From: a virus
Taxonomy: Duplodnaviria; Caudoviricetes
Reading direction: 5' to 3' (one strand)
IMG/VR virus record: IMGVR_UViG_3300031996_000006
Span: 1-59,849 of that record
DNA length: 59,849 bases
Shown: positions 1 to 59,849 of the stretch, piece after piece
How positions within the stretch are numbered: the first letter of the stretch is position 1
Layout of the letters: each line of letters starts with the position of its first letter
Notes under the pieces: model-generated
The model's input: the letters and a program-made list of their open reading frames with translations, nothing else
What the model was told of the DNA's origin: nothing
The model's database searches: none
Translations under genes and position numbers: made by a program

Positions 1-233
1 CCAAATCGGCCCGGGGTGGGGCTCTGCGCGGCCCACTGACCACCGAGGGGGTCTTTCTGGTGCCTGAGAGCTCCATAGAGCGCCTTGGGCGGGGTGGCTG
101 GTCTCCTTGGGCGGGTTAGGCAGGTTGATCTTGTTAGAGAGGCGCTGAGACCCGCATGGCCGGTCAGGGGTGGGCAAAATCTATTCTTCGTGTAGAATAG
201 AGCTATGGGAGAAGCTGTATCTGGTCAGAATCT
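1..233 (+). repeat. Left copy of a 233-bp inverted repeat (may extend beyond the window start)
   Basis: Reverse complement of 45360-45592; 4 mismatches found by eye. Confidence 0.97.
193..207 (+). promoter_or_regulatory. Leaderless-type promoter: -10 TAGAAT, 6 nt, ATG205; lies within hairpin CTATTCT/AGAATAG
   Basis: TANNNT-N6-ATG geometry recurs across the genome; identical copy at 45386-45400 on the minus strand. Confidence 0.7.
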
Positions 234-245
234 GAGGGTGAACAA

Positions 246-539
246 GTGACTGACAACAAGACTCCGTGGCTGCCACCGTCGAAGCCTGAGGCTTATGCAA
301 GCTATGAGAAGCGGCGCAACGAAATCCTTAAGTGTCTTGCACGAGACATGGGCGTACGGGAAATTGCTAAGGAATTGGGACGAGGAGTGAACTCAGTGTA
401 TGTAGACCTGGCGAAGGCAAAGTACGAAACTGACACCAATACTGATGCTGGTTTGTACGCAGAGGCAATCCGGCGTGGGTGGCTGCACTGCCCTGCGGAG
501 CGACCACATATCCACAGGGAAGTAGCTAATACAGCATGA
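246..539 (+). CDS. LuxR/NarL-like HTH DNA-binding protein
   Basis: EILKCLARDMGVREIAKELGRGVNSVY...AIRRGW resembles the LuxR-type HTH. Confidence 0.7.
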   Translation: MTDNKTPWLPPSKPEAYASYEKRRNEILKCLARDMGVREIAKELGRGVNSVYVDLAKAKYETDTNTDAGLYAEAIRRGWLHCPAERPHIHREVANTA

Positions 540-736
540 AATACACAGACGTTGATGACGATGGTAATGCTACTTGGCATTGGGAAGAGGAAACTAGTGA
601 CGATCCCTTAGATACTTTCTTTAAGGTGAATCCAGTTGCGAGTGAGTGGGCGAAGCTGGTAGACTCGTGGTTCCCGGTAATCCTCTGGGTTATTGGGGTG
701 GCCTTCGTAGGGATACTATGGATGGAGATCGGATGA
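536..736 (+). CDS. Small membrane protein
   Basis: C-terminal hydrophobic helix; ATGA overlaps on both sides. Confidence 0.65.
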   Translation: MKYTDVDDDGNATWHWEEETSDDPLDTFFKVNPVASEWAKLVDSWFPVILWVIGVAFVGILWMEIG

Positions 737-1383
737 AGTTTCGAAAGTCTAAGGAAGAGCGTAATAAAAGGCTTGAGAAGCGAGCGAGGAAGTGGGGTTC
801 ACGGGCGGCACACCATCCATGGGCCTTCACACTTGGCTTCACAGCAGCGGCTTCGTACTACTTCATCTTCCTAATTATCCTAATTCAGGCACCATATGGA
901 CTCTTGTCGTTGAATGTATGGGTCGCAAGGCTACTTATTCTTCTAGTTGTGGTAGCTATCCCAACGTTCCCTACGTTACTGTTCGGGATCCTTATGGCAT
1001 GGAGGCACAACGACAACCTCTGCCCGATTTGCTTTGGTAAGTTCCCTCTTGATCCACAAGAAGAAGTCAAGAAGCAGAATTCCTACCTTAAGACGTTTCA
1101 CGGATTGAATAAGAAGATCTTCATTGTTCCTACCGTAGCTACTGTACTTGGCTTGCTGATAGCGCTCCTTCTGTTGCCAATTGGAGTCTTCACTCATCTT
1201 ACCTGGATGGTCTATCTCGCTTTTGGACTTTACTTGTACTCAGGAATTGGTTTGAGTTGCCTGGGTGCGCTAAACATGACGCACATGCGGCTTCAGCCGT
1301 GGTGTCCCTACTGTGATCACCGACGCGACTGGGATGATGAGGAGCGTCCGATCTTCCCCGAGCCAGTTTCAGGATCGAACTAA
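733..1383 (+). CDS. Multi-pass membrane protein with two CPxC motifs
   Basis: About 4 TM segments, HNDNLCPIC and HMRLQPWCPYC; start at 733 coupled to the upstream stop. Confidence 0.75.
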   Translation: MKFRKSKEERNKRLEKRARKWGSRAAHHPWAFTLGFTAAASYYFIFLIILIQAPYGLLSLNVWVARLLILLVVVAIPTFPTLLFGILMAWRHNDNLCPICFGKFPLDPQEEVKKQNSYLKTFHGLNKKIFIVPTVATVLGLLIALLLLPIGVFTHLTWMVYLAFGLYLYSGIGLSCLGALNMTHMRLQPWCPYCDHRRDWDDEERPIFPEPVSGSN

Positions 1384-2010
1384 GTGAATACTATTGATCA
1401 GAAAAGCGTTGATTTCGGTACCAGCGGACTGGAGGCACCGTCTGTACTCACACAAGATGAGGTAGACAAGGCACGGATCGTCACATCTACCTATGCAAAT
1501 AGCTCTGAAGAGTTCCAAATGTTCATGGATATGTTGGGCATTCTCCCAAAGTCCATCACACCCAAGGCCGGAACTACTCCCAAAAGGTTTAAGAAAAACC
1601 GTGAGTACAGTAAGCTGAGTCCAGAACAGAAGGCACGTAAAAACGAAAGAAGTGTTCGTAGGACCAGGCTGGGGAGAGTCAAAAAGCGAGCAGAAAAGCT
1701 TGGAGGTTACACTCCAGATGACTACAAGCTACTGCACGAGCTGGAAGACGCTCTAGGATACCCACGGACTATCAACGTCAGAGTCTTTAGACAGTTCGAA
1801 CTTGACCGAATGGCTAGAGAAGAAGAAGAGCAAAAGAGAAAGCTCTACCGAAAGCGGCGCCGAATGGAGAGAGTCCAGTACGCGCTACGCAATGGGGGCA
1901 TCGCAAGGGATGGATGTAAGATTAGAATCACACCACAGCTACTAAAGGAATTTTATGAGTGGGAACGTGATCCTAATCGCAAACGCCACTACCGTGACGA
2001 AGTAGCCTAG
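1384..2010 (+). CDS. Basic hypothetical protein
   Basis: 208-aa Arg/Lys-rich ORF in operon. Confidence 0.7.
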   Translation: MNTIDQKSVDFGTSGLEAPSVLTQDEVDKARIVTSTYANSSEEFQMFMDMLGILPKSITPKAGTTPKRFKKNREYSKLSPEQKARKNERSVRRTRLGRVKKRAEKLGGYTPDDYKLLHELEDALGYPRTINVRVFRQFELDRMAREEEEQKRKLYRKRRRMERVQYALRNGGIARDGCKIRITPQLLKEFYEWERDPNRKRHYRDEVA

Positions 2011-2015
2011 AGCAC

Positions 2016-2050
2016 AAATAGCCCCACCCCTTAGGGGGTGGGGCTATTTT
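2016..2050. terminator. Bidirectional intrinsic terminator
   Basis: AAATAGCCCCACCCC / GGGGTGGGGCTATTT stem. Confidence 0.85.
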
Positions 2051-2077
2051 GTTGTCCAAATCAGGTAGGCTACCCGT

Positions 2078-2695
2078 ATGGACTGTACGTTTGAGCCAAC
2101 TTGCCAAGGAAGCAAGGTTATTGGATTCGATTTCTGCCCTGCACACCTTGCTACTCCACGTGGACAACAGCATGCGCTATCTCGAATCACCAGTGGTGTC
2201 CTCTTCACTGAGTCAGATCTAGAGAATGAGATTCAGCGACGTGCAGAGGTGCCGGATAAGGACTACCACACTTCTGCTCTAGAGAAGATGGATAAGATCC
2301 TTAGTGAAATCCTTGGGTTCCAGGAGCACACTAAGAAGATGCTCTTTGATTTGGACCCTATGGACTGGCGTTATTCTCACAAGACTTCCGGTGAGCAGAC
2401 GCGCATGGAGGTCGGTCTCTACGAACGCGCTCAGGACAGGGCTGCACGCGTCCTGAAGGACGTCTCGAAGATGGCTCTGGAGGAGAAGATCGTCAGTCTG
2501 GGTCGGGCACAGACCGAATTGGTCATCCGCATCCTCATGGCTGTTGTCATGCGGATGGGTCTGGACGCAGGTGGGGTCTCGAAGGCACGAGCGCTACTTC
2601 TTGAGGAATTCCAGAAGGAAGCCAACCTGTCGTCCCGGCTGGAGAAGCGGGTCACGGAGGAGCTGGAAGCGCCGGTGGTGATCGATGCCTCGTAA
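2078..2695 (+). CDS. Probable terminase small subunit
   Basis: Directly upstream of and overlapping terL; helical; TAGGCT-N6-ATG leaderless start. Confidence 0.65.
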   Translation: MDCTFEPTCQGSKVIGFDFCPAHLATPRGQQHALSRITSGVLFTESDLENEIQRRAEVPDKDYHTSALEKMDKILSEILGFQEHTKKMLFDLDPMDWRYSHKTSGEQTRMEVGLYERAQDRAARVLKDVSKMALEEKIVSLGRAQTELVIRILMAVVMRMGLDAGGVSKARALLLEEFQKEANLSSRLEKRVTEELEAPVVIDAS

Positions 2696-4238
2696 AGACG
2701 CTTTTGACCCGCTTAATTACGCAATTGCTCAGCTAGAGGAACAAGTCAATCCGCTTGACCCTGTGGATTGGGCCAAAAGAAAGGCTGGTATCCACCTGTG
2801 GTCGAAGCAGCGGGACATCATCCATTCAATTCAGGCAAACAAGAAGACTGCCGTGCAATCAGGGCATGGTATTGGAAAGTCTCTGACTGCATCGGTTGCC
2901 GCGTCGTGGTGGGTCGACACCCATCCACCCGAGGACACACTAGTTGTATCCACAGCTCCCTCGGTCAAGCAGGTTCACGCGATTCTGTGGGAAGAGATTC
3001 GTAAGATCCATGGGCGCGCGAAGCTTCCTGGGGAAGTGCAGATCTCGGATAACTGGATTATCGGTCGTCGTCTCGTTGGTTTTGGGCGGAAGCCACAAGA
3101 CCACGACCGTGACGCTTTCCAGGGTCTCCACCGTAAATACGTTCTGGTCATCCTGGACGAGGCTTGCGGCATCCCCGAATGGCTTTTCCTGGCGGCTTCC
3201 GCGATCACGACTGGTGATCACTGCCGAATCCTCGCAATTGGAAACCCCACCGACCCGTCGTCCTACTTTCGAAAGGTTTGTCGGCCGGGTAGTGGTTGGA
3301 ACACAATCAAAATATCGGTCCTGGATAATCCACGTTTCACGGGAGAGTACCTACCACCCGAAGTAATTGAGGACCTGACCGGACCGAACTGGGTTGAGGA
3401 AAGTAAGGTCGAACTTGGAGAAGGAAGTCCGCTTTGGAAGGCGAAGGTTGAGGGAGAATTCCCCAACCTCGACGAGTTCTCGGTTATTCCTGTCGGTTGG
3501 ATTGAGGAAGCACAGAATCGTTGGCTCGCCTGGGAAGAAGAGACGGGTGGTCGTCCTGATCCTGAGAGTCGACAAATTATTGGAGCTGACATTGCGCGTT
3601 TCGGTAGTGATAAAACCGCCTTCGCTTACCGATATGGAGATGTAATCACCAAGGTAGAGACCATGCCCAAGCGAGATACAATGGGCACTGCTCAAATGCT
3701 GGCACGTAAATTGCGTGTCGGCTTAGGTGATATGGCTGTGGTCGATACCAACGGTGTCGGTGCTGGTACGTATGACGCCTTGCGTAAGACACAGCATTAC
3801 GCAATGGGTGTGAACGTTGGTAACCGAACCTCCCTGGTCGACTCCACGGGTCAGATTGAATTCTACAACCTCCGTGCAGCTCTCATGTGGCGCTTGCGAG
3901 AGCGATTGGACCCTGCACGAAATCCAACCTTGTGTCTTCCTCCGGATGACCAACTCACTGTGGATCTGTCGGCCCCACGCTGGAAGACAGTGCCCGGTGG
4001 AAAGGTTGTTATCGAATCTAAAGATGACATGCGAAAGCGGATCGGACGATCCCCCGACAAGGGAGACGCTGTAGCCCTTGCAATGTGGGCATCCGCAGGC
4101 GGTGTATTGCTCGACACAGACACCGCAGCTTTCGAATGGGATACCAAGGCTCGTGATGATGGTTCCGGGGAACTTGCTATAGACTGGGGCGAGCTTGTAG
4201 AGGACCCATTTAGCTTTGCCGATTTCGAAATCAGTTAG
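2685..4238 (+). CDS. terL: Terminase large subunit
   Basis: Walker A SGHGIGKS, Walker B VILDEACG, GNP motif, nuclease GADIARFGSDKT and SPDKGDA. Confidence 0.95.
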   Translation: MPRKDAFDPLNYAIAQLEEQVNPLDPVDWAKRKAGIHLWSKQRDIIHSIQANKKTAVQSGHGIGKSLTASVAASWWVDTHPPEDTLVVSTAPSVKQVHAILWEEIRKIHGRAKLPGEVQISDNWIIGRRLVGFGRKPQDHDRDAFQGLHRKYVLVILDEACGIPEWLFLAASAITTGDHCRILAIGNPTDPSSYFRKVCRPGSGWNTIKISVLDNPRFTGEYLPPEVIEDLTGPNWVEESKVELGEGSPLWKAKVEGEFPNLDEFSVIPVGWIEEAQNRWLAWEEETGGRPDPESRQIIGADIARFGSDKTAFAYRYGDVITKVETMPKRDTMGTAQMLARKLRVGLGDMAVVDTNGVGAGTYDALRKTQHYAMGVNVGNRTSLVDSTGQIEFYNLRAALMWRLRERLDPARNPTLCLPPDDQLTVDLSAPRWKTVPGGKVVIESKDDMRKRIGRSPDKGDAVALAMWASAGGVLLDTDTAAFEWDTKARDDGSGELAIDWGELVEDPFSFADFEIS

Positions 4239-4248
4239 GTCGTAAGTA

Positions 4249-5976
4249 ATGACGATCTATAACAACTATCAGGCATCCGGATTGAATTCCGCAGAGACGC
4301 CTGGTAATTCGACCACGCCTGCTCCCGTCACAGAGCAGATTTATGATGAGGACAATCCACCGGTAGGTGAGCTTGGTAGCTCATTCTCCTATGATTCTCA
4401 GTTCGGTGGATGGCTTGACGGTAATGTTTACGCGCCTGCGGAGCCGTCGCTAGCCGACTACCACCACATGCTCGATACCGATGGCACTGCCAAGAGTATT
4501 GAGTTGATGCTTGCGTATCCTATTATGGCTGCGCCTTGGTCTATTGAACCTGCTAAGGGTGATACAGGTCAGGCGGAGTTTATTTACGATGCGTTGACAG
4601 CTCTTCCTCATCAGGGCGGTCCTATGACCACCATTGAGGAACTTATTAAGCAGATGTGTAGTGCATTTGTTAATAAGCGAGCATATTTTGAGAAGGTTTT
4701 CAAGGTAAACGACGACGGTAAGATCGTCTATCACAAGCTTGCGTTCCGACCTCCGGAGACGTGCGAGCTTGCCTTGGATGCCCGGACCGCTGAACCTCGT
4801 GGTTTCCGACAGATGCCACTCATTTATCCGTACACGGATTCGAATTCGATCCCGACGATGAATGGTGATCTTCGACCGAACGTGAATGCCCCGGCATCTA
4901 TGTGGGTAGAGGTTCCGTCGGAGCGGGCATTCGTCTATGTTCATGGTTCGTGGCGTGATCCTCTATTGGGCGTCTCCGAAATGAAGGTGCCTTACTATAT
5001 TTACCTTACCAAGCGGAAGATCCGTTGGCTCTGGTATCAGTTCCTTGACCAGACTGCTTTGCCTAAGACTATCGTCCGGAATCAGGATGAGATTCAGGCA
5101 CGGAATGACGCACGGAAGGTGGCGAGCCTTCGTGGCAAATCGGTGTTGGCTCTGGGAGCCGAAACCACAGTAGACCCGTACGAATCTTCGGGTAAGGGTG
5201 CCCAGTATTTCCAGGACGCGCTTCACTTCTGCGATATGGAAATGCTTAACGCTGGGTTGATGGGCTTCCTTCAGCTCACGACGGAGCAGTCCTCGGGTCA
5301 CGGTTCCTATGCGCTTGCTACCACCATGGAGCAAATGTATAACCGCTCCCGGGTGATGATCGCTCTGGACATGGCACGCCAGATCACGAACGAAGTCATC
5401 GGCCCTCTGATTGCCTACAACTTCGGTGTGAAGGCGCCTGTTCCGCGTTTCAAGTTCGGGCCACTCTCGAAGGAAAACGACACCGCTGCGCTTGCTGCGT
5501 TCCAGCAGATCATGGCCGCAACGAATGCCACGGTTCCTGTTGAGTTCTACAACGAACTGATCGGTCGCGTGGCCGGAATCCTGAACCTCGATGCAGGCAA
5601 GGTTGCCAAGGACATCGAGGTCAACGGCTCTCCGCAGCAGACTTCGCTTCAGCAGCTGCAAATTGCGGTCGAAAACTCTCAGCAGATGCTTGAGAATGCT
5701 AAGAGCGCTAACGCGGCGACTCCAGGGATGGGGCCTACCGGTAAGCCTCCCTCGCCTTCCTCCCCGCAGGCGCCAAAGGGGGCCCCAACGCAGGGGCTTC
5801 CTCCGCGTCCTAGTGGCCAGCCGACTTCCGTTGCGGCTCGGGCACAGCAGCAGGGCAAGCCCGGAAACGTTGAGAGCGGGCGACCCGCGCAACCGACTAC
5901 GGCTGGCACTCGGCCTTTCGGAACCAACTCCGTAGCGAACCCATCGCGCGAGAAGAATAAGAAGTACGGTAAGTGA
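4249..5976 (+). CDS. Portal protein (Mu gp29/DUF935-like) with P/Q-rich C-terminal tail
   Basis: Position after terL, size, GSYALA and LIAYNFG..P.F.F motifs. Confidence 0.85.
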   Translation: MTIYNNYQASGLNSAETPGNSTTPAPVTEQIYDEDNPPVGELGSSFSYDSQFGGWLDGNVYAPAEPSLADYHHMLDTDGTAKSIELMLAYPIMAAPWSIEPAKGDTGQAEFIYDALTALPHQGGPMTTIEELIKQMCSAFVNKRAYFEKVFKVNDDGKIVYHKLAFRPPETCELALDARTAEPRGFRQMPLIYPYTDSNSIPTMNGDLRPNVNAPASMWVEVPSERAFVYVHGSWRDPLLGVSEMKVPYYIYLTKRKIRWLWYQFLDQTALPKTIVRNQDEIQARNDARKVASLRGKSVLALGAETTVDPYESSGKGAQYFQDALHFCDMEMLNAGLMGFLQLTTEQSSGHGSYALATTMEQMYNRSRVMIALDMARQITNEVIGPLIAYNFGVKAPVPRFKFGPLSKENDTAALAAFQQIMAATNATVPVEFYNELIGRVAGILNLDAGKVAKDIEVNGSPQQTSLQQLQIAVENSQQMLENAKSANAATPGMGPTGKPPSPSSPQAPKGAPTQGLPPRPSGQPTSVAARAQQQGKPGNVESGRPAQPTTAGTRPFGTNSVANPSREKNKKYGK

Positions 5977-5977
5977 C

Positions 5978-6175
5978 GTGGAGACCTGGATTCGGCGTCT
6001 TCACCTCCTCTGTCTGGCGTTCTGGACTCTTATAACTCCCATTGCAATCATCTTTTGGGCTAACTCAGTCCTGTTTGTGATTATCTGTTCGCTTTTTGCC
6101 AATATCTATGCGTCCATGGCTGCGTACCAGGGCGCCAGAACTGAAAAGAAGCAAGAAGAAGATGCCAATTCCTAA
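5978..6175 (+). CDS. Small two-TM membrane protein
   Basis: Two hydrophobic helices. Confidence 0.7.
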   Translation: METWIRRLHLLCLAFWTLITPIAIIFWANSVLFVIICSLFANIYASMAAYQGARTEKKQEEDANS

Positions 6176-6881
6176 GCTTAACCGGATTCCGCATTTTGAT
6201 GAGCGATCTCGTGAATACGGAATCCGACAGCTCATCGGTCCAACCCCTCGGTACAAGAGGATTTGGGCTACGCGTCCAGATGCTTTGGACCAGGGCCAGG
6301 AAGGTGCGTGTACTGGTTTTGCGTCGGCCGGTTTTCTGGCGGCTGCCCCGCAGAAGTGGAAGACCGATGCGGAAATGGCAGAGCGAATCTTCAAGGGAGC
6401 AATCCAGATTGACAAGCTTGAAGGACGCGACTTCGGAGGAGAAGGCGCGACCGTTCTGGCGGCGATGAAGGCATGTCAGGAGTTCAGTTACTTTGACAGC
6501 TACGCATGGTGCTTTGGTATTGACGACGTCTGCGACACCATTGTTCGTCGCGGGCCAGTCGTGCTCGGTATCGACTGGTACAACGATATGGAATCACCAG
6601 ACGAACGGGGTCTCCTTCACGTCGGTGGAGCCGTCGCAGGAGGCCACTGCATTTTGGCCAATGGATACTGGCCAGGCCATCCGGATTTCGGAGACGTAGT
6701 CGTCCTAACGAATTCGTGGGGCAATGACTGGGGTTTGCGTGGTCGTTGTTATATTCGGTTTGACGATCTTAGGGATCTGCTTCGAAACAACGGTGAAGCG
6801 GTTCATCCTCACAGTGTCCGACAGACTTGGTCATCCGTTCCGACGGGTGGCGAAGGTGCATCCCATACGTTGGATGCATAA
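6162..6881 (+). CDS. Papain-like (C1) cysteine peptidase
   Basis: DQGQEGACTGF (Q and catalytic C), GGHCILANGY (H), NSWG (N). Confidence 0.9.
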   Translation: MPIPKLNRIPHFDERSREYGIRQLIGPTPRYKRIWATRPDALDQGQEGACTGFASAGFLAAAPQKWKTDAEMAERIFKGAIQIDKLEGRDFGGEGATVLAAMKACQEFSYFDSYAWCFGIDDVCDTIVRRGPVVLGIDWYNDMESPDERGLLHVGGAVAGGHCILANGYWPGHPDFGDVVVLTNSWGNDWGLRGRCYIRFDDLRDLLRNNGEAVHPHSVRQTWSSVPTGGEGASHTLDA

Positions 6882-6928
6882 CAATTTCACACTAGATTTA
6901 ATCATAAAAGAGCACTGGAGGAGGTGGA

Positions 6929-7231
6929 ATGGCCGCAGGTAGTATGGCTAAAGCCTCAACACATGAGAAGGTGGGTACTCGTCCACTTTGGAAATCTAAG
7001 ACAGGTGAGCAGCTTCCGGCTTATATTCAGCATGTAGCTAATGAGCTGATTAAGTCTGGTCATTCTGAGAGCAATGCAATCCAGATGGCCATTGGAATTA
7101 TTAAGAACTGGGCTCATGGTCATCCGTCGGGTGGCGAAAAGGGTGTGCAAGCAACTACAGTTGCGGCTGCACGAAAAGCTCTTGCGGAGTGGGAAGCTCT
7201 GAAGGCCCGACACTCTGGAGGTAAGAAATAA
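6929..7231 (+). CDS. Hypothetical head-region protein
   Basis: GGAGG RBS; LPAYIQHVANEL motif shared with the next gene. Confidence 0.75.
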   Translation: MAAGSMAKASTHEKVGTRPLWKSKTGEQLPAYIQHVANELIKSGHSESNAIQMAIGIIKNWAHGHPSGGEKGVQATTVAAARKALAEWEALKARHSGGKK

Positions 7232-7713
7232 TGGTAGTCCATACCGGAAATGTACCAGCATCACAACGTGGTAAACCAAATAAGAATGGTTCAAGCTGGG
7301 TCACGGTTCGGCACGGCGGAGATGGGCACGGGAAAATGGTTACGACTCCAAAGCACACTCAGCACGACGATGGCGACCCGGAAGACGCTCGTGACCACGG
7401 TGCCGATGAGGCTACCGAGGACACCAGTAAGAACAAGCTTCCGGACTACGTGAACAACATTGCCGACCACCTGAAGGCAAACCATGGTCTGACTCACACT
7501 CACGCTACCCGAGTGGCGGCCGGAATCACGGCTCTGCACGCTCAGGGACATGCGGCTGTGAGTGAGGCACAGCAGAAGGCGGCTGTGGAAGCTCACGGCC
7601 ACATGCGGAAGCTCGTTAAGGGCCACGGAAGTGTGAAGCACGCCTCACTTGGCACGAAGTCTAAGAAGCCGGATCAGATGGTTAAGCCTCCGGCTAAGGT
7701 GCCTGGCAAGTAA
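7231..7713 (+). CDS. His/Lys-rich hypothetical protein, paralogous in part to the upstream gene
   Basis: TAATG coupling; LPDYVNNIADHL motif. Confidence 0.7.
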   Translation: MVVHTGNVPASQRGKPNKNGSSWVTVRHGGDGHGKMVTTPKHTQHDDGDPEDARDHGADEATEDTSKNKLPDYVNNIADHLKANHGLTHTHATRVAAGITALHAQGHAAVSEAQQKAAVEAHGHMRKLVKGHGSVKHASLGTKSKKPDQMVKPPAKVPGK

Positions 7714-7749
7714 CGTGTAGTCTGGTAGGCATAGTGCTTTGGAGCAATT

Positions 7750-8868
7750 ATGACTGTAATTCTCGGTCCGGTTCTTGCCGGTACCGAAACCCGTAAGGTC
7801 ACTGACAAGGCAACTGGTCGGACGTTTTACCGGAAGCAGATCCTTCCCGAGGGCAAGTTCGATTATAAGGGTACCGAACTTGATCTCGGAGCGGAGAAGC
7901 TTCAGACCTACGTCCAGTCCTTCAAGGAAGGTGCCTTTGACGAGGTGCCTTTCCAGTTCGGCGGCTCTGAAAGCGAGCACAACAACGACCCTATGCGTAG
8001 GGGCGGAACGCTTGCGCACATGGAGCACGTCCCTGGTAAGGGTGTTTTTGGATACTTCGATTTCTCGAAGGACCCACAGTCCGCTCAGTATGTCGAGAAG
8101 TACCCCCGTTTTGGCGTTTCTCCACGTATCGAGCTGGGCATTAAGCGTGCTGATGGCAAGTCCTTCGAGGGCGCAATTCAGCATGTGTGTGGAACGCTGG
8201 TTCCGCGAATCAACGGTATGGACCCTTGGGAAAAGGTAGAGCTTTCCAACGGTGCCAACACCGAGGATGAGGTTATCAACCTTTCTACCGGGGTTTTCGA
8301 GGACGAGAAGGTCATCGACCCCGGTTTTGATTTTATTGACGACAGGCCAGTTGGAGAGACGAAGATGCCTGAGCTTTCGCAGGAGCAGCTTGACGCTCTG
8401 GACTCGTTCATGGAAGAGCGCAAGCTGATTGAGGAGCTTGCCTCGGACCCCGTGGTCCTCTCGCTCGGCGAGAAGGCGACCTCGCCAGCTCCACAGGTGC
8501 AGCAGGTTGCGCCCGTGGATGAGGTTGCCCGTAAGGCCGTTGAGGACATGCGCCGTGAGATGGCTCGTGAGAAGTGGGAGGCGAAGAAGGAGGTCCTTCT
8601 CTCGCAGGGTGTCCCACCCGCGGCTATCGCGATGGCTGAGCCTGTCATGCTTCAGCCTGAGGACAATGCGATTGAGCTTTCCTCCGGTGGTAAGACCACC
8701 GACAAGGAGCGGATGCTTGGGCTGCTCGACTCGATGAAGGGCACTGTTGACCTCTCTAACGAGGTTGGTCACCAGGTTGGCGCTCTTGGGTCTGAGGAGA
8801 AGGAGGACCTGAATGGTTGGATTGATTTCCTCGGCCTTGGGTCCTCTCAGGTCCAGATGCCCCAGTAA
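7750..8868 (+). CDS. Capsid maturation protease/scaffold (Mu gpI-like)
   Basis: Position before capsid genes; N-terminal H...VSP protease-like part, acidic helical C-terminal part. Confidence 0.75.
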   Translation: MTVILGPVLAGTETRKVTDKATGRTFYRKQILPEGKFDYKGTELDLGAEKLQTYVQSFKEGAFDEVPFQFGGSESEHNNDPMRRGGTLAHMEHVPGKGVFGYFDFSKDPQSAQYVEKYPRFGVSPRIELGIKRADGKSFEGAIQHVCGTLVPRINGMDPWEKVELSNGANTEDEVINLSTGVFEDEKVIDPGFDFIDDRPVGETKMPELSQEQLDALDSFMEERKLIEELASDPVVLSLGEKATSPAPQVQQVAPVDEVARKAVEDMRREMAREKWEAKKEVLLSQGVPPAAIAMAEPVMLQPEDNAIELSSGGKTTDKERMLGLLDSMKGTVDLSNEVGHQVGALGSEEKEDLNGWIDFLGLGSSQVQMPQ

Positions 8869-8903
8869 GTTTGTAATTTAGAAGCTAGTTAGAGAGGTCA
8901 AAA

Positions 8904-9356
8904 ATGAGCGGTATTAAGCCCGTTCTTGAGTTTGGCCCACTGACGTTCTCGGCTAACGTGAACATCAATGGTGGCCAGCTTGTTGAGCCAGATGCGGGAA
9001 AGCCAGGTTTCATTAAGCCTGCTACTGCGGGAACCACTCACTGTCTCGGTGTGGCGGTCGGTGATGCTGCCGGTCTGCCGACTCCGAATCAGAATGGTAC
9101 CGATGCGTGGGGCAACCCTACGTACATGGCGCAGCTTCCTCCCAATGAGGTTGCGGTTGGCGTTCACGGTGTGTTTCGGCTGTTGGCTAGTGGTGCTATC
9201 GCCTTCGGTGATTACGTCATCACTGGCGCAAATGGTGTCGTGGTTTCGGGTGGCGCTACTCCGAACCCACTTCAGGTTGTCGGTCGCTGCGTTGATCCGG
9301 CGGGTATCGCGGATGGTGCTCGTGGCAAGGTCCTCCTCTTTGGTGTGGGTGCGTAA
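8904..9356 (+). CDS. Capsid decoration/cement protein (DUF2190-like)
   Basis: Gly/Ala-rich; GVAVGDAA and AIAFGDYV motifs; precedes the MCP. Confidence 0.75.
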   Translation: MSGIKPVLEFGPLTFSANVNINGGQLVEPDAGKPGFIKPATAGTTHCLGVAVGDAAGLPTPNQNGTDAWGNPTYMAQLPPNEVAVGVHGVFRLLASGAIAFGDYVITGANGVVVSGGATPNPLQVVGRCVDPAGIADGARGKVLLFGVGA

Positions 9357-10327
9357 TGGTTAACCCGATTACGATTGGTACCAGCTACGATGGTCCCAAG
9401 TGGACTGTTAACCAGCTGGTTAAGAATCCGGTTCGCGTTCCGAACCTCGTCCGGCAGATGATTCACGACTCGGTCCTTGCGGATTGGGTTCTGCGGAAGG
9501 GTCCGACCGCTGTCGGTGGCGCAGTTGCGTACGAGCAGCAGATTGCTCTCTACGCTAACAATGGCGCTGAGATCGTCGCCGAGTTCGGCGAAATCCCGAT
9601 GACCGACTCGCCAGTGACGCTGCCTGTTACGGCTGCGACCACGAAGCGCGGTCTCGGTTTCAAGATCTCCAAGGAGATGGAGACCCGCAACGATGTGGGT
9701 CGCGTCGCCGACGAGCTGAAGATGGTTCGTGATGCGTTTACGATCACCTGGGACAAGGTGTTCATCAACGCGGTCACGCAGAACCCCAATATCCTTACGA
9801 TGGTTCCGTCCAACCTTGCTTCCGGCGGTTGGCTCGGCACGGGTCCCACTGCTGGTATCCGTAAGGACATTGCGAACGCGATTTACACCATTCAGTCCCA
9901 GCAGCCTGCTGGTGCGCAGAACATGGACCGGCTTAACTACCAGCCGGACACCCTGATTATTCACCCCTCGACCGCTGCCGGTTTCATCGACAGCGACGAG
10001 GTCAACAGTGTGTTCGTGGGTTCGCCTCTGGCGAGTCAGCAGCTCCGGTACACCGGCCTTATGCCTCGCAAGTTCATGACTCTGGATGTCATGACCTCGT
10101 GGCGGCTCTCGCCTAACTGGGCGATCATTTGTCAGCGGAACACGATGGGCTTTATCTCTGACGAGTGGCCTCTCGATGTGACCCCGCTGCGGTACAACGA
10201 GGACAACCAGTCGTACCGTTCGAACATCACCCGCCGTTCGCTGGTCGCGATTGACAACCCGAAGAGCATCATTCTGCTGAATGGTATTCAGGGTACGTCG
10301 GTTGACCCGTCGACCTACGCTCTCTGA
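9356..10327 (+). CDS. Major capsid protein (HK97 fold)
   Basis: VAEFGEIP, K.GLGF.IS.EM, PDTLIIHP motifs; position. Confidence 0.9.
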   Translation: MVNPITIGTSYDGPKWTVNQLVKNPVRVPNLVRQMIHDSVLADWVLRKGPTAVGGAVAYEQQIALYANNGAEIVAEFGEIPMTDSPVTLPVTAATTKRGLGFKISKEMETRNDVGRVADELKMVRDAFTITWDKVFINAVTQNPNILTMVPSNLASGGWLGTGPTAGIRKDIANAIYTIQSQQPAGAQNMDRLNYQPDTLIIHPSTAAGFIDSDEVNSVFVGSPLASQQLRYTGLMPRKFMTLDVMTSWRLSPNWAIICQRNTMGFISDEWPLDVTPLRYNEDNQSYRSNITRRSLVAIDNPKSIILLNGIQGTSVDPSTYAL

Positions 10328-10341
10328 GGGAGGGAATAGAA

Positions 10342-10632
10342 ATGGCTGAGTATCGACTGCTTGCGGATTCATGGGTCCGACTCGACCCAGATTCGCTGGA
10401 CACCCCACGGCCTCGGTCGCACCGTTACACCCGTGGTGATGTGGTCCCGAATCTCCTTCCGGAGGAGATTGACTACCTCACTCAGGGTGCGCGTCCTCAC
10501 CTTGTGGAGAAGGGTTCGGATGCGGACCCGTGGAAGGACGAGGATGCCGACAAGTCGGCCAGTGAGCCACAGAGCAAGGCTAGGGGGGTCGCGGGGGACG
10601 ACTCGTCCGCCCGTGCTCAGACGTCTAAGTAA
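10342..10632 (+). CDS. Hypothetical protein downstream of the capsid gene
   Basis: RBS and position. Confidence 0.7.
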   Translation: MAEYRLLADSWVRLDPDSLDTPRPRSHRYTRGDVVPNLLPEEIDYLTQGARPHLVEKGSDADPWKDEDADKSASEPQSKARGVAGDDSSARAQTSK

Positions 10633-10657
10633 TTTCTGAACGGGTAGGAGATACAAG

Positions 10658-11158
10658 ATGGCTTACTCAAAGGTTGAGGACGTTCGGGCAGTATTGACTG
10701 GGGCTCGTGGTGATGCTGAGTCGCTGACCCCGAATGTTCTGGACGATGACCAGATTGAGTTTGCCATTTCAAACGCGGATGAGCAGATTAATGCAGCTCT
10801 GCGTAAGCGGTATGTATTGCCTATTGCGGTGGAGGGGGTGGCACTGACAGATGTGTCGGTGCCACCTCTTTTGCACAACCTGTCTGTAGATATCGCTGTC
10901 TATCTCACTACTCTTACCTACCGGAGTGGACGTGAATTCCAGTCCACTCTGGACTCGTCAATTCAGCGGTACCAACGGGCATTGTCCTTGCTTACCGGTA
11001 TTGGCAATGGGACTGTTGAGGTTCCGGTAGACGAGCTGGGTAGTTCAGGGATGGAAGACGGGACCGTTTACAATCAGTACGGCGGTCCTCTCTTCCCGTC
11101 TGCTCCGATCTTTAACACTTCCGAAGGTGTCATTCCTCCCATGTGGGTGTGGCGGTAA
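10658..11158 (+). CDS. Head-tail adaptor (Mu gp36/DUF1320-like)
   Basis: MAYS..EDV, A...I.A.L..RY.LP, RYQ.AL..L..I..G motifs. Confidence 0.85.
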   Translation: MAYSKVEDVRAVLTGARGDAESLTPNVLDDDQIEFAISNADEQINAALRKRYVLPIAVEGVALTDVSVPPLLHNLSVDIAVYLTTLTYRSGREFQSTLDSSIQRYQRALSLLTGIGNGTVEVPVDELGSSGMEDGTVYNQYGGPLFPSAPIFNTSEGVIPPMWVWR

Positions 11159-11571
11159 TGGCTGGTACATTCGGTGAGAGAATTGCACTGCTTCGGGATT
11201 CCATCGGAGCAGGACATATCACTGCGCATTGCGTGGTTGACCAGGCTTACGCACAAAACCAGCACGAGACGCTAACGTTCCATCATCCTCGTGGTGGACG
11301 TGCGGAATACCTTAGGGCACCCATGTTGGAAAACATGGTGATTCTCATGCAAGAAATTGCGAACAAGGTGCTCGATGATGAGGGCCTTGGGCTTGAACGT
11401 GCTATGATCGACACGGCTGAGAAATTTGCTCAGTTCGTTTTCGATAATGCACCTAAGGAAATTGGCGAATTGGACGGGTCTGGTCACCCATTCGTGACTC
11501 GGAATGGGACAGTCATTTACGATCGTCCTCCGATTTACGGCCGTCGACCTGAGGGGTTGCCACACATATGA
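11158..11571 (+). CDS. Neck/tail completion protein
   Basis: YAQNQHE...HPRGGRAEYL motif; position. Confidence 0.7.
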   Translation: MAGTFGERIALLRDSIGAGHITAHCVVDQAYAQNQHETLTFHHPRGGRAEYLRAPMLENMVILMQEIANKVLDDEGLGLERAMIDTAEKFAQFVFDNAPKEIGELDGSGHPFVTRNGTVIYDRPPIYGRRPEGLPHI

Positions 11572-12017
11572 CAATCCCGGGTACGTTTGATATCACAGTT
11601 CCACGGCTCAAGGTCCAACACATTATTGACTGGATTGAGCCTCAACTTCAAAGTGGGGCCTTGCTTAGCCCTGGGCGGCTCCCTCCTAATCTCCCACATC
11701 GGGCTATCGGAATTATCCCGCAGCCTGGTCGGGGATTCGACATGGAAGGTGCGTTCGATAACCCGGCGTACAACTTCCAGTGTCGTGGTGGTGCTGATAA
11801 CTTCAGTGACGCTGAGGACATTGCTTACGAAGTTGACTCTGTGATCCTCGCATCACAGACCAACTTTGATATTGCTGAAAATATACACATTGAGAGCATC
11901 TACAGAATGATGGGTGCTCCGACTAGTAGTCCAATTACGGACGCACAGAGTCGCTGGACTTTCCAGTGCTCTTACATTTTCCATGTTGGTACGAATTTGT
12001 ACCAGCCATTTGATTAA
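11568..12017 (+). CDS. Tail terminator-like protein
   Basis: Position; Q.RG...AE..A and D...RW.F motifs. Confidence 0.7.
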   Translation: MTIPGTFDITVPRLKVQHIIDWIEPQLQSGALLSPGRLPPNLPHRAIGIIPQPGRGFDMEGAFDNPAYNFQCRGGADNFSDAEDIAYEVDSVILASQTNFDIAENIHIESIYRMMGAPTSSPITDAQSRWTFQCSYIFHVGTNLYQPFD

Positions 12018-12040
12018 ATAGTAATTTAATAGGAGTGGAT

Positions 12041-12355
12041 ATGGCTATGGGTCCAGATCCAGAGTCGAATTCGGCTTGGGCGCGCGGAGCGTCGGACACC
12101 GATTCCGAGTCGGCGGCCACGGATGCAAACGTTGCTTCTACTAACGACGTTGCGCCTGCGGATGCTTCGGTTGAGGATGCCCCTACCGATTCTGGCAAGG
12201 TTGAGGTCAAGACTGCTTGGCCGTCTGGTGATTTCGTTGTTGAGGACGTCCCGACTGTCACTCGTGATGGTGTGGAGCTGACTCGCGAGCAGGCTGACAA
12301 GGTTGAGAAGCTTGCGGAGCAGTGCGGCGTTCGAGTTGTTGTCGGGGGTAAGTAA
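12041..12355 (+). CDS. Acidic hypothetical protein
   Basis: AGGAG RBS, in tail operon. Confidence 0.7.
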   Translation: MAMGPDPESNSAWARGASDTDSESAATDANVASTNDVAPADASVEDAPTDSGKVEVKTAWPSGDFVVEDVPTVTRDGVELTREQADKVEKLAEQCGVRVVVGGK

Positions 12356-12357
12356 AA

Positions 12358-12975
12358 ATGGCTGTTGGGCCGGGTCCCTCTCCTCGTTATGAGAGCGCAA
12401 ATGTTGTCCGTGGTCCTGCTGCGGTGTGGTATCAGGGCTACAGCCCTACTATTTCGCTTCCAGACAACACTCTGGATCTCGGTGGGGATTGGAAAGACGC
12501 TACTAAGGGAGACCCGCTTTGGACGCCAATTGGCGCTACTCAGTCGGGTGTAACTCTTAACTGGTCTCGCAAGACGACTGATATTACTATTGAGGAGCAG
12601 AGCAACGCGGTTGACGTTGCTACTGACTCTCTTGACCCGACGATTGACACCACGCTTTCAGAGGATACTCTGGAGACGATGCTTCTGGCTTACGGTGGCG
12701 GTGTTATCAACACTGTCGCGCCTTCGGCCACGGAGCCTGGCTATCGGGAAATCAAGTTCACTGAGGAGCTTGACCACCTGACGCTCGGTGTCGAGGGTAT
12801 CAATAACAAGTCGTACTGGCGGCGCATTCTGTGGCAGGACGTTCTGTCTGTCGCTACGGTGAAGACGGATTACACCCGCTCTAAGACTCAGCGAGTCTAC
12901 GCGGTGTCCTTCCGACTTCTGTCTCCGATCACCGATATGGTGGTTCGGGAGATGAATCTCCCTAAGACTTCCTGA
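12358..12975 (+). CDS. Major tail tube protein
   Basis: W..IGATQSGV motif, about 200 aa, precedes chaperone and TMP. Confidence 0.85.
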   Translation: MAVGPGPSPRYESANVVRGPAAVWYQGYSPTISLPDNTLDLGGDWKDATKGDPLWTPIGATQSGVTLNWSRKTTDITIEEQSNAVDVATDSLDPTIDTTLSEDTLETMLLAYGGGVINTVAPSATEPGYREIKFTEELDHLTLGVEGINNKSYWRRILWQDVLSVATVKTDYTRSKTQRVYAVSFRLLSPITDMVVREMNLPKTS

Positions 12976-13023
12976 TTTAGGAAGTTTCCTGCTATCACCC
13001 TTTAGGGTGGGGACGGTAAGGCA

Positions 13024-13467
13024 ATGCCTAAGTTTGATGTAAATTCAATCGGAGGGTCGCTTGAGTATGACTTCTCCGATCCTCAGTGGTTGGGTCCGGG
13101 TGATGGTCACAAGGGCTTTATCCCGGAGCCTTCCCGCCAGCTCGTGAACGACTTCCTGAAGAATATTCAGGCTAAGTTCAAGGAAATGGGTCTGGTCGGG
13201 CAGGATGCGTCGGATTCGGCTACCGCGCAGCAGGTTGCTAGCACGCTGAGCAACGTTGATGACGAGTCGACGTATGAGCGAATTGCTGAAGAGATCACGG
13301 TTGAGGTCGCGAAGCTCTGTGGCGGTTCCCCCTCGCTAGAGGTACTTCAGAAGTTGCCTTACCGTCCTTTCATGGGTTTTGTTGGTTACGTCATGGGTAA
13401 TCTTCTTAACCCGGAAGCTGGTCGGCCCGATACGACGAACTCACCGAGTCGCCTGACCAGCGTCTAG
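13024..13467 (+). CDS. Tail assembly chaperone (G)
   Basis: Between the major tail gene and TMP. Confidence 0.8.
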   Translation: MPKFDVNSIGGSLEYDFSDPQWLGPGDGHKGFIPEPSRQLVNDFLKNIQAKFKEMGLVGQDASDSATAQQVASTLSNVDDESTYERIAEEITVEVAKLCGGSPSLEVLQKLPYRPFMGFVGYVMGNLLNPEAGRPDTTNSPSRLTSV

Positions 13468-13694
13468 AGTGGTTTCGGGCCAGGTTCTACCTCCACTTTT
13501 CAATTGATGAGTGGAACGCTCTGCCCTGGTGGCAGCAGTGGGTCTATATGGAAGAACTCAACGCTCATTTGAGACGGGAATCAGGAGAGGAAGATGACGG
13601 TCTAGAGGACCGTGATATCCTGGATCTGCCCGGAATGAATAGCGTTGAGAAAGTCAGTGACACCCCTGACATTGATGAGATGGCCTGGGGATAA
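13410..13694 (+). CDS. Tail assembly chaperone -1 frameshift extension (GT); candidate slip site CCCGGAA at 13410-13416
   Basis: The -1 frame is open from 13410 to TAA 13692-13694 (..FSIDEWNALPWWQQWVYMEEL..) with no start codon for most of its length; absent from the ORF track. Confidence 0.75.
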   Translation, partial: PGSWSARYDELTESPDQRLEWFRARFYLHFSIDEWNALPWWQQWVYMEELNAHLRRESGEEDDGLEDRDILDLPGMNSVEKVSDTPDIDEMAWG

Positions 13695-13717
13695 CTGAAT
13701 AGGGATCGGGGTCCAGA

Positions 13718-16700
13718 GTGGCTTTTGATGCAGGATCAATCGAAGGTACTCTGGACCTCGATCTCAATCCGTTTACGGTAGCTCTGGATGAAGCTACTGC
13801 ACGGGCAGATGAGTTCGACGGTAAGACTTTCACCGCAAAGCTTGACCTTGACTCGCGTGGCGTCTCCGCTGAGTTGGACAAGCTGAAGGCACAGCTTGAC
13901 GAATTCGCACGTAAGGCGGCTACCGCTACTGCGAAGGTCAATGTAGAACGTAAAGAGTTTGATACTCTTCTTTTCGACCTGAGAATCTTCTCGGTGCGAT
14001 CCTACTCTACCAAGGTCAAGGTGGATTCTCTTGCGGCTAAGGCTGAACTTGACCTTCTGAGGTTAAAGCTAGACGAGACAGCTCGAACCCGTATCGCTAC
14101 TATCTTCGTTAGTAGCCCGGGTAGTGGTGAAGCCGAAGGCTCATTGAGTCGCATCCAAATGATAGCTGGTGCGATCATCATTTTGGCGCCTATGATATCC
14201 GCTGCGTTGATCGGCATCATAGGTGCCGTCGGAATGCTCGCTTCTGCATTCGTCGTCGCCGGTGTGGGTGTCGGCGCGTTCGCCATTGCGGCTGTCCCTG
14301 CCTTTGAAGAGATTTCCAAGGCAGTTAAGAAGGGTCAAGAGGGGATTGACGCCCTGCCTCCGTCTCTGCGTGGGGCGGCTCAGGCATTCAAAGGGCTGAA
14401 GGATGAAGTAAAGACGCTTCAGGAGATCGGCTCTGGCGTCGTCGGCCAGACAATGGCTGCCGGTTTCAACCTGCTGACGTCCATCCTGAAGACGCTTGAA
14501 CCTCTGATGAAGCCGGTATCTGCCGCGCTTACTCAGATGTTCGGCATTTTTCAGGAATTCTTTGGTTCCTCCATATGGGGGAACTTCATTTCCATGGTCG
14601 GGCAGCAGATTGGTCCGGTCCTTAGGGACTTTGCCACCATCGGCGTTTCTCTAATCAAGACTGTTATCGGAATCACTGATGCTTTTATGAAGCTCGGTGG
14701 TCCGATCATGGATCAGCTTGTCAAGATGTTCCAGGATCTTGCTACCTGGGCAAGTAACCTAGGAACTGATCCTAACTTTAAACGGTTCATTGATCTGGCA
14801 GTTCAATCTTTGCCACGCGTCATTGAGTTCGTAACTCAGCTTGTCACGTTCATTATGCATCTTGCTATGGGACTTGCCCCTCTTGGTAACTTGATGATGG
14901 ACGTGGTTAACTGGTGCCTGAAGCTAGTTAACTCTATTCCGCCCGATTGGATGGGCGCTATTGTACTTGGTATTACGGCTATCGTGGTTGCTATATCCGG
15001 CTTCGGCGGGCCAATCATGCTCGTAGTTGTAACCATCATGGCGGTCGTCGCTGCATTCCAGGCAGCCTATGATAAAATCGGTTGGTTCCATAAAGCAGTA
15101 GATGCTGTAGTTGATTTCTTTACACACTTCGGCGATCGTATGCGTGAGTTCGGTGACTACATTGTTACCGGATGGAACGATATGATCAATCAGATCTCGA
15201 CTGCGTGGACAGGTCTGTGGACTTCCGTTGGCGATTTCTTTAGCAATATCTGGCAGTCTATCGTTTCGTTCTTCGAAGATCGAACCAATGCGTTTAAGCA
15301 AACTTGGGTAGATGCCTGGAATTCTGTAGTTAGTTTCTTCCAGGATCGTTGGAATGCAGCACGTGATTCGGCGATTGCAATTTGGCAGGCAATCTCTGAT
15401 TTCTTCACGTCAATCTGGAATGGCATTTCCTCTGTAGCTACTACAGTTTGGAATGCCATCACTGATTACTTCCAGCGTTTGTTCCAGGCGCATCATGAGC
15501 TGATCACTCAGGTCTGGACTGCAATCTCGAATTTCTTCTCTACAATCTGGAACGCGATTTCGAGCACTGCTCAAACTGTCTGGAATGCGATCTCTAGTTT
15601 CTTTGCGGATCGTTGGGCTGCCTTCTCTACAAGCTGGACGAATCTCTGGACGACGATCTCGAATTTCTTCCAGACTATTTGGAATGCGATTTCGTCTACA
15701 GCTCAGAGTATTTGGAATGCTATTGCTGCATTCTTTACTGAGCGTTGGAATGTTTTCAGCGCTAACTGGTCGAATTTGTGGAATACGGTTTCACAATTCT
15801 TCACAACGATCTGGAATAACATTTCCTCGACTGCACAGTCGATCTGGAATGCTATTGCTTCATTCTTCACGAATGCCTGGAACGTACTTTCCAACGCCTG
15901 GAATACTGTCTGGAATGCCATCTCGACGTTCTTTACGAATATCTGGAATGGTATTAAGGGGCAAGCTACTACGCTTTGGAATGCAATCTCTAGCTTCTTC
16001 ACAGGAGCCTGGGATGCGATTTCCACTAAGTGGAATCAAATTTGGCAGGGAATCTCTGATTTCTTCGGTCGAGTCTGGGAAGGAATCAAGACTACTGCTT
16101 CTAGTGTTTGGGATGGAATCACGGGAGCAGTTCGAACTGGAGTCAACAACGTCATCGGAGTTATCAATACTCTGAAGAATGGCCTTAACGTTGTACTGAA
16201 GTTCTTGCTCATTCCAGTGATTCCAGACATTCCCGGTTTTGCTACCGGTGGTGTGCTTCCTGACGAAGTACAGATGCTTGCCGGTGGTGGATCTGTCGGA
16301 GCTGGCTTTAAGACGAATGGACCTAGGGCCATCGTCGGAGAAGGCAACCCTCGCTATCCAGAGTACGTCATTCCTACAGATCCGCAACACCGATCGAACG
16401 CGGTTGCTCTACACCAGGAAGCCGGTACTCAGTTGCTGGCTGGAGGTGGCGTAGTCGGTGGTGGAGGCTACAACCCATACGGCGGTGGTGGTGGATCATC
16501 GTCGGTTGCGGCGCAGACTCAGACGGCACAGAAACAGGGTCTCTCGACTGACCCACTCGGTGACGTTACTGGGGCTATCAGTTCAGCTATGAAAGCCTTT
16601 GCTGCTGGTCCTATCGGCGAAATTGGTAAGGCAGTTGCCACCAAAATCGGTGATGCCGTTAAGAAGAAGATTACTGATGCCCTTGCGGCGGCGGCGGCGG

Positions 16701-17332
16701 CAATCATCGGTGGTAGCCCTGGTGGTGGAGCGGCACAGTGGGCACCGGTCATCCTGCGGGTCCTCGCGGAACTTGGTCAGCCTGCCTCTCTGCTGGCCGC
16801 AGTTGAGCGACGAATCAACTTCGAGTCGGGTGGTAACCCGAACGCCATTAACCTGACCGACTCCAACGCTCGGGCAGGGCACCCCTCGCAGGGTCTCATG
16901 CAGACGATTCCGTCAACGTTTGCGGCGTATGCTGGTCCGTATGTCGGCTTGGGAATTACAAACCCACTTGCCAACATTTACGCTGGTCTTAACTATGCGT
17001 TGCACCGCTACGGATCGATTGCTGCGATTGACCCGCTGAACCGTCCTTCGGGTTATGACTCGGGTGGACTTCTCATGCCAGGAATGACACTGGCAATCAA
17101 CAAGACTAGGAAGCCAGAGCGAATCCTCGATGCAGACCAGACAGCTAAGTTTGATAGCATGGTGGCTGGCACCGTTAACGGTGTAAGCAATGACGACGTC
17201 GTTTCTAAGTTGGATGATATCGCCAATATCCTACTGCGTACTGGCACTGGTGCGACCGTGAATGTTCACGACCAATCCGGTGATCCAGTGGAAACGGCCC
17301 GTCGCACCGCTTTGGCTCTGCGATTGGGATAA
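13718..17332 (+). CDS. Tape measure protein with C-terminal lytic transglycosylase (SLT) domain
   Basis: 11-aa-periodic W/F repeats (WNAISSFF); ESGGNPNAIN...GLMQ...Y SLT motif. Confidence 0.95.
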   Translation: MAFDAGSIEGTLDLDLNPFTVALDEATARADEFDGKTFTAKLDLDSRGVSAELDKLKAQLDEFARKAATATAKVNVERKEFDTLLFDLRIFSVRSYSTKVKVDSLAAKAELDLLRLKLDETARTRIATIFVSSPGSGEAEGSLSRIQMIAGAIIILAPMISAALIGIIGAVGMLASAFVVAGVGVGAFAIAAVPAFEEISKAVKKGQEGIDALPPSLRGAAQAFKGLKDEVKTLQEIGSGVVGQTMAAGFNLLTSILKTLEPLMKPVSAALTQMFGIFQEFFGSSIWGNFISMVGQQIGPVLRDFATIGVSLIKTVIGITDAFMKLGGPIMDQLVKMFQDLATWASNLGTDPNFKRFIDLAVQSLPRVIEFVTQLVTFIMHLAMGLAPLGNLMMDVVNWCLKLVNSIPPDWMGAIVLGITAIVVAISGFGGPIMLVVVTIMAVVAAFQAAYDKIGWFHKAVDAVVDFFTHFGDRMREFGDYIVTGWNDMINQISTAWTGLWTSVGDFFSNIWQSIVSFFEDRTNAFKQTWVDAWNSVVSFFQDRWNAARDSAIAIWQAISDFFTSIWNGISSVATTVWNAITDYFQRLFQAHHELITQVWTAISNFFSTIWNAISSTAQTVWNAISSFFADRWAAFSTSWTNLWTTISNFFQTIWNAISSTAQSIWNAIAAFFTERWNVFSANWSNLWNTVSQFFTTIWNNISSTAQSIWNAIASFFTNAWNVLSNAWNTVWNAISTFFTNIWNGIKGQATTLWNAISSFFTGAWDAISTKWNQIWQGISDFFGRVWEGIKTTASSVWDGITGAVRTGVNNVIGVINTLKNGLNVVLKFLLIPVIPDIPGFATGGVLPDEVQMLAGGGSVGAGFKTNGPRAIVGEGNPRYPEYVIPTDPQHRSNAVALHQEAGTQLLAGGGVVGGGGYNPYGGGGGSSSVAAQTQTAQKQGLSTDPLGDVTGAISSAMKAFAAGPIGEIGKAVATKIGDAVKKKITDALAAAAAAIIGGSPGGGAAQWAPVILRVLAELGQPASLLAAVERRINFESGGNPNAINLTDSNARAGHPSQGLMQTIPSTFAAYAGPYVGLGITNPLANIYAGLNYALHRYGSIAAIDPLNRPSGYDSGGLLMPGMTLAINKTRKPERILDADQTAKFDSMVAGTVNGVSNDDVVSKLDDIANILLRTGTGATVNVHDQSGDPVETARRTALALRLG

Positions 17333-17335
17333 GTA

Positions 17336-17752
17336 ATGGCTACTGACCAGAGGGAACGGCAGATTGCCGATTCTCAGTTCGGCGGGGGCGCTACAACTTG
17401 GGCTCCCGCCACGTGGTACCTCGGCCTTTCCACAACCATTCCTAACGAAGATGGTTCGAACTTTACTGAGCCTGTTGGTGGAGCCTACGCGCGAGTCGCA
17501 GTAGTGAATAACACTACCAACTTCCCGGCTGCGGCAACTTCTAGTGGTGTCACCACGAAGACTAATGGTGCGGCGTTTACATTTGCCAACCCAACCGCTA
17601 ACTGGGGTCAGATCCTCTATTACGGCTGGTTCACGGCTGCTAGTGGTGGTGTCCCTGAGTACACAAATGCTCTAGACACTCCTGTCACTGTAAACAACGG
17701 TAACACTCCTGTTCAGTTCGCTACGGGACAGCTCGTGACGGCATGGGATTAG
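17336..17752 (+). CDS. Small tail fibre-type subunit (module 1)
   Basis: YLGLSTT.P..E..GGAYARVAV..N...F..PT..WG motif; related to 36730-37131. Confidence 0.75.
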   Translation: MATDQRERQIADSQFGGGATTWAPATWYLGLSTTIPNEDGSNFTEPVGGAYARVAVVNNTTNFPAAATSSGVTTKTNGAAFTFANPTANWGQILYYGWFTAASGGVPEYTNALDTPVTVNNGNTPVQFATGQLVTAWD

Positions 17753-17755
17753 CCC

Positions 17756-19417
17756 ATGACCACTACTATCCAGTTAGTACAGAACGCTTACAACTCGGTT
17801 TGCCGATACCAAACTAAGAGTTGTCAGGCGACTTTTGAGGACCCGACGCTTCCAGGTTCTCTGGTGATTGCTACTGCCGTTATCGGCGGTGGAGCTTGCG
17901 ACGTACAGATTTCAGATCCAGGTTTTGTTCTGGTGCGGTCGACCGCATATGGCCGAGTCCACCTTTACATGTGGTATTACCAGAACGCTCCGACGATGAA
18001 CTCGATTACGGTCTCTGCACGTGATGACCGTTCCATTCAGCTTCGAGTTATGGAATACAGCGGTGCGTCTCAGTCCAATGCATTGGATCAGGTTGTCGTT
18101 CGTACGTCCTATTCCAATAGGTGTGACTCGGGTCAGACCGGTATTACGGTGCAGGCTGACGAGATTGTCGTTGCCTGTGTCGCGAATGCGTACACCGGCT
18201 GCACGCAGAGTGGCTTCTCGGGCGGCTTGGTTCGACTATTCGAAGCCCTGAGTCCATACTCCTATGCAAATAGAATCTATAACGACGACTCAGATCGAAC
18301 AAGGTGGACTCACCACCACCTAATCGCATCCATCCGTACGTACTTCAACATTTCCTGTTGGTTGTCTTCGTATCGTGACTGGATTGCGATTGTCGCCACT
18401 TTTCGTGGAGGCTCGTCCGGACCTAAGCAGCTTACTTCTAAGGCTGGAACTGCAACCACTCAGACGGGTGGTAAGTCTACCGGTATTCTGACGGCGTTTG
18501 GCCCGCTTCAGAGTAAAGCCAATCCGGCGGTCACGAAATGTGGTAGTGGACAGCAGGCAACCATCCTGCCATTCAACTATCAGTATTGGATTGGGCCAAA
18601 CCGCTTCCTCATCGGTTCCGGCACTCAGTTCCACGTCCAGGGGACCTCGGGGCTCGGCGGCCACTCAGTGCGCACGAGCGACCAGGATTTCCCCCGGGCC
18701 GACGGATCGCTCCGAGGCGTCGACCTCGGGTCTGCACGCGTTGTTACTTTTGAGATGAACGTGGGCAAGGGCCGGGACGTCGTTGAGCTGAACATGAACC
18801 TGCTGTACCGAGCACTCGTCCCCCAGCGGAATGAGGACTGGCAGCTTGTTTGGCGACACCCTGACGACGTTGCCAGGATGATGTACGTTCGGCCTACTGA
18901 TTTGGTACGTGAGCGAAACAATAAGCAAATCACGTTCGCTAATCAGAAGTTCGCCCTGCGAGCTGCGGACCCCCGTCACTATTCCGCAGTGCCTCATCAC
19001 ATCATCATCCCGAACTCTCCAGTGTCGGGAGTACCTAACCTCGTCAACATCACTAACGTTGGCAATATCGCTGCGTACCCTGTGATTACGGTCTACGGAC
19101 CTACGTCGGGTCCGACCGTTAGCCGTGTAACCCTGACGAATATCACGTCTCAGGTCGCCTTTGACGTGTCGTTGAACATTCCTAAGGGATCTACGCTGGT
19201 CGGGGATATGCAGTCTCGAATCACTGGTGCACCTCGGTCAGTGATTACTCTGGACGGTCAGTCCAAGTATGGTGCGTGGGCACTCCCGCGTGAACCATTC
19301 CGTATCGACGCTGACCCGACAGGCCAAGAGGGTTACAACCAGATTTATCTTCAGACTGTGCCTGCCGGGGCTCCGGTTCTGTGCACGTTGGACTACCGCG
19401 ATACTTGGGCAGGTTAA
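17756..19417 (+). CDS. Distal tail (Dit)-like protein with N-terminal S/T-rich beta domain
   Basis: GLGG..VR, A.DP..Y, N.GN..AYP and ..RDTW motifs typical of actinophage Dit proteins. Confidence 0.8.
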   Translation: MTTTIQLVQNAYNSVCRYQTKSCQATFEDPTLPGSLVIATAVIGGGACDVQISDPGFVLVRSTAYGRVHLYMWYYQNAPTMNSITVSARDDRSIQLRVMEYSGASQSNALDQVVVRTSYSNRCDSGQTGITVQADEIVVACVANAYTGCTQSGFSGGLVRLFEALSPYSYANRIYNDDSDRTRWTHHHLIASIRTYFNISCWLSSYRDWIAIVATFRGGSSGPKQLTSKAGTATTQTGGKSTGILTAFGPLQSKANPAVTKCGSGQQATILPFNYQYWIGPNRFLIGSGTQFHVQGTSGLGGHSVRTSDQDFPRADGSLRGVDLGSARVVTFEMNVGKGRDVVELNMNLLYRALVPQRNEDWQLVWRHPDDVARMMYVRPTDLVRERNNKQITFANQKFALRAADPRHYSAVPHHIIIPNSPVSGVPNLVNITNVGNIAAYPVITVYGPTSGPTVSRVTLTNITSQVAFDVSLNIPKGSTLVGDMQSRITGAPRSVITLDGQSKYGAWALPREPFRIDADPTGQEGYNQIYLQTVPAGAPVLCTLDYRDTWAG

Positions 19418-19418
19418 A

Positions 19419-19844
19419 ATGGCTTCTGCATTGTACTCTAAGGGTCGCGAGGGTTTCCTCGACGGTTCTATTGACTGGAATACTGGGACCATTAAGGTCT
19501 CGCTTCTGCGAGGCTACACCTTTAATGATGCTCACCAGTTCCTTTCGGACATCACTTCCTCTGGTGCGACCATCGTTGCCACTCAGACGCTCACCACTCC
19601 TTCTGTAACGGGCGGTGTAGCCAACGCTGACCCTGTTACATTCACCTCGGTCCCGACTGGTACTGCGTGCTCTTGTTACATTCTTTACCAGTCGTCTGCT
19701 CCGTCTGGTGGTGCTGATTTGGCTACCACTTCTCAGCGCCTTATTGCCTACATCGATGATGCTACTGGACTTCCCGTGACTCCTAACGGTGGTAACATCA
19801 ACATCGCGTGGGACTCTGGAGTTAACAAGATCTTCAAGCTGTAG
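19419..19844 (+). CDS. Small tail fibre-type subunit (module 2)
   Basis: MASALYSKGREGFLDGSIDW...LIAYID..GLPVTPNGGNINI.W; ATG at 19419. Confidence 0.75.
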   Translation: MASALYSKGREGFLDGSIDWNTGTIKVSLLRGYTFNDAHQFLSDITSSGATIVATQTLTTPSVTGGVANADPVTFTSVPTGTACSCYILYQSSAPSGGADLATTSQRLIAYIDDATGLPVTPNGGNINIAWDSGVNKIFKL

Positions 19845-19876
19845 CCTTCCCTTCCCCCTTTACTTAGGAGGAAAGG

Positions 19877-21991
19877 GTGGCACCTACTCTAGTTGGCGAT
19901 CAGCTTGTCTCTGTTGATACTTCATACAGTAGTGCAAGCTGTGTGTCATCTTCATTCACTCCCAGTGTCGGTGAAGTCCTTGTTGTCTTCGCTACTACTG
20001 AGAATGAGTCCGTAACGATTGGTTCGGTAACGTCATCCTCTGGGTTGACGTTTACGCTACGTCTCGACATTAACGTATCGGGTGCTTCTCCGATGCGTAT
20101 TTGGACCGCAGTTGTCGACTCCGCTCATGCGGTTGCACAGACAATTACGGTCCCGTTCTCTGGTGGCGGTTCCACTTCATACTCGTATCACAGTATGTGG
20201 TACCAGCGTTGGGGTGCTGCGACAATTGCAACGACACCCGCAATTGCCTCTGCTACTAAGCAGAGCACTCCGAATATCTCACTGACGACAGCTCGCAACG
20301 ATTCCATCATTGCGTGGGTAAGCTGTGACTATAACGGTGTTACTCCACCTACGACAATTACGTATCGTGGTGCCGGAACCACCGAGATTCGTCGTGACTA
20401 CAAGTCTTCTCACTATGTAGTTGATTGTTGTACGCAGGTTGCGGCTGTCGCCGGTGCGTATACGGTCGGTGCCACGAATCCAACGAGCCAGCTTTCCACC
20501 GTTGCTGCGATTGAGATTCAGTCTGGTACTCAGACGATCGCACATCACGGTCTCCCTAGTGCTAACGCATTTGGTAAGGCTGTTGTCATCCATGATGATA
20601 AGACTCTTTCTCATCATGGGATTCCTAGTGCAGTAGCAATCGGGCATGGCACGGTAACTACCGGTCCGGTCACGCTTCAGCACTCCGGATTGGGTCCTAA
20701 GCCTGGTGAGCCTGATGCTTTCGGCATCGCCACCATCCTTATGGGTTTCATGACCCGACCCACCGGGATTCCGTCTGCACTCAACTTCGGTCAAGCAACG
20801 GTTACTCCGGGTCCCGTTACTCTTCAGGGTAAGGGACTTGCTAGTAAAGAAGCGTTCGGTCGTCACAAGGTTATTCGTATTGTCACGGCCGTTCCTTCTG
20901 CACTTATCCCGAAGGAAGGCACCGCAGCAGTTTATGAGCTGGTCTGTGTGGCGCGCGTACCACAGCAGAACGGCCCACCGACCTTCATCGAGATTGACCC
21001 GCTTCAGTTCGACGGCTTGGCCTACACCCAAACCTTGAATAAGCCTTCACAGTTGAACGTCGGTGTCCAGGTTTCGTCGCTGACTGAGCCGATTGTGCAG
21101 CGTCTTCGGAATCTTTCAACTCAGGGTACTGAGTTGTGGCTGTACCGAAATGGTCGTCTGGTATTCGCAGGTCCGTGGATCACTGGGCAGATCCAGAATC
21201 AGTCTCTTACCATCAACGCAAAGTCTCTCGAAGCTTACTTTGACATGATGGTAGTTGTCGCTGATTTGACGTTCAAGCAAATCGATCAGTTTATGATTGG
21301 TAAGCAGCTAATCGACCAGTGGCAGAATCTTACCTTCGGTAACTTTGGGATTGATACTACATCAATCTCCAACTCTGGTGTTCTGCGTGACGCTACGTAT
21401 CTGAAGTCTGAGCTGAACTACGTTAGCAAGCTCTTGTTTAACCTCTCGCAGCTTCAGAACGGTTTTGACTACTGGATTGACCCAACCACCCGAGAATTGA
21501 ACATGTCGTATCCATTGCGGGGTGTGGATAGGTCTACGGGTGAAGGTGCTATTGTCTTCGATGAGCGCAACGTTACCAACACAAATCTGTTGGTTTCGGT
21601 TGCACCTCAGGACGTGGCATCGGATGCGTACGGAACCGGTACGTCGACTGGTGGAACCAACGGAGGTATTTACTCCTCTGCGTTCAATACTCAGCTACAG
21701 GCTACGTACGGTCGCTCAGCAATTGTACAGAATTTCGATGGAGTTTCGGTCCAGGCTACCCTTGACTCTTACACGAAGGCACTAGTCGATGCACGTGGTG
21801 ATGTGCTTTGGGTTCCTGGTCCGGACGCTCTTGTGACTCCAGACTCTGACTTGTCGATGTACGATATCGGCGACACAGTCTCGTACACTCTGCATGAGCA
21901 GCTTGGGATTTCTGGTGCCTATCGAATCCGTCAGCGTCAGGTAAAGGTGGAGGCTTCCGGTAAGGAACTTGTTACTCCACAATTTGCCTAG
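19877..21991 (+). CDS. Tail hub/minor tail protein with N-terminal beta domain and GIPSA.AFG repeats
   Basis: C-terminal part (LWLYRNG.LVFAGP, Y.IGDTV) resembles actinophage baseplate-hub proteins. Confidence 0.8.
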   Translation: MAPTLVGDQLVSVDTSYSSASCVSSSFTPSVGEVLVVFATTENESVTIGSVTSSSGLTFTLRLDINVSGASPMRIWTAVVDSAHAVAQTITVPFSGGGSTSYSYHSMWYQRWGAATIATTPAIASATKQSTPNISLTTARNDSIIAWVSCDYNGVTPPTTITYRGAGTTEIRRDYKSSHYVVDCCTQVAAVAGAYTVGATNPTSQLSTVAAIEIQSGTQTIAHHGLPSANAFGKAVVIHDDKTLSHHGIPSAVAIGHGTVTTGPVTLQHSGLGPKPGEPDAFGIATILMGFMTRPTGIPSALNFGQATVTPGPVTLQGKGLASKEAFGRHKVIRIVTAVPSALIPKEGTAAVYELVCVARVPQQNGPPTFIEIDPLQFDGLAYTQTLNKPSQLNVGVQVSSLTEPIVQRLRNLSTQGTELWLYRNGRLVFAGPWITGQIQNQSLTINAKSLEAYFDMMVVVADLTFKQIDQFMIGKQLIDQWQNLTFGNFGIDTTSISNSGVLRDATYLKSELNYVSKLLFNLSQLQNGFDYWIDPTTRELNMSYPLRGVDRSTGEGAIVFDERNVTNTNLLVSVAPQDVASDAYGTGTSTGGTNGGIYSSAFNTQLQATYGRSAIVQNFDGVSVQATLDSYTKALVDARGDVLWVPGPDALVTPDSDLSMYDIGDTVSYTLHEQLGISGAYRIRQRQVKVEASGKELVTPQFA

Positions 21992-22022
21992 TAGCTAGTA
22001 GGTAGAAAAGAGGTGAAATAGA

Positions 22023-22757
22023 ATGGCAGACGATAGGCCGCTTGAAGATCCTACTTCGTCGATCGCAGCATTGCAGCAGCAGGTTGACGACATGAATACA
22101 ACTCTTCAGTCTCGGACTGCACGAATGCCGACTGGATTTATTCAGCCATGGATCGGAACAATTGCTCCGACTAACTCTGTACTTATGCAGGGTCAGGCAC
22201 TTTCCAGAACTACCTATGCGGTGTTGTGGCAGTGGGTACAGGATCAGTCCATTGTCGGCGCTAATCTACCTTTCGGAGTTGGTGACGGAAATACTACTTT
22301 CACCGTTCCTGATCTTAGGGATCGTTTTATTATGGGAGCCTCGGCCACGCAGGCAATCGGCACACTCTTTGGAACGAATGCGTTCCCGCAACATGCACAT
22401 GGATTCGGATCGTTAGCGACTGGCAGCGATAGCCACAAGCACGACCACACATCTACGCACACGCATGGTATTCCTGCCGATGGTGGAAACCACGCTTTCC
22501 ACAACGCTGGTGCTGATACTATCGCGTCTGCTCTGCCAGGCTACCAAGACTTCTTCCACTCCGTCGCATCTAGCACGGGAGCGGGAAACCCTGGTCACGC
22601 TCACAGTAATAACACTACAAGTGATGGTGTATATACACACACCACAGACAGTCACAACCACACGATGAGTGGCTCTACCGACAACGGTCCGGGCACCGGC
22701 ACCACGGTTGACAATCGACCATCCTCAATCGCACTCAACTGGATTCTTTGGACGTGA
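22023..22757 (+). CDS. Tail fibre protein with collar domain and HxH repeats
   Basis: GQALSRTTYAVLW...FGVGDGNTTFTVPDLRDRF collar motif; multiple H-x-H motifs. Confidence 0.9.
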   Translation: MADDRPLEDPTSSIAALQQQVDDMNTTLQSRTARMPTGFIQPWIGTIAPTNSVLMQGQALSRTTYAVLWQWVQDQSIVGANLPFGVGDGNTTFTVPDLRDRFIMGASATQAIGTLFGTNAFPQHAHGFGSLATGSDSHKHDHTSTHTHGIPADGGNHAFHNAGADTIASALPGYQDFFHSVASSTGAGNPGHAHSNNTTSDGVYTHTTDSHNHTMSGSTDNGPGTGTTVDNRPSSIALNWILWT

Positions 22758-22758
22758 C

Positions 22759-23142
22759 ATGGTAAATCCTGAAATTACCGATGAAATCCGTCAGAAGGTT
22801 TATGACGATGACTGCGACAGGAACGGGCACAATTTCGATTTCAACAACGTAATCGGCCCTACTGACCTTCCTAACCCGAATGATCCTCGTGGCCGGACCA
22901 AGATGGTTCTCCGAGCCCAGGACCCGACCCTATTGCCACACATCACGTGCAAGCGGTGTAGTCGGATCTGGATCGTTTTTGACGCGAATGGGCGCAATTA
23001 TGATGAAGCGCTCACTGAACTTCAGAAGCGGATTGGAACTGACATCCATCCCAAGAAGCTAGCACCACTTGCGCAATGGGGAGTGGAACCGGCCCATAGT
23101 CACGAGGAAAGGACGAACACGATGGGACCTGACCCGGTGTGA
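22759..23142 (+). CDS. Cys/His-containing protein, possible fibre chaperone
   Basis: CDRNGH...CKRC; follows the fibre gene. Confidence 0.65.
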   Translation: MVNPEITDEIRQKVYDDDCDRNGHNFDFNNVIGPTDLPNPNDPRGRTKMVLRAQDPTLLPHITCKRCSRIWIVFDANGRNYDEALTELQKRIGTDIHPKKLAPLAQWGVEPAHSHEERTNTMGPDPV

Positions 23143-23179
23143 GATACTAGAGGCATGGTCACGTAAATGTGATTGGTAG

Positions 23180-23386
23180 GTGCGGACCATGCCTCTATTC
23201 AGAGTCTGTCAAAAGTGTAAGATAAAGCTAAACCTTAACGAGTTCGACACTTCGCAGGATATTTGGTGTCGAGCTTGCGCTTTGACGGATAAGAGAATCA
23301 TCGAGAAGTTCGATGAAATGGTGTCATCTCCAGTTACAGAACTGCGTACCTTAGCAGAGTATTGTAAAGAATGGTACGTACTATGA
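23180..23386 (+). CDS. Small Zn-ribbon-like protein
   Basis: CQKC...CRAC. Confidence 0.5.
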   Translation: MRTMPLFRVCQKCKIKLNLNEFDTSQDIWCRACALTDKRIIEKFDEMVSSPVTELRTLAEYCKEWYVL

Positions 23387-23778
23387 ACTGGGATTTGTGG
23401 TTGTCTTTCACTAGTCCCACGGGGCCCTCGACTCCGTGGGCTTCTACAGAACTAACTATTCTGGATGCTCTCCGGATCGGATATATCGCGCACGTCGTCT
23501 TTATGTGTTTACTCAGTGCTGCTGTAGTGAATAAGTGTGAAACACTTGGGCAGAAGCTAAGAATGCTTTTCCTGCTCGGGTGGTGCATCTTGGGAGCAGT
23601 TGCTGAACTGGGCCATTTCGGTGACTTCGTTAATTGGATCTTCATCGTAAAGTGGCTGCTAGCTCTCGGGGGCTCCTGGAGCTACTGGTCCTTTATTAAG
23701 TACGAATCTCCCTCCAAATACTCCCTGGCCCCTCTATCTTTTAAGAATCCGGAGCGGCCAGATGTACCGCGTATTTAA
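23371..23778 (+). CDS. Membrane protein
   Basis: About 3 TM helices. Confidence 0.7.
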   Translation: MVRTMNWDLWLSFTSPTGPSTPWASTELTILDALRIGYIAHVVFMCLLSAAVVNKCETLGQKLRMLFLLGWCILGAVAELGHFGDFVNWIFIVKWLLALGGSWSYWSFIKYESPSKYSLAPLSFKNPERPDVPRI

Positions 23779-24256
23779 GTTCCAACACTCTATCGAAAGA
23801 ATCGGTAGGCGTGGAATAATCCTGATTATTACAGGATTAATATGGTTGCTCTACGGTATTGCTATTTTTAACCGGCCGAACTCTGACCGTTTTTCTTCTC
23901 CAGATCACCCAGAACCTATCTACGTTTTCAATCTCCTACAGAATCACTGGATGGGGATTCTGTGGGGTGTCTGCGGTGTGATCGCTACATTTTGTGGAGT
24001 CCTGAGGTCGCGACGCTCTGTCCACCCACGTGACGGAATTGGGTTCAACGCAATCCTCATTCCGTCGATCATGTGGGCACTGCTTTTTCTTTGGTCTGAA
24101 ATCATTTACTTTTTTACAGGCGGTGACTACGGGAATTCAGGTGCCATCTTCGGCTTCCTGGTATGGGCACTAGTAACAGCATTCATCCTTATTATCGCTG
24201 GGTGGCCCGACCCTACGGACCCGAGAGTTGTGATAGTAAGGAAGACTACTGAGTAA
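23762..24256 (+). CDS. Four-TM membrane protein (lysis region)
   Basis: GRRG.IL...G..W motif and 4 hydrophobic helices. Confidence 0.8.
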   Translation: MYRVFKFQHSIERIGRRGIILIITGLIWLLYGIAIFNRPNSDRFSSPDHPEPIYVFNLLQNHWMGILWGVCGVIATFCGVLRSRRSVHPRDGIGFNAILIPSIMWALLFLWSEIIYFFTGGDYGNSGAIFGFLVWALVTAFILIIAGWPDPTDPRVVIVRKTTE

Positions 24257-24651
24257 TGAATGCCTCTGAGTTTGTCTCGCTATCGATTTCCGTTGTCGGT
24301 TTTCTAGGTGTTTTAGTAGCTAACCGGTTTACATCGCGGACGGCTAAGTCTGCACAGGAAATCACCGCCGCAGCAGAGTTGGCAAAAGTAGCTCAGTCAC
24401 GTGACGACGGTTGGCGGTCAGACAATGTTGAGCTGCGCAAAGCACAGTCTGAATATAGGGAGCGCATAGATCATCTAAGTGAGCGTGTAGACTCGCTGGA
24501 AGATCAAAACCGTATGTTCTTACGTGAAAAGAATGACATTATCATTTGGGCACGTAAGATTGTAGATTTACTTAAAAATAGTGGAATTCCGTATCCGCCC
24601 GCACCTCCAGGGGTTTTAGATACGGACCCGGGTATGCGGAGCCAGCCATGA
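24256..24651 (+). CDS. N-terminally anchored coiled-coil membrane protein (lysis region)
   Basis: TM helix, coiled coil, PPAPP tail. Confidence 0.75.
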   Translation: MNASEFVSLSISVVGFLGVLVANRFTSRTAKSAQEITAAAELAKVAQSRDDGWRSDNVELRKAQSEYRERIDHLSERVDSLEDQNRMFLREKNDIIIWARKIVDLLKNSGIPYPPAPPGVLDTDPGMRSQP

Positions 24652-25043
24652 AGACTTACGCAAAAGCCTTCGTGCACCTAGTTGGGGCAATCCTGGTAGC
24701 AGTTCTCCCCCTGCTCACCACGAACAGTCCAATGGGTGCGACTGAATGGATGAATGTTGCACTTGTAGGCATCGGTGCGGCTGTCGTCTGGAATACGACG
24801 AACTATCCAGGTTGGCCCTATGGCAAGGTAATTGGCTCTGCCCTCACGACTGCACTTACCGCAGTCAATTCTCTGGTTGAGCAACATGGTCTGACACAAG
24901 CAGCCATTATGCAGATTATCTTGGCTGGTGTCGTGACGATTGCTGTTGGCTTTATTCCTAACGACACTTCCCAGCCTGTCGACCAGCGGTCGAATATGAA
25001 TCCTGAAGGTCGGCACGCGGCCCCAGATCCAAACCCAGAATAG
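24648..25043 (+). CDS. Holin
   Basis: YAKAFV..VGAIL, EW.NVAL, internally duplicated 2-TM unit ending IPN. Confidence 0.75.
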   Translation: MKTYAKAFVHLVGAILVAVLPLLTTNSPMGATEWMNVALVGIGAAVVWNTTNYPGWPYGKVIGSALTTALTAVNSLVEQHGLTQAAIMQIILAGVVTIAVGFIPNDTSQPVDQRSNMNPEGRHAAPDPNPE

Positions 25044-25047
25044 ATAC

Positions 25048-25076
25048 TTGACGTCTACACAGACGTGTGCTATACT
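25048..25076 (+). promoter_or_regulatory. Housekeeping-sigma promoter TTGACG-N17-TATACT with overlapping palindrome ACGTCT-ACAC-AGACGT
   Basis: Near-consensus hexamers upstream of the replication genes. Confidence 0.8.
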
Positions 25077-25085
25077 GTTTAACAG

Positions 25086-25133
25086 ACGCCGGTAGTCGGG
25101 TGAAGTTACACACCCTCGGCTACCGGCGTTTTT
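25086..25133 (+). terminator. Intrinsic terminator/attenuator
   Basis: ACGCCGGTAG / CTACCGGCGT stem followed by TTTT. Confidence 0.75.
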
Positions 25134-25184
25134 ATGTGCAAGACAAAGGCAAATGCCAACACCACACATAGAATCGAGTCGAGA

Positions 25185-26363
25185 ATGACTCAGTCTCCGG
25201 ACACCCCCGAAGTACACCCGACAGCGTCAGCAGAGCATCGCGAGACACACCAGATCCACACTTCCGAGATCCGTTCATTCAACGGGTGTCGTCGGCGGTG
25301 GGACTGGGCCTATCGTCAGGGCTTCGTCCTAGATCAGGCGCCCAAGCCTCTAGAGCTTGGCATTGCATTCCATATTGGTATGGAGAAGTTCTACGACCCT
25401 GAGGCGTGGGACTCCACCAGTAAGGAGGAGAAGGCGAGTCGTGCGGTCGTCGCCTTCACCGAGGAGTGCGAGCGCCAGCGGGCAGCCTTCCTGAAGGCAA
25501 CTAATCAGGAACGCATCCTCGTTGCCGAAGGTGATGATTACACCGAGAGAATCGATCTCGGGATTGGCATGATTGAGCACTATGCCAACTACATTCACCC
25601 GGTAGAGGATGACTGGTTCCGACCCGTCATGACTGAGGTAGCTTTTCAGGTACCTCTTACTGATCCTAGGACGGGTGAGCCTCTTCGTTGTTTCACGCCG
25701 GGAACACATGAAGGTGGCTGTGGACAGTTCCATCCTGTAGGTGCTCTAGTCACCTACGATGGCCGTGTGGACATACTGATCGAAGACATCGCCAACGGTG
25801 GTTACTTCGTTTGGGATCACAAATCTGCTGCGCAGGTTCAGAAGAGTGACCACCTGATTCAGATGGACCCTCAGGTAGTCGGCTACAGTTGGGCTCTGCG
25901 TACTGTGCTGGAGTTGGACATTCGGGGATTCATCTACGCGGAGTACCGCAAGGACTACCCGAAGGCGCCTGCACTCCTGAAGAATACTATCAAGGGTAGG
26001 CACTTCAGTACGGACAAGCAGCAGGGTACGAACTTGGCAGTCTTCCTAGAGCATGTGAAGAAGTATGACTTTGACGCATACCAGGATGGATGCTACGATG
26101 AGTTCATCGCATGGCTCAAGTCGAAGGACGGGCCGGTTTTCCACCGGCGGTTCCCAATCCTGAAGACACCGTACGAGCTTGACCAGATGGGGTATAATCT
26201 TAGTATGGAGGCTTCAGAGATGGTCCGACCGTCTCTGCCGATCTACCCCGCACCCGGCCGATTCTCGTGTTCAGGTTGTGGTTACTACACGCCATGCAAC
26301 GGTAAGAACCGAGGCGAAGATTATGAGTACACACTGAACTCGCTGTATCGAAAGGTGAAGTGA
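25185..26363 (+). CDS. PD-(D/E)XK (RecB/Cas4-like) exonuclease
   Basis: F.GCRRRW, G.AFH, GRVD, WDHKSA, Q...Y, C-terminal CSGC..C. Confidence 0.9.
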   Translation: MTQSPDTPEVHPTASAEHRETHQIHTSEIRSFNGCRRRWDWAYRQGFVLDQAPKPLELGIAFHIGMEKFYDPEAWDSTSKEEKASRAVVAFTEECERQRAAFLKATNQERILVAEGDDYTERIDLGIGMIEHYANYIHPVEDDWFRPVMTEVAFQVPLTDPRTGEPLRCFTPGTHEGGCGQFHPVGALVTYDGRVDILIEDIANGGYFVWDHKSAAQVQKSDHLIQMDPQVVGYSWALRTVLELDIRGFIYAEYRKDYPKAPALLKNTIKGRHFSTDKQQGTNLAVFLEHVKKYDFDAYQDGCYDEFIAWLKSKDGPVFHRRFPILKTPYELDQMGYNLSMEASEMVRPSLPIYPAPGRFSCSGCGYYTPCNGKNRGEDYEYTLNSLYRKVK

Positions 26364-26370
26364 CTCCCAA

Positions 26371-27201
26371 ATGACCTCCACTTTGAAGCCTGGACAGCTC
26401 GGCGGGTTGAAGACCCGTAAGGCAAGTGAAGTTAAGAGCAAGCCTTCCATCATGCTTTACGGTGGTTCGGGTATCGGCAAGTCGACTTTGGCTGCCTCTG
26501 CCTGCTTGGTTCCGGAACTCTCACCGGTCCTCCACCTTAATATTGAGAACGGCATCGGCGAGGGTATCTCCGAGCAGTTCCCGGACATTGACGTCCTGGA
26601 CGTCGAGTCCATCGGTGAGCTTCAGAACGCATACGAGTACCTGGCGAAGACAGCAGACCCGGAGTCTGGTACAGTAGGAAGTGAGGGATGGCGGACCGTC
26701 ATCCTTGACAACCTTACTGAAGCTCAGAAGCAGGGCATGGCTCACCTGCACAATGAGTCTCCTAAGACTTTCAAGTTTGATGACGTCCTCACGGGAACGT
26801 GGGCAGACGGAACTTGGAATAAGAATTCGGAGCAGATGCGAAAGCTGATTCGAGCTTTCCGTGGGCTCCCGGTATACACAATCTTTATTGCCTGGGAACG
26901 GGATCTTAGTAAGCCGGATTCCGCTCTTACCGATTTGGTTCCCTCATTCTCTCCTTCCTTTGCGAAGGAGGCACCCGGCATGTTGAATGATATTTACTAC
27001 TATCATTTCGATAAGCAGGGTCAGCGAGTCCTAGAGACTAGCCGGTCAAAGAACTGGACGGCTAAGGACAGGACCGGCAAGATGCCCGCGCAGATTGTGA
27101 ATCCCACCATGAGTGTGATTCACGATTACTGGACGGGACGCAAGACTGCACCAACAGTATCCGAGTCGGCTAAGCGGCCTGGAATTTCTCTGAGGAAGTG
27201 A
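26371..27201 (+). CDS. AAA_24/Sak4-like ATPase
   Basis: LYGGSGIGKSTLA, TVILDNLTE, AKDR; between the exonuclease and SSB. Confidence 0.85.
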   Translation: MTSTLKPGQLGGLKTRKASEVKSKPSIMLYGGSGIGKSTLAASACLVPELSPVLHLNIENGIGEGISEQFPDIDVLDVESIGELQNAYEYLAKTADPESGTVGSEGWRTVILDNLTEAQKQGMAHLHNESPKTFKFDDVLTGTWADGTWNKNSEQMRKLIRAFRGLPVYTIFIAWERDLSKPDSALTDLVPSFSPSFAKEAPGMLNDIYYYHFDKQGQRVLETSRSKNWTAKDRTGKMPAQIVNPTMSVIHDYWTGRKTAPTVSESAKRPGISLRK

Positions 27202-27208
27202 GTGGCAA

Positions 27209-27640
27209 ATGCCTCTGACCGTGAATTTCGCTGGAGTCCCTGACCAGAAGTCGTTCGATCCGGTTCCGGCCGGGGAGTACGAGCTGGAGCTTCAGGATTA
27301 CAAGGAGGGCACCGTCAAGTCGGAGACTTCCGCGAACTTCGGCGCGACCAAGTTTGACTTCACCTACGAAATCGTGAACTGCGATGAGGAGAAGTACAAC
27401 GGTCGAAAGATCTTCGACAACGTCACCATCACCGAGAACTCGCTTTGGCGACTGAAGGCCATGCTGAAGGCATTTGGCGCGGATGTCCCCGAGGAGGGCG
27501 AGATCGAGGTTGATTTCGATGACCTGCTCGGAGAGTCGCTGTCTGCGAAGGTTGGCGTTCAGCCAGCCCGCAAGGTTGGCACGCAGGAATACACTGCACG
27601 CAACACCATCCGTCAGTTCATGGTTCCTGATGAGGACTGA
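27209..27640 (+). CDS. DUF669-type single-stranded DNA-binding protein
   Basis: FDPVPAGEY, Y.GRKIFD, LWRLK motifs; acidic end. Confidence 0.85.
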   Translation: MPLTVNFAGVPDQKSFDPVPAGEYELELQDYKEGTVKSETSANFGATKFDFTYEIVNCDEEKYNGRKIFDNVTITENSLWRLKAMLKAFGADVPEEGEIEVDFDDLLGESLSAKVGVQPARKVGTQEYTARNTIRQFMVPDED

Positions 27641-27661
27641 CACTCAGTAGCAGAAAGTCGG

Positions 27662-27690
27662 AGGCCGCCCCTGAAAGGGGGCGGCCTTTC
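27662..27690 (+). terminator. Hairpin terminator
   Basis: AGGCCGCCCC / GGGGCGGCCT stem followed by TT. Confidence 0.65.
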
Positions 27691-27708
27691 CGTCTCCACA
27701 CTGTTTTT

Positions 27709-29166
27709 GTGAAAGGTAGCGTAGTGGCTCACAACAGGAATAGAGGTGGAGAGTCAGGTAATCTCACGCTGATTCGCGGGCACGCAGCAACGTTCGTGCG
27801 GATCGAAGACCCTGAGCTTGACGATCTACCTGAGACATTCATCGACAGGTATCGCGATTGGGGTCGGTCAGTTACCGATGCTCCCCAACAGTATCACACA
27901 CTAGCCGCAGCGGTAATACTCTCCACCATCATTTGTCCTTACACTACGTTGCGAACCTCTTTCGGTGAAATCCGTCCGAACATTTGGGCGATGATTCTCG
28001 CTGGAACTACCATTACGCGTAAGTCCACCTCAATGGACATGGCAAAGCGTCTCCTTACTGACTCCGGTCTCGATTACCTCATGGGTACTGACGGGTCCCC
28101 TGAAGGTATTCTTTCGGAGATGTCAGACCGGGATGGCAAGGTCTCGCTTTTCCACCGTGACGAGATCACGGGTTGGATTGAGCAAATGCGCAAGGACTAC
28201 ATGTCCGGACTCTTGGAGTCCTTCACGCGCATGTATGACGGCATGGAGGAAATGCGCGTCCTCCGCTCTGGCAAAATTGAAGTGAAGAAACCCCGTCTGG
28301 TCATCCTGTCTGGTGGCATTAAGGACCGGATGCAGGAAATCTGTACGATGGATCATATCCGATCCGGATTCCTGCCTCGCTTCATCTTCATTTCCGGGAG
28401 TACCAATCCGGATCAAATGCGGGTGATCGGTCCGCCGCTGCCGGACTCGACTGGCGCCGATCCTCGGGATGCCATCCTCGCTGAGGTTCAGGACATCGCT
28501 GCGTACTGGATTCAGCAGCCGTCCACTCAGACGATCACCATCGCAGGGATGACTAAGAAAGTAACCAAGCAACCGGAACCGCGCACGATGACGGCCACTC
28601 CGGATGCCTGGACTCGGATTCAGCAGCTTCAGGACGATGCTACGCGTCTCGGCGAAGGCACTACCACTCCCAATCTCTACACTCCCATCCTGACTCGCTT
28701 GTCAAACTCTGTTATCAAGATTGCGATGCTTCTTAGTGGTGCACGTAAAAGCACCGTAGTCGAGTATATTGACGTTGTGACTGCGATCCGCTACTCTAAT
28801 GAGTGGGTACGCACCGCAATGGAGTTTGCCCGAGGGATTGAGGTAACTCCCGACCTCAACCCATGGGAGAAGAAAGCAATCAAGATTGTAAAGTACATCA
28901 AGGATAATGGTGGCGCTTCCCGCAGTGAGATCATGCGGCGGTTCCACGTAAAGTCCAAGGATATTCAGGATATTGAACAGACCTTGGTAGCCCGAGGCAA
29001 TATCAAGATTGTCACCCTTGCTGGACAGGGTGCTACCAAGAAATCCCGAGTGGAGTACCGTTTTGTCAACGACGAAGACGAAGCCTATCCGTCTAACACT
29101 AAAGAAGAAGACGACCACCGAGTCCAACTCCGACGAATTCCAGGGCCGGAAGCACCCACTAGCTAA
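27709..29166 (+). CDS. DUF3987/YfjI-like replicative ATPase-helicase with C-terminal winged-helix-like part
   Basis: PNIW..I.AG....RKST, SPEGI, DE, SGFLPRF motifs. Confidence 0.8.
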   Translation: MKGSVVAHNRNRGGESGNLTLIRGHAATFVRIEDPELDDLPETFIDRYRDWGRSVTDAPQQYHTLAAAVILSTIICPYTTLRTSFGEIRPNIWAMILAGTTITRKSTSMDMAKRLLTDSGLDYLMGTDGSPEGILSEMSDRDGKVSLFHRDEITGWIEQMRKDYMSGLLESFTRMYDGMEEMRVLRSGKIEVKKPRLVILSGGIKDRMQEICTMDHIRSGFLPRFIFISGSTNPDQMRVIGPPLPDSTGADPRDAILAEVQDIAAYWIQQPSTQTITIAGMTKKVTKQPEPRTMTATPDAWTRIQQLQDDATRLGEGTTTPNLYTPILTRLSNSVIKIAMLLSGARKSTVVEYIDVVTAIRYSNEWVRTAMEFARGIEVTPDLNPWEKKAIKIVKYIKDNGGASRSEIMRRFHVKSKDIQDIEQTLVARGNIKIVTLAGQGATKKSRVEYRFVNDEDEAYPSNTKEEDDHRVQLRRIPGPEAPTS

Positions 29167-31639
29167 CTGCGAAGAGTGCCCGCTCTACAAAAGGGGTCGT
29201 TATGTCCCTACACGATTCCCTCGAACTGATTCTCCTACTAGTGATGTGTTTGGTCCTACTAGTGATCCTGGTCAAGTTACAAACAGGATTGCGATTGTTG
29301 GAGAAGCACCTGCACGTCAGGAAATTGCAAAGGGCGAGCCTTTTGTTGGCGCGTCGGGGCAACTTCTCGGGACCATCCTCGACCAGTACGGAGTCTCCCG
29401 AGACGAAGTAGTATTGGCGAACGCATGCGCCTGTCACTATCCAGAATCCTTCAAAAAGCTTCCTCCAGAGGCCATCGAATGCTGCCGTCCACGCCTGATT
29501 TCGGAGTTGACCGAAGCGGAGGTTACGACTGTTGTTCCGATGGGCAATTCAGCTGTTCAGTCTGTATTCCCCAAGAACGTTGCACGTGCTGGTATTACTT
29601 CTTTAAGGGCTGGTCGCCCGAAGCAATCCGAGCTTTTAAAAAATATGCAGGTAGTGCCTGCGTTCCATCCTGCGGCTTGCCTCCGAAGCCAGGAGAAGAC
29701 TCCGTATCTGATCGCTGACCTTGGTAAGGCGGTCTCGGCGGATTACCTCCCGCAGGGTTGGTATGAACCGTCGTGGCAAGTGGTATCTCTTCAGTCCCAC
29801 CGATACGAACAGGCTTACCAGCTACTTAACGAGATCACTAACCTCAATGTCGGTGAGTCTGTCTACGTAGATATTGAGGTCGGAGCGGAGAAGGACGTTT
29901 CGTATGGTAACGTTCACATGCAAAAGATGCTCTGCATCGGTGTCGGCCCCTCTGATGTACGAAACGCGGATCACGTCTACGTTTTCACCGCAGATATCTT
30001 TGAAAACCGCATGGTCCGACACGCCTTCATGCGCATGCTGGATGAGTGCCGGATTAAATGCCAGAATGGAAAATACGATATCGGTGTCCTCCGATCATGG
30101 CTGGGGTATGAAGATTTTAGAGGACCAGAGCTAGCCGGAGACACCATGCTCCAGTCTTATACCATTAATGAATATGGAGGTGTGCATGGCCTTGAGTACA
30201 TGGGTATGGAATGGCTTGGTACACCAGACTGGAAGCATGAGATCGCGCCGTACGTTAAGGGTCCGGACGGTAAGGGGCCGGTTGACTACGCCAACATTCC
30301 CGCTGACATCCTCCACAAATACAATGCGTTTGACGTTCACGTCACGCGGCTACTCGATGGCTTCTTCGCGGAGCAGATTGATAAGTTCGGAATCGGTGCG
30401 CCTTACCGATTCATGCTGCGAGCCTCAAACATGCTTACTTTTGTCGAGCCGCGGGGCATGGGATTCGACGTCGCCTATTCTGCTAGTCTTTCCGAAAAGT
30501 ACCAAGCAGAAGCCGACGAGATTGCCAAGAGACTTCCCCTGGTGGCAGATCCGGAATCTAAGCAGAAGAAGCTAAGGGAACCACATCCGCTGAACCCTAA
30601 CTCTCCAAATCAGGTGAAGCAGTGGTACGCAGACCACGGCGTCAACATGGAGACAACCTCTGCTGAGGTTCTGGAATCCCTGCTCCCAAAGCATGAGGTG
30701 CCCAGTGAAGTCAAGCGAGTCACTGAGGATATTCTCTCTATTAGGGCCATCACTAAAATGGATGGAACCTTCGTCGCAGGGATGCGAGCAAGGGTTACCG
30801 AGCGTGGCACCGTGCACCCGTCGTTCCTCATCCACGGGACGACGTCCGGACGGCTCAGTGCGCGTAACCCGAACAGTCAGAACATTCCGCGAGCAAAGGA
30901 AATCAAGAAGCAATTCATTTCTAGTGATCCTGGACGTGTCCTCGTCGGTGTTGACATGTCTCAGGCAGAACTTCGGGTACTTACCTGGTTAGCTAAGGAG
31001 GAATTCACTAGGGAGATTTTCAATGATCCAAGTCGGGATCTTTTTGTTGAGCTGTGTCGCAGTATGTTTCCTGCTAAGTTTAGTGATTCAAGCGATGCTG
31101 AAGTTAAGTCGGACCCAATTCGACCGCTCGTTAAGGGTTTTGCCTACGGTATGGCTTACGGCCGGACTGCTGCTGGCATTGCTGCTGATCCTGAGTTCAA
31201 CATGGATGTGAAGGAAGCTCAGGGTCACATGAACACATTCCAGAAGGTCATCCCAAACATCACTGACTATCTGGAAACTATGGCGGACAACGCTTGTGCT
31301 GGAATCCCTCTTGTTTCTCCTTTTGGTCGTCATCGCCGCTTTCATCTTGTTACCGAGCTGAACCGTCACTCAGTTCGTAACGAAGCTAAAGCGTTTATGG
31401 CTCAGAGCACAGCATCGGATATCGTCATCGAGGCAGCTTGCCGCTTGACATTCGACCACAAGGTCTATATCGTAAACCTTGTGCACGATGCGATCTACGC
31501 TGAGGCAACTCCGGATGAAGCTCCAGAGATCGCACAGTTGATTTCCCGAGTGATGGTTGAGACTGGAGAGGAGTTGACCGAAAACTATGTCCGATTCGAC
31601 ACCGACGCAAAGGTTGGTCATAACTGGGCAGAGGTGTAA
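29063..31639 (+). CDS. Family A DNA polymerase with N-terminal family-4 uracil-DNA-glycosylase-like domain
   Basis: UDG: CEEC, GEAP..E..G.PFVG.SG, HPAA; exo DIE, NGKYD, YNAFD; pol TSGRLS..PN.QNIPR, DMSQAELR, K..AYG..YG, VHD. Likely TTG start at 29063 with GGAG RBS; ORF open from 29009. Confidence 0.95.
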   Translation: MSTTKTKPIRLTLKKKTTTESNSDEFQGRKHPLANCEECPLYKRGRYVPTRFPRTDSPTSDVFGPTSDPGQVTNRIAIVGEAPARQEIAKGEPFVGASGQLLGTILDQYGVSRDEVVLANACACHYPESFKKLPPEAIECCRPRLISELTEAEVTTVVPMGNSAVQSVFPKNVARAGITSLRAGRPKQSELLKNMQVVPAFHPAACLRSQEKTPYLIADLGKAVSADYLPQGWYEPSWQVVSLQSHRYEQAYQLLNEITNLNVGESVYVDIEVGAEKDVSYGNVHMQKMLCIGVGPSDVRNADHVYVFTADIFENRMVRHAFMRMLDECRIKCQNGKYDIGVLRSWLGYEDFRGPELAGDTMLQSYTINEYGGVHGLEYMGMEWLGTPDWKHEIAPYVKGPDGKGPVDYANIPADILHKYNAFDVHVTRLLDGFFAEQIDKFGIGAPYRFMLRASNMLTFVEPRGMGFDVAYSASLSEKYQAEADEIAKRLPLVADPESKQKKLREPHPLNPNSPNQVKQWYADHGVNMETTSAEVLESLLPKHEVPSEVKRVTEDILSIRAITKMDGTFVAGMRARVTERGTVHPSFLIHGTTSGRLSARNPNSQNIPRAKEIKKQFISSDPGRVLVGVDMSQAELRVLTWLAKEEFTREIFNDPSRDLFVELCRSMFPAKFSDSSDAEVKSDPIRPLVKGFAYGMAYGRTAAGIAADPEFNMDVKEAQGHMNTFQKVIPNITDYLETMADNACAGIPLVSPFGRHRRFHLVTELNRHSVRNEAKAFMAQSTASDIVIEAACRLTFDHKVYIVNLVHDAIYAEATPDEAPEIAQLISRVMVETGEELTENYVRFDTDAKVGHNWAEV

Positions 31640-32180
31640 GCCTCGCCTAATTGAGCCTTTCTCTGTGTTCGCGTTCGATCCGGGTGGTACTACCGGGTGG
31701 TGCCACATCGCTATGAAGCAGCAAGGAATGACTTCAGATGTTGTGAAGCTTTCCGATTTCAATATCTCAGTTGGACAGTTTGGACCACAGGAACATCATA
31801 ACGAGCTGTGGGAATGCTTGCTAGGATGGATTGCTTTTTGTGACATGGAGAAGTTGATGCCTCACCTTGTCTCGGAAGCTTTCACATTCCGGCAGCACGC
31901 TACCGATGGTTCATTTGGTAAGGCTAAGGTCGAACTGATCTCCTGTGAGTACATTGGAATCATGAAGCAGGTCTCACAGAAATACCACGTTCCGATGAAG
32001 ACTTACATGTCTTCTGAAGGAAAGGGATTCGCTACAGATCTGAAGTTGGAAAAGCTTGGTTGGTTCCAGACTCCTAAGACTCCCAAGCGTCATATGAACG
32101 ATGCAGTACGACAGGCAGTCTGCTACCTCGTCAAAGAACTTCATATCTACTCTCCCCTCACAGATACTTGGAAGGACTGA
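31587..32180 (+). CDS. RuvC-like Holliday junction resolvase
   Basis: AFDPGGTTGW, E.F, H.NDA motifs. Confidence 0.75.
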   Translation: MSDSTPTQRLVITGQRCKPRLIEPFSVFAFDPGGTTGWCHIAMKQQGMTSDVVKLSDFNISVGQFGPQEHHNELWECLLGWIAFCDMEKLMPHLVSEAFTFRQHATDGSFGKAKVELISCEYIGIMKQVSQKYHVPMKTYMSSEGKGFATDLKLEKLGWFQTPKTPKRHMNDAVRQAVCYLVKELHIYSPLTDTWKD

Positions 32181-32184
32181 TCCA

Positions 32185-32571
32185 ATGGAAATCTCCCAGG
32201 AAGCTAGGGCACAAGCTCAGAATGTGGTTTCCACCCAGTTTGGGTTGCTAAAGGTTGCCGTAGCCTATATTGAGAAGTTCATTAACGATCAGTTCGCAGA
32301 GCAGTACAGTGAGTTTCCCACGCAGTTGGATGAAATGCGGAAGCTAATCTCACTGATTAGCACGTGCTGTGAGTCGCATATCCTCGAAGGTATGGTAGTC
32401 ATTTGTACTCACGTTCTGAAGCAGGTCACAGAATGTGAGGAGAAGGGTTGTCCTCAGACAGAGTTGCACGAACTGCTTTATGACTTTGTCGCCTTGGTTT
32501 CCTCATCACCAGATCACGTCAGGGACTCACTGTTCAAGCTTGGGATTGTGGCTGATCACTCCATGAATTGA
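32185..32571 (+). CDS. Hypothetical protein
   Basis: Helical ORF in operon; AAGGA RBS. Confidence 0.65.
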   Translation: MEISQEARAQAQNVVSTQFGLLKVAVAYIEKFINDQFAEQYSEFPTQLDEMRKLISLISTCCESHILEGMVVICTHVLKQVTECEEKGCPQTELHELLYDFVALVSSSPDHVRDSLFKLGIVADHSMN

Positions 32572-32661
32572 CCTGACCGCGACGCAGGGTAGAATAGGCT
32601 CGGCTCTTACCGCTTTGGTAGAGTCGGGCCTATTCTGCTTTCTACCGGGTTTGGAGTCAAA

Positions 32662-32886
32662 ATGGGTATCGGACGTAATCTGCCCGATAATGACCCGAAC
32701 CACGCTCTTGTAGCGCGAGGCGATTTTAATTCGTCGGATGACGACGACCAGGATAACCTGGATTTCGCAGCTTCGGAACGTGGTTTCAATCGGAATGACG
32801 AGGCTACTTTCCTGCCAGGTTCGCAAGAGAATCATGGGCAGGATGGGGACCAGTACGTTCCAACCGCCGGTGTGGCGGGTGAGTAG
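32662..32886 (+). CDS. Small acidic hypothetical protein
   Basis: GGAG RBS; GTAGAATAG -10-like element upstream. Confidence 0.6.
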   Translation: MGIGRNLPDNDPNHALVARGDFNSSDDDDQDNLDFAASERGFNRNDEATFLPGSQENHGQDGDQYVPTAGVAGE

Positions 32887-32889
32887 TCA

Positions 32890-33945
32890 GTGGTGCTTTT
32901 TGGTGTAGACCTGCACCCTTCCTATCAGTCTGGTATTTCCATTGACCAGATCCACAAGGAAGGCTTTAGTTTTGTTATTTGCAAGCTCTCTCAGGGGAAG
33001 TCGTCGGCTTCCTACGCAGGGTCTATCCCGTGGCTAAAGCGGGCTAAGCAGCTCGGAATGGCCGGACTCGGGTACCACTACCTGACGACGGATGACCCGG
33101 TCGCACAGGCTCAGTGTTTTGCTAAGGCTTTGATGGTTGCGGGTGTCCCGGGGTGCCTTGACGTTGAGCAGGGCAGTGGGGATATCAAGAACGTCAAGGC
33201 ATTCCTAGATGAGGCACAGCGTCTCGGTGCGAAGATTCCACTCCTGTACCTTCCTCGCTGGTACTGGCAGCAGATTGGTAGCCCTTCTCTTAAGGACCTT
33301 CCTGCTTTGTGGTCCTCACGGTATCCGGATAACAACTCGGGTTATGCCTCGAATAACTATCAGCGGGTACCGGCTAACTTTTGGGATGGCTACGGAGGAA
33401 ACTCTGTAGCCGTTCTACAGTTCACATCGTCTGCCAAGGTCGCAGGACACACTACAGACGCAAATGCGTTCAAGGGCACGCTTTCAGACTTTAATGCGTT
33501 GGTTAATGGGACTAACACTCCTGCTCCTAGTGTTAATCCTGCTCCTGCCGTCACTATTGATACTTCTGAGAACGGATTTCTTATGGCACTGAGTGAAGAC
33601 GAGCAGAAGGAAGCTCTTTCGATCCTTCGGAACCTGAATTTCCAGCTCTACTCTGGAAATACGAAGGCTAACCCAGACGGTAAGCCGGGTTGGCCATCGT
33701 TCGAGGGTGGCTCGAATGAGGTTCTGACTGTCGTTGACTACCTGCGTCGTAGCAATGAACGCATGGAAGCACTGACGACGATCATCAATGACGCTGTCGG
33801 TTCAGCTACCACCACGCCCACCAGCACTACCGATACAACGAACAGTGCCCCGACTCCGTTGGGAGACGAGGCACAGCTCGCAGCTATCGTTAAGAATGCT
33901 GTCTTGGAAGTGCTTACTTCTATTAAGCTTACTCCCAGCGAGTAG
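32890..33945 (+). CDS. Endolysin, GH25 muramidase
   Basis: FGVD...YQ, F.I.K.SQG, GYHY, LDVE, LW.SRY, LQFTS motifs. Confidence 0.9.
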   Translation: MVLFGVDLHPSYQSGISIDQIHKEGFSFVICKLSQGKSSASYAGSIPWLKRAKQLGMAGLGYHYLTTDDPVAQAQCFAKALMVAGVPGCLDVEQGSGDIKNVKAFLDEAQRLGAKIPLLYLPRWYWQQIGSPSLKDLPALWSSRYPDNNSGYASNNYQRVPANFWDGYGGNSVAVLQFTSSAKVAGHTTDANAFKGTLSDFNALVNGTNTPAPSVNPAPAVTIDTSENGFLMALSEDEQKEALSILRNLNFQLYSGNTKANPDGKPGWPSFEGGSNEVLTVVDYLRRSNERMEALTTIINDAVGSATTTPTSTTDTTNSAPTPLGDEAQLAAIVKNAVLEVLTSIKLTPSE

Positions 33946-36664
33946 TAGAGTAACCACCGAATTCAGAGGTCCGACTCACCTTAACCAAGGATGGGTCGGA
34001 CCTCTTCCATTTTCCGGTAGTGTGGAAGTCCTGAGACTGAGTCACAGTTGAATCGGACTTCTCCCATTCACCGACAGTGTGGTAGTCACGAGACCTACCG
34101 TCATACACTACAGAGAATGGTAATGGAACTTCGTTAAACGAAAGTTCAGCAAAGAGTTCTAGTGCCTGAATCAGGTACAGAGACGAAAGCATCACCACGT
34201 ATGGGATGCTCAGGAAAGCCTCTGCTGTCAGATCAGCAGCACCGAAGAGAGTACGCAGATATCCAGTAGCGTACTGAGGTATGGCAGTCAACTCTAGTGA
34301 GACAACACGCTGATAGACAGCTGCGACACTGATCAACGCATGTGCACTGAAGAGACCGAATGTCAGGTTACGAATAAAGCTATTCGTGAACTGAGCAACG
34401 GCTGTCAGAGAGGTATCACCGAAGCTAAGACGCGCTCCCACGATTGTGAGCTGCGGGACAATGTCACAATTCACGGTGCCGAATCGAGTAATTACCCCAT
34501 TAGAGGAGAACTCGGGCACAACGGTCAAATCGGTCAGAGCAAATAGGGTCCTCAGTGGCTCTGTAACAAGATCCATCACCACGTCTAGGGTGACGACCCC
34601 GGCGAGGGTCCTCAGAGGCTCAGCGACCGAGATAACGGCGTTAGCGAGGAAAAGGGCAGTACCTGTGTGCTCCAGTCCCCCACTCAGCGTAATAAAGGTT
34701 ACGGCATTCAGCGGTAGCGTTCCGAAAACGTTAGCGTCGATGTCGACAAAGAACTGCGGAACGACACTGAGCGTAAGCGTAAGGTGATAATCACCCGTGA
34801 TCGTCAGTGCAATGGTGGGGAGAGCCGTGAGGACGCTACCACCCACACCGATAGTCACGGTACCTGCACTGAACGTGACTACAGAAATCCCATTGAAGAC
34901 TGGAAACTTGGTTACAACTGCGTTCACAGTTAAAGTCGCAACCGCAGTCGTGTTCAGAATACCAAGCTGAATCTGGAAGCCGGTCACGCTCAACGTCGGG
35001 ACTGCGGTCAACGAAACAGTACCGATATCAATCGGGATACCGACAACCGACAGTGTCGGAACTGCTGTCAGCGAAGTAACCGCGTAATCAATAGCAATAC
35101 CGACGACACTCAACGTCGGGACAGCGACCGCGGTGAAGGTTCCGACAAGGATCTGATAACCGGTAGTGCTAAAGGTTGCAGTAGCAATACCAGTGAAGGT
35201 ACCGAAGCCGGTTTGGATTACTCCAATTGAGAGTGTCGGCGTTGAGATGAAAGAAACAGGCGCGGCACTGACCGTTGCTGCTGTCAAACTAAAAGTCGGT
35301 ACAGCCGTTAGAGACGTAGTGCCGAACTGAATCCGAGTTCCGTTAACAGTAAGGGTCGGCACCGCCGTTGCAGTGAACGCCCCGAACTGTGTAATCAGCC
35401 CACTCGTTGAGAGGGTAGGAACCACACTTAGAGTGACTGACGAGAATCCTGTATAGGAATACGTCGCACTGAATGTCGGGACCGCAGTCAGTCCCACACT
35501 GCCAAACTTCGTAACTACACCAGAGACCGTCAGTGATGCCACTCCGGTCAAACTGACCGTGGCAAACTGTGTCATGATTGGCGTAGCGAAAAGCGTTGGT
35601 ACCGCAGTCAATCCGACTGTACCGGTTGCCGCTGTCAACCCATTTACGGATAGGGTTGGGACAGCAGTTCCCGAAAAGGTGGGGAACTTGGTTACTACAC
35701 CCGATACCGCGAGGGTCGGGACCGCCGTCAGGGCTTCGTTAGCAAAGCTAATAGAAACTGGGCTGGCGGTGAGCGTCGCTGTAGCTGTGAGGGTGGCCGT
35801 GCCGGGCTGCTGACGCGTGCCGCCGATTGTGAGCGTGCCCGAGGCCGTTAGCGTCGTGGGTGCAGCCTGAGTTTCGACCGGCCCAATCGAAAGTGTAGCC
35901 GTAGCCGAGACGTTGAATGCGCCAAAGGTCTCATCAATGGCGTCGCTATCAAACGTCGGAACAGCAGTAAGAGAAACTGTTCCCTGATACGTAGTGGAGG
36001 TAGGACCATCACTAATTGCTGCGGTATAAGCAAGAGCCTTACCGGCAGTGGGTTGGTTAGCTGTCGGTGGCGCAACCGCAGTCGTACCGAGGGAAAGGTT
36101 ATAGCATGAACAAGAGCCGTACGGGTCTACAGTACGGAATGTCCAACCACCCGAGCCTGTCGGGTTGGTACCTGAGTTCTGTGGGGCAGCGTGCGCAAGA
36201 CCAAGACATCCAGTAACCGTCGGAGTAATCGACGGATAAGGCATTGACGTGCTAGATGCGTCAACCTGCCGTGCGAATGTATTGACGGCCCATGCCGCGC
36301 TTGTACCAAGGGTAGAACGATACGAAGAAATGTTATAACAAGGAAGCGAAGCTGGTGCTACGTTGAATGTGACGGTGATAGTCGTACCGGTATTTGCGGT
36401 ACCGACTCGACCCCACCACATTTGCAGGGTGTCACCGACTGTGGAATCACGAAGCGGTGTACCGGTAGTGATTTCTTTCCAACCACTAGCGTCAACGCCA
36501 CCACCAGTGATTCCTGTTACCTGAACAGTTTGCTTGGAAATCATGATGTAAGCGACCATGAGATCGCCTACAGCGACAGCAGAGCTAAAAGAGAATGTCC
36601 AGGTAGTCGTGTTGACTGTAGAAGAAGCCTGAGCAGACTTTTGCTGAATGCTAGAAATCGTCAC
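33929..36664 (-). CDS. Long fibre-like protein: N-terminal beta domain plus about 30 tandem 20-aa repeats (G.VSLTAVPTLSV.G)
   Basis: 20-aa periodicity from about aa 228 to 850. Confidence 0.85.
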   Translation of the reverse strand: MTISSIQQKSAQASSTVNTTTWTFSFSSAVAVGDLMVAYIMISKQTVQVTGITGGGVDASGWKEITTGTPLRDSTVGDTLQMWWGRVGTANTGTTITVTFNVAPASLPCYNISSYRSTLGTSAAWAVNTFARQVDASSTSMPYPSITPTVTGCLGLAHAAPQNSGTNPTGSGGWTFRTVDPYGSCSCYNLSLGTTAVAPPTANQPTAGKALAYTAAISDGPTSTTYQGTVSLTAVPTFDSDAIDETFGAFNVSATATLSIGPVETQAAPTTLTASGTLTIGGTRQQPGTATLTATATLTASPVSISFANEALTAVPTLAVSGVVTKFPTFSGTAVPTLSVNGLTAATGTVGLTAVPTLFATPIMTQFATVSLTGVASLTVSGVVTKFGSVGLTAVPTFSATYSYTGFSSVTLSVVPTLSTSGLITQFGAFTATAVPTLTVNGTRIQFGTTSLTAVPTFSLTAATVSAAPVSFISTPTLSIGVIQTGFGTFTGIATATFSTTGYQILVGTFTAVAVPTLSVVGIAIDYAVTSLTAVPTLSVVGIPIDIGTVSLTAVPTLSVTGFQIQLGILNTTAVATLTVNAVVTKFPVFNGISVVTFSAGTVTIGVGGSVLTALPTIALTITGDYHLTLTLSVVPQFFVDIDANVFGTLPLNAVTFITLSGGLEHTGTALFLANAVISVAEPLRTLAGVVTLDVVMDLVTEPLRTLFALTDLTVVPEFSSNGVITRFGTVNCDIVPQLTIVGARLSFGDTSLTAVAQFTNSFIRNLTFGLFSAHALISVAAVYQRVVSLELTAIPQYATGYLRTLFGAADLTAEAFLSIPYVVMLSSLYLIQALELFAELSFNEVPLPFSVVYDGRSRDYHTVGEWEKSDSTVTQSQDFHTTGKWKRSDPSLVKVSRTSEFGGYSTTRWE
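33965..34005. terminator. Hairpin at the convergence of the endolysin and fibre cassette
   Basis: AGAGGTCCGAC / GTCGGACCTCT stem. Confidence 0.7.
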
Positions 36665-36729
36665 TCGACTGCTCCCACAATTCGGTATTCAGTTAGAAGG
36701 GTGGCCCACTAAAGTAGGCCACCCTTTCA

Positions 36730-37131
36730 TTAACCAGCCTGGAAACCGACAGTGATAGAACTCGCAGCAAATGAAAGTGTATCCCCAGCCGCAACAACCT
36801 TGCTCGAACCAAGAGCACCATAAAGCTTACGGACCGGAGTACCCGCAGAGTCGTAAAAGTCAACCGAAGTCACCGTAGCGGCTGGCATATTCGTGTAGGA
36901 AACGACAGACGAGTTCGTGATCTGTCGAGACGCAGCCGCGTTCCACGTAGTGACAGCCTGACCGCCAGCGGTGTAACCACCGGAAGCTGTGACCTCAGTA
37001 CCAGCAGCCGAGTCCGAACCAACAGCAGTGTTGAGCCGCATCTTCAGCGGACCCGTGGTAGCCGGGTACGTAGTCTTACCAACAATGGCTTCGAGAAGCC
37101 GGTTCGCCTCAGCATTGTCAAGAACAGACAT
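36730..37131 (-). CDS. Small tail fibre-type subunit (module 3)
   Basis: TEV..GGY...AV.W..A...ITN...V.AGDTLSF motif; related to 17336-17752. Confidence 0.8.
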   Translation of the reverse strand: MSVLDNAEANRLLEAIVGKTTYPATTGPLKMRLNTAVGSDSAAGTEVTASGGYTAGGQAVTTWNAAASRQITNSSVVSYTNMPAATVTSVDFYDSAGTPVRKLYGALGSSKVVAAGDTLSFAASSITVGFQAG

Positions 37132-37430
37132 TACTTGCCCTCCACCAGCTTCTCGGCATAGCCAACAGCGTCATCAGTAGTGAAGATCTCGTGCTGTTCC
37201 ACAAGCTCAGGGTCAGTGAGGTGGTCCACGAGAGCGTCATCCTTCAGGTGGCTACCGAAACCACCAGCGGTGTCCAGAACCGCACGGCACACAGCACAGC
37301 CCGTCGCAAGGACGTGGCAATCCATGTGCCAAAAAACAGTGTTGCCATCCGGAAGCGCGACCGCATCACGAGGGGCAGTATCAGTCTTACCGCACCCAAT
37401 GCAATTCCGAAGTGGACGGTCCTCTGCCAT
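37131..37430 (-). CDS. Zn-binding protein (CxxC, HxxCH, CxxC)
   Basis: Motifs; TAATG coupling; AAAGG RBS. Confidence 0.75.
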   Translation of the reverse strand: MAEDRPLRNCIGCGKTDTAPRDAVALPDGNTVFWHMDCHVLATGCAVCRAVLDTAGGFGSHLKDDALVDHLTDPELVEQHEIFTTDDAVGYAEKLVEGK

Positions 37431-37454
37431 ATCTTTAACCTTTCGTTATTTAAA

Positions 37455-37814
37455 TCACAGGTCCATCATAAAAGGACCGTGCGCTATCCGGACCGGCGGT
37501 GCTGTCACATTAGGGCCGATCAAATAGCAGTCATAGTGGTAACGGGAGAAATTCCATTCCTGCGTCACAGCAGGGTCGGGAATCATCACGACTTGACTGT
37601 TTTCTAAGGTCAGCCAATGGGAGTCGGTTCCCGTTTGATTATCGGTGCCGCTAATATGAAACGCTCCCTCTAGACACCCCGGGTAGCGTACAATACTAAG
37701 GCGAGCAGCCCAATAACCAATAGTGAAGTCGATAGCTTGCTTGTTAGCGTCGCGAAGGGTGAAGGAGATCTTCTCTCCAGAACCTGGCGCTAATAGGATT
37801 TCAGAATAAACCAC
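37455..37814 (-). CDS. BppU N-terminal-like (Ig-like) fibre attachment protein
   Basis: F.L.D....IDFT...A.L.I and Y.YD..L.......RI..G.F pattern; GTG start after GGAGG. Confidence 0.6.
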   Translation of the reverse strand: MVYSEILLAPGSGEKISFTLRDANKQAIDFTIGYWAARLSIVRYPGCLEGAFHISGTDNQTGTDSHWLTLENSQVVMIPDPAVTQEWNFSRYHYDCYLIGPNVTAPPVRIAHGPFMMDL

Positions 37815-37881
37815 AACGAGCCTCCCGCTCCACCTCCACAATAGTAACAGGAGGCCGAGAGAGGGGCTTTAGGGATTAATA

Positions 37882-38712
37882 ATGTCAAGAGGTAGACACC
37901 GAGCGAGAAGCAAGGTGGTTTCGCCTAAAGTTCTAGCGGGTTTTATCCTGCTCAACGGAGCTGCGGCGACCCTCACCATTGATTTTCTCTACCCACATCT
38001 AGGGGATCAGCTCCCAAAGATCCCGTCTTCAGAATTGGCCTCTGGAATTGGTGCCGAGATCTCCCTTACACCAGAACCCACGGCTGTAACGTATCCACAT
38101 GAGACAAGTCCGAAGACTGACGTGCCTTCGGTCACACCGAGTGAGGTAGTCTCACCTACTAAGACTCAGATTCACCCGTCTGTACCTACAGAAGCCCCTA
38201 CCGCCGTTAGCCTTTCAAGTGGTAGGGTAAAGCCTTCCGCACAATTGAATACGGTCACCCAAAAGCCTCCGCAGGCAGCACATACATCTGCTAAACCTGC
38301 TCCAGCTTCCACGGTCACGACTCCTAAACCTGCTCCCACTCCCGTCCCGACTCCAGCTCCCCAGGGGTCGGTACGAAATAGGATCTACCAGGTAGCTCAA
38401 AGCTTTTTGGGTAAGCAAATACCGTATGTGTATGGCGGAAAATCTCTCTCAGCCCTTGACTGTTCTGGTTTTGTGTGGCTGGTCCTGAAGCAGATTAATC
38501 CTGATACTCCCTATCGTGCTTCAGTGACTCTTCAAGCGCAGGCTTCTCCAATTAATGAAGAAGATGCGGTTCCAGGCGACCTTGTCTTTTGGCCCGGTCA
38601 CGTAGCTATCTACGCTGGCAATGGCAAAGTGATTACCCAAGGTGGCCCTGGACCCGGCCCAATCCTCTCCCCCGTTTGGCCGGGTTACACCTTTGGAAGG
38701 GTTGATGTATAA
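37882..38712 (+). CDS. Membrane-anchored/secreted NlpC/P60 peptidoglycan endopeptidase
   Basis: GRHR + TM, P/T/S linker, PYVYGG...DCSGFV...PGDLVF..HVAIY. Confidence 0.92.
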   Translation: MSRGRHRARSKVVSPKVLAGFILLNGAAATLTIDFLYPHLGDQLPKIPSSELASGIGAEISLTPEPTAVTYPHETSPKTDVPSVTPSEVVSPTKTQIHPSVPTEAPTAVSLSSGRVKPSAQLNTVTQKPPQAAHTSAKPAPASTVTTPKPAPTPVPTPAPQGSVRNRIYQVAQSFLGKQIPYVYGGKSLSALDCSGFVWLVLKQINPDTPYRASVTLQAQASPINEEDAVPGDLVFWPGHVAIYAGNGKVITQGGPGPGPILSPVWPGYTFGRVDV

Positions 38713-39422
38713 TGGGTAATCATACGAGGGAACGTGAGCGGGCGTCATCGACAACCGGAAAGTTCCTCGCATTGGGTATTGGCGTTGCTAGCGCCACTGG
38801 TGTACCGCTTGTTTTGGCTCCTGAAGCCAACGCAGCAGATAACACTAGTCTCCTGGATGCAATCGCACAGTGCGAATCCAGCGGGAATCCGAATGCGTCG
38901 AATGGTACACATTTCGGTCTATTCCAGTTTGACTTGGCAACTTGGCGTTCTGTCGGAGGGAAGGGAGATCCACGTAATGCATCCACCTCAGAACAGTACG
39001 CACGTGCCACTGCACTACTCGCGAGTCGTGGCACCCAGCCTTGGCTTGCGTCCCAACATTGCTGGTCAGGAAAGGTAGGTAAGGCGCCATCGTTGAACTC
39101 AGTAGCCTCATCCGGTTCCTCGGCAAAGGCAAATCTCACCCACGCAAAGCCTTCACCGACTCCCAGGTCAAGCCATGGGACCTCCACGCCATCGAGGAAT
39201 ACCCCAAAGCCGGTAACCCCAAAGCCGGTAACGAGCACTCCGGTTCACGATTCGGTAGCCTCTTCCGTGGGGCCATCGACTCATCGTGTGGTTCGCGGGG
39301 ATACGCTGTCGGAGATTGCTGCTTCGTATGGCATGAACTGGAAGACCCTTTGGAATCTGAATAGGGATCGGATCTCTAACCCAAACCGGATCTATCCAAA
39401 TCAGGTTCTTAGGTTGAAGTAA
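38712..39422 (+). CDS. rpf: Secreted resuscitation-promoting factor (Rpf domain + LysM)
   Basis: Signal peptide ending ANA; AIAQCESSGN..GLFQF...TW...GG...EQ..A..L...G..PW; LysM VVRGDTLSEIA...NPNRIYPNQVL. Confidence 0.92.
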   Translation: MGNHTRERERASSTTGKFLALGIGVASATGVPLVLAPEANAADNTSLLDAIAQCESSGNPNASNGTHFGLFQFDLATWRSVGGKGDPRNASTSEQYARATALLASRGTQPWLASQHCWSGKVGKAPSLNSVASSGSSAKANLTHAKPSPTPRSSHGTSTPSRNTPKPVTPKPVTSTPVHDSVASSVGPSTHRVVRGDTLSEIAASYGMNWKTLWNLNRDRISNPNRIYPNQVLRLK

Positions 39423-40015
39423 TGACAATGCCTCTATTTCAGAGGCTAATGCCGGACCCCAGGGACCGTCACCTAACCAGACAATTGGTTATCGTGGCGG
39501 TCCCTTTGGGTGTGGTACTAGGTCTCTCGATTGCAGCTTTTTACCTTGGCTTTGGCGGATTGCCAAGCCCTAACCTAGGTGGCGATTTCCAATTAACGAA
39601 CCCTCCGAACTCCTCAAAGTCGAGTCCTTCGGCCGTAGGAACATCATCCGAATCCCAGCCGACATTGACCCTACAAAAGGATTCTCAGTCAGCTTCCACG
39701 ACATTAACCATTACACCGTCACCCAATACGACAACGCAGAGCATCCTTCCGGCATCTTCACCTACCGATTCCAGCCTGCCACAGTCGCCCGAGATAACGA
39801 CAACTCCCACTCCCACTCCAACCACAGCCTCTTTAACAACTCAAAGGCAGGATGATAATTCATGGAACTCAACGACTACCAGCGCCACGCAGAGTCCACC
39901 GCCATCTACCCCCACGACACCGACGACGACGGAATCAACTACTGTATCCTCGGACTTATCGGAGAAGCAGGAGAACTTGCAAACAAGTGGAAGAAGTATT
40001 ACCGAGACGGGCTAG
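39422..40015 (+). CDS. Single-TM protein with S/T/P-rich extracellular tail
   Basis: TAATG coupling; TM followed by low-complexity region; overlaps the next gene by 154 bp. Confidence 0.6.
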   Translation: MTMPLFQRLMPDPRDRHLTRQLVIVAVPLGVVLGLSIAAFYLGFGGLPSPNLGGDFQLTNPPNSSKSSPSAVGTSSESQPTLTLQKDSQSASTTLTITPSPNTTTQSILPASSPTDSSLPQSPEITTTPTPTPTTASLTTQRQDDNSWNSTTTSATQSPPPSTPTTPTTTESTTVSSDLSEKQENLQTSGRSITETG

Positions 40016-40191
40016 ACCTCGATGACGTCACCCCTAAGCTTCGTGCTGAACTCGGTGACGTCCTCTGGTACGTAGCCAATCTATCTGCTGAGTTGGGAAT
40101 GGATCTCTCCGACGTAGCTGAAGAAAACATTGACAAGCTGAAGCAGCGTCAGGAAGCCGGGACCCTACAGGGGAGTGGCGACATCCGATAA
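39862..40191 (+). CDS. MazG-like nucleotide pyrophosphohydrolase
   Basis: YQ..A..T, LGL.GEAGE, ELGDVLWYVA, N..KL..R. Confidence 0.92.
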   Translation: MELNDYQRHAESTAIYPHDTDDDGINYCILGLIGEAGELANKWKKYYRDGLDLDDVTPKLRAELGDVLWYVANLSAELGMDLSDVAEENIDKLKQRQEAGTLQGSGDIR

Positions 40192-40200
40192 CCAAACACT

Positions 40201-40240
40201 TATACCCCGCTTAGTGCATCTGCGCGCTAGGCGGGGTATA
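40201..40240 (+). terminator. Hairpin terminator
   Basis: TATACCCCGC / GCGGGGTATA stem. Confidence 0.7.
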
Positions 40241-40292
40241 TTTGTGTGAGCAGTAGTTCCGGAATTTAATTCACAAAGTCTGGACGTGCCGA

Positions 40293-40865
40293 ATGCCTCA
40301 AGCGTGGGAACGCGAGCAAATGGGGATATCCGGTCTAGAGCAGGACGTTAAGGCCGTCTACGATTGGGTACGCTCCCAGCTAAGCAACCACAAAGAGTGG
40401 TTGATGAACGAGATTACAAAGATTCGGGGAGATATGGCTACTTACGAGCAGGCTGCGAATGACGCCCTTACCGCCATGCGCCAGCAGGGTCAGCAGATTC
40501 AGGATCTGACTTCGCAGCTCAAGGATGCGCTTGCCAATAACGACAACTCGGCCGCTCAGGCTGCTGCGGACTCCCTTGAGGCAGCCGCTCAGTCCATCCT
40601 GAATCACGTTGAGAATACGGATGTGCCTGCTCCGTCTGCGGGTGGCACTGCGGACGACGCTCCGGCCGTCGACAACGGCAATGACGTGAACGCGGGCAAC
40701 ACCACTCCGGACGTCGGTGGAGAGACCCCCGTGGCGCCGGGTGGGACGGATGCTCCGCTCCCAGCGGACACTCCTGCTCAGCAGGACGTGGCCGATACCC
40801 CGGCTGAGGTCCCTGCTGACGTTCCCGCGTCGGACACGAGCACCGATGAGACCCCGAGCGTCTGA
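40293..40865 (+). CDS. Coiled-coil protein with acidic D/P/A-rich tail
   Basis: ORF composition; start uncertain (40293, 40320 or later). Confidence 0.7.
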   Translation: MPQAWEREQMGISGLEQDVKAVYDWVRSQLSNHKEWLMNEITKIRGDMATYEQAANDALTAMRQQGQQIQDLTSQLKDALANNDNSAAQAAADSLEAAAQSILNHVENTDVPAPSAGGTADDAPAVDNGNDVNAGNTTPDVGGETPVAPGGTDAPLPADTPAQQDVADTPAEVPADVPASDTSTDETPSV

Positions 40866-40904
40866 GTACGTTCGGTGATTTACAACTGAATAATAACTAA
40901 ATAA

Positions 40905-40953
40905 AGAAACCCCCGTAGGGCCTCATTTAAGAGGGAATCCTACGGGGGTTTCT
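40905..40953. terminator. Bidirectional terminator at the convergence of the two arms
   Basis: AGAAACCCCCGTAGG / CCTACGGGGGTTTCT stem. Confidence 0.85.
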
Positions 40954-41014
40954 CTATGTGTAGTCCCAGCGGTACAGTTTTCCTACTTATGTTTCGGATG
41001 TACCAACTACACAG

Positions 41015-41086
41015 TCGGGATGATGGGGTTCGAACCCATGACTTCTAGTTCCCAAAACTAGCACTCTTCCGCTGAGCTACATCCCG
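41015..41086 (-). tRNA. tRNA-Pro(TGG)
   Basis: CGGGATG acceptor stem, anticodon arm CTAGT-TTTGGGA-ACTAG, GGTTCGAACCC T-arm. Confidence 0.92.
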
Positions 41087-41461
41087 TTTGTTTTTGTTGT
41101 ATTTCTTTCCTGCTTCAGACTTAGCCTTTTTACAGGAGTCACATCTACAACCGTACTTACTATATCCCCATGGAGTTCCATGCTGAATCTCTTCCCACTT
41201 ATTGTGACCTCCACCATACTCTTTATTAATTTTGGTTTTTTCAATGTGATGTAACTTGCAAAGAAGCTGACACTTATCCAGTTCAACTACCAAACGATTC
41301 CATGAGATAGCCCAATTTTGCATGATTCCAAATGACTTAGTCTTCGGATCGATGTGATCGAACTGGAGGGCTTCTGTACTACTACAATTAACACACTTGC
41401 CACCAAGGTAGGCGAGCATCTTAGCTTTTCGAATCTGATACTCACTCATGGTTGAGGTCAT
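41045..41461 (-). CDS. HNH endonuclease
   Basis: GGKCVNC...LQFDHIDP...KCQLLCKLHH plus C-terminal HGT..GY...CRC..C; 3' end runs into tRNA-Pro. Confidence 0.92.
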   Translation of the reverse strand: MTSTMSEYQIRKAKMLAYLGGKCVNCSSTEALQFDHIDPKTKSFGIMQNWAISWNRLVVELDKCQLLCKLHHIEKTKINKEYGGGHNKWEEIQHGTPWGYSKYGCRCDSCKKAKSEAGKKYNKNKRDVAQRKSASFGN

Positions 41462-41467
41462 GCCCAA

Positions 41468-41496
41468 AGGCTACCGCAACCAAACCCTGGTGGCAA
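41468..41496 (-). promoter_or_regulatory. Leaderless promoter for the HNH gene: TTGCCA-N17-TAGCCT-N6-ATG
   Basis: Exact spacing read from the sequence. Confidence 0.7.
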
Positions 41497-41518
41497 GTGC
41501 GCTACCAAACTGCGCCAC
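41497..41518 (-). pseudogene. Orphan tRNA D-arm fragment (tRNA-Pro-like)
   Basis: GTGGCGCAGTTTGGTAGCGCAC with no cognate T-arm or acceptor stem. Confidence 0.6.
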
Positions 41519-41618
41519 GGATAGTTACGTGCGTTATTTTCGGAATCGTTTGCACACGACGATCAACATTCCGGCTGATCTTCCGCCCGAGACGCACCCC
41601 TCGGGAGTTTATTAATTG

Positions 41619-41774
41619 TTAATACCAATACCTACGTCCGCCAACCGGCCGTCCAGTCGAGCCAAGAGCAAACAGAATAAGGCCGATCACTAGAAGTGCA
41701 AGACCGATGTACCACAAGATGTGCAATCCGAGAATAATCCCCAGTACCAGCAGAATCAAACCAACGATAATCAT
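41619..41774 (-). CDS. Small two-TM membrane protein
   Basis: MIIVGLILLVLG...GRPVGGRRYWY, an actinobacterial small-membrane-protein pattern; AGGAG RBS. Confidence 0.8.
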   Translation of the reverse strand: MIIVGLILLVLGIILGLHILWYIGLALLVIGLILFALGSTGRPVGGRRYWY

Positions 41775-41907
41775 TTGTACTCCTAATTGGGAGAGTTGGG
41801 CACCGCTACCAGTCACCTTACTACAGGTTTGAGGTTGTCGCTATGCGAACCAACTCTCAAACAGGTAGTTCCCCGGACTGACACCTTTATTGCAATGCCC
41901 AACTCAG

Positions 41908-41980
41908 CGACCCAAACGGGACTTGAACCCGCGATCTCCACCTTGACAGGGTGGCGCTTTACCAACTAAGCTATTGGGCC
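41908..41980 (-). tRNA. tRNA-Asp(GTC)
   Basis: GGCCCAA acceptor stem, CCACC-CTGTCAA-GGTGG anticodon arm, GGTTCAAGTCC T-arm. Confidence 0.93.
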
Positions 41981-41982
41981 TG

Positions 41983-42148
41983 GAATTAGATCACGGGTTG
42001 AGCAGGAACGTTCATAACACAGGCGAAAGGAACCCGGGATGGAATCCTGCGAACGAACCTTAACCGTGGTGCTTCATGCGCACGAGATTGGCCGAAATCA
42101 ATCTCTCCTTACCCGGGACGGAGTTTGACTCCATCCGTGATCTAATTC
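41983..42148 (-). ncRNA. Candidate structured ncRNA B (166 nt)
   Basis: Perfect 14-bp closing helix plus internal hairpins; no ORF; abuts tRNA-Asp. Confidence 0.6.
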
Positions 42149-42167
42149 TTTTTACCTTCTACCACCT

Positions 42168-42379
42168 GGCGTGCCACCAGCTCCCCGGGATCAACCCGAA
42201 GTTTAATGCCTCTCCTTTTCGATGAAACAGGCGAGAGGCTTTCCTGTCTGCCACCCTATTCAGCGAACCACATGTCCGTGTGGTGCGAATAGAGCTCATC
42301 TGAATAAAGTTTTATGTGTCCCGTGTCGGACAGAGGACGGGACCAGCCTCTGCGCTAACTCCCTAGAACCCCGCACGCC
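42168..42379 (-). ncRNA. Candidate structured ncRNA A with H-type pseudoknot
   Basis: GGCGTGC/GCACGCC closing helix, pseudoknot at 42318-42352, further hairpins; no ORF. Confidence 0.55.
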
Positions 42380-42451
42380 CAATGTCTAGACGTATTCTCG
42401 CTCTAGTTTGTCAGTCCTATTGTCAGTCGGGGGGACCTTCTGACATGTTCA

Positions 42452-42481
42452 AGTATAGCAGGCATTTCACGGACTCGTCAA
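42452..42481 (-). promoter_or_regulatory. Promoter TTGACG-N18-TATACT pointing into the ncRNA/tRNA cluster
   Basis: Same hexamers as the 25048 promoter; no downstream ORF for more than 600 bp. Confidence 0.75.
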
Positions 42482-42826
42482 CAGCCCTGGAAAGTGTCCA
42501 CGGTCAACTTCTCTGACAAAATTCCTTACCAATGGATAGTCCCGTAGAGAAATTGGGACTCGCCACAGCGCATGACGTCGGTCATCTGAGTATAGAGAGA
42601 CCCACGCCAAAGAGACACTAGCACACTGCACTCCTGGCAACACAGCTACTAGGTAGATTGAGAGAGGGCACTCGATATCGGAGTATCGACGGCCGAGAAT
42701 ACCATAGCGTGTGAGCCTTCGTGCAATGTGCACTGTCTTGCCTAGTGAATTAAGATGCCCTAGAGCATCCGCCGCGTGGACTCGGGCAATGTCGTTACCA
42801 GGAAGTTCATACAGGGGAGCCGTCAC
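42467..42826 (-). CDS. Hypothetical protein
   Basis: ORF in leftward operon; GILG......CPL..YL motif. Confidence 0.7.
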   Translation of the reverse strand: MTAPLYELPGNDIARVHAADALGHLNSLGKTVHIARRLTRYGILGRRYSDIECPLSIYLVAVLPGVQCASVSLAWVSLYSDDRRHALWRVPISLRDYPLVRNFVREVDRGHFPGLLTSP

Positions 42827-43007
42827 TTACTACTTCTTCCTGCTTTGGGAGGTGGAGACACAGCTCGTTACATTCCGGGTTGGAATACGAGTGTGCGTGT
42901 ACTACTACCATGTAGCCTTCACGCTTAACAAGCTGAGTTGCCTTCTGAACAATCACCTCCCTATCTACACCTTCAGTAATGTAGAACTGGGTCTCAGTAG
43001 CCGACAT
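42807..43007 (-). CDS. Small hypothetical protein
   Basis: Overlapping operon ORF. Confidence 0.6.
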   Translation of the reverse strand: MSATETQFYITEGVDREVIVQKATQLVKREGYMVVVHAHSYSNPECNELCLHLPKQEEVVSDGSPV

Positions 43008-43143
43008 CTTTACTAAGTTCCTCTGCTAGCTCTATCTGTTCCGTTTTGGTTAAGCAACTAGGCCACTCACATGGAACATCGCAGTCATGTGGGAGCATAG
43101 TACAATCAAAATGACAGCCACACTCTAGCCGCTTATCCTTCAT
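42994..43143 (-). CDS. Small Cys-rich protein
   Basis: ATGA coupling to the helicase stop; CGCHFDC...C...C...C. Confidence 0.55.
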   Translation of the reverse strand: MKDKRLECGCHFDCTMLPHDCDVPCEWPSCLTKTEQIELAEELSKDVGY

Positions 43144-44594
43144 TTTACATTCACTACATCCTTTACGGCCTGTGCTTTCTGCCAAATCTTCTTCAAACGT
43201 GGCTCGTCCACGGTGTCATCGGCAATGATATCGATGATCTGACAAGCATTCTTCTGACCGATACGCCAAATCCGGTCCTCTGCCTGCTCATTCACCGATG
43301 GATTCCAGTTACGATCCAAGAAGATGAGGGTGTGGGCAGCAGTAAGGGTAATGGTGGTACCCGCCGCTTTCACTGTTCCAACAAATACGCGTGCCTTCCC
43401 GGATTGAAAGTCCGCAACTGCGGCAACGCGTGCGGTTTGTGAAAGCACTGACCCAGTGATGTGACTTGTCGTGATTCCCGCCTTCTGGCATCGCTCTAGA
43501 ACCATCCCTACAACGTCAAGGAAGTTAGTAAAAACAACGAACTGCTCTTCCGGGTGCTCCTCAATGTATTCCATGAGAGCATCGAGCTTTGGAGAAGGCT
43601 CCAAGATGCGAACCTCAGGACCCTGCGGAGCGTTTTTCGGAAGCTCATCCTGAGGAGTATTGCGATGCTTCTCCCAGAATGCTTCGTACTTTGACCAATC
43701 AACTTCGCACGTGCCCATGGTCATTTGAAGCAACCGCATATACATAGCGATCTTGTGAATGATGACAAGTTCTTGTTCATCATCGCCAAGCAAAGAGCGT
43801 TGGTACTTCTCCATGGAGTTATAGTCACGCCGCTGACGCTTCGTCAACTGCACACGCATTTCAGAATGTGTCTTCTCGGGCATGTCATCGATGACTTCAG
43901 TCAGCGTTCGCCTGATGTAGTACGGACGAATCTGGTCATGCAAGTCACTGATGTTCTGCACACCGTCAATGACCCGGAAGCCGTTAGGATGGGTGTGCCA
44001 CTTCAGGTATTTATTGTAGAAACGCCAGTAAGATGAGAACTGCTTCTTGTAAAGCCAGTTAAGCGGAGACCAGAAGTCTTGCGGCTTATCGTCAGCAGGC
44101 GTACCACTGATAGCAGTGCGGTATGTAGCCGGGATCTTCTTAAAGACTCGTGTGCGCTTGGTCTTAGGGTTCTTTGCGTACTGAATCTCATCGGCAATGA
44201 CGTGATGCCACCTGGGCGGGACCATTAGTCCAGGCAGTAGAGCAAGAGCATTCCAATGCACAATATAGTAATCGAAATTGCAAGCACCAAGATCGAGTTC
44301 CACGCTAAATTGGGAGCGGTCGCCAGGGTCCACCACAAGAATGCGATCAGGAGATACCCCCATCTGCTCCAGGTGCCAGCGCCAGACCGACAGCCCGCCC
44401 TTCTGGCAGACGATGAGTGTCCTAAAGTGACTGTCCTTTGTCGATGGCGTCCACGCTGCACGGATGTCCAGGTCACGTTGTACGCCGGTCAGCGTCTTAC
44501 CAACCCCCATTGAGTCGCCGATAAAGACAGCTGGAATTCCCCTGAACTTCTCCACTGCCATCTTCTGGTGCGGAAGTAGCTCTAGCATCTTCAC
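43140..44594 (-). CDS. SNF2-family (SF2) helicase
   Basis: GDSMGVGKT, DEIQ, SGTP, IRR, W.P...QAEDRIWRIGQ motifs. Confidence 0.93.
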   Translation of the reverse strand: MKMLELLPHQKMAVEKFRGIPAVFIGDSMGVGKTLTGVQRDLDIRAAWTPSTKDSHFRTLIVCQKGGLSVWRWHLEQMGVSPDRILVVDPGDRSQFSVELDLGACNFDYYIVHWNALALLPGLMVPPRWHHVIADEIQYAKNPKTKRTRVFKKIPATYRTAISGTPADDKPQDFWSPLNWLYKKQFSSYWRFYNKYLKWHTHPNGFRVIDGVQNISDLHDQIRPYYIRRTLTEVIDDMPEKTHSEMRVQLTKRQRRDYNSMEKYQRSLLGDDEQELVIIHKIAMYMRLLQMTMGTCEVDWSKYEAFWEKHRNTPQDELPKNAPQGPEVRILEPSPKLDALMEYIEEHPEEQFVVFTNFLDVVGMVLERCQKAGITTSHITGSVLSQTARVAAVADFQSGKARVFVGTVKAAGTTITLTAAHTLIFLDRNWNPSVNEQAEDRIWRIGQKNACQIIDIIADDTVDEPRLKKIWQKAQAVKDVVNVK

Positions 44595-44946
44595 TCTCCT
44601 TTCTAGGTTCCACAGGATCGTGTGGATTGATTAAAGTCTTTCCATCTACGTGGAAGAACTCCATTGTCTCATGGATTTCAGCTTCGATCAAGCGCTGAAG
44701 TGCCCACGTGAAGAAGTCGTGTTCACTGCGGACTACCCACGTCGGGATAAGACTCCGGATATACAGTTTAGTTTTCTCACCAGGTCGGAAAGCATTGTCG
44801 ACCTCGGCTGTGACATAGAAAACCGGTCGGAACATGGTCTCATCCATAAAGACCGTGAAGTTCCAACCGGTTTTGTATGTAATTCTCGATACTGCGAGTT
44901 CTAATTCACTTAGTGAAAGCGGTCTAGGTTGTTCAGTAAGATCCAT
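44497..44946 (-). CDS. Hypothetical protein with E.HE..E motif
   Basis: ITYK.GW.F ... EAEIHETMEFF...NPH. Confidence 0.75.
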   Translation of the reverse strand: MDLTEQPRPLSLSELELAVSRITYKTGWNFTVFMDETMFRPVFYVTAEVDNAFRPGEKTKLYIRSLIPTWVVRSEHDFFTWALQRLIEAEIHETMEFFHVDGKTLINPHDPVEPRKESEDARATSAPEDGSGEVQGNSSCLYRRLNGGW

Positions 44947-45388
44947 CCTTGAATGCTAGCACCATGGAGTACAGGATCACTCCATAGACTGCTATGTCAA
45001 GATAGGTATCTTCTGCCGCTTCGTTCGCCGCTGCATCCAGTCTACCATTCTTCCGAAGAGATTGCAAGCGGGCAAACTTCTGAGCTAAATTAAAGAGGAC
45101 TGCCTCCATTGGACCAAAATTATCTACACCCAGTGTGGCTACAGACATGTGGAAATTACTAAAGGGGTCTCCGTCGAGCGCGTAGTCCTGTCGCTTCTTC
45201 CTGTTCATTTCAACAATCTTAATGCACGCAGACTCAAACGGGTCCGAAGGATCGAGATAGATTCCTCCCTCGGTTGGCTCGAAGATTCCTCGCTCACGAC
45301 GAGTGTTCATATGACTAACAGGTGCCACTTCAGGTTCCTGACTTACCATGTGCTTAGCAAGATTCTGACCAGATACAGCTTCTCCCAT
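44933..45388 (-). CDS. DUF1599 / dATP-dGTP diphosphohydrolase-like (nucleotide-modification-associated) protein
   Basis: KKRQDYA...DPFSNF, K.ARL, EDTYLDIAVY motifs; starts inside the inverted repeat. Confidence 0.75.
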   Translation of the reverse strand: MGEAVSGQNLAKHMVSQEPEVAPVSHMNTRRERGIFEPTEGGIYLDPSDPFESACIKIVEMNRKKRQDYALDGDPFSNFHMSVATLGVDNFGPMEAVLFNLAQKFARLQSLRKNGRLDAAANEAAEDTYLDIAVYGVILYSMVLAFKDGSY

Positions 45389-45592
45389 AGCTCTATTCTA
45401 CACGAAGAATAGATTTTGCCCACCCCTGACCGGCCATGCGGGTCTCAGCGCCTCTCTAACAAGATCAACCTGCCTAACCCGCCCAAGGAGACCACCCACC
45501 CCGTCTAAGGCGCTCTACGGAGCTCTCAGGCACCAGAAAGACCCCCTCGGTGGTCAGTGGGCCGCGCAGAGCCCCACCCCGGGCCGATTTGG
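45360..45592 (-). repeat. Right copy of the 233-bp inverted repeat
   Basis: Reverse complement of 1-233. Confidence 0.97.
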
Positions 45593-45792
45593 GGGTCGAA
45601 GTTCGTTAAAAAGTCAGGAACTGTGTAAAAACACACCAGGAGTGCAACTAAGGAAAGGTACTTTGACCTGGGAAAACACTACGAAGTTAACGTAGTTGAC
45701 GAAGTCTCGTGACGTGATGTGTTATCGACGAGGTTGACTTTTTTGTCAAGCCCTGCATGCCAACTTTCTCACGCTTGGACCGATCTAAGCCG

Positions 45793-45808
45793 TGTGATCT
45801 GCGTCACA
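45793..45808. promoter_or_regulatory. CRP/GlxR-type binding site TGTGA-N6-TCACA
   Basis: Perfect consensus TGTGAtctgcgTCACA in the divergent intergenic region. Confidence 0.65.
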
Positions 45809-46276
45809 GACCTACCCGACCGCCCAGTCACCCGGATGATCTTGACAAATGAACGAGGGAGGAGGATCCTACTACCTCTTTAGAAGATCAAGTAACTTTT
45901 ACTAAAGTTTTACTTGACTTCTTCTCTTACTTAAGTCATAACGCATGATGCGCGCAGCGATTCCGCTAACTCCGCTAACTTCGTGCGCATCTTCGCAGGT
46001 CAGCCCCGGTTTTCTCAGTTGCACCGGGAGTGCTACTTCGTGCTACTCCGCCACCCCACATCGCTGTGACCTGCGGAAACACACCGTGGCACACATTGAA
46101 GATCATCGGCAACTGTCCCCATCGGACACTGACCGTCCACACCGGACCTGAAGGAAAACCCCAGGTCAGCACCAACGTAAGCCAAATTAACAAGGATCCC
46201 CCTCCCGACTTCCCTGCTTCTACCTAATCCTCCTATGGATTCCTGCTCTGTTGACCCTGCCTGATATAATGGGAAT

Positions 46277-46522
46277 ATGCCCATCAGAACAGTCCGTGTG
46301 ACTCAACGCGTATCAGAGGCAAGTGGTCGACGTAGGGTTTGGATGCGTAGAATTGAGAAGATGTTCGCTGAGAAGGATTACAAGCAAGCTATCTATAAGC
46401 TTCAAGATTGGATGCTTCTCGAAGTGAAGGATATGCCTGAAGAGGAACTTGAACAGGCTTGTCTGAAGTTTGCACAGTGTGTTTCTGAGATTAACGCTTT
46501 TAACGCCAATGAAATCGAGTAA
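46277..46522 (+). CDS. Hypothetical protein
   Basis: TATAAT-N6-ATG leaderless start. Confidence 0.75.
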   Translation: MPIRTVRVTQRVSEASGRRRVWMRRIEKMFAEKDYKQAIYKLQDWMLLEVKDMPEEELEQACLKFAQCVSEINAFNANEIE

Positions 46523-46754
46523 GAAGAGTATAGAAAACCGTCGCAACTACTGGATGGGTAAATGCTACGGTAAGTTTGTCTCGAAAGAAACTCGTGTGAA
46601 GCTTTTAATCCAGTGGCTCTGGAAAGAAGCTGATTTCGCTAACGACGGACTGAAGGCAACCCCTCTAGTCCCTGAAATCAAGGAACTGCTCTTAAAAGAG
46701 CTTCCGCCTGAATCCCGACGTTTACAAACGTTACGAGAGAATGGTATACTGTGA
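46509..46754 (+). CDS. Hypothetical protein
   Basis: Operon ORF; RR..WM motif similar to the upstream gene. Confidence 0.6.
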   Translation: MKSSKKSIENRRNYWMGKCYGKFVSKETRVKLLIQWLWKEADFANDGLKATPLVPEIKELLLKELPPESRRLQTLRENGIL

Positions 46755-47002
46755 TTACTATGGAAATGGCTCTGGTTGAGATCAGTACCGGACGGTGGTC
46801 AGGTGCTGTCTTCCTAATTGAGATTGACCCAGAGACCGACGAGCCAATCTCGCCTTTTGACATCTCTACTGACGGTCGGGTTGTCTACAACGAAGATCAC
46901 ACCAGAATTATCGGTGAGCGATACGCTAGTGAAATCCACCTTAACTCTTTGAACGACCCTCGTGACGACCCGCATTCTTCTCTGAATAATGAAGGAAATT
47001 AA
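46751..47002 (+). CDS. Acidic hypothetical protein
   Basis: GTGA coupling. Confidence 0.6.
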   Translation: MITMEMALVEISTGRWSGAVFLIEIDPETDEPISPFDISTDGRVVYNEDHTRIIGERYASEIHLNSLNDPRDDPHSSLNNEGN

Positions 47003-47257
47003 ATGGCCCGCTGTGGATGGTGTGGTACTTCCCAACTTCAGAACTCATCCACTAAAGGACTAGAATCTCATAGCCCCTCCTGGTCTAACCGTCCATGTGA
47101 GGGGTTTTCTAGTTGGATGACCCGACCTATTGCTATCGCTAGAACGGAAGGCACATCGAGGACTACCTCTTTGCCGTCCCATGTCCGACTGGAGAATGAC
47201 GTTATTCGGGTTAAATTCCCGAAAACCCTGCCCCCGCCGTCATCCCGCTCAGCTTAG
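47003..47257 (+). CDS. Hypothetical protein (CxxC..H..C)
   Basis: AAGGA RBS; followed by a hairpin at about 47264-47308. Confidence 0.6.
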   Translation: MARCGWCGTSQLQNSSTKGLESHSPSWSNRPCEGFSSWMTRPIAIARTEGTSRTTSLPSHVRLENDVIRVKFPKTLPPPSSRSA

Positions 47258-47372
47258 AAATGAGAAAACCCCCGACTGAAACTAAATCGCTTCAGGCGGG
47301 GGATTTCTCGACCTCACAGATACCTGCTCCCAATCAGGCTCTGTCCCCCTAGCATACCAACACCCCGAGGCC

Positions 47373-47663
47373 ATGTCACCGCGACCTTCCAGGAATAAGC
47401 CTCCGTCTACCCGGTCACTGAGGAGACACCTTCCCACACACTCTGAAATCAGGGTATGCGGACAAATAGTCTCCAATCAGTACAACCTAATCTGTCTCCT
47501 TCCTCCAACTGTTCCACACGAAACCCATGCCGCCATTGGGGCTACTCCCTCCGATGCGTACCTCTTGACCAGAGATCCCGACGGCAATGTGTGGATGCAA
47601 ATTCACAAGCCGTCTGGAGAGTTAAAATGGGAAATCGTAGAAACCCTTTCACCGAACGAGTAA
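47373..47663 (+). CDS. Hypothetical protein
   Basis: ORF upstream of the FtsK-like gene. Confidence 0.55.
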   Translation: MSPRPSRNKPPSTRSLRRHLPTHSEIRVCGQIVSNQYNLICLLPPTVPHETHAAIGATPSDAYLLTRDPDGNVWMQIHKPSGELKWEIVETLSPNE

Positions 47664-49321
47664 CCGTAGTCAATAAGCGGACTATCGGTGGAGGCTGGTC
47701 CTTAAGGGACCTTTTTGTCGTCCCTGTCTCCATCCTTATCCCCTTTCATCTTGCCGTCCTCATCTTCAAGAAATGGCCTTACGTTGTCTGTTCCCTTCTC
47801 TTCCTATACACACTCATTACCACCAATCTCGCCTTCGCAATACTCGCTACCATCACCGGTGTCCTCCTTGGGAATTCCATTAGGGTTCTACGACTCTATC
47901 GACAGCACTCCACCATCCCACTCGCAGGAATCATCCGAGGCTTCCGCTACATCATCCGATTCCGCAAGCAATGGCACAAAGCAGCCACCCGATCTAAGCT
48001 CGGTATCCGAACCCCCTCTAGTTTTATCACGCCTAAAATCCGTTCTTTGGAAATTGGGGATTCTACCGGACACTCGGTCCGCGCTTATATTGACCTCGGC
48101 AAAGCCGCCCAAACGGTAGAGGATCTAGAAAAGGCGCAAGAGCGGATCTGCTCGATTATGTACGCGCAATCTGCTACTACGTCTTACATTGCTCCTGGTG
48201 AGGCTGAGTTCCACATCTCTTGGCTCCCATCCACCGTCTCCTCCCGACCGACTGCCCAGGACCCTTGGCTCACCAGCCCTGAGCAGCGTCGTCTGCCGGT
48301 CATGGATCTGAACTCGCCTCCTACCGGCCGAGCGCACATCGACCTCGGCAGATCCGTATTAATCGGAGGAGAGACCGGCACCGGTAAGTCCAATCTGATT
48401 TGGGACATGCTTAGGCAACTCAACCAACAGGAAATCGATTACGATCTTATCGTCATCGACCCGTCTGGTGGAGTGGAGCTAGAAGAGCTTCGTGATGGTG
48501 TCCACACCCGAAAGTATGCAGACACTCCTCAAAAGGCTGACGAAGCAATCAAGATCTTCATCCAACAAATGTTCAAGCGACTTGACTGGATGAAGAATAA
48601 CAAGACTCGTCGTCACATCCCGACCAAGGAACATCCATTCACCATCCTGATTGTGGATGAGCTTATCAACTGTCCCATCTTGTTCAAGGGGAAGGTTGGT
48701 CAAGACAACCTACTTGCCCAAGCTATCTCTATGGGTAGGAAAGCAGGCTTCGTTGTCTGGGCTAACTCTCAGCTTGGTCAAAAAGACGTAGTCACCCACA
48801 TTCGAGACCTCTTCCCTCAGCGTGTCTGTTTCGGTACGCACTCTGATGACCTTACGGATTCTGTTCTTGGTACCGGAGCAACTACTCATGGAGCTACCTG
48901 TCATCTTCTCCGTGAGCCAGGTGTGGGCTATGTCTGGACCAACCAATTTAATGCGTATGAGCGCTTCCGCTCTCCACTCATCACGAATACCCGCTCTATT
49001 GCTCAGGGCGGTCTACAGGTTCTTCCGGAGTCTCCTACTCGACGTAAGTTTAGACGCCAACCGTCTACCGGTCCGACTTATGTCTACCAGCTCTTTGATT
49101 CCCTCTCTGCATCCGAACCAGTCTATGTAGGGATCACCGACAATATTAACCGTCGGTTCCGAGAGCATTCCAAAGACAAAGAGTGGTTCCCTTCTGTCAT
49201 CCACCAGAGGACCCTAGTCCACCTCTATCCCACTCGCCTTGAAGCTAAGGCTCAAGAGTCAGCTCTCATCGACTCCTTCCAACCCAAATACAATGTCCAA
49301 GAGAGGACACCCCTGTCATGA
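47627..49321 (+). CDS. FtsK/SpoIIIE (TraB-like) membrane ATPase fused to a C-terminal GIY-YIG nuclease
   Basis: N-terminal TMs; GGETGTGKS, IDP.GG.E, LIVDE, GRKAG, Q motifs; C-terminal YVY..VYVGIT.N..RRF.EH..E...I....PKYN. Confidence 0.9.
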   Translation: MGNRRNPFTERVTVVNKRTIGGGWSLRDLFVVPVSILIPFHLAVLIFKKWPYVVCSLLFLYTLITTNLAFAILATITGVLLGNSIRVLRLYRQHSTIPLAGIIRGFRYIIRFRKQWHKAATRSKLGIRTPSSFITPKIRSLEIGDSTGHSVRAYIDLGKAAQTVEDLEKAQERICSIMYAQSATTSYIAPGEAEFHISWLPSTVSSRPTAQDPWLTSPEQRRLPVMDLNSPPTGRAHIDLGRSVLIGGETGTGKSNLIWDMLRQLNQQEIDYDLIVIDPSGGVELEELRDGVHTRKYADTPQKADEAIKIFIQQMFKRLDWMKNNKTRRHIPTKEHPFTILIVDELINCPILFKGKVGQDNLLAQAISMGRKAGFVVWANSQLGQKDVVTHIRDLFPQRVCFGTHSDDLTDSVLGTGATTHGATCHLLREPGVGYVWTNQFNAYERFRSPLITNTRSIAQGGLQVLPESPTRRKFRRQPSTGPTYVYQLFDSLSASEPVYVGITDNINRRFREHSKDKEWFPSVIHQRTLVHLYPTRLEAKAQESALIDSFQPKYNVQERTPLS

Positions 49322-49593
49322 GTCTTCCGAACGTACAGTATGTCTTCGCACAGAACTTCACTGAGTTCCGGAACTTCTGTTCTTTCAATGGCTGGAGCAC
49401 TCATGACCCTGACGTCGTGTTCGTCGCGACCGCTGAGACCTTCCAGGCGGTCGCTACGCCTCCAGACCCCACCCTCTACCAGGTCCATGTCTTGCCCGGC
49501 TTTGAGGACCGCTCAGACGTCCGTGAGATCCTCGCTGCCGCGCAATCTTGTGGTCTCTCGACTGGTCACCTACACCCTACCCAGGATCGTTAA
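49318..49593 (+). CDS. Hypothetical protein
   Basis: ATGA coupling; GAGG RBS. Confidence 0.7.
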   Translation: MSLPNVQYVFAQNFTEFRNFCSFNGWSTHDPDVVFVATAETFQAVATPPDPTLYQVHVLPGFEDRSDVREILAAAQSCGLSTGHLHPTQDR

Positions 49594-49781
49594 GAGATTT
49601 AGTACCAGCTACCAAGCTGTGTGCAGCGGAGGGGAGGGGGTAAGTAAATTGAGACGGATAGAGGAGTTGTGGGGCGCGCCAGCGCCCCACAATGGCTATC
49701 TGTCATGATTTATGTGCTCCTACACTCGCGTCGAATGACCACCTAGCCACCCACTCACCGTCCACAACTTCAGAGCACACA

Positions 49782-49822
49782 GAAAAGCCCCGGAGGACTC
49801 AAAGTCAACTCCGGGGCTTTTC
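49782..49822. terminator. Bidirectional terminator
   Basis: AAAGCCCCGGAG / CTCCGGGGCTTT stem between convergent units. Confidence 0.8.
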
Positions 49823-49958
49823 CTATATTCCGGGTATACTTTCCGTCTCAGTCAGCGTGTAGCTCCCCAGTTACACACTGTCTGAAGCAATCCCGGATTG
49901 TCTCAACACTTACAGAACCGGATGGGTCTCATGCATGTGTAGCAGAGTCTCACCGACC

Positions 49959-50147
49959 TCAGCCCTTTCGATTACCATCATTCAACACGTTAGTTGTCTT
50001 GTCGAATAGAGTCCTCTGCCCCTTGACAGGCAGGATGGCATCGATAGCTTGAGCGGCGATCCAAATCCCATCCATGATGATAACGGCTCCTACCTCGAAA
50101 GTAAAGAGGAACCCAAGAATGGCCCCTCTCTTGATCTTAGCCCACAT
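49959..50147 (-). CDS. Small membrane protein
   Basis: Hydrophobic segment; GAGG RBS. Confidence 0.6.
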   Translation of the reverse strand: MWAKIKRGAILGFLFTFEVGAVIIMDGIWIAAQAIDAILPVKGQRTLFDKTTNVLNDGNRKG

Positions 50148-50176
50148 GGTCTAGAGTCGTGCCTTCCTCTTCAGCT

Positions 50177-50389
50177 TCAGCCTTCTACCTTGAAAGTGAC
50201 AGTGGACTTGTCATCCCACTTACTAATCTTAACCTTCAGGTTCAACTGACGAGCCATGCTCTTAATAGCCTGCTCAATGGCCTTCTGATTACAGTCCCGG
50301 ATGATCTGCCAGCCCTTACCCTTCTTTGACTTCAAGATAACCTTACCAGCAGAGTTCTCTGCCTGGACCTGTGTAACCTCGTCGGTCAT
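50177..50389 (-). CDS. Small basic hypothetical protein
   Basis: AAGGA RBS; TGTAGAATAG upstream; resembles the C-terminal part of 50506-51123. Confidence 0.65.
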   Translation of the reverse strand: MTDEVTQVQAENSAGKVILKSKKGKGWQIIRDCNQKAIEQAIKSMARQLNLKVKISKWDDKSTVTFKVEG

Positions 50390-50505
50390 GTCCTTCACAT
50401 CTCCTATTCTACATGTCCATTGGGCAAAAGGAAACCCCCTCACCACCGGAGTAGTGAGGGGGCTTCTCGGGACGTGCGGCGTTTTCCCCTTAGGTACTGT
50501 CAGTC

Positions 50506-51123
50506 TCACTCGTCCCGGTCGTCGGAACCAGCATCCTCATTGGAGTTCTCGTCAAGCGCAGCCTGACCGTTCCCACCCTCGGCCTTCGCCTGGCGCTTCT
50601 GCTTGTCACGGATCATGAACTCCACGTACTCATCCGTGATGTTCAGCTCCATACCGAGACCGTGGAAGTGCTGCGACTTCTGAAGCAGCCGCTTGATCGT
50701 CTTTGCGTGCTCACCATTCGCGCCACCCTCGGTGATCGGGACGCGCTTCCAACCCTTGTCCTTGACCTGAAGGACTACATCGTCAAACGGCGATGGCTCC
50801 CGCTTGCGACCGGCCGACGGACGAGTCGGAGTGTAATCCTCAGGCGCGTCCTGAATCTCGAAGGACGGCAGACCTGCAACCGGGGCCTCAGCCACCAGCG
50901 TGTCGCCACCCTCAGCGTTCTCGTACTCCCACTCGTCACTCATGTCGGTCTTCTCCTCGTTACCCTCAGTAGGGTTGTCGTTAGTGTTAGTCGCGGTACT
51001 TACTGCGTTGTCTTCAGTGTAGCTATCATCTTCAGGCTCTGCAACTGGCTCTGGGTTCTGATTCTTCTTCGTGAATCTTCCACCCTTACCACGCTTCATC
51101 GCCCTCGCTGCTGCGTTAGGCAT
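50506..51123 (-). CDS. Hypothetical protein with acidic linkers
   Basis: Host-like codon pattern; possible internal start at 50943. Confidence 0.75.
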   Translation of the reverse strand: MPNAAARAMKRGKGGRFTKKNQNPEPVAEPEDDSYTEDNAVSTATNTNDNPTEGNEEKTDMSDEWEYENAEGGDTLVAEAPVAGLPSFEIQDAPEDYTPTRPSAGRKREPSPFDDVVLQVKDKGWKRVPITEGGANGEHAKTIKRLLQKSQHFHGLGMELNITDEYVEFMIRDKQKRQAKAEGGNGQAALDENSNEDAGSDDRDE

Positions 51124-51127
51124 AAGA

Positions 51128-51397
51128 TCAATCCTTGGTGGTGTTCTTGGGGTTGTCCTCAACAATACTGGCGGAACCGGCATTCGGCAAGTCTGAAGTG
51201 GGGAGCGATTCAGTCTTGTAAGCCGGGACACCCTTGCGCAAACGCATACGGGTTGAAGCTCCGGCTTTGATCGTGTAGCCGCGGGCGAGCGCGACGGCCT
51301 GGTAGACCGTCTGGGTCTTGCGGGGAGCGGTGCCGTCCACGACGTGCGTCGACACCAGGCGGGGAGCGGGCTTCTTGGGTGAGAGTGCCTCAGGCAT
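51128..51397 (-). CDS. Basic hypothetical protein
   Basis: GAAAGG RBS. Confidence 0.7.
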   Translation of the reverse strand: MPEALSPKKPAPRLVSTHVVDGTAPRKTQTVYQAVALARGYTIKAGASTRMRLRKGVPAYKTESLPTSDLPNAGSASIVEDNPKNTTKD

Positions 51398-51437
51398 GAG
51401 AGAGCCTTTCAGATCCTTGGGAGATCTATCTATGAGG

Positions 51438-51686
51438 TCATGCAGCGGAGTCCGATGGGACCCGTTCGATGGTGATTCGCTCTACGTGAATCCCCGGTAG
51501 GTTCGCAATGTCATCGGGAGCTACACTTTGTGCGTTCCTGATTGCGACTGTAACAACTTTCGTAGCAATAGTCCTAAGGGCCTGATCGCTACAATCGATG
51601 CTACCATTGGCTCGGGCGAGAAGCAACTCTGTGTATGCGGCTGAGTACGCGGCTTGCCACTCATCCTCAGTGGTGAATCCCATCAT
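51438..51686 (-). CDS. Hypothetical protein
   Basis: Operon ORF with GAGG RBS. Confidence 0.65.
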   Translation of the reverse strand: MMGFTTEDEWQAAYSAAYTELLLARANGSIDCSDQALRTIATKVVTVAIRNAQSVAPDDIANLPGIHVERITIERVPSDSAA

Positions 51687-52080
51687 GGATCTCGGTATCC
51701 TCATTGATCGTCGGAGTGAGGAACTGAACACTTGCCATTGCTGTCAAGGCGCGTGTTGCAAATCCAACTAGCGAGCCCATCGAGCGACCGGACGAGATAC
51801 GTACAGCGGTCACTGGATCGATGGCGGCCGCCGACCGCATGTGATCGTCTGCGGTAGCTTCTCCCTGCTCGGAAGGCCAGGCAGCTACAGGGATCATTCC
51901 CAATGGAGCCCCTACACCTTCCGCTATCCTTGTCGGATTCAAGTTCGGGATGGTCTCGGAACTCTCGATGTCCACAGATACAGACTCTTTCTGTAGGATC
52001 TGTAAATGGACCGGGGTCGACTTGTTGCGTTTCCACAGTCGTGAAATCCCCTCAGACTTACGGTGTCGTCCAGCCGCCAT
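51667..52080 (-). CDS. Hypothetical protein; the overlapping Cys-containing ORF 51701-52036 in another frame is an alternative
   Basis: Two same-strand overlapping ORFs; reading frame ambiguous. Confidence 0.45.
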   Translation of the reverse strand: MAAGRHRKSEGISRLWKRNKSTPVHLQILQKESVSVDIESSETIPNLNPTRIAEGVGAPLGMIPVAAWPSEQGEATADDHMRSAAAIDPVTAVRISSGRSMGSLVGFATRALTAMASVQFLTPTINEDTEIHDGIHH

Positions 52081-52086
52081 AACCTA

Positions 52087-52515
52087 TCACACCCCGCAAT
52101 CGTCATTCGACGCTGATTCCATACCGTTCAGCGATGCGTGCAGTAGAGAGAGCAACCGCATCTGAGCCCAGTAACCCGACTTTGCTTTTTCTTTAAAGTC
52201 TTCACGCTCGTAAACGAATTTCCAGGCTCGGTCATCCGTACTGGTAGTTGCGTGCCACAACACGGGGACGCCAAAAGAAATCACGACGTAGTCAGGCTCA
52301 TCCAATAGGATTGCCAGTTTGGCATCTAAAGGAATATCAGCACCTTGTGCCAATTGGGCTACTCGGGCTGACTCCAGCTTGGTTAACGGCTTCCCTTGAA
52401 AGGAAGTAGATCCGTTTCGCCACTTACGGTGCATATATAAGTGGTCACGTAGAGTGAGCCAAGACATCTTGTTTGTGAAGATGTAAGTGTGGGTGTCAAC
52501 CCCGTTGCTTCCCAT
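52087..52515 (-). CDS. Hypothetical protein, related to 56893-57213
   Basis: TTGTGC-N17-TAGATT-N6-ATG; DYVVISFGVPVLW motif. Confidence 0.75.
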   Translation of the reverse strand: MGSNGVDTHTYIFTNKMSWLTLRDHLYMHRKWRNGSTSFQGKPLTKLESARVAQLAQGADIPLDAKLAILLDEPDYVVISFGVPVLWHATTSTDDRAWKFVYEREDFKEKAKSGYWAQMRLLSLLHASLNGMESASNDDCGV

Positions 52516-52723
52516 GCAAGGAATCTACACCCACAAATACAGCGGCACAACCTAGATGGTTACTCCGAACGGGTACTGCTCTTCACTACCGACGGCTCCT
52601 TAGGGCGTAGGCACACAGGAATAGGATCCCAATTAGAATCCACATGGATGAGGCAGGAAGATTACTAGGCCAGTTCCAGAGTACGAATCCTGACGCTACT
52701 AGAGCCAACAGGTACCAGAACAC

Positions 52724-52963
52724 TTAATACTCCTCTACATGCTTTGCTTTCCTTCTAACGTGGGCAAGCCAAGAGTGATACGGAACGTTGTCAGACTGGT
52801 AAGTCCACTTGCTTTTGCTTCCGCATTTGCAGATCCAACGCCAGGCCGTTCCACCAAGTTCTGCTTGGTCCCATATCTCCAAATTGAACCTGTGATCTCC
52901 GACTTCAGTGACGTTTTCCTTTCCCTTATGGTCTGGACAGTCACATGTCTTACTTCTGATCAT
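52724..52963 (-). CDS. Small Zn-binding protein
   Basis: H...W.CKCG...W..H. Confidence 0.6.
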   Translation of the reverse strand: MIRSKTCDCPDHKGKENVTEVGDHRFNLEIWDQAELGGTAWRWICKCGSKSKWTYQSDNVPYHSWLAHVRRKAKHVEEY

Positions 52964-52965
52964 GA

Positions 52966-53130
52966 CTACACATCGCGTGCAGAGATCTGAATGACAGGCT
53001 CACCAGGTGTGGTGTAGAAGAGATCCCACGCTAGTACACCAGGGCAGCGAGCCCATGTCTCGATAGTGTCTGTCTCGATTCCCTGATTCAGCAAGTCTTC
53101 AATCTTCTCTACGATCTGCTCTTCATCCAT
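52966..53130 (-). CDS. Small acidic protein
   Basis: GAGG RBS; operon position. Confidence 0.6.
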   Translation of the reverse strand: MDEEQIVEKIEDLLNQGIETDTIETWARCPGVLAWDLFYTTPGEPVIQISARDV

Positions 53131-53131
53131 G

Positions 53132-53359
53132 TCAATCCTCATCTGGCGGGAACAGCTCGTCAAAGCACTCAGGACAGGTACCTGAGATCATCTTCTCGCG
53201 CTCGTTATCTGATTTCTCTGGCCAGACGTCCTGAATGTGGGCTCCGTAGACCCAACGGTGAACCTTGCTCTTGTCCTCAACGAAAGTGTGCTTCTTATTG
53301 CAAATTACACATTTAGTCTCGAAGGTAACCTGAGATCCGTTGTCGTTCTTGACGAACAT
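53132..53359 (-). CDS. Small Zn-ribbon protein
   Basis: CVIC...IQD..P.....RE..ISG.CPECFD. Confidence 0.8.
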   Translation of the reverse strand: MFVKNDNGSQVTFETKCVICNKKHTFVEDKSKVHRWVYGAHIQDVWPEKSDNEREKMISGTCPECFDELFPPDED

Positions 53360-53360
53360 G

Positions 53361-53606
53361 TCACTTCCCCTTCCTAGATGAGCACTTCAGATTCGAGCAT
53401 ACACCACTCGGGTTCAATCGGCAATTGCAACGTCCACACCAGTTTGAGCCGTTCTTAGTGAAATGACCTTCTGGGTGCGGAACTTGCTTCGTCTTCCCCT
53501 TCTTGTTCTTCACTGTGACTGCGAGCGTCGACTTTCCTTCATCCTGGCACTTGCAGGTGTGGACCGATCCCTTGCAAACCGGGCACTTCATCAACTTGAA
53601 CGCCAT
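53361..53606 (-). CDS. Cys-rich basic protein
   Basis: TTCCCA-N17-TACACT-N6-ATG; CPVC, CKC, CGRC, C..C. Confidence 0.7.
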   Translation of the reverse strand: MAFKLMKCPVCKGSVHTCKCQDEGKSTLAVTVKNKKGKTKQVPHPEGHFTKNGSNWCGRCNCRLNPSGVCSNLKCSSRKGK

Positions 53607-53659
53607 GCGAGAAGTGTAGCACCCCAAACCGACTGTGGGAACCCACTTGGGAAAGGATA

Positions 53660-53868
53660 TGACCCTCCTTTTTCTAAATAGACCTGTGTAGGAAGGATGA
53701 TGACCCTCCTTTTTTATTTGGGCATGGAAAAAGGGTGACCACCCGAAGATGGTCACCCTCCTTTTTTATATATGACCCTCCTTTTTTATATATGACCCTC
53801 CTTCTTGTAGGGGGTCTATACAGGCGGGGTATATGACCCTCCTTTTTTATTATGACCCTCCTTTTTTA
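53660..53868. repeat. Array of 7 direct repeats, consensus TGACCCTCCTTTTTT
   Basis: Copies at about 53660, 53701, 53753 (TCACCC variant), 53773, 53793, 53834, 53853. Confidence 0.95.
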
Positions 53869-54192
53869 ATCGACTGCGTAGAGTGGGTTGGAGTCCCAAT
53901 CCGGTACCGCAGCGCGCTCGATCCTGAGGAGGATGATCACCGTTTCCCACTCCTGCTCAGTGACCGGCCACGTGCAAACGAACCTCGCAAACTTAGTATT
54001 AAGTTCTTTCGTGATGGTGAATCCGGCACCTTGAAGCTGACGCATCGCCGTGACCAAACGACCCTGCTCGACATCGGTGTAGTACGCGGTCAGGTACCGC
54101 ATGTTCGAGCGCAGTGGAGTCAGGGAGGATATGACTTCGTCCTCCTCCAGTACATCAGTGAGTGTAAGCAAACCGTCGATAAAACCAGACAT
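53866..54192 (-). CDS. Hypothetical protein
   Basis: Likely start MSGFIDG at 54192 with GGAG RBS. Confidence 0.7.
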   Translation of the reverse strand: MSGFIDGLLTLTDVLEEDEVISSLTPLRSNMRYLTAYYTDVEQGRLVTAMRQLQGAGFTITKELNTKFARFVCTWPVTEQEWETVIILLRIERAAVPDWDSNPLYAVD

Positions 54193-54246
54193 GGGAGGCT
54201 CCAGGTTTGAGGTCGGGATCGGATACGGTTTTCGGTTAAAAATTTC

Positions 54247-54425
54247 GCACGCTAACGATTTTCCGTAAAAAATTAAATTTTCCACTAATTTCCAGAAAAA
54301 ATTAGCACGCTAACGATTTTCCGTAAAAAATTTCCTCCGCGTATAGGTCACGTATAGCTGGGATAACCTATTTAGTTACTAAATCCTGAATTTAGTGCTA
54401 ATTTCCAGGATTTAGTGCTAAATTC
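54247..54425. repeat. AT-rich island with a 28-bp perfect direct repeat and palindromes
   Basis: GCACGCTAACGATTTTCCGTAAAAAATT at 54247 and 54305; ATTTAGTGCTAA twice. Confidence 0.9.
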
Positions 54426-54436
54426 CCCAACCTTTC

Positions 54437-54676
54437 CTAGTCTTCGTAGGGGACCTCTGAAGCGGGCATGGGGTCGCACGAGGTGTACCCAGCCGGTCCC
54501 ACGATCGGGCACAACGGCTCCCCATCCTCGTGAGTCCAGACCTCGTGTCGGACGTCCCCGAGCCCACCCGGGTTGGTGATCTCGACATGGGAGACGACGG
54601 GTTCGAAGCACTCCGAACACACCATCTCGGACGCGCGCGTGAAGTGCCAGCGGGCGGAAGCGTTGGTCTCTGTCAT
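54437..54676 (-). CDS. Small Cys/His protein
   Basis: GAGG RBS; CSEC..W.H..C. Confidence 0.7.
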   Translation of the reverse strand: MTETNASARWHFTRASEMVCSECFEPVVSHVEITNPGGLGDVRHEVWTHEDGEPLCPIVGPAGYTSCDPMPASEVPYED

Positions 54677-54712
54677 GACGCAATCCTCTCATGAATTCCG
54701 GCTATGGTCAAG

Positions 54713-54967
54713 TCAGACTCGGTTCCTAGCTTCCCACTCCTGGACTGCCTTCGCGTAGCGGGCGACGCGTACCCGGTTGCGGAGCGCGGCTCCGACCGGC
54801 CCGGTCCAGAAGAAATACGGGATCATGAGGGTGAGGTACCCGAGGATGAACGGCAGCGCGGCCACCAGGAGCAGCAGACCCGCGCCCCCGTGGATGCGGA
54901 AGTTGGGCGGACGGTACCGGCGCGCGCGCACGAGGAGCGGGGCTTCGGGGCGAGGTTCCTTAGTCAT
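54713..54967 (-). CDS. Small membrane protein
   Basis: TACACT-N6-ATG; TM segment. Confidence 0.7.
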   Translation of the reverse strand: MTKEPRPEAPLLVRARRYRPPNFRIHGGAGLLLLVAALPFILGYLTLMIPYFFWTGPVGAALRNRVRVARYAKAVQEWEARNRV

Positions 54968-55294
54968 GTTCTTAGTGTAGCAGGGTTGTCAAGTCTATTC
55001 CGGAGGTCTGATCCCTACATAGGTAAGGGTGCCCTATCGGTTTCGAGCTCCTGGACGTCGGTTGCGTTAGCACACTCTGACCATGATCACAAGGATTTTC
55101 TCTGGGACGTTGATCTTCGTTCCGCGGGTAGGCCCAAGGGGCTCTCAAACGATCTTGTTACAGGGGCTCTCAGGGGCCATTCCGGGGGTCGTAGTGATCC
55201 ACATTCCGGGTCTCTGACTCCTACTCCATTCGGGTGGTAGATTCTGGGCATGAAAAAGCCCCGATGCCTTGACACCGGGGCTCTTCGTGTGCTG

Positions 55295-55384
55295 TCAATC
55301 CTCTGGCCAGACGCGATAGCAATCGTCGTCGTCTACACCCTTGACATTGTCGTAATCGTCATTCCAACCATCGTACGGGTCCAT
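55295..55384 (-). CDS. 29-aa acidic peptide MDPYDGWNDDYDNVKGVDDDDCYRVWPED
   Basis: Translated by hand; TAATG coupling, AAGGA RBS, hairpin downstream. Confidence 0.55.
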   Translation of the reverse strand: MDPYDGWNDDYDNVKGVDDDDCYRVWPED

Positions 55385-55527
55385 TACTTCTTTCCTTTCT
55401 TATTTGTTCCGAGCCTCTTTGCGAACTTCTCTTTCAATTCTTCTTTCTGATTCCAAAGGTTTATTCCCTTTGCATTCCGACGTTTGTTTGCTTTCTGTTG
55501 CTTCAGTTTTGACAGGTTGTTTTTCAT
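55384..55527 (-). CDS. 47-aa Lys-rich peptide
   Basis: Translated by hand; AAAGGAAAGG RBS. Confidence 0.6.
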   Translation of the reverse strand: MKNNLSKLKQQKANKRRNAKGINLWNQKEELKEKFAKRLGTNKKGKK

Positions 55528-55567
55528 GATTGCACCTTTCCTTTCCAAGAATGGGAGTTAAAGCGCT

Positions 55568-55774
55568 TTAACTCGCTATTCCGGAATTGATTTCCAAGAA
55601 TTGCGATTGGCAGGATGAATGCCATTTCTGGACAATCACTTGATTGGTTTCCCTGTTCAGCCACACTTCACGTGAGTACCGGCGGCCGGATGCAATTTGG
55701 AAACTACACCCGGCGCACCAGTGCTGCATTCGTGCGATGTGACTCGACATTTCCCCGAGTCGTATCATGGTCAC
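55568..55774 (-). CDS. Small Zn-finger-like protein
   Basis: AR..H.CAGC...I..G..Y...HSSC. Confidence 0.7.
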   Translation of the reverse strand: MTMIRLGEMSSHIARMQHWCAGCSFQIASGRRYSREVWLNRETNQVIVQKWHSSCQSQFLEINSGIAS

Positions 55775-56841
55775 TGAAGAACAGTCGGTGGGATCTTCAG
55801 GTTAAAGTGCCGGTAAGCTTTCTTCGTGGCCACTCGTCCACGTGTGGAACGGATCATCAATTCCTCACGGATGAGGAACGGCTCAATCATGTCCCGTACC
55901 GTTCTGCGGTCGATTCCGGCGGATGCCGCGAGATTGTCGATCCCGACCGGCCCACCCATGTGAGTCACACAAAGCGCCATCATCACCTTGCGGTCGTCAG
56001 GGTTCAAACCCATATCGTCGATTTCGTACAGTTCCAGACCGTCGCAGACATCCTCGAACTGGCAGATAGCATTTGGGTCCCCATGAATGGCGACCGCGTA
56101 CTCACAGACTTTATCCATAAGCGCGAGCACGATTCGAGGTGTGCCACGTGAGCGGAATGCCAATTCAGCAGCGGCATCCGGAGCTAGCTTATAGCCTCTC
56201 TTCTCTGCTGCCTTCTCCACAATCACCGTGAGGTCATCCGTGTCGTAGTAGTCCAACGACATCGTGTTGCGAAATCGAGCGAGCAGAGGACCAGTCAGAT
56301 TACCCGCGAGTGTCGTGGCACCGACAACGGTGAACGGTTCCATGTTCACGGTTGCGGACTGCATATTGCGACCCGTGCCAGTGTGGAACTCGAAATGCAA
56401 GTCTTCCATTGCCACGCCTAGCAACTCTTGCGTGGGTCGGGACAGTTCATGGATTTCGTCAATGAACAGGACGTCATCTTTCTCCAGCTTGCATAGCTGC
56501 GCTGCCATTTTCGCGGGTGAGTTCACCGCAGTAGCGAGCGTGATGTGGAGACGTGTCCCCGTGTGCGCAGCGACCATGCGTCCCATTGTGGTCTTCCCGA
56601 GTCCAGGAGGACCGTAGAACAGGAAGTGACCGGGTGCCTCTGCGCGTGCCTCAGCGGCCCGTAGGGAGGTCATGAGTTGGACCCGTGCCCGGTCCTGCCC
56701 GATCATGCCAGCGACGTCCTGAGGGCGAACTAGGCATGAGTTCGCGGGTGCGGTCTCATCCTCGGTTGGCGGTGTCGGTTCACGGAGTGGTTTTGCGTTC
56801 ACGCCTACCTTATTGGCAAGCGCGCCAAAGTCGAGAGCCAT
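55771..56841 (-). CDS. ruvB: Holliday junction branch migration ATPase RuvB homologue
   Basis: RP......IGQ, YGPPGLGKTT, DVLFIDEIH, AMED, FT.VGATT.AG.L..PL..RF, RSRGTPR, GGPVGI, IEPFL...RGR. Confidence 0.95.
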   Translation of the reverse strand: MALDFGALANKVGVNAKPLREPTPPTEDETAPANSCLVRPQDVAGMIGQDRARVQLMTSLRAAEARAEAPGHFLFYGPPGLGKTTMGRMVAAHTGTRLHITLATAVNSPAKMAAQLCKLEKDDVLFIDEIHELSRPTQELLGVAMEDLHFEFHTGTGRNMQSATVNMEPFTVVGATTLAGNLTGPLLARFRNTMSLDYYDTDDLTVIVEKAAEKRGYKLAPDAAAELAFRSRGTPRIVLALMDKVCEYAVAIHGDPNAICQFEDVCDGLELYEIDDMGLNPDDRKVMMALCVTHMGGPVGIDNLAASAGIDRRTVRDMIEPFLIREELMIRSTRGRVATKKAYRHFNLKIPPTVLQ

Positions 56842-56892
56842 TCTGCACATCCTTTGGGAGAGGATCGTGTGAGGTTTTACATTTCCATTATA

Positions 56893-57213
56893 TCATGCTG
56901 TCAAGTACGAAACCGCTGTACGGATTCGACTCTGGTGCTTTGACGTCGTAACAGAATAACGAACGTCCGGGACCGTCCACACACAATTCACGTCACACCA
57001 GGCAATAGGAGTGGCGTATGAGAAAACTACATAAGTCTTCTCTGTCTGATTAAACTTCCTCGCCCAGTAATCGGGAAGCTCTCCTGTTCCGCCAGCGGCT
57101 GGCCACTCGGTTCCATAAAGCGAACCGCCCGTGCGGAATGCCTTCCGCTCTGCGAGGAATTCAGCAAATGTGACGAATGAGTCTCGGGTGGTGAGTCGGG
57201 TGACACCAGACAT
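56893..57213 (-). CDS. Conserved-type phage hypothetical protein
   Basis: YVVFSYATPIAW...YSVTTSKHQ motif; AAAGGA RBS. Confidence 0.8.
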   Translation of the reverse strand: MSGVTRLTTRDSFVTFAEFLAERKAFRTGGSLYGTEWPAAGGTGELPDYWARKFNQTEKTYVVFSYATPIAWCDVNCVWTVPDVRYSVTTSKHQSRIRTAVSYLTA

Positions 57214-57306
57214 GACAGTTCCTTTCGTTGCGGGTGAGGATTAGTAACTAGTGACAATCAATAAGCGTTAAGTGTGCGTGTTAGGTATGCGCACCCCACC
57301 GGAGGA

Positions 57307-58329
57307 TCAGACGGTTTCCAGAGCCTGAGTCAGGTAATTCAGGATGGAAGCGTCAGCCTTATCCCGCTGGCCACTCACAGCCGCGTACATGTTCCTCTCC
57401 ACTCGGTTGGTATCCCCACGCGTAGACTTCAGGTGGTGATCCCATGTGTTGAATGCCTGAAGGACTCCGAACGCGGTACCGGACCACGGGGCGACCCGCT
57501 CGTCATTCCGGTACAGAGCCTCGATTTCATTCATTTTCTTCTCTGCGACCGTAACGCCAGTCTTAGACTCAGTGTCGAAAGGAATAGCCAGGCGCAGAAC
57601 CTCCTTGAACTGAATCTCGGTAACCTCCTGGTGGCATAGGTCCCGAATGGTGTCCGAAACCGTCTCAGCATCCCGAGCGAGCAATCCGAGGATTTCCCGA
57701 GCGCGATCCTGCTCGGCCTTCGTGTTGCTGAACTTCGTGTGGCGACGCTTGTACGTCTGACCAGACTCGGCCAGTGCCATCGCGTACGTGTTGTCACAAA
57801 CCGTCATGGTCTGCGTGCGCTTGTACGTCGTGGCAATGCTGCTGTCGAGGCTAGTAGTGGCGAGCAAGTTCGGACGGAACGTGACACCTTCAGGAGTGGT
57901 GACGTTCTCGGGAACGGAGATCTCTACCCATGCCACTGCACGATTGCGGAGCAGACCGGCAGAGCTGATGGAAAGGGTGTCCTGAAGAATGTTCGAGACA
58001 TTCCCAATCAGCCACTCGGAAAAGCCGTGAGGCTCATACCCGTCCGAGACGATACCGAACGTGTGGTGAATGTTGTCGGAAGCGTAAACGCGCTGCTTTC
58101 CGGGGATTTCGGTCCACTCACCAGGGAACGATTCGTAGTAGATAGGTGCCTTGGCAGGCTCCCAATCGAAAAGCTTCTCCTGGACAGTGCCGACAGGAAT
58201 GGCGCCTTCGAAATGGTTCGGGGAGCCGTCCTTACGGTCGACACCTCGGTACCACCATGCAATACCGCGCTTCTCGGTGAATCCAACGAGAATGTTGTTC
58301 TCAAGCCATTCCTGAGTCTCACGAGACAT
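57307..58329 (-). CDS. DUF932-family phage/plasmid protein
   Basis: MS.ET..WL....L.G, G.VS..Y, SAG.L, VCDNT, RHT, W.GTAFG..QA.NT motifs. Confidence 0.85.
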   Translation of the reverse strand: MSRETQEWLENNILVGFTEKRGIAWWYRGVDRKDGSPNHFEGAIPVGTVQEKLFDWEPAKAPIYYESFPGEWTEIPGKQRVYASDNIHHTFGIVSDGYEPHGFSEWLIGNVSNILQDTLSISSAGLLRNRAVAWVEISVPENVTTPEGVTFRPNLLATTSLDSSIATTYKRTQTMTVCDNTYAMALAESGQTYKRRHTKFSNTKAEQDRAREILGLLARDAETVSDTIRDLCHQEVTEIQFKEVLRLAIPFDTESKTGVTVAEKKMNEIEALYRNDERVAPWSGTAFGVLQAFNTWDHHLKSTRGDTNRVERNMYAAVSGQRDKADASILNYLTQALETV

Positions 58330-58429
58330 TGTGTGTGCCCTTCTCGGGTTAGGATGGTAGGCAGCGGAATTGCGCTTCCTGGAATGCATTCCCTCACGGG
58401 AGTAGGGAATGCAAACCGGGGAGCACGAT

Positions 58430-58660
58430 TCACATGCGACGGATCTTCTCCAGGAGCGCTTCCGCGGTTTCCAAACGCTCTTTCCAGAAAAGCGGAGTGG
58501 TGTGGCCATCATCATCGGTGAAATTTGCGACGTTATCCGCGTAGTAATCACGCTTCTTTGCCACTGCAAGGTTAAGCATGATTACCTCCTCGGCGGACAG
58601 ATTGAGCGTGTAATCAAGAGTGGGGATGGGAGTGGTGTCAGGCATGGTGTCCAGTTCCAA
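58430..58660 (-). CDS. Hypothetical protein
   Basis: ORF in leftward early region. Confidence 0.65.
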   Translation of the reverse strand: MELDTMPDTTPIPTLDYTLNLSAEEVIMLNLAVAKKRDYYADNVANFTDDDGHTTPLFWKERLETAEALLEKIRRM

Positions 58661-58731
58661 TCAGAGTAGTGAGGATGAGGATTCCGACCAGGGTGAGAGA
58701 GAAGACAACTCTATAGTACCACACCACGATG

Positions 58732-59028
58732 CTATCCACAGATTCGGTTTCCCATCGTGACACAGTTGAAGAACGGAGAGTCTTCCTCAATGGTCCAACC
58801 GTATCCACTGAACAGAGAGGCGATATGCGCCCACATGTTATGGACGTAGTACGCAACTTCGGTGATGAGGTAGGCAACGAAATCCTGAGCACCGGGAACC
58901 ACCAGGAGGATGATGCCCGCGATAGCGGCCCCAGACAGGGCACTCACAACGTTGATGGTGAAGTCGTCAGGTTCATCGGCGGTGGTGGCGGTGGTGGCGG
59001 TGGTGGTGGCGGGGAGATCGCGGTCCAT
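58732..59028 (-). CDS. Membrane protein with Thr-rich N-terminus
   Basis: TTTATTATT tract plus TM; likely start MDRDL. Confidence 0.6.
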   Translation of the reverse strand: MDRDLPATTTATTATTADEPDDFTINVVSALSGAAIAGIILLVVPGAQDFVAYLITEVAYYVHNMWAHIASLFSGYGWTIEEDSPFFNCVTMGNRICG

Positions 59029-59029
59029 G

Positions 59030-59257
59030 TCAGCGGCCCGCCTTCTCAGCGCGCATGATCTCAGCGGCGACCAGACGGAACGTGTCCCACGCGATGAACC
59101 CGTTGCGGTAGAGCCAACCAGCCTGCGCACGCGGGTCGGTGATCGAGCAGGGCAGGAAGGCGTCGGCGGTGTCGTTGTAGAACGGGTTCGCCGAGACGAA
59201 GGGGGTGTGGTCCGCGCGCGTGGAGTAGGTGGGGGCGGGGGCTTCGTTGATTGCCAT
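59030..59257 (-). CDS. Hypothetical protein
   Basis: TTCCCA-N17-TAGGAT-N6-ATG leaderless start. Confidence 0.7.
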   Translation of the reverse strand: MAINEAPAPTYSTRADHTPFVSANPFYNDTADAFLPCSITDPRAQAGWLYRNGFIAWDTFRLVAAEIMRAEKAGR

Positions 59258-59468
59258 GGGCTAATCCTATGGCAGGAAACCCATGGTGGGAATACCTTAA
59301 GTGAACTATGTCCGAATCTATTTGAAGATCTTTTGGGTTCACACTACTGGAGTAACCTTAGCTATTTGAGGAAGAAAAACCTTGACTCGCACGATGGTGT
59401 GTGCTGGTGAAGAACAAGAGCACGCCCGGCTGGCGATTGGGGGTTGACAGCAGGGTAAGGGTCGTTAC

Positions 59469-59620
59469 TATAGGGGGTTCTATATAGGGCCTTTATATAG
59501 GGGGTTCTATATAGGGGTAATGTATATGGGGTAGAAAAACCCCCTATGTATAGGGGCTATATGCGCTATATAGAGTTATTACCGATTGCTATATAGGGGT
59601 TTATATACAGGGCTATATGC
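59469..59620. repeat. TATAGGG repeat cluster including a 21-bp direct repeat
   Basis: TATAGGG at about 59469, 59483, 59496, 59510, 59549, 59592. Confidence 0.9.
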
Positions 59621-59849
59621 AGTGGGTGCCGCGTTTTCATGATCATGTCAAGGATTATTCTGCACTTCACTCATATGGACTAACTTAGTTGACACCCACA
59701 TTCATACATGGTACACAATGAATAGGTACTACATTCATGAGCGGCGCAATTGAATGCGCTTGACATCCAGCATTGTGTATGGTAGCAATGGCAATAGCAC
59801 TATGCCCATTGACAATCCATTGTGCCTATGCAATTGAAATGAAGGGACT

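Follow-up and report, generated by a model that had tools for sequence, protein, structure and literature searches.

Genomic organization of the locus

The window, i.e., the whole stretch of DNA analysed, corresponded to the entire IMG/VR record of 59,849 bases, with a completeness estimate of 98%. An earlier note, made from the sequence alone, had placed three small genes directly before three large, repeat-bearing genes, and all six open reading frames (ORFs) were found where it had placed them, with the small genes, coding for 138, 141 and 133 aa, directly preceding the large ones. As previously noticed, short repeats followed an N-terminal domain of about 220 aa in each large protein (P0002, P0004 and P0006). 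The periods (about 25, 23 and exactly 20 aa, from BLOSUM autocorrelation against 200 shuffles) accompanied copy numbers of 2, 5 and about 30. No kinship was found among the three N-terminal domains by BLAST or hhalign.

Modules 1 and 2 began directly 3' of the gene coding for a tape measure protein (1204 aa; 13718..17332, plus strand), which matched PHROG 167 (tail length tape measure protein, E 1.6e-96) and harbored a Pfam SLT domain (PF01464, E 1.2e-6). The genome was assigned to a long-tailed phage because this 1204-aa tape measure was followed by Dit-like and minor tail genes. Module 3 was encoded on the minus strand. It adjoined an endolysin gene (32890-33945), and its small neighbour gene, orf99, was Cys-rich.

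Modules 1 and 2: repeats fused to tail-tip proteins

Module 1 comprised P0001 (138 aa; 17336..17752, plus strand) and P0002 (553 aa; 17756..19417, plus strand), separated by 3 nt. P0001 matched the Gp80 family of Pfam (PF23140; E 2.2e-23, 83.4 bits for a cut-off of 27), and the match was seen again in the genome scan. In P0002, a predicted fusion of a repeat-bearing "rope" to a Dit, the N-terminal domain (residues 1 to about 220) preceded only two units of ~26 aa (residues 224-249 and 250-275; nt 18425-18580). Their periodicity (lag 25, z = 3.0) was weak taken alone; the two-unit layout was kept in the relative from locus L022, whose small protein was 68% identical. The C-terminal part of P0002 (residues 283-553) was Dit-like, with residues 283-521 matching the minor tail protein family PHROG 5577 (E 5e-16) and the family of the distal tail protein Dit, PHROG 33 (E 2e-8).

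Module 2 comprised P0003 (141 aa; 19419..19844, plus strand) and P0004 (704 aa; 19877..21991, plus strand). The ORF finder opened the P0003 frame at 19269; an alignment of 11 homologues favoured the ATG at 19419. P0003 resembled the Bxb1 protein gp31 both in sequence (PDB 9d93, "Tail wing arm, gp31", E 2e-6; PHROG 644, the "tail wing arm" family, E 2.3e-30) and in predicted fold, its AF2 model (pLDDT 80.7) having 9d93_Ra as top Foldseek match (probability 1.00, TM 0.70 by target). No Pfam match was obtained for P0003 at E <= 0.1, no GP4 entry stood among the matches listed for the Foldseek search of its model against PDB, and hhalign gave a probability of 0.5% for the P0003 and P0005 families. 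P0003 is not demonstrably a relative of Gp80. Of the three parallel small subunits proposed in the earlier note, P0001 and P0005 did fall into one family (PF23140, see below), while P0003 could not be joined to them.

P0004, a predicted rope-hub fusion, started with an N-terminal domain (residues 1-215) and continued with five G(I/L)PSAxAFG-type units (residues 223-336; nt 20543-20884; lag 23, z = 5.6) with (A/N/I)(F/I)G cores at residues 232, 255, 282, 304 and 327, and a hub or minor-tail part (residues about 372-704), in which residues 374-672 matched PHROG 1885 (minor tail protein, E 9e-26). A peptidase was not detected in P0004 by Pfam or NCBIfam. The PHROG matches (5577, 33 and 1885) bear out the Dit-like and hub-like anchors that had been ascribed to the first two large proteins.

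Module 3: a Gp80-family subunit and a free repeat protein

The small protein of module 3, P0005 (133 aa; 36730..37131, minus strand), also matched PF23140 (E 4e-11, 43.8 bits for a cut-off of 27). As single-sequence queries against PDB, P0001 and P0005 returned no match; a profile of 124 P0005-family sequences aligned over its full length with the solved GP4 chain 8jou_a (E 1.8e-12), and matched the Sf14 chain 9c39_K (E 0.004), from an entry that a preprint describes as the Sf14 whisker protein. By their Pfam matches, P0001 and P0005 were both shown to belong to the Gp80 family, and both are predicted fibre subunits. They were also both included in PHROG 240, which is labelled "head protein".

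The large protein, P0006 (911 aa; 33929..36664, minus strand), was a putative free rope. Its N-terminal domain (residues 1-221; nt 36002-36664) was followed by repeats of exactly 20 aa, about 30 in number (residues 222 to about 841; nt 34142-36001), and by a C-terminal tail (residues 842-911; nt 33932-34141) that was conserved in an alignment with two close relatives. Autocorrelation was high, with z at 17.5, 13.8 and 12.9 for lags of 20, 40 and 60. Some 20 units were clearly alike (residues 218-608 under a stricter rule) and about 10 more were degenerate, so that "about 30" units is a fair count. The P0006 sequence had no match in Pfam, PHROG, NCBIfam or PDB.

Predicted docking of P0005 on the repeats of P0006

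Complex modelling with ESMFold2 covered module 3, as four copies of P0005 with P0006 residues 502-561 (three 20-aa repeats). Three runs gave ipSAE values of 0.82, 0.70 and 0.77 (median 0.77) against 0.16 for the best of three controls, a score that expresses the confidence of the model itself, into which recall of the 8JOU structure may have entered. In a calibration that drew on single-chain pairs and the tool's own alignments, 58 of the 80 solved complexes scored at least as high, as did 2 of the 110 mismatched pairs. At least 94% of contacts were common to the runs, with a partner pLDDT of at least 67. This prediction of a small protein with its cognate repeats, which the earlier note had suggested as a check, came out in favour of pairing.

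All four P0005 copies bound through one same surface (residues 1-4, 90, 103-122 and 125-131) and sat on P0006 residues 503-547, i.e., about 45 rope residues. The pairing ran in ascending order between residues 128-130 of copy 3 and rope residues 532-534, and in descending order between residues 130-128 of copy 4 and rope residues 536-538; one repeat was therefore common to two oppositely oriented subunits. The model supports tandem docking of the subunits on an extended rope by beta-strand pairing in module 3, as well as two P0005 subunits per 20-aa repeat, and two oppositely oriented copies per repeat would be consistent with a P0005 dimer. The original proposal of one subunit copy per repeat appears to be wrong, since two copies share a 20-aa repeat in the model and dimers are the building blocks of the published fibres. 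Its comparison with donor-strand complementation was right as to strand insertion, but not as to a strand donated by the successive subunit, as the four copies bound one separate rope chain; the rope of the published fibres is a polypeptide of its own, too.

Recurrence of the pairing in relatives

The co-occurrence survey proposed with the original observation bore out the pairing for P0005. A nearby same-strand ORF with a 20-aa period was found in six of the seven viral loci with a P0005 relative, the seventh showing a partial match. These period-20 ORFs were 586-1368 aa long, with a lag-20 identity of 0.40-0.82, and their unit numbers under the strict rule were about 6 (L029) and 17 to 37.

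For P0003 the outcome was positive but incomplete. Its relatives had an adjacent ORF with a 20-23-aa period in 8 of 14 loci at the threshold applied, and no repeat ORF lay near the P0003 relative in L012 and L014. Clusters of at least three I.S..(F/W/V/I)G motifs occurred in 9 of the 20 scanned loci with a P0003 relative and in none of the nine without, several of the scanned loci being near-duplicates. An I.S..AFG-type motif was found 3 to 8 times per protein beside P0003 relatives (Wildcat gp45, L008-L010, L015 and L022), and in L016-L018 mini-ORFs consisting almost wholly of five such units were located 3' of the P0003 relative. Near the distant P0001 relatives of L023 and L024, just a leucine-rich-repeat-like ORF was seen, judged by eye. 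Overall, relatives of the small proteins adjoined repeat proteins of the same period and of varying unit number, and this pairing recurs.

Interpretation as chain-like fibres and alternative readings

In the podophages GP4, VP1 and A1002, Gp80-like dimers are described as lying in tandem on a "rope" polypeptide through beta-sheet augmentation, forming "chain-like fibres" (PMC13730344). GP4 is reported there to carry five dimers on a separately encoded rope, and A1002 a nozzle-rope (gp39) with 11 sites for fibre dimers of gp40 and gp41; dividing 268 rope residues by 11 dimers, from the domain limits given in the same source, yields about 24 aa per dimer. The three gene pairs of the window probably encode fibres of this kind, with weaker evidence for modules 1 and 2 than for module 3. 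Family membership (PF23140 for two of the three) supports the view that the small proteins are fibre subunits whose beta strands pair with the repeats of the adjacent large protein, and since subunits would pair along the repeats, repeat number should set fibre length. This core of the earlier proposal gained support from PF23140 membership, the match to 8jou_a, the published fibres, the complex model and the recurrence in relatives.

Each large protein would supply an extended rope of short repeats, on which dimers of the neighbouring small beta-protein would dock one after another, the rope strand joining the sheets of both subunits and one 20-26-aa unit holding one dimer. The same docking mode may apply in modules 1 and 2. 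At one dimer per unit, the ropes of modules 1, 2 and 3 would bear about 2, about 5 and at most about 30 dimers, and with roughly 27 A per dimer, as in A1002, the fibres would measure some 5 nm, 14 nm and up to 80 nm. The polarity would match that of the A1002 nozzle-rope, with a globular free N-terminal end, then the rope, then a C-terminal anchor. The N-terminal domains may act in receptor binding, and attachment would be through the Dit in module 1, the hub or minor tail protein in module 2 and, in P0006, the 70-aa conserved C-terminal tail, a putative virion anchor. In siphophage tail tips, Dit is normally a hexamer and the hub protein a trimer.

Alternatively, module 3 alone could be a multi-dimer rope, with P0001 and P0003 acting as single-dimer adaptors or "arms" on one Dit or hub site and the repeats of their neighbours being linkers or adopting another fold. 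We regard this as unlikely. The only solved relative of P0003 is indeed Bxb1 gp31, with 6 chains in 9d93, whose partner gp30 is without repeats, and the P0003 model resembled N-terminal parts of "tail collar fiber" proteins (BFVD ranks 11-12, probability 0.99, TM about 0.5 by query). A P2 preprint models one rope segment between two adaptor chains, and the module 1 repeats are weak. However, the multiple I.S..AFG-type motifs beside P0003 relatives occurred in unrelated phages, such units made up nearly the whole of the mini-ORFs in L016-L018, and the motif spacing of 22-27 aa equals the rope length per dimer derived from the published A1002 limits.

The repeats could also form a beta-solenoid or beta-helix shaft by themselves, as is seen in many fibres and tailspikes, the small proteins being separate decoration or assembly proteins that merely share the operon, which seems improbable. 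The AF2 model of P0006 alone showed continuous beta strands through an all-beta repeat region (pLDDT 55-85), the authors of the LSH1 study (PMC13243795) likewise arrived at a (poor) beta helix for the corresponding region, and PHROG 240 bears the label "head protein". Yet the P0006-alone model was of low confidence (mean pLDDT 54, pTM 0.41) and had no structural match in PDB by Foldseek (best E 0.08), whereas the rope was placed, well above the best control, when P0005 was present. One member of the small-protein family has moreover been solved as part of a rope fibre, and the family pairs with period-20 proteins in nearly all P0005-type loci.

A real pairing with one subunit per repeat, each unit completing the fold of one subunit, is very improbable: about 11 units of 20 aa in the product encoded after GP4 gp80 would fit it, set against the five resolved dimers of GP4 and the 10 gp80 chains of 8JOU (close to 1:1), unless that fibre is part-resolved or the gene is not the rope, but this product also has a 10-aa half-period and its rope identity and full occupancy are assumptions, while the model has two opposed subunits per repeat and the A1002 rope, as published, offers about 24 residues to a whole dimer.

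Comparison with known systems

Reading the three pairs as chain-like fibres connects them to a design that is already in print and known in a few other phages. The earlier note had known of no description of such a system, but "chain-like fibers", or the "rope fibre", had been described for GP4 (J Mol Biol 2023), VP1 and A1002 (PLoS Biol 2026, PMC13730344).

Fibre I of GP4 (gp80; PDB 8JOU, with 10 gp80 chains; PF23140) belongs to the same Pfam family as P0001 and P0005, and its subunit gene likewise lies directly 5' of a gene for a protein with a 20-aa period. This 325-aa protein displayed about 11 units (20-aa period z = 6.5, 10-aa half-period z = 4.7) and was absent from PDB by sequence. In GP4, however, the rope is reported as a separate protein on the podophage collar, and the adhesin-like protein apparently has its own gene (568 aa), whereas here head domain and rope form one protein.

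A1002 has a similar architecture. Its small subunits (about 140-170 aa) have a GP4 gp80-like fold, its rope belongs to a structural protein of the tail that has a globular domain at the free N-terminal end and a C-terminal tail anchor, and its virion employs small subunits of more than a single type, as is predicted here. The rope periods of 20, 23 and 25 aa, the last one weak (z = 3.0), compare with about 20-24 residues per dimer in ropes as published. A1002 is nevertheless a podophage with its rope fused to a split nozzle protein, while Dit and hub fusions and a third, free rope were found here. Two subunit types share its single rope of 11 sites, against one subunit gene per rope and about 30 units in the longest rope here, a comparison made by published architecture.

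The Bxb1 tail wing (gp30 base, gp31 arm, gp33 brush; PDB 9D93) is an accessory tail-tip appendage of a siphophage, as is proposed here, and its gp31 is a sequence and fold relative of P0003. Its base protein, gp30, bears a carboxypeptidase and lacks I.S..AFG repeats, in contrast to the five-unit array fused to the hub in P0004. No counterpart of gp30 or of the Gly-rich brush gp33 was seen by eye beside P0003, whose neighbours are the Dit fusion and the hub fusion.

Module 3 also resembles the "extra structural module" (gp34-36) of the Alishewanella siphovirus LSH1 (PMC13243795). The LSH1 module lies beside lysis genes and includes a protein with a globular N-terminal head and a long region poorly predicted as a beta helix, next to a small dimer-forming protein that matches the GP4 fibril protein. 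The LSH1 authors were unable to assemble the parts and suggested, instead of a rope, a fibril linked to its payload end to end. The LSH1 head is lyase-like and its third gene Ig-like, while the head here is without a named family and the small neighbour orf99 is Cys-rich.

Because the genome is that of a long-tailed phage, with no podophage nozzle or collar for attachment, the fibres proposed here would depart from the plain GP4/VP1/A1002 type. Against these published systems, what would be new is the occurrence of rope fibres in a genome with a tape measure gene, the fusion of ropes to the N-termini of a Dit and a hub protein, the presence of three pairs of subunit and rope in a single genome, and a rope with some 30 units.

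Genome layout and gene calls

The window was estimated to be 98% complete (59,849 bases, IMG/VR), and no near-identical DNA was found in the phage collection. Genes coding for the terminase (2685), the portal (4249) and the major head protein (9356) preceded that of a 1204-aa tape measure protein carrying an SLT domain (13718-17332). Modules 1 and 2 were located directly after the tape measure gene, each with a small subunit and a large protein bearing a putative rope, i.e., an extended repeat polypeptide onto which small-subunit dimers would dock. They encoded the 138-aa P0001 (17336-17752, + strand) with the 553-aa P0002 (17756-19417, +), and the 141-aa P0003 (19419-19844, +) with the 704-aa P0004 (19877-21991, +). 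Replication genes occupied positions 25134-31639. Module 3 (33929-37131) lay on the opposite strand after the endolysin gene (32890-33945), and encoded the 133-aa P0005 (36730-37131, -) and the 911-aa P0006 (33929-36664, -). All six ORFs were present where an earlier note had placed them. The start of P0003 was set at 19419 rather than at the upstream ATG at 19269, based on an alignment of 11 homologues all starting with M-(A/T/S)-(N/S). The gene 3' of P0004 (22023-22757, +) encoded a conventional tail-collar fibre (Pfam Collar PF07484, E 2.4e-11), and this classical fibre would accompany the three rope modules in the phage.

Two short ORFs, orf99 (37131-37430, -) and orf128 (37455-37841, -), were encoded upstream of P0005. 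The product of orf99 was zinc-ribbon-like by eye (CxxC and further Cys pairs), without any family or PDB match; it was conserved at 91-92% in two close relatives and, in part, in locus L030 (51% over 55 aa), where it lies upstream of the P0005 relative. Conservation of orf128 was restricted to close relatives. A role of orf99 as an Ig-like 'tail-fiber adapter' of the GP4 type beside module 3 was rejected, as it showed no similarity to the 93-aa GP4 protein and was Cys-rich instead. Directly beside module 3 (37882-39422, +) were genes for an NlpC/P60-like endopeptidase part and for a LysM/transglycosylase-like protein, the former matching the minor tail protein family PHROG 329 (E 4.5e-16) and, below cut-off, a RipC-like NCBIfam family (E 1.3e-11). 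Together with the endolysin and the SLT domain of the tape measure protein, several wall hydrolases were encoded.

Repeat arrays, anchors and N-terminal domains

Repeats were assessed by autocorrelation against 200 shuffles. ORFs and autocorrelation confirmed the observation of the earlier note that three small genes accompany large genes bearing repeats. P0006 displayed z values of 17.5, 13.8 and 12.9 at lags of 20, 40 and 60, and its residues 222 to ~841 formed exact 20-aa units in register, about 20 of them clearly alike (residues 218-608 under a stricter rule) and about 10 degenerate. P0004 (lag 23, z = 5.6) contained five units, their (A/N/I)(F/I)G cores lying at residues 232, 255, 282, 304 and 327. 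The signal of P0002 was weak alone (lag 25, z = 3.0; two 26-aa units, residues 224-275); its two-unit layout was also found in L022, a related locus whose small protein was 68% identical.

Behind the repeats, P0002 matched Dit families (PHROG 5577, E 5e-16; PHROG 33, E 2e-8) and P0004 matched the minor tail family PHROG 1885 (E 9e-26). P0004 was labelled hub-like because its gene follows the tape measure and Dit genes, which is the usual gene order of siphophages. P0006 ended in a conserved 70-aa C-terminal tail (residues 842-911; 33932-34141, -), in which 19 residues are inserted compared with its two closest relatives. This insertion resembled a duplicated short G-(E/K)-W-(E/K)-(K/R)-S-D element, and the ropes of loci L028 and L030 and of the database homologue P0012 likewise ended in two or three short Trp-containing elements. 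These C-terminal elements may be a virion-anchoring signal.

None of the three N-terminal domains matched a Pfam, PHROG or NCBIfam family, and comparisons among them by BLAST or thin-profile hhalign were not significant. In the ESM Atlas, the N-terminal domains of P0004 and P0006 had the same three nearest unnamed viral clusters (scores 0.95-0.96), the only hint of kinship between them and to be taken as a lead. In the same resource, accessory domains from secreted enzymes of bacteria were structural neighbours of the P0004 domain (TM ~0.8), likewise a lead. Calling these domains adhesin-like is a guess.

Identity of the small subunits

P0001 (83.4 bits) and P0005 (43.8 bits) matched Pfam PF23140, 'Podophage GP4 fiber I protein gp80' (cut-off 27), and a genome scan returned the same two places. 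Searching P0005 against 1.84 billion cluster representatives yielded 494 matches at E <= 0.001. A profile of 124 sequences from its family matched the solved GP4 chain 8jou_a over the whole length (E 1.8e-12) and, weakly, 9c39_K (E 0.004), which is the Sf14 whisker protein according to a preprint. P0003 belonged to PHROG 644 (E 2.3e-30), had no Pfam match, and matched PDB 9d93, 'Tail wing arm, gp31' of mycobacteriophage Bxb1 (E 2e-6). Its AF2 model (pLDDT 80.7) had 9d93_Ra as the only convincing PDB match (probability 1.00, TM 0.70 by target), and its BFVD matches were small viral proteins, followed at lower strength by the N-terminal regions of 'tail collar fiber' proteins. No significant similarity was detected among P0001, P0003 and P0005 by pairwise BLAST, nor between the P0003 and P0005 families by hhalign (probability 0.5%). 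NCBIfam gave zero matches for the six module proteins, and single-sequence searches with P0001, P0004, P0005, P0006, orf99 and orf128 found nothing meaningful in the PDB.

Judged from these sequence matches, the small subunits are two Gp80-family proteins and one gp31-like protein. A role in capsid cementing or decoration was discarded: the 'head protein' label came from PHROG 240 only, and both the solved relative and the members of the curated Pfam family are subunits of fibres.

Predicted docking of P0005 on the P0006 repeats

Four copies of P0005 (124-row alignment) were modelled with ESMFold2 on P0006 residues 502-561, corresponding to three units (3-row alignment). This prediction of a small protein with its cognate repeats, proposed in the earlier note and made for module 3, passed with scores of 0.82, 0.70 and 0.77 (median 0.77; best of three controls 0.16), the mark being one that 58 of 80 solved complexes attained, as did 2 of 110 mismatched pairs; the tool was calibrated on single-chain pairs and its own alignments, and a pass may reflect memory of a solved relative, here 8JOU. 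The runs agreed in at least 94% of contacts, with a partner pLDDT of at least 67.

In the model, all four copies contacted the rope by one surface (residues 1-4, 90, 103-122 and 125-131) and together spanned rope residues 503-547. Residues 128, 129 and 130 of copy 3 paired with rope residues 532, 533 and 534, and residues 130, 129 and 128 of copy 4 with rope residues 536, 537 and 538; one 20-aa unit was therefore common to two oppositely oriented subunits. Such a geometry would be expected if a two-fold dimer clasped a single strand. Each pair took up about 22 rope residues, close to the chain-like fibres of phage A1002. The model favoured two P0005 per unit over the one subunit per repeat of the earlier note, and strand insertion from a separate rope over insertion between neighbouring subunits.

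Modelled alone by AF2 (9-row alignment), P0006 had a mean pLDDT of 54 and a pTM of 0.41, its N-terminal domain falling below 50, and no structural match was found for this model (best E 0.08). The repeat region appeared all-beta (pLDDT 55-85), with confidence alternating every 20 residues, a picture that would fit a self-folded solenoid and an extended rope alike.

Candidate rope genes beside relatives of the small subunits

Relatives of P0005 were found in seven viral loci, six of which (L025-L030) contained a same-strand ORF with a 20-aa period, adjacent or within about 2.3 kb (lag-20 identity 0.40-0.82, 586-1368 aa). The seventh (L031), a partial match, had no such ORF. Under the strict rule, unit counts were 17 (L030), 28 (L028), 37 (L027) and about 6 in L029, the last likely an undercount given a lag-20 identity of only 0.40. 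P0006 had nine matches in a large protein database; searches of viral contigs by peptide patterns confirmed no close relative. The same array type was found in these homologues behind other heads (N-terminal globular domains), namely an alginate lyase domain (PF08787) in four of the nine (P0008-P0011), and unrelated long N-terminal regions before the 20-aa-type ropes of P0012-P0015. P0006-type ropes following such different N-terminal parts, the head is exchangeable and can be an enzyme. In the two closest relatives of P0006 (overall identities of 57% and 64% to the first sequence of the alignment; small subunits 94-95% identical), the unit count was unchanged and the N-terminal domain was the most diverged part.

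P0003 relatives were retrieved from 14 viral loci and from 401 phage records, of which Mycobacterium phages supplied 353. Eight of the 14 loci had an adjacent ORF exceeding the period threshold (lags 20-23), with IAS(A/L)EAFG-type units in L008-L010 and L015 and units of another type in L013. The co-occurrence of small subunit and repeat protein anticipated by the earlier note was accordingly found in six of seven P0005 loci and in these eight P0003 loci, the remaining P0003 loci falling below the period threshold. In L016-L018, mini-proteins of 132-133 aa with five units adjoined the P0003 relatives; these mini-rope ORFs, with 23-aa units, followed the P0003 relative at L016:6418-6816 and L018:6406-6807, and ended in ...VPFEI or ...VPFTI, much as Bxb1 gp30, the tail wing base, does (...DVPFEI, L004:14031-15521). 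This common ending may serve as a docking or anchoring peptide. In Wildcat, gp45 lies immediately 5' of gp46, the P0003 homologue, and began with five GI(E/A/G)S(A/G)EAFG units, and the L022 hub protein began directly with three SIPSGE(A/S)WG units, its head domain being absent.

A strict motif rule (at least three I.S..[FWVI][GRHT], each within 35 aa of one another) was satisfied in 9 of 20 scanned loci with a P0003 relative, several being near-duplicates, and in 0 of 9 loci without one; the GP4 locus and the window stood outside these counts, and close relatives of the window escape the rule. In the Pseudomonas phage F116 (p48-p51, L003:6001-10680), p48 was 47% identical to P0003. The motif rule detected no clean rope or period in p51 (987 aa, two genes downstream), which was rich in (S/A)(A/V)FG motifs at irregular spacing. 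The tape measure proteins of close relatives (L006/L020:336-3920 and others) showed a 22-aa period around residue 598 (lag-22 identity 0.40-0.42), an ordinary feature of tape measures; no further ORF in those loci was strongly periodic.

Proposed mechanism and its implications

Each of six Dit copies would carry a short appendage of two P0001 dimers, and each of three hub copies one of five P0003 dimers. The free rope P0006 would be covered by up to about 30 P0005 dimers and held by its C-terminal tail. The globular head would form the end of each appendage, and with the ~27 A per dimer of A1002 the lengths would come to about 5, 14 and up to 80 nm. Module 3 is well supported as a rope fibre and very probably is one; module 2, moderately supported, is somewhat favoured as one; and module 1, the weakest, is a tentative case at slightly less than even chances.

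More speculatively, and with rather lower expectation than for any single module, a rope code could exist in which each ~20-aa unit with a family-own motif recruits one dimer, three orthogonal fibres of preset length are built per virion, and a widespread, mostly unrecognised class of such fibres exists in long-tailed phages. LTAVPTL-type units may then serve the P0005 family and I.S..AFG-type units the gp31-like family, and three subunit-rope pairs could function without cross-talk in one virion. Ropes of at least 37 units with exchangeable heads (unnamed beta-domains, alginate-lyase domains) would so far have been read as hypothetical proteins or 'hallucinated beta helices'. If the rope-fibre reading holds, the length of a fibre and the copy number of its subunit could be derived by counting units in the sequence, many phage genes that now lack annotation would gain a function, and unit addition or removal, or head-domain swaps, would offer an engineering handle. 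The rope principle, known from the nozzles and collars of podophages, would also reach the Dit and hub proteins of long-tailed phages, and the 'extra structural module' of siphovirus LSH1 would be explained.

Comparison with published rope fibres

The claim that no such system had been described does not hold, as the paper on A1002 (PMC13730344, PLoS Biol 2026) reports six 'chain-like fibers', each of 11 fibre dimers, made of gp40 and gp41, whose fold resembles GP4 gp80 and VP1 gp11. The A1002 rope is described there as ~300 A long, ending in an Ig-like domain near the N-terminus, with its C-terminal part built into the nozzle; the domain limits given for gp39 sum to 268 residues, which by our calculation leaves ~24 for each of the 11 dimers. 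Dimers threaded by a chain have also been described for Sf14 whiskers. The mechanism of the earlier note came close to the published one in its strand insertion, and departed from it in placing one subunit on each unit and in its analogy with donor-strand complementation. Overall, its observation was confirmed and its interpretation supported in part, the stoichiometry, the donor-strand analogy and the novelty claim being the points that did not stand.

In GP4, the gene after gp80 (L032:12948-13925, -) encoded a 325-aa protein, absent from the PDB by sequence, whose residues ~17-237 repeated every 20 aa (z = 6.5), with a half-period of 10 aa (z = 4.7); we consider it a candidate GP4 rope. For the LSH1 'extra structural module' (PMC13243795), gp34 gave a poor 'beta helix' for which its authors had no explanation, the same outcome as for the P0006 repeat region modelled alone. 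In the literature searched, no long-tailed phage was described with ropes fused to its Dit and hub proteins, and neither three subunit-rope pairs in one genome, a ~30-unit rope nor family-specific unit motifs were reported. Since the mechanism is already in print, the gain is one of breadth and annotation, not of a new principle. The rope principle is already known in podophages.

Follow-up and report, generated by a model that had tools for sequence, protein, structure and literature searches.

What fills the 166 nt that directly precede the first tRNA gene, a tRNA-Asp, in the genome of an uncultured soil phage? The DNA analysed here, called the window throughout, is a complete IMG/VR virus record of 59,849 bp, about 98% complete by estimate. 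Pfam searches of 84 ORFs identified a Mu-type portal, a family A DNA polymerase, an SNF2 helicase, RuvB and several lysins in the window. The helicase gene lies about 1 kb upstream of the element. Among the lysins is a transglycosylase-LysM protein, and most of the clusters nearest to it belong to Actinomycetota. These clusters, our only lead to the host, suggest a member of that phylum. All the runs listed as containing window DNA are soil metagenomes, and no RNA run is among them.

An initial annotation, made from the letters alone, had described the element as an unclassified structured RNA abutting the tRNA, and its account of the sequence is accurate. GAATTAGATCACGG (41983-41996) pairs with its perfect complement (42135-42148) to form the terminal helix, P1. 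The GAGATTG/CAATCTC, GGAGT/ACTCC and GCAGGA/TCCTGC sequences were all found where they had been placed, as were both CCCGGG sites (42033-42038 and 42112-42117). Read on the minus strand, exactly 2 nt (CA) separate the end of the element from the 5′ end of tRNA-Asp. By our own estimate, 60 kb should contain about 0.09 perfect 14-bp inverted repeats with arms within 400 nt of each other. In the window there are four perfect inverted repeats of at least 14 nt; two of them are hairpins of terminator type, and in one the arms lie 329 nt apart. The element itself is present in a single copy in this genome.

Table 1. Features of the element and of its predicted transcription unit, in window coordinates. 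RNA numbering runs along the minus strand, position 1 being 42148 and position 166 being 41983.
Feature	Position	Strand	Basis
Predicted sigma-70-type promoter: TTGACG, 18-nt spacer, TG-extended TATACT	42452..42481	-	consensus 10/12 plus TG
119-aa ORF, ending at the predicted tRNA-operon promoter	42467-42826	-	coding by codon-position differences
Leader, about 300 nt, conserved hairpins alternating with variable linkers	42149..42445	-	alignment
166-nt element, independent domain closed by the 14-bp helix P1	41983..42148	-	fold, conservation
P1 5′ arm, RNA 1-14	42135..42148	-	invariant in window, L002 and L003
Hairpin A, RNA 17-29	42120..42132	-	pair probabilities
First CCCGGG, RNA 32-37	42112..42117	-	invariant
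Hairpin B, RNA 44-65, variable stem with compensatory changes	42084..42105	-	alignment
Hairpin C, RNA 66-80, short stem, loop variable in length and sequence	42069..42083	-	alignment
3′ core of high conservation, RNA 77-152, containing the second CCCGGG (42033-42038)	41997..42072	-	alignment
P1 3′ arm, RNA 153-166	41983..41996	-	complement of the 5′ arm
CA spacer, adjoining tRNA-Asp	41981..41982	-	sequence
tRNA-Asp (GTC)	41907/8-41980	-	ARAGORN and Rfam, 72.8 bits
DUF6131 membrane-type protein, 65 aa, in the tRNA transcription unit	41619..41816	-	PF19626, phrog_3158
HNH endonuclease ORF	41045..41467	-	phrog_4234, E 4.5e-35
tRNA-Pro (TGG)	41014/5-41086	-	ARAGORN and Rfam
Terminator-like hairpin and T run, part of inverted repeat I6, 3′ of tRNA-Pro	40906..40924	-	sequence

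The element appears to be part of the leader of a tRNA operon. The tRNAs, the element and all genes from 41045 to 45388 lie on the same strand, and the predicted promoter (Table 1) would place a start site near 42445. Its TGCTATACT box is identical in the window, in the two closest relatives found (L002 and L003, introduced below) and in the more distant phage L030, and TGNTATACT occurs at three sites in the window against 0.93 expected by chance. From this arrangement we infer one unit consisting of promoter, leader of about 300 nt, element, tRNA-Asp, DUF6131 gene, HNH gene, tRNA-Pro and terminator. Transcription from the extended -10 promoter (42452-42481, minus strand) to the terminator near 40906-40924 would thus yield an RNA in which leader, element, tRNA-Asp, two small genes and tRNA-Pro follow one another.

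Among the neighbours, the 119-aa ORF is clearly coding, as its differences from L002 are distributed 18/14/56 over the three codon positions; it matches no Pfam or PHROG family and was seen only in the three phages that carry the element. The HNH ORF, which lies between the DUF6131 gene and tRNA-Pro and is missing from L002, probably encodes a homing endonuclease and runs at its 3′ end into tRNA-Pro, sharing the first 42 nt of that tRNA as called. The leader (42149..42445) holds no conserved ORF. Two of its segments deserve mention in their own right. At 42318-42351 (minus strand), overlapping hairpins AGAGG/CCUCU and GUCCCG/CGGGAC would together make an H-type pseudoknot; the segment has no Rfam match, and both of its differences from L002 and L003 fall in the would-be loop. 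At 42208-42239 (minus strand), a 7-bp GCCUCUC/GAGAGGC stem is invariant and its loop varies between the window and L002/L003.

Homologues of the element exist at the same locus in other phages. A search with the SNF2 helicase as query led to two IMG/VR contigs, L002 and L003, whose helicases are 85% identical to that of the window and which carry the element at 3029-3199 and 3209-3380, respectively. The element measures 166 nt in the window and 171 and 172 nt in these relatives, L002 and L003 being separated by a 1-nt indel. In both, the tRNA that follows the element is tRNA-Asn, 3 nt (CAA) away, with tRNA-Asp and tRNA-Pro coming after. Further variants, X5 and X7, come from contigs of two additional soil studies and span the element; in X7, a 1-nt insertion behind 41980 also produces CAA, here in front of tRNA-Asp. 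The gap between the element and the first tRNA is therefore 2-3 nt in front of tRNA-Asp (window, X7) as well as in front of tRNA-Asn (L002, L003). The window lineage is without tRNA-Asn and its spacer (L002 3200-3349, L003 3381-3688), with the element-tRNA junction kept. CCAA precedes both tRNAs in L002, a possible microhomology for a deletion of tRNA-Asn.

The element is strikingly well preserved compared with its surroundings. Between the window and L002, 122 of 129 positions outside hairpins B and C are identical (95%, seven differences). The rest of the leader retains 189 of 280 aligned bases (67.5%), with 32 further gapped columns, and the two upstream ORFs retain 411 of 531 (77%). In the adjacent 119-aa ORF, agreement at third codon positions drops to 63 of 119 (53%). 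Since 95% identity stands against 77% in coding sequence and 53% at third positions, the core of the element is more constrained than the surrounding proteins. The element is thus beyond chance and under selection. Only 1 of 174 positions separates L002 from L003, which leaves effectively two independent lineages, to which the partly seen metagenome variants are added.

Variation is concentrated in the periphery. The stem of hairpin B comprises 7 bp in the window; L002 and L003 have a stem of 8 bp there, and its sequence is unrelated. In hairpin C, the loop grows from 7 nt in the window to 9 nt in L002 and 10 nt in L003. The pair 17-29 of hairpin A is absent in L002 and L003, and the linker 15-17 differs in every lineage. 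In X5/X7, RNA position 2 changes from A to G and keeps a G-U pair with position 165; the other changes fall in linker 15-17, in the loop of hairpin B (two) and in the loop of hairpin C (two). All eight substitutions listed for X5/X7, which are the best-supported differences, are therefore located in a linker or a loop or convert A-U to G-U in P1. Contigs of the runs X10 and X11 cover the tRNA and other parts, the element lying outside their coverage. A coding function was considered and ruled out by the indels, as the 1-nt length difference between L002 and L003 bars an ORF across hairpin C.

Within the 3′ core, only four positions differ from L002 (RNA 105, 110, 133 and 152). Position 133 (window 42016) is the sole substitution within a 9-nt, probably unpaired stretch, which reads UGUUA in the window and UGUCA in L002 and L003. 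These strings contain the anticodons GUU of tRNA-Asn and GUC of tRNA-Asp, each with U before and A after, and both tRNAs are carried by these phages. Under the improbable proposal of a new RNA class set out below, the switch would hint that the core may imitate the anticodon loops of the phage tRNAs Asn (GUU) and Asp (GUC); it may be a coincidence.

Does this conserved sequence fold? On the minus strand the folding energy has a z-score of -4.43, and none of 200 shuffles was as good. In the thermodynamic ensemble, P1 has a mean pair probability of 0.87-0.88 in the window, L002 and L003. Hairpin A (GGAGU/ACUCC) reaches 0.96 in the window and 0.63 in both relatives, and hairpin C reaches 0.95 in the window with 0.01 and 0.16 in L002 and L003. 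Robustness in all three sequences is thus limited to P1 and hairpin A. P1 and the whole domain are retained when the full predicted leader of 466 nt is folded. In contrast to these helices, two proposals of the initial annotation receive little from the ensemble. The GCAGGA/UCCUGC stem has a pair probability of only 0.00-0.07 and is thus not supported. Pairing of CCCGGG with CCCGGG, suggested as a pseudoknot or a dimer contact, is also near 0.00, both sites being invariant across the window, L002 and L003. Candidate helices of the invariant 3′ half all remain at or below 0.34, and none of them varies. The element is therefore best described as a closed domain with two or three secure helices and a highly conserved core.

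Compensatory changes, whose lack would have spoken against the proposed structure, are present in part. Among 55 modelled pairs, 49 are invariant, four are changed on both sides, one is changed on one side and one has an unpaired cell. All four double-sided changes sit in hairpin B in the model-guided alignment. Shuffling the columns 500 times gave covariation as strong as that observed on 11 occasions, and sliding the structure by 1-3 columns left 0-1 pairs changed on both sides. Compensation thus stands for the four pairs of hairpin B and is lacking elsewhere, where the modelled pairs are almost all constant.

The choice of strand requires separate comment. The plus strand folds nearly as well as the minus strand (z = -4.30; 0 of 200 shuffles as good), and consensus folding gives -52.85 for the sense and -54.46 for the antisense orientation. 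Strand choice by consensus energy was accordingly dropped, and this lack of a sense-strand preference is counted against the small-RNA reading preferred below. We take the minus strand as sense because of the orientation of the tRNAs and genes between 41045 and 45388, the predicted promoter and the G-U cells of the alignment. The latter amount to 13 of 162 and become A-C mismatches if read on the opposite strand.

The symmetry of the two strands, together with the perfect 14-bp terminal inverted repeats and a GATC within each P1 arm, is what would be expected if the selected object were DNA, that is, a MITE-like insertion or a protein-binding palindrome serving as an origin or a recombination site. 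MITEs share such terminal repeats; they are, however, found in multiple copies with target-site duplications, whereas the element is single-copy and occupies one identical locus in three phages, and its minus-strand flanks (AAAAA and CAGGC) show no duplication. In addition, no transposase, integrase or reverse transcriptase domain occurs among the Pfam hits of the 84 ORFs scanned. The compensated hairpin and the confinement of changes to linkers, loops and G-U pairs point to selection on a folded transcript, and the element sits between promoter and tRNAs on the strand predicted to be transcribed. We therefore regard a DNA-level function as extremely unlikely.

If the element acts as RNA, it could belong to a known family. 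Rfam (release 15) returned no match to the element at gathering score in a search of the whole window, and no family for it at E<=10 over 41500-42700. With the element alone (41981-42160) as query, one chance-level miRNA hit was obtained (17.6 bits against a cut-off of 88). These negatives uphold its earlier description as an unclassified structured-RNA candidate. GOLLD and ROOL, which the annotation had named as large RNAs of phage tRNA clusters, are absent from the Rfam matches of both window and element. The sole tRNA-model match in 41500-42700 is tRNA-Asp itself. A tRNA- or tmRNA-like RNA with an intron was also tried and rejected, as relaxed ARAGORN with introns allowed made no sense-strand call in the element. 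For a retron msr-msd, no RVT family was found among the Pfam hits of the 84 ORFs. As an antisense RNA with a target in the phage, the element likewise failed, its 25 complementary ten-mers being at chance level (17.6 expected, shuffle maximum 37).

A helix that closes the domain, a junction of several stems with invariant nucleotides and a single peripheral hairpin free to vary recall riboswitches and ribozymes, and the element could be a leader that senses a ligand or signal, or a self-cleaving ribozyme that trims the precursor. Riboswitch and self-cleaving ribozyme families are nevertheless absent from the Rfam matches at E<=10. Furthermore, a riboswitch needs an expression platform that overlaps P1, for which there is no space when the tRNA starts 2 nt past that helix, and a P1 of 14 bp is too stable for switching. 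Such a role appears highly improbable to us.

The element also has few carriers. Motif scans of IMG/VR returned the same two contigs and no further carrier, and scans of GTDB genome contigs gave 0 matches. A blastn search of 41600-42500 against 50,697 GenBank phage records matched the tRNA alone. Searches with the neighbouring genes (SNF2 helicase and 119-aa ORF) revealed no carriers beyond L002 and L003, and the covariance model R1 found nothing in 27 other loci; that search omitted L014 and L027-L029 as duplicates of L004 and L002-L004. The contig numbers of L002 and L003 do not appear in six supplementary files of a catalogue of 10,006 phage RNA candidates (PMC10690425). The element is hence known from three genomes and a few metagenome variants, all belonging to a single small clade of phages from soil. 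Because pattern scans catch near-identical copies only, further members of the family may exist beyond its present carriers.

A more distant phage of the helicase search, L004 (helicase 54% identical), offers observations of its own. It has a tRNA at 3681-3748 that was scored by Rfam (53.7 bits) and missed by ARAGORN. At 4088-4190, inspection by eye reveals another, separate element, roughly 100 nt long, with a closing helix of some 20 bp. A terminator hairpin follows, and its sequence recurs in the tRNA-Asn/tRNA-Asp spacer of L003.

Which role would account for the position, the helix and the conserved core together? Our preferred reading, to which we give slightly less than an even chance, is a stable trans-acting small RNA that is excised from the tRNA precursor, its 3′ end being made by RNase P. 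The observations on which this reading builds are the fold statistics, the conservation, the one compensated hairpin, the position and the promoter consensus. Within the transcript the element would fold alone as a domain closed by the 14-bp helix. Release by RNase P had been proposed from the start. It agrees with the distance of 2-3 nt found in the window, in L002 and L003 and in X7: a cut at the neighbouring tRNA would define where the element ends on its 3′ side. The product would end in ...UUCCA in the window and in ...UUCCAA in L002, L003 and X7, a CCA-like end that was noticed after the fact and carries little weight. The 5′ end may arise from a cut in the A-rich stretch immediately upstream. 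The terminal helix would then guard the product against exonucleases. A partner, protein or RNA, would recognize the core, which is unpaired and nearly free of variation; the most probable partner would be a host factor for tRNA or structured RNA.

A tight helix placed 2 nt from an RNase P site could equally reflect a processing role in cis. In that case the element would be a processing or stability module of the tRNA precursor that is degraded afterwards. Two variants can be envisaged: the terminal helix and the conserved interior guide cutting by an endonuclease, for instance RNase III or RNase E, or the element shields the 5′ end or paces RNase P cleavage of the first tRNA. The constant 2-3 nt to the first tRNA, whichever tRNA this is, agrees with such a module, as do the perfect 14-bp helix, the other conserved hairpins of the leader and the conserved A-rich single-stranded run directly 5′ of P1. 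However, a nuclease site leaves unexplained why some 130 mostly unpaired or weakly paired positions are 95% identical when a peripheral hairpin is free to vary, and a helix of 14 bp falls short of a standard RNase III site. Moreover, the related phage L030 has an RNA of a trans-acting type at the position of the element. We consider a purely cis-acting module unlikely, though it is the alternative to be taken most seriously.

The comparison with L030 bears directly on the small-RNA reading. Its helicase is 49% identical to that of the window and its promoter box lies at 4138-4146. A 170-nt leader is followed by a 134-nt YrlA-like RNA (4318-4451), which ends 10 nt before tRNA-Pro. This RNA scores 30.9 bits against the full YrlA model (E 2.4e-4 in a 1.5-kb search), below the gathering score of 69, and has clear T-arm-like and D-arm-like hairpins. 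It also has a hairpin that resembles the anticodon arm of tRNA-Asp. A second, partial YrlA match at 5502-5557 reaches 28.8 bits, again below the cut-off of 69. The two YrlA-like RNAs flank a tRNA-Pro/Gln/Glu cluster, with a Ro60 gene downstream: the L030 record contains a 556-aa TROVE/Ro60 frame (48.1 bits, above cut-off; G001:C1:40583-40801, locus L043). Taken by itself, L030 looks like it carries an unannotated phage module of Ro60 and Y RNA beside tRNAs. That this operon position holds a small RNA in L030 is counted in favour of reading the element as a small RNA too.

As Chen et al. 2014 (PMC4201824) describe them, YrlA RNAs have three defining features: stem-loops like the T- and D-arms, the motif GNCGAA(N0-1)G, and a Ro60 gene in the vicinity. 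The motif lies near the 5′ end, and Ro60/Rsr is encoded within about 4 kb on the same strand. The same paper reports that YrlA of M. smegmatis can be cleaved by RNase P and can receive CCA, and that Y RNAs escaping bioinformatic detection exist.

The element could accordingly be a very divergent Y RNA that docks on host Ro60/Rsr through its terminal helix and carries another effector domain in place of the tRNA-like one. Like YrlA (RF02553), it is between 100 and 170 nt long, with its ends paired in a long terminal stem around an internal domain. YrlA likewise occurs in actinobacterial phages, and the L030 version, from a phage that encodes Ro60, stands at the same place in the operon, before the first tRNA; the reported Y RNAs that evade detection (PMC4201824) would allow for a missed relative. 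The details, however, differ at nearly every defining feature. YrlA is absent from the Rfam matches even at E<=10 (41500-42700 and 41981-42160), and the Rfam tRNA model and relaxed ARAGORN find in the element none of the permuted tRNA-like domain with T- and D-arms. Its minus strand is without any CGAA, so that GNCGAA(N0-1)G is missing, and its 14-bp terminal stem is perfect and free of bulges. Pfam gave no TROVE hit among the 84 window ORFs, and a six-frame TROVE search gave no match in the 98%-complete window genome or in the L002, L003 and L004 records, and one in L030. Local alignments with the structured regions of L004 and L030 score at shuffle level. On sequence criteria, the element thus occupies the operon position of a Y RNA with no detectable YrlA membership, and we judge a divergent Y RNA to be very unlikely.

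Taken one step further, the preferred reading of a released small RNA leads to a more specific and, as a whole, improbable proposal: the element would found a new class of phage small RNA at the place that Y RNAs take in the tRNA operon of an actinophage. Like its tRNA neighbour, the RNA would mature through RNase P, with a CCA end, and its invariant single-stranded core would serve as a decoy or tether for a host factor of tRNA or RNA surveillance, neither Ro60 nor a tRNA-like arm being involved.

The two branches of these phages provide a natural comparison. One has retained Ro60 together with a Y-RNA-like gene at a certain place in the operon, and the other has there an unrelated, even more conserved 166-nt RNA and no Ro60. 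If the latter is a stable RNA with a host partner, this position would be a swap site for different RNA effectors, and the element would be a small, tractable RNA with which to ask what such RNAs do in infection. If it is a processing signal only, it would be an ordinary lineage-specific leader.

Lastly, the element can be placed among known systems, as phage tRNA clusters repeatedly house non-coding RNAs of open role, including T4 RNAC and RNAD, phage Y RNAs, GOLLD and ROOL. GOLLD and ROOL are non-coding RNAs of phages or prophages, often located near tRNA genes, with sizes of several hundred nucleotides. The element has 166 nt, no Rfam match and no evidence for multimer formation. In dimeric tRNA precursors, a single cut by RNase P forms two termini, the 3′ one of the upstream RNA and the 5′ one of the tRNA. 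The dimeric precursors of phages would resemble the present arrangement, in which an acceptor-like terminal helix lies 2-3 nt before the next tRNA. Their upstream partner is a tRNA, whereas here ARAGORN and Rfam indicate that this place is filled by a non-tRNA. In T4, a pair of small RNAs named RNAC and RNAD, whose role is unknown, derives from the tRNA region, according to two sources (PMC3014915, PMC9697503). They are likewise small RNAs from a phage tRNA region, and the position and promoter of the element fit this picture, its product being a predicted one. By blastn they have no sequence relation to the element, and fold, host phylum and phage type differ. Among the known non-coding RNAs of phage tRNA clusters, the element, a candidate motif, forms a new family in both sequence and fold.

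Follow-up and report, generated by a model that had tools for sequence, protein, structure and literature searches.

Our analysis of the window, a stretch of 59,849 nt that covers positions 1 to 59,849 of IMG/VR record IMGVR_UViG_3300031996_000006 (Duplodnaviria; Caudoviricetes), points to a new family of structured phage RNA linked to tRNA islands. With moderate confidence, we read a locus of ~466 nt on the minus strand as such an RNA, forming the 5′ part of a tRNA operon. The locus extends over ~466–470 nt after its promoter, is protein-free, and has its 3′ end 2 nt before a tRNA-Asp gene. An earlier note on this DNA had proposed a novel, promoter-driven, ORF-free structured RNA, and the proposal is borne out by seven covarying pairs, the lack of a conserved ORF and the absence of an Rfam or ARAGORN match in the RNA. 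Covariation, sequence conservation and comparison with shuffles all lend support to the predicted fold; the underlying alignment comprises three sequences, two of them near-identical: the window and the only two homologues retrieved, L002 and L003, both IMG/VR contigs. From 5′ to 3′, the predicted elements of the RNA and its transcription unit are:

42452..42481, minus strand: promoter with −35 TTGACG (42481–42476), 18-nt spacer and extended −10 TGC-TATACT (42457–42452); 10/12 consensus matches
42421..42445, minus strand: 5′ terminal hairpin UGUCAG/CUGACA with loop CCCCCC (CCCCC in L002 and L003); helix 1 of the pairing model
42355..42417, minus strand: branched hairpin around CUAGA/UCUAG (42406–42400 with 42369–42363), a helix on which the per-sequence folds agree
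42318..42352, minus strand: pseudoknot A, with S1 CAGAGG/CCUCUG, L1 CUG, S2 GUCCCGU/ACGGGAC, L2 of 0 nt and L3 UCCGAC
42293..42317, minus strand: A-rich linker after pseudoknot A; soil-run variants have extra sequence at 42311–42315
42256..42292, minus strand: hairpin whose internal loop is conserved, with CUAUUC/GAAUAG as outer and CCACA/UGUGG as inner helix (helices 4 and 5)
42208..42248, minus strand: pseudoknot B, with S1 (G)ACAGG/CCUGU(U), L1 AAA, S2 GCCUCUC/GAGAGGC, L2 G and L3 of 12 nt ending AAAAG
42166..42201, minus strand: two local hairpins, CUUCGGG/CCCGGGG and CUGGUG-GCA-CGCCAG, from per-sequence folds
42149..42165, minus strand: linker rich in purines and A (..GUAAAAA) that connects the 5′ domain to the 3′ domain; AAAAAG invariant in all three sequences
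41983..42148, minus strand: 3′ domain of ~168 nt, closed by a 14-bp helix (previously called RNA B)
41907..41980, minus strand: tRNA-Asp (GTC), 72.8 bits, 2 nt after the 3′ domain
41816–41619, minus strand: 65-aa membrane ORF downstream of tRNA-Asp, in the same unit
41467–41045, minus strand: HNH endonuclease gene, absent from L002 and L003
41086–41014, minus strand: tRNA-Pro, distal in the same unit
40924–40906, minus strand: terminator-like hairpin with U-run, end of the unit

The leftward TTGACG-N18-TATACT promoter described earlier is present on the minus strand (42481..42452). It has a TG before the −10 box and 10/12 matches, and transcription is predicted from this sequence to start at about 42446–42444. 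Its −10 block TGCTATACT (promoter TTGACG-18-TGCTATACT, 42481–42452) is identical in all three homologues, and in soil-run variants changes are confined to spacer positions 42471 and 42474; the 11 soil metagenome runs covered consist of DNA contigs only. A local promoter scan alone is not significant (4 sites vs. 2.4 ± 1.8 in shuffles). Sites reaching 10/12 number only 7 on both strands of the window, and a second site with the same TTGACG ... TGCTATACT hexamers lies at 25048–25076.

On the minus strand, no promoter-like or terminator-like site was found from 42452 to tRNA-Asp, and no terminator-like site before 40924. L002 and L003 carry a tRNA-Asn instead, 3 nt after the 3′ domain, so that a tRNA lies within 2–3 nt of the RNA 3′ end in all three loci (Asp in the window, Asn in the two homologues). 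This real tRNA abutting the RNA, which makes the RNA the leader of a tRNA operon, had been overlooked in the earlier note. The suggestion that the pseudoknot-bearing RNA and RNA B may be one molecule is supported at the level of a single transcription unit: no internal promoter- or terminator-like site separates them, and both are conserved together in L002 and L003. This supports RNA B being the more conserved 3′ domain within the transcription unit of the 5′ pseudoknot domain. The neighbouring proteins gave no hint of an RNA-related role.

The stretch was rightly described as non-coding, as no ORF of at least 20 aa on the RNA strand is common to the three homologues, and none is conserved among them on either strand. 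The gaps of the three-sequence alignment within the RNA include runs of 1, 2, 10 and 14 columns; in contrast, an upstream 119-aa ORF is 82–83% identical in protein among the homologues.

Exact-pattern scans of viral contigs returned no further homologue beyond L002 and L003, and a search of the viral contigs with the neighbouring 119-aa ORF again recovered only these two contigs. One candidate, L026, was discarded as a chance 17-mer in apparent coding sequence with no tRNA nearby. The RNA pattern scan gave 0 matches in metagenome contigs and 0 in genome contigs, while helicase alignment yielded 12 loci in the former (the best, 54% identical, being the same contig as L005) and 0 confirmed of 51 candidates in the latter. 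L005 itself has a tRNA-flanked stretch of 712 nt. Among GenBank phages, blastn with the RNA plus tRNA matched through the tRNA part alone (150 records, none covering at least 80%), megablast with 20 kb gave no match, and tblastn with the helicase gave nothing above ~28% identity among the matches listed. An nhmmer search with the RNA found no match in L004–L007. A fragment of the ~466-nt RNA may already be contained in the IMG/VR catalogue described in PMC10690425, which reports 8,495 candidate structured RNAs of 29–151 nt.

Our pairing model comprises 78 pairs, with 97% of the 230 cells paired over the three sequences. Seven pairs are changed on both sides, compared to 2.4 ± 1.3 in shuffles, none of 500 of which reach 7 (a control, not a probability); slid controls gave 0–1. 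Moreover, G-U pairs occur at 5 modelled pairs; on the opposite strand these would turn into A-C mismatches, indicating that the fold belongs to the minus-strand transcript. In the covariation check proposed earlier, the 7 double-change pairs fall in the 5′ hairpin, the hairpin 42256..42292 and stem 1 of pseudoknot B; pseudoknot A is near-invariant.

The 5′ hairpin TGTCAG/CTGACA was found as claimed at 42445–42421, with 5 outer pairs invariant and one inner pair changed on both sides; helix 1 as a whole has 6 invariant pairs, 1 double change and 1 pair formed in only one of the three sequences. A pairing of its C-loop with a downstream G-run was rejected: it shows one apparent compensatory change, but overlaps a local hairpin. 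The branched hairpin 42355..42417 includes a conserved GGCGUGC (42379–42373) and, in the window, a 14-nt insertion relative to L002 and L003. Because its CUAGA/UCUAG helix is out of column register in alignment A2, it was omitted from the covariation count, and the hairpins of 42166..42201, whose counterparts in L002 and L003 differ in sequence from those of the window, were left out since they are not in register either. The GGCGTGC/GCACGCC closing helix proposed previously is not supported: its 7/7 pairs exist in the window only, with no partner in L002 or L003, and its 3′ strand GCACGCC sits in the second local hairpin of 42166..42201.

The pseudoknot reported in the earlier note exists exactly as described and is conserved, but it is one of two rather than the only one, and covariation neither proves nor refutes it. 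All 7 pairs of S2 in this pseudoknot A are invariant across the three sequences. Of the S1 pairs, 4 are likewise invariant, one changes from A-U to G-U, and the outermost is disrupted in two of three sequences; being near-invariant, the element is conserved without its pairing being proven by covariation. A pseudoknot with at least 12 Watson-Crick pairs arose in only 4 of 300 dinucleotide shuffles. Two compact H-type pseudoknots, as predicted for the RNA, arose in none of 300. In the soil contigs X5, X6 and X10, no change at 42318–42352 is among those listed. The linker that follows carries an insertion in DNA contigs (X5 record 20; X6 records 27 and 28; X10 record 4), the one in X5 being ~105 nt at 42311–42315 with these 5 nt flanking it on both sides.

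Two long hairpins had been placed downstream of the linker. The first is real (42292–42256): its 13 pairs include 3 with double changes, and 100% of cells are paired; in the X6 variant, 5 pairs would remain by hand reading of one contig at depth 3.9. The second (GCCTCTC/GAGAGGC) is instead stem 2 of pseudoknot B. Stem 1 of this pseudoknot (helix 6) has 6 pairs, 3 of them with double changes and 1 with a one-sided change, and the 7 pairs of stem 2 (helix 7) are all invariant. The X5 variant lacks one base in each S1 strand (42248 and 42225). Alternatively, AGAGGCU of pseudoknot A could pair over a long range with AGCCUCU of pseudoknot B, as it does in the nested minimum-free-energy fold. Taken alone, the 5′ domain has only a modest folding advantage over shuffles (z = −1.99; 8 of 200 shuffles as good).

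The 3′ domain folds more stably (z = −4.92), and none of 200 shuffles folds as well. It is closed by 14 invariant pairs (helix 8) between GAAUUAGAUCACGG (42148–42135) and CCGUGAUCUAAUUC (41996–41983). The interior is predicted to form a mini-hairpin (42131–42121), a variable hairpin (42105–42084) in whose place L002 and L003 carry a different one, a small hairpin (42083–42069) and a long, irregular one whose loop is C-rich (42060–42004). Overall, the RNA matches L002 at the nucleotide level about as closely as the neighbouring genes do, and only 42061–42002 stands out, with 57 of 60 positions identical. The core of the domain is wholly invariant, so its pairings are unproven by covariation. 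A T-loop in GGUUCGUUC was considered and dropped owing to a misfit of the position-58 base.

A cis-acting leader is an unlikely explanation of these features; it would govern how the downstream tRNAs and genes are processed, stabilised or read through, e.g., as a 5′ stabiliser or processing platform, and be functionless after cleavage. No terminator separates the RNA from the tRNAs to which it is indeed joined, it has a hairpin at its extreme 5′ end, and a tRNA follows it in all three loci. However, a length of 466 nt, two pseudoknots and a 168-nt domain with z = −4.92 far exceed the needs of a stabiliser, and the downstream tRNA differs (Asp vs. Asn) while the 3′ domain is nearly unchanged. 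Moreover, the tRNA genes in the examined region of ScoobyDoobyDoo are closely packed, with no similar gap.

Substrates of bacterial RNase P include minihelices that carry a CCA end, and the enzyme also matures the C4 RNA of phages P1 and P7. The 3′ domain could be a separate molecule excised by RNase P on both sides, a 12-bp acceptor/T-stem minihelix with U-CCA that mimics a tRNA acceptor end and acts, e.g., as a decoy for defence toxins attacking tRNA 3′ ends; we consider such a division into two molecules improbable. Its appeal lies in the end of the domain, where 12 contiguous pairs (42146–42135 with 41996–41985) are followed by U41984, C41983-C41982-A41981 and then the tRNA, the arrangement of 12 pairs and U-CCA directly before the tRNA being invariant in the three loci and the helix being preceded by an A-rich single strand. 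Against this, the helix can also grow to 14 bp by pairing the two bases before CCA, which leaves only CA unpaired, L002 and L003 have CCAA before the tRNA, and the domain has no T-loop and is not detected by ARAGORN or by the tRNA and tmRNA models; chance alone would put a CCA here about 1 in 64 times, and it was spotted post hoc. A joint reading, in which the locus is a third, structurally unrelated class of "ornate" tRNA-island RNA, with the near-invariant 3′ domain as an acceptor-end mimic freed by RNase P on both sides and acting during infection as an RNA-only assembly or a decoy, is likewise unlikely; such a decoy would be aimed at ribosome- or tRNA 3′-end-recognising proteins, either host factors or defence toxins.

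Membership in a known family was assessed with a scan of all 4227 Rfam families and with covariance-model searches for six single families (E ≤ 10 per record). In the full scan, a check already called for in the earlier note, no family, ROOL included, matched inside the RNA of the window, L002 or L003. ARAGORN finds only tRNA-Pro and tRNA-Asp in the window, none inside the RNA, in agreement with the earlier statement that a tRNA-like domain is missing; it reports no tmRNA in the window or in L002–L007. The tmRNA resemblance noted before is not sustained, since the tmRNA model RF00023 (gathering score 47 bits) has 0 matches in G000 and yields only tRNA-arm-sized fragments outside the RNA, of 10–11 bits, at tRNA positions of G001, while scoring 82.7 bits in the positive control, prophiT49-2. 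Of the hallmarks of tmRNA, several H-type pseudoknots are represented by the two present here, with covariation in stem 1 of pseudoknot B. A tag-peptide frame after the first pseudoknot was not found: the homologues share no ORF there, and 1- and 2-nt gaps fall inside the candidate frame.

The GOLLD model RF02032 (gathering score 150 bits) matched none of four records at E ≤ 10, compared to 198.6 bits in its prophiT49-2 control. The ROOL model RF03087 (gathering score 99.1 bits) had no match in G000, a weak test because the model was also silent in 14 of 14 control genomes. For RNase P RNA (RF00010; gathering score 100 bits; control 11 of 14 genomes) the only match, of 9.3 bits, lies at 14494–14542, outside the RNA. 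The group I intron model RF00028 matched none of three records, with the flanking tRNA intact, and neither did the 6C model RF01066. Two further candidates were set aside: an RNase P-like P4 around two CCCGGG motifs, for which the model search was negative, and type III antitoxin-like repeats, as no repeats are present. A very divergent or degenerate member of the tmRNA, RNase P RNA, GOLLD, ROOL, group I intron or 6C families is highly improbable, even though the tandem pseudoknots recall tmRNA, the C-rich loops 6C, and the tRNA-island context and conserved 3′ domain GOLLD: neither the full scan nor the six single-family searches gave anything in the RNA, the GOLLD and tmRNA controls worked, ARAGORN reported no tmRNA, and no tag ORF is conserved. 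Finally, that there is no RNA gene here, and that the stretch is instead several small ORFs or an element acting at the DNA level (an origin or clustered binding sites, for instance), is hardly credible, since the ORFs of 46 and 55 aa present in the window are both unconserved in L002 and L003, a consensus promoter points into the stretch, and pairs are kept in a strand-specific manner through double changes and G-U pairs.

For a structured RNA at the head of a tRNA operon, the reading that we prefer, the sequence suggests that host RNA polymerase would start at the extended −10 promoter and read through the RNA, tRNA-Asp, the small membrane ORF, the HNH endonuclease gene and tRNA-Pro to the terminator at ~40906. 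As in established tRNA processing, RNase P would cut where the abutting tRNA begins and free the RNA, whose 3′ end would then lie 2–3 nt past the 14-bp closing helix. The released molecule is predicted to fold into a moderately conserved 5′ domain, made up of the C-loop terminal hairpin, two compact H-type pseudoknots and several hairpins, followed by the more conserved 168-nt 3′ domain. Judging from its context, it may be a stably folded, trans-acting RNA in the niche of GOLLD and ROOL, neither a cis riboswitch nor a tmRNA, with a putative role as a scaffold or binding partner tied to tRNA or translation during infection. The roles put forward in the earlier note, a decoy for ribosomes or defence proteins or a ribozyme, are speculative.

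Large multi-pseudoknot RNAs of bacteria and phages are rare, and the locus indicates that uncultured soil phages still hold sizeable RNA genes missed by Rfam. With its compact ~466 nt, it could serve as a model for studying an RNA-based activity linked to tRNAs. The context that best constrains its function appears to be its position as leader of a tRNA operon, the same niche as that of GOLLD in a mycobacterial prophage.

Among known RNAs, the 6C RNA of Actinobacteria shares hairpin loops with C-runs, which in 6C are thought to pair with G-rich targets and here read CCCCCC in the 5′ hairpin and AUCCC/ACCCC in the 3′ domain; however, 6C RNA is ~75 nt long, whereas the C-loops are small parts of our 466-nt RNA. 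Resemblance to tmRNA lies in the row of H-type pseudoknots, the A-rich stretch after the first of them and the location in tRNA regions of actinophages. In contrast to tmRNA, the RNA has no tRNA-like domain, model match or conserved tag frame, and its 5′ and 3′ ends are not paired together. A true tmRNA is present in the prophiT49-2 array. Like our RNA, ROOL is large and contains pseudoknots; it is encoded by phages and prophages, often near tRNAs (PMC5737381, PMC12286853), but it averages 581 nt, and the hosts differ by context. Published accounts portray both GOLLD and ROOL as nanocages made of RNA only, with their function unsolved.

The closest parallel in genomic setting is GOLLD, which is likewise phage-encoded in a tRNA island, ends a few nt before a tRNA and has a neighbouring HNH endonuclease gene from the same family. 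The Mycobacterium abscessus prophage prophiT49-2 has the order GOLLD (the control match above), tRNA-Phe, the HNH homologue and tRNA-Met. Among phages, homologues of the HNH endonuclease of the window occur in 224 records, with Mycobacterium phages accounting for 154. Co-localisation of GOLLD and an HNH endonuclease with tRNA clusters has been reported for mycobacteria (PMC9569102). In GOLLD, the 3′ region is described as conserved, the 5′ region as less so and the linker as variable (PMC12286853); three sequences plus DNA contigs hint at a comparable tendency here. GOLLD, a homo-oligomeric nanocage with stems P1–P27, exceeds 800 nt, and the RNA, at ~466 nt, is about half its size and is predicted to be built around two compact H-type pseudoknots; none of the conserved GOLLD motifs that were compared was seen in it, nor was any sequence or model similarity. 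From the shared genomic spot, the RNA may be a further example of the GOLLD/ROOL kind. A smaller, sequence-unrelated RNA in the GOLLD slot, before a tRNA and beside the same HNH family, suggests that this slot may itself select for an RNA-based activity tied to phage tRNAs.

The earlier note proposed that a dedicated promoter drives a leftward, ORF-free RNA containing an H-type pseudoknot. This outline was correct; a second pseudoknot and an adjoining tRNA had been missed. The locus carries a conserved, strand-specific folded element of about 466 nt with its own consensus promoter, without a conserved ORF and abutting a tRNA, and we regard it as a real, apparently new structured phage RNA.

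Features of the locus (L002 and L003 are two near-identical IMG/VR contigs with homologues of the RNA)
ends at 42467: 119-aa ORF, a real gene (protein 82-83% identical in L002 and L003)
42481..42452, minus: promoter TTGACG-N18-TATACT with TG before the -10 box (promoter scan)
~42446-41981, minus: new RNA
42352-42318, minus: pseudoknot A, CAGAGG-CUG-GUCCCGU-CCUCUG-UCCGAC-ACGGGAC
42248-42208, minus: pseudoknot B, ACAGG-AAA-GCCUCUC-G-CCUGU-(12 nt)-GAGAGGC
42148-41983, minus: 3' domain ("RNA B"), closed by an invariant 14-bp helix
41980-41907, minus: tRNA-Asp (ARAGORN), 2 nt after the new RNA
41045-41467, minus: HNH endonuclease (phrog_4234)
41086-41014, minus: tRNA-Pro (ARAGORN)
40924-40906, minus: terminator-like site

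The record of 59,849 b has an estimated completeness of 98% and a GC content of 0.49-0.57, and no close relative was found among 50,697 GenBank phage records. Pfam matches indicate a tailed phage (Mu-like portal, capsid protein, tape-measure-like protein with an SLT domain, NlpC/P60 lysin) and include a second lysin with an Rpf-type "Transglycosylas" domain and LysM, an SNF2 helicase, RuvB and DUF932; the Rpf-type domain presumably points to an actinobacterial host. Soil metagenome runs contain DNA near-identical to the window. The SNF2 helicase as query retrieved six IMG/VR loci, and nhmmer detected the new RNA in the two with a helicase of 85% identity (L002 2718-3271 and L003 2900-3452, both E about 1e-76), with no match in the other four. 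Closer variants are found in contigs of the soil runs X5, X6 and X10 (DNA only). In the collections searched the family is very small, with three contigs plus the soil-run variants; all attempts to enlarge it further were without success.

By itself the promoter scan is weak, with 4 sites in 2.4 kb vs 2.4 +/- 1.8 in shuffles. The call is strengthened by the rarity of sites reaching 10/12 matches (only 7 in the whole window), by a TGCTATACT block that is the same in 3/3 homologues (the -35 box is TTGCAC in L002 and L003), and by the soil variants, whose differences are confined to the spacer. One other 10/12 site (25048) carries an identical TTGACG ... TGCTATACT. This second promoter (25048-25140, plus strand; TTGACG-17-TGCTATACT) sits in the structural module between ORFs 24648-25043 and 25134-26363, and about 15 nt past its -10 box a GC-rich inverted repeat starts (GACGCCGGTAG...CTACCGGCGT), followed by TTTTT; this could represent an attenuator or a small, ~55-nt RNA. 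Several promoter-like sequences, e.g., TTTACA-18-TATACT with TG at 46721, also lie in the divergent region between leftward and rightward gene blocks at 45400-47450 (~2 kb without an ORF of at least 110 aa), which is probably an early regulatory region.

No ORF on either strand is common to the homologues across ~42446-41981, in line with the ORF-free reading, and the alignment gaps there include runs of 1, 2, 10 and 14 columns. Since no minus-strand terminator-like site was found ahead of 40924-40906, the unit comprises the promoter, the RNA, tRNA-Asp, a 65-aa membrane ORF, the HNH endonuclease, tRNA-Pro and the terminator. In L002 and L003, which are without the HNH gene, a tRNA-Asn follows the RNA after 3 nt, and then tRNA-Asp and tRNA-Pro. 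Between tRNA-Asp and the membrane ORF (41820-41880, minus strand), a long imperfect inverted repeat without a U-run, GUUUGAGAGUUG ... CAACCUCAAAC, flanked by CUAC/GUAG, was read by eye.

Our structure model, built on the MAFFT alignment A2 from helices in column register, has 78 pairs in 11 helices, and standard pairs are formed in 97% of 230 cells (3 sequences). Seven pairs are changed on both sides, compared to 2.4 +/- 1.3 in 500 shuffles (0/500 reach 7), and when the 3' partners are slid by 1-3 columns, pairing is 34-42% and 0-1 pairs of this kind remain. As the comparison is between three related sequences, the controls serve as an indication and not as probabilities. Of the double changes, one falls in the inner 5' hairpin, three in the hairpin 42292-42256 and three in stem 1 of pseudoknot B. 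At 42201-42166 (two hairpins) and 42105-42084 (the variable hairpin within the 3' domain), L002 and L003 have hairpins of other sequence in the same places; MAFFT sets these out of register, and they were left out of the pair count. G-U is used at five modelled pairs, which would become A-C on the plus strand, and the fold therefore belongs to the minus-strand transcript. According to hand-read substitution tables, the X6 variant has a rewritten 42283-42268 hairpin with five pairs retained and the X5 variant lacks one base per strand in stem 1 of pseudoknot B; each is a single contig (depth 3.9-7) and supportive only.

A script for compact H-type pseudoknots (Watson-Crick only, at least 12 pairs, short loops) identifies A and B, and no others, in the new RNA; among dinucleotide shuffles, one occurs in 4/300 and two in 0/300. 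Pseudoknot A, present as first read, is strongly conserved rather than proven by covariation: it is invariant across the three sequences save one A-U to G-U change and the outermost pair, and none of the soil-contig substitution rows listed falls inside it. An alternative pairing, between AGAGGCU in pseudoknot A and AGCCUCU in pseudoknot B, is the one taken by the nested minimum-free-energy fold; with none of the four strands varying, the data do not discriminate between it and the pseudoknots. In pseudoknot B, the AAA of loop 1 is invariant and the end of loop 3 is A-rich, features typical of triplex-stabilised pseudoknots. In the linker after pseudoknot A (42311-42315, minus strand), the contigs of X5, X6 and X10 (three runs, three studies) all break; the X5 contig has ~105 extra nt here with the 5 nt AUAAA on both sides. 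The extra sequence is either a domain that only some variants carry or a small inserted element.

The proposed closing helix was rejected. GGCGUGC (42379-42373) pairs 7/7 with GCACGCC (42174-42168) in the window only; no such partner was found in that region of L002 and L003, where the sole 7/7 partner, GUACGCU, lies within the equivalent of the 42292-42256 hairpin, and the window's GCACGCC is also part of a local hairpin, CUGGUG-GCA-CGCCAG. The 3' domain folds far better than shuffles (z = -4.92; 0/200 as good), the 5' domain and whole RNA giving z = -1.99 and -2.46, figures that exclude the pseudoknots. Positions 42061-42002 are identical to L002 at 57/60, compared to 40-55 in most neighbouring 60-nt windows. 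The few substitutions lie in predicted loops or make a pair better (e.g., U-U to G-U at 42044); the internal pairing of the 3' domain is otherwise predicted only.

An Rfam scan with all 4227 families returned only tRNAs in the window at gathering score, and at E <= 10 no match inside the new RNA in the window or in the L002 and L003 records (L008, L009). Because E-values in an all-family scan scale with the number of families, single families were also run (E <= 10 per record). RNase P (RF00010) gave only a 9-bit match at 14494, GOLLD (RF02032) matched in 0/4 records, and group I intron (RF00028), 6C (RF01066) and ROOL (RF03087, whose control was also silent) gave no match. The likeness to tmRNA seen earlier found no support, RF00023 yielding only tRNA-arm-sized fragments in the record G001. 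The models work on actinophage DNA, as the Mycobacterium phage prophiT49-2 scores 198.6 bits for GOLLD and 82.7 bits for tmRNA.

From established tRNA biology, the RNA would be co-transcribed with the tRNAs and released when RNase P cuts at the 5' end of the tRNA. More speculatively, the hairpin with which the transcript starts may shield it from 5'-end-dependent decay, and the two C-run loops and the SD-like/anti-SD-like pseudoknot strands could make contact with G-rich or ribosomal sequences. The helix that closes the 3' domain may be viewed as a tRNA acceptor minihelix of 12 bp plus U-CCA; RNase P might then make a further cut, at 42147/42146, that frees this domain. The genomic context suggests that the RNA may act in trans as an RNA of the GOLLD/ROOL type, with a link to tRNAs or translation.

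Published accounts describe GOLLD and ROOL as RNAs of phages and prophages that often occur near tRNA islands and whose function is unknown (PMC12286853 and its preprint; PMC5737381). Within GOLLD, conservation is universal in the 3' region and lower in the 5' region, and the linker varies and sometimes contains tRNAs (PMC12286853 and its preprint); in mycobacteria, tRNA clusters co-localise with GOLLD and an HNH endonuclease (PMC9569102). With the window's HNH as query, tblastn gives matches in 224 phage records, of which 154 are Mycobacterium phages. Homologues occupy tRNA arrays of these phages (e.g., locus L027, 6977-7357), and the gene is absent from L002 and L003; it is thus probably a mobile homing-type gene travelling with tRNA islands. 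The prophiT49-2 homologue, at 44.8% identity, is part of a large tRNA array in which tRNA-Gln is followed by ~700 unannotated nt and then by GOLLD (6449-6892), whose linker contains a tRNA; tRNA-Phe comes 9 nt after GOLLD and is followed by HNH and tRNA-Met. In the window, the order is new RNA, tRNA-Asp 2 nt later, small ORF, HNH and tRNA-Pro. In the more distant relative L005 (helicase 54% identical), a 712-nt ORF-poor stretch lies between a tRNA at 3681-3748 and tRNA-Glu at 4461-4535; its fold scores z = -3.82 (0/20 shuffles as good), and neither nhmmer with the window's RNA nor the GOLLD model gives a match there. The stretch may represent a further large RNA at the same genomic position. 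The new RNA has no motif in common with the GOLLD alignment, but tends in the same direction as GOLLD in its better conserved 3' domain and in the ~105-nt insertion in the linker after pseudoknot A in soil variants. The GOLLD-like genomic slot is the most informative lead on the new RNA.
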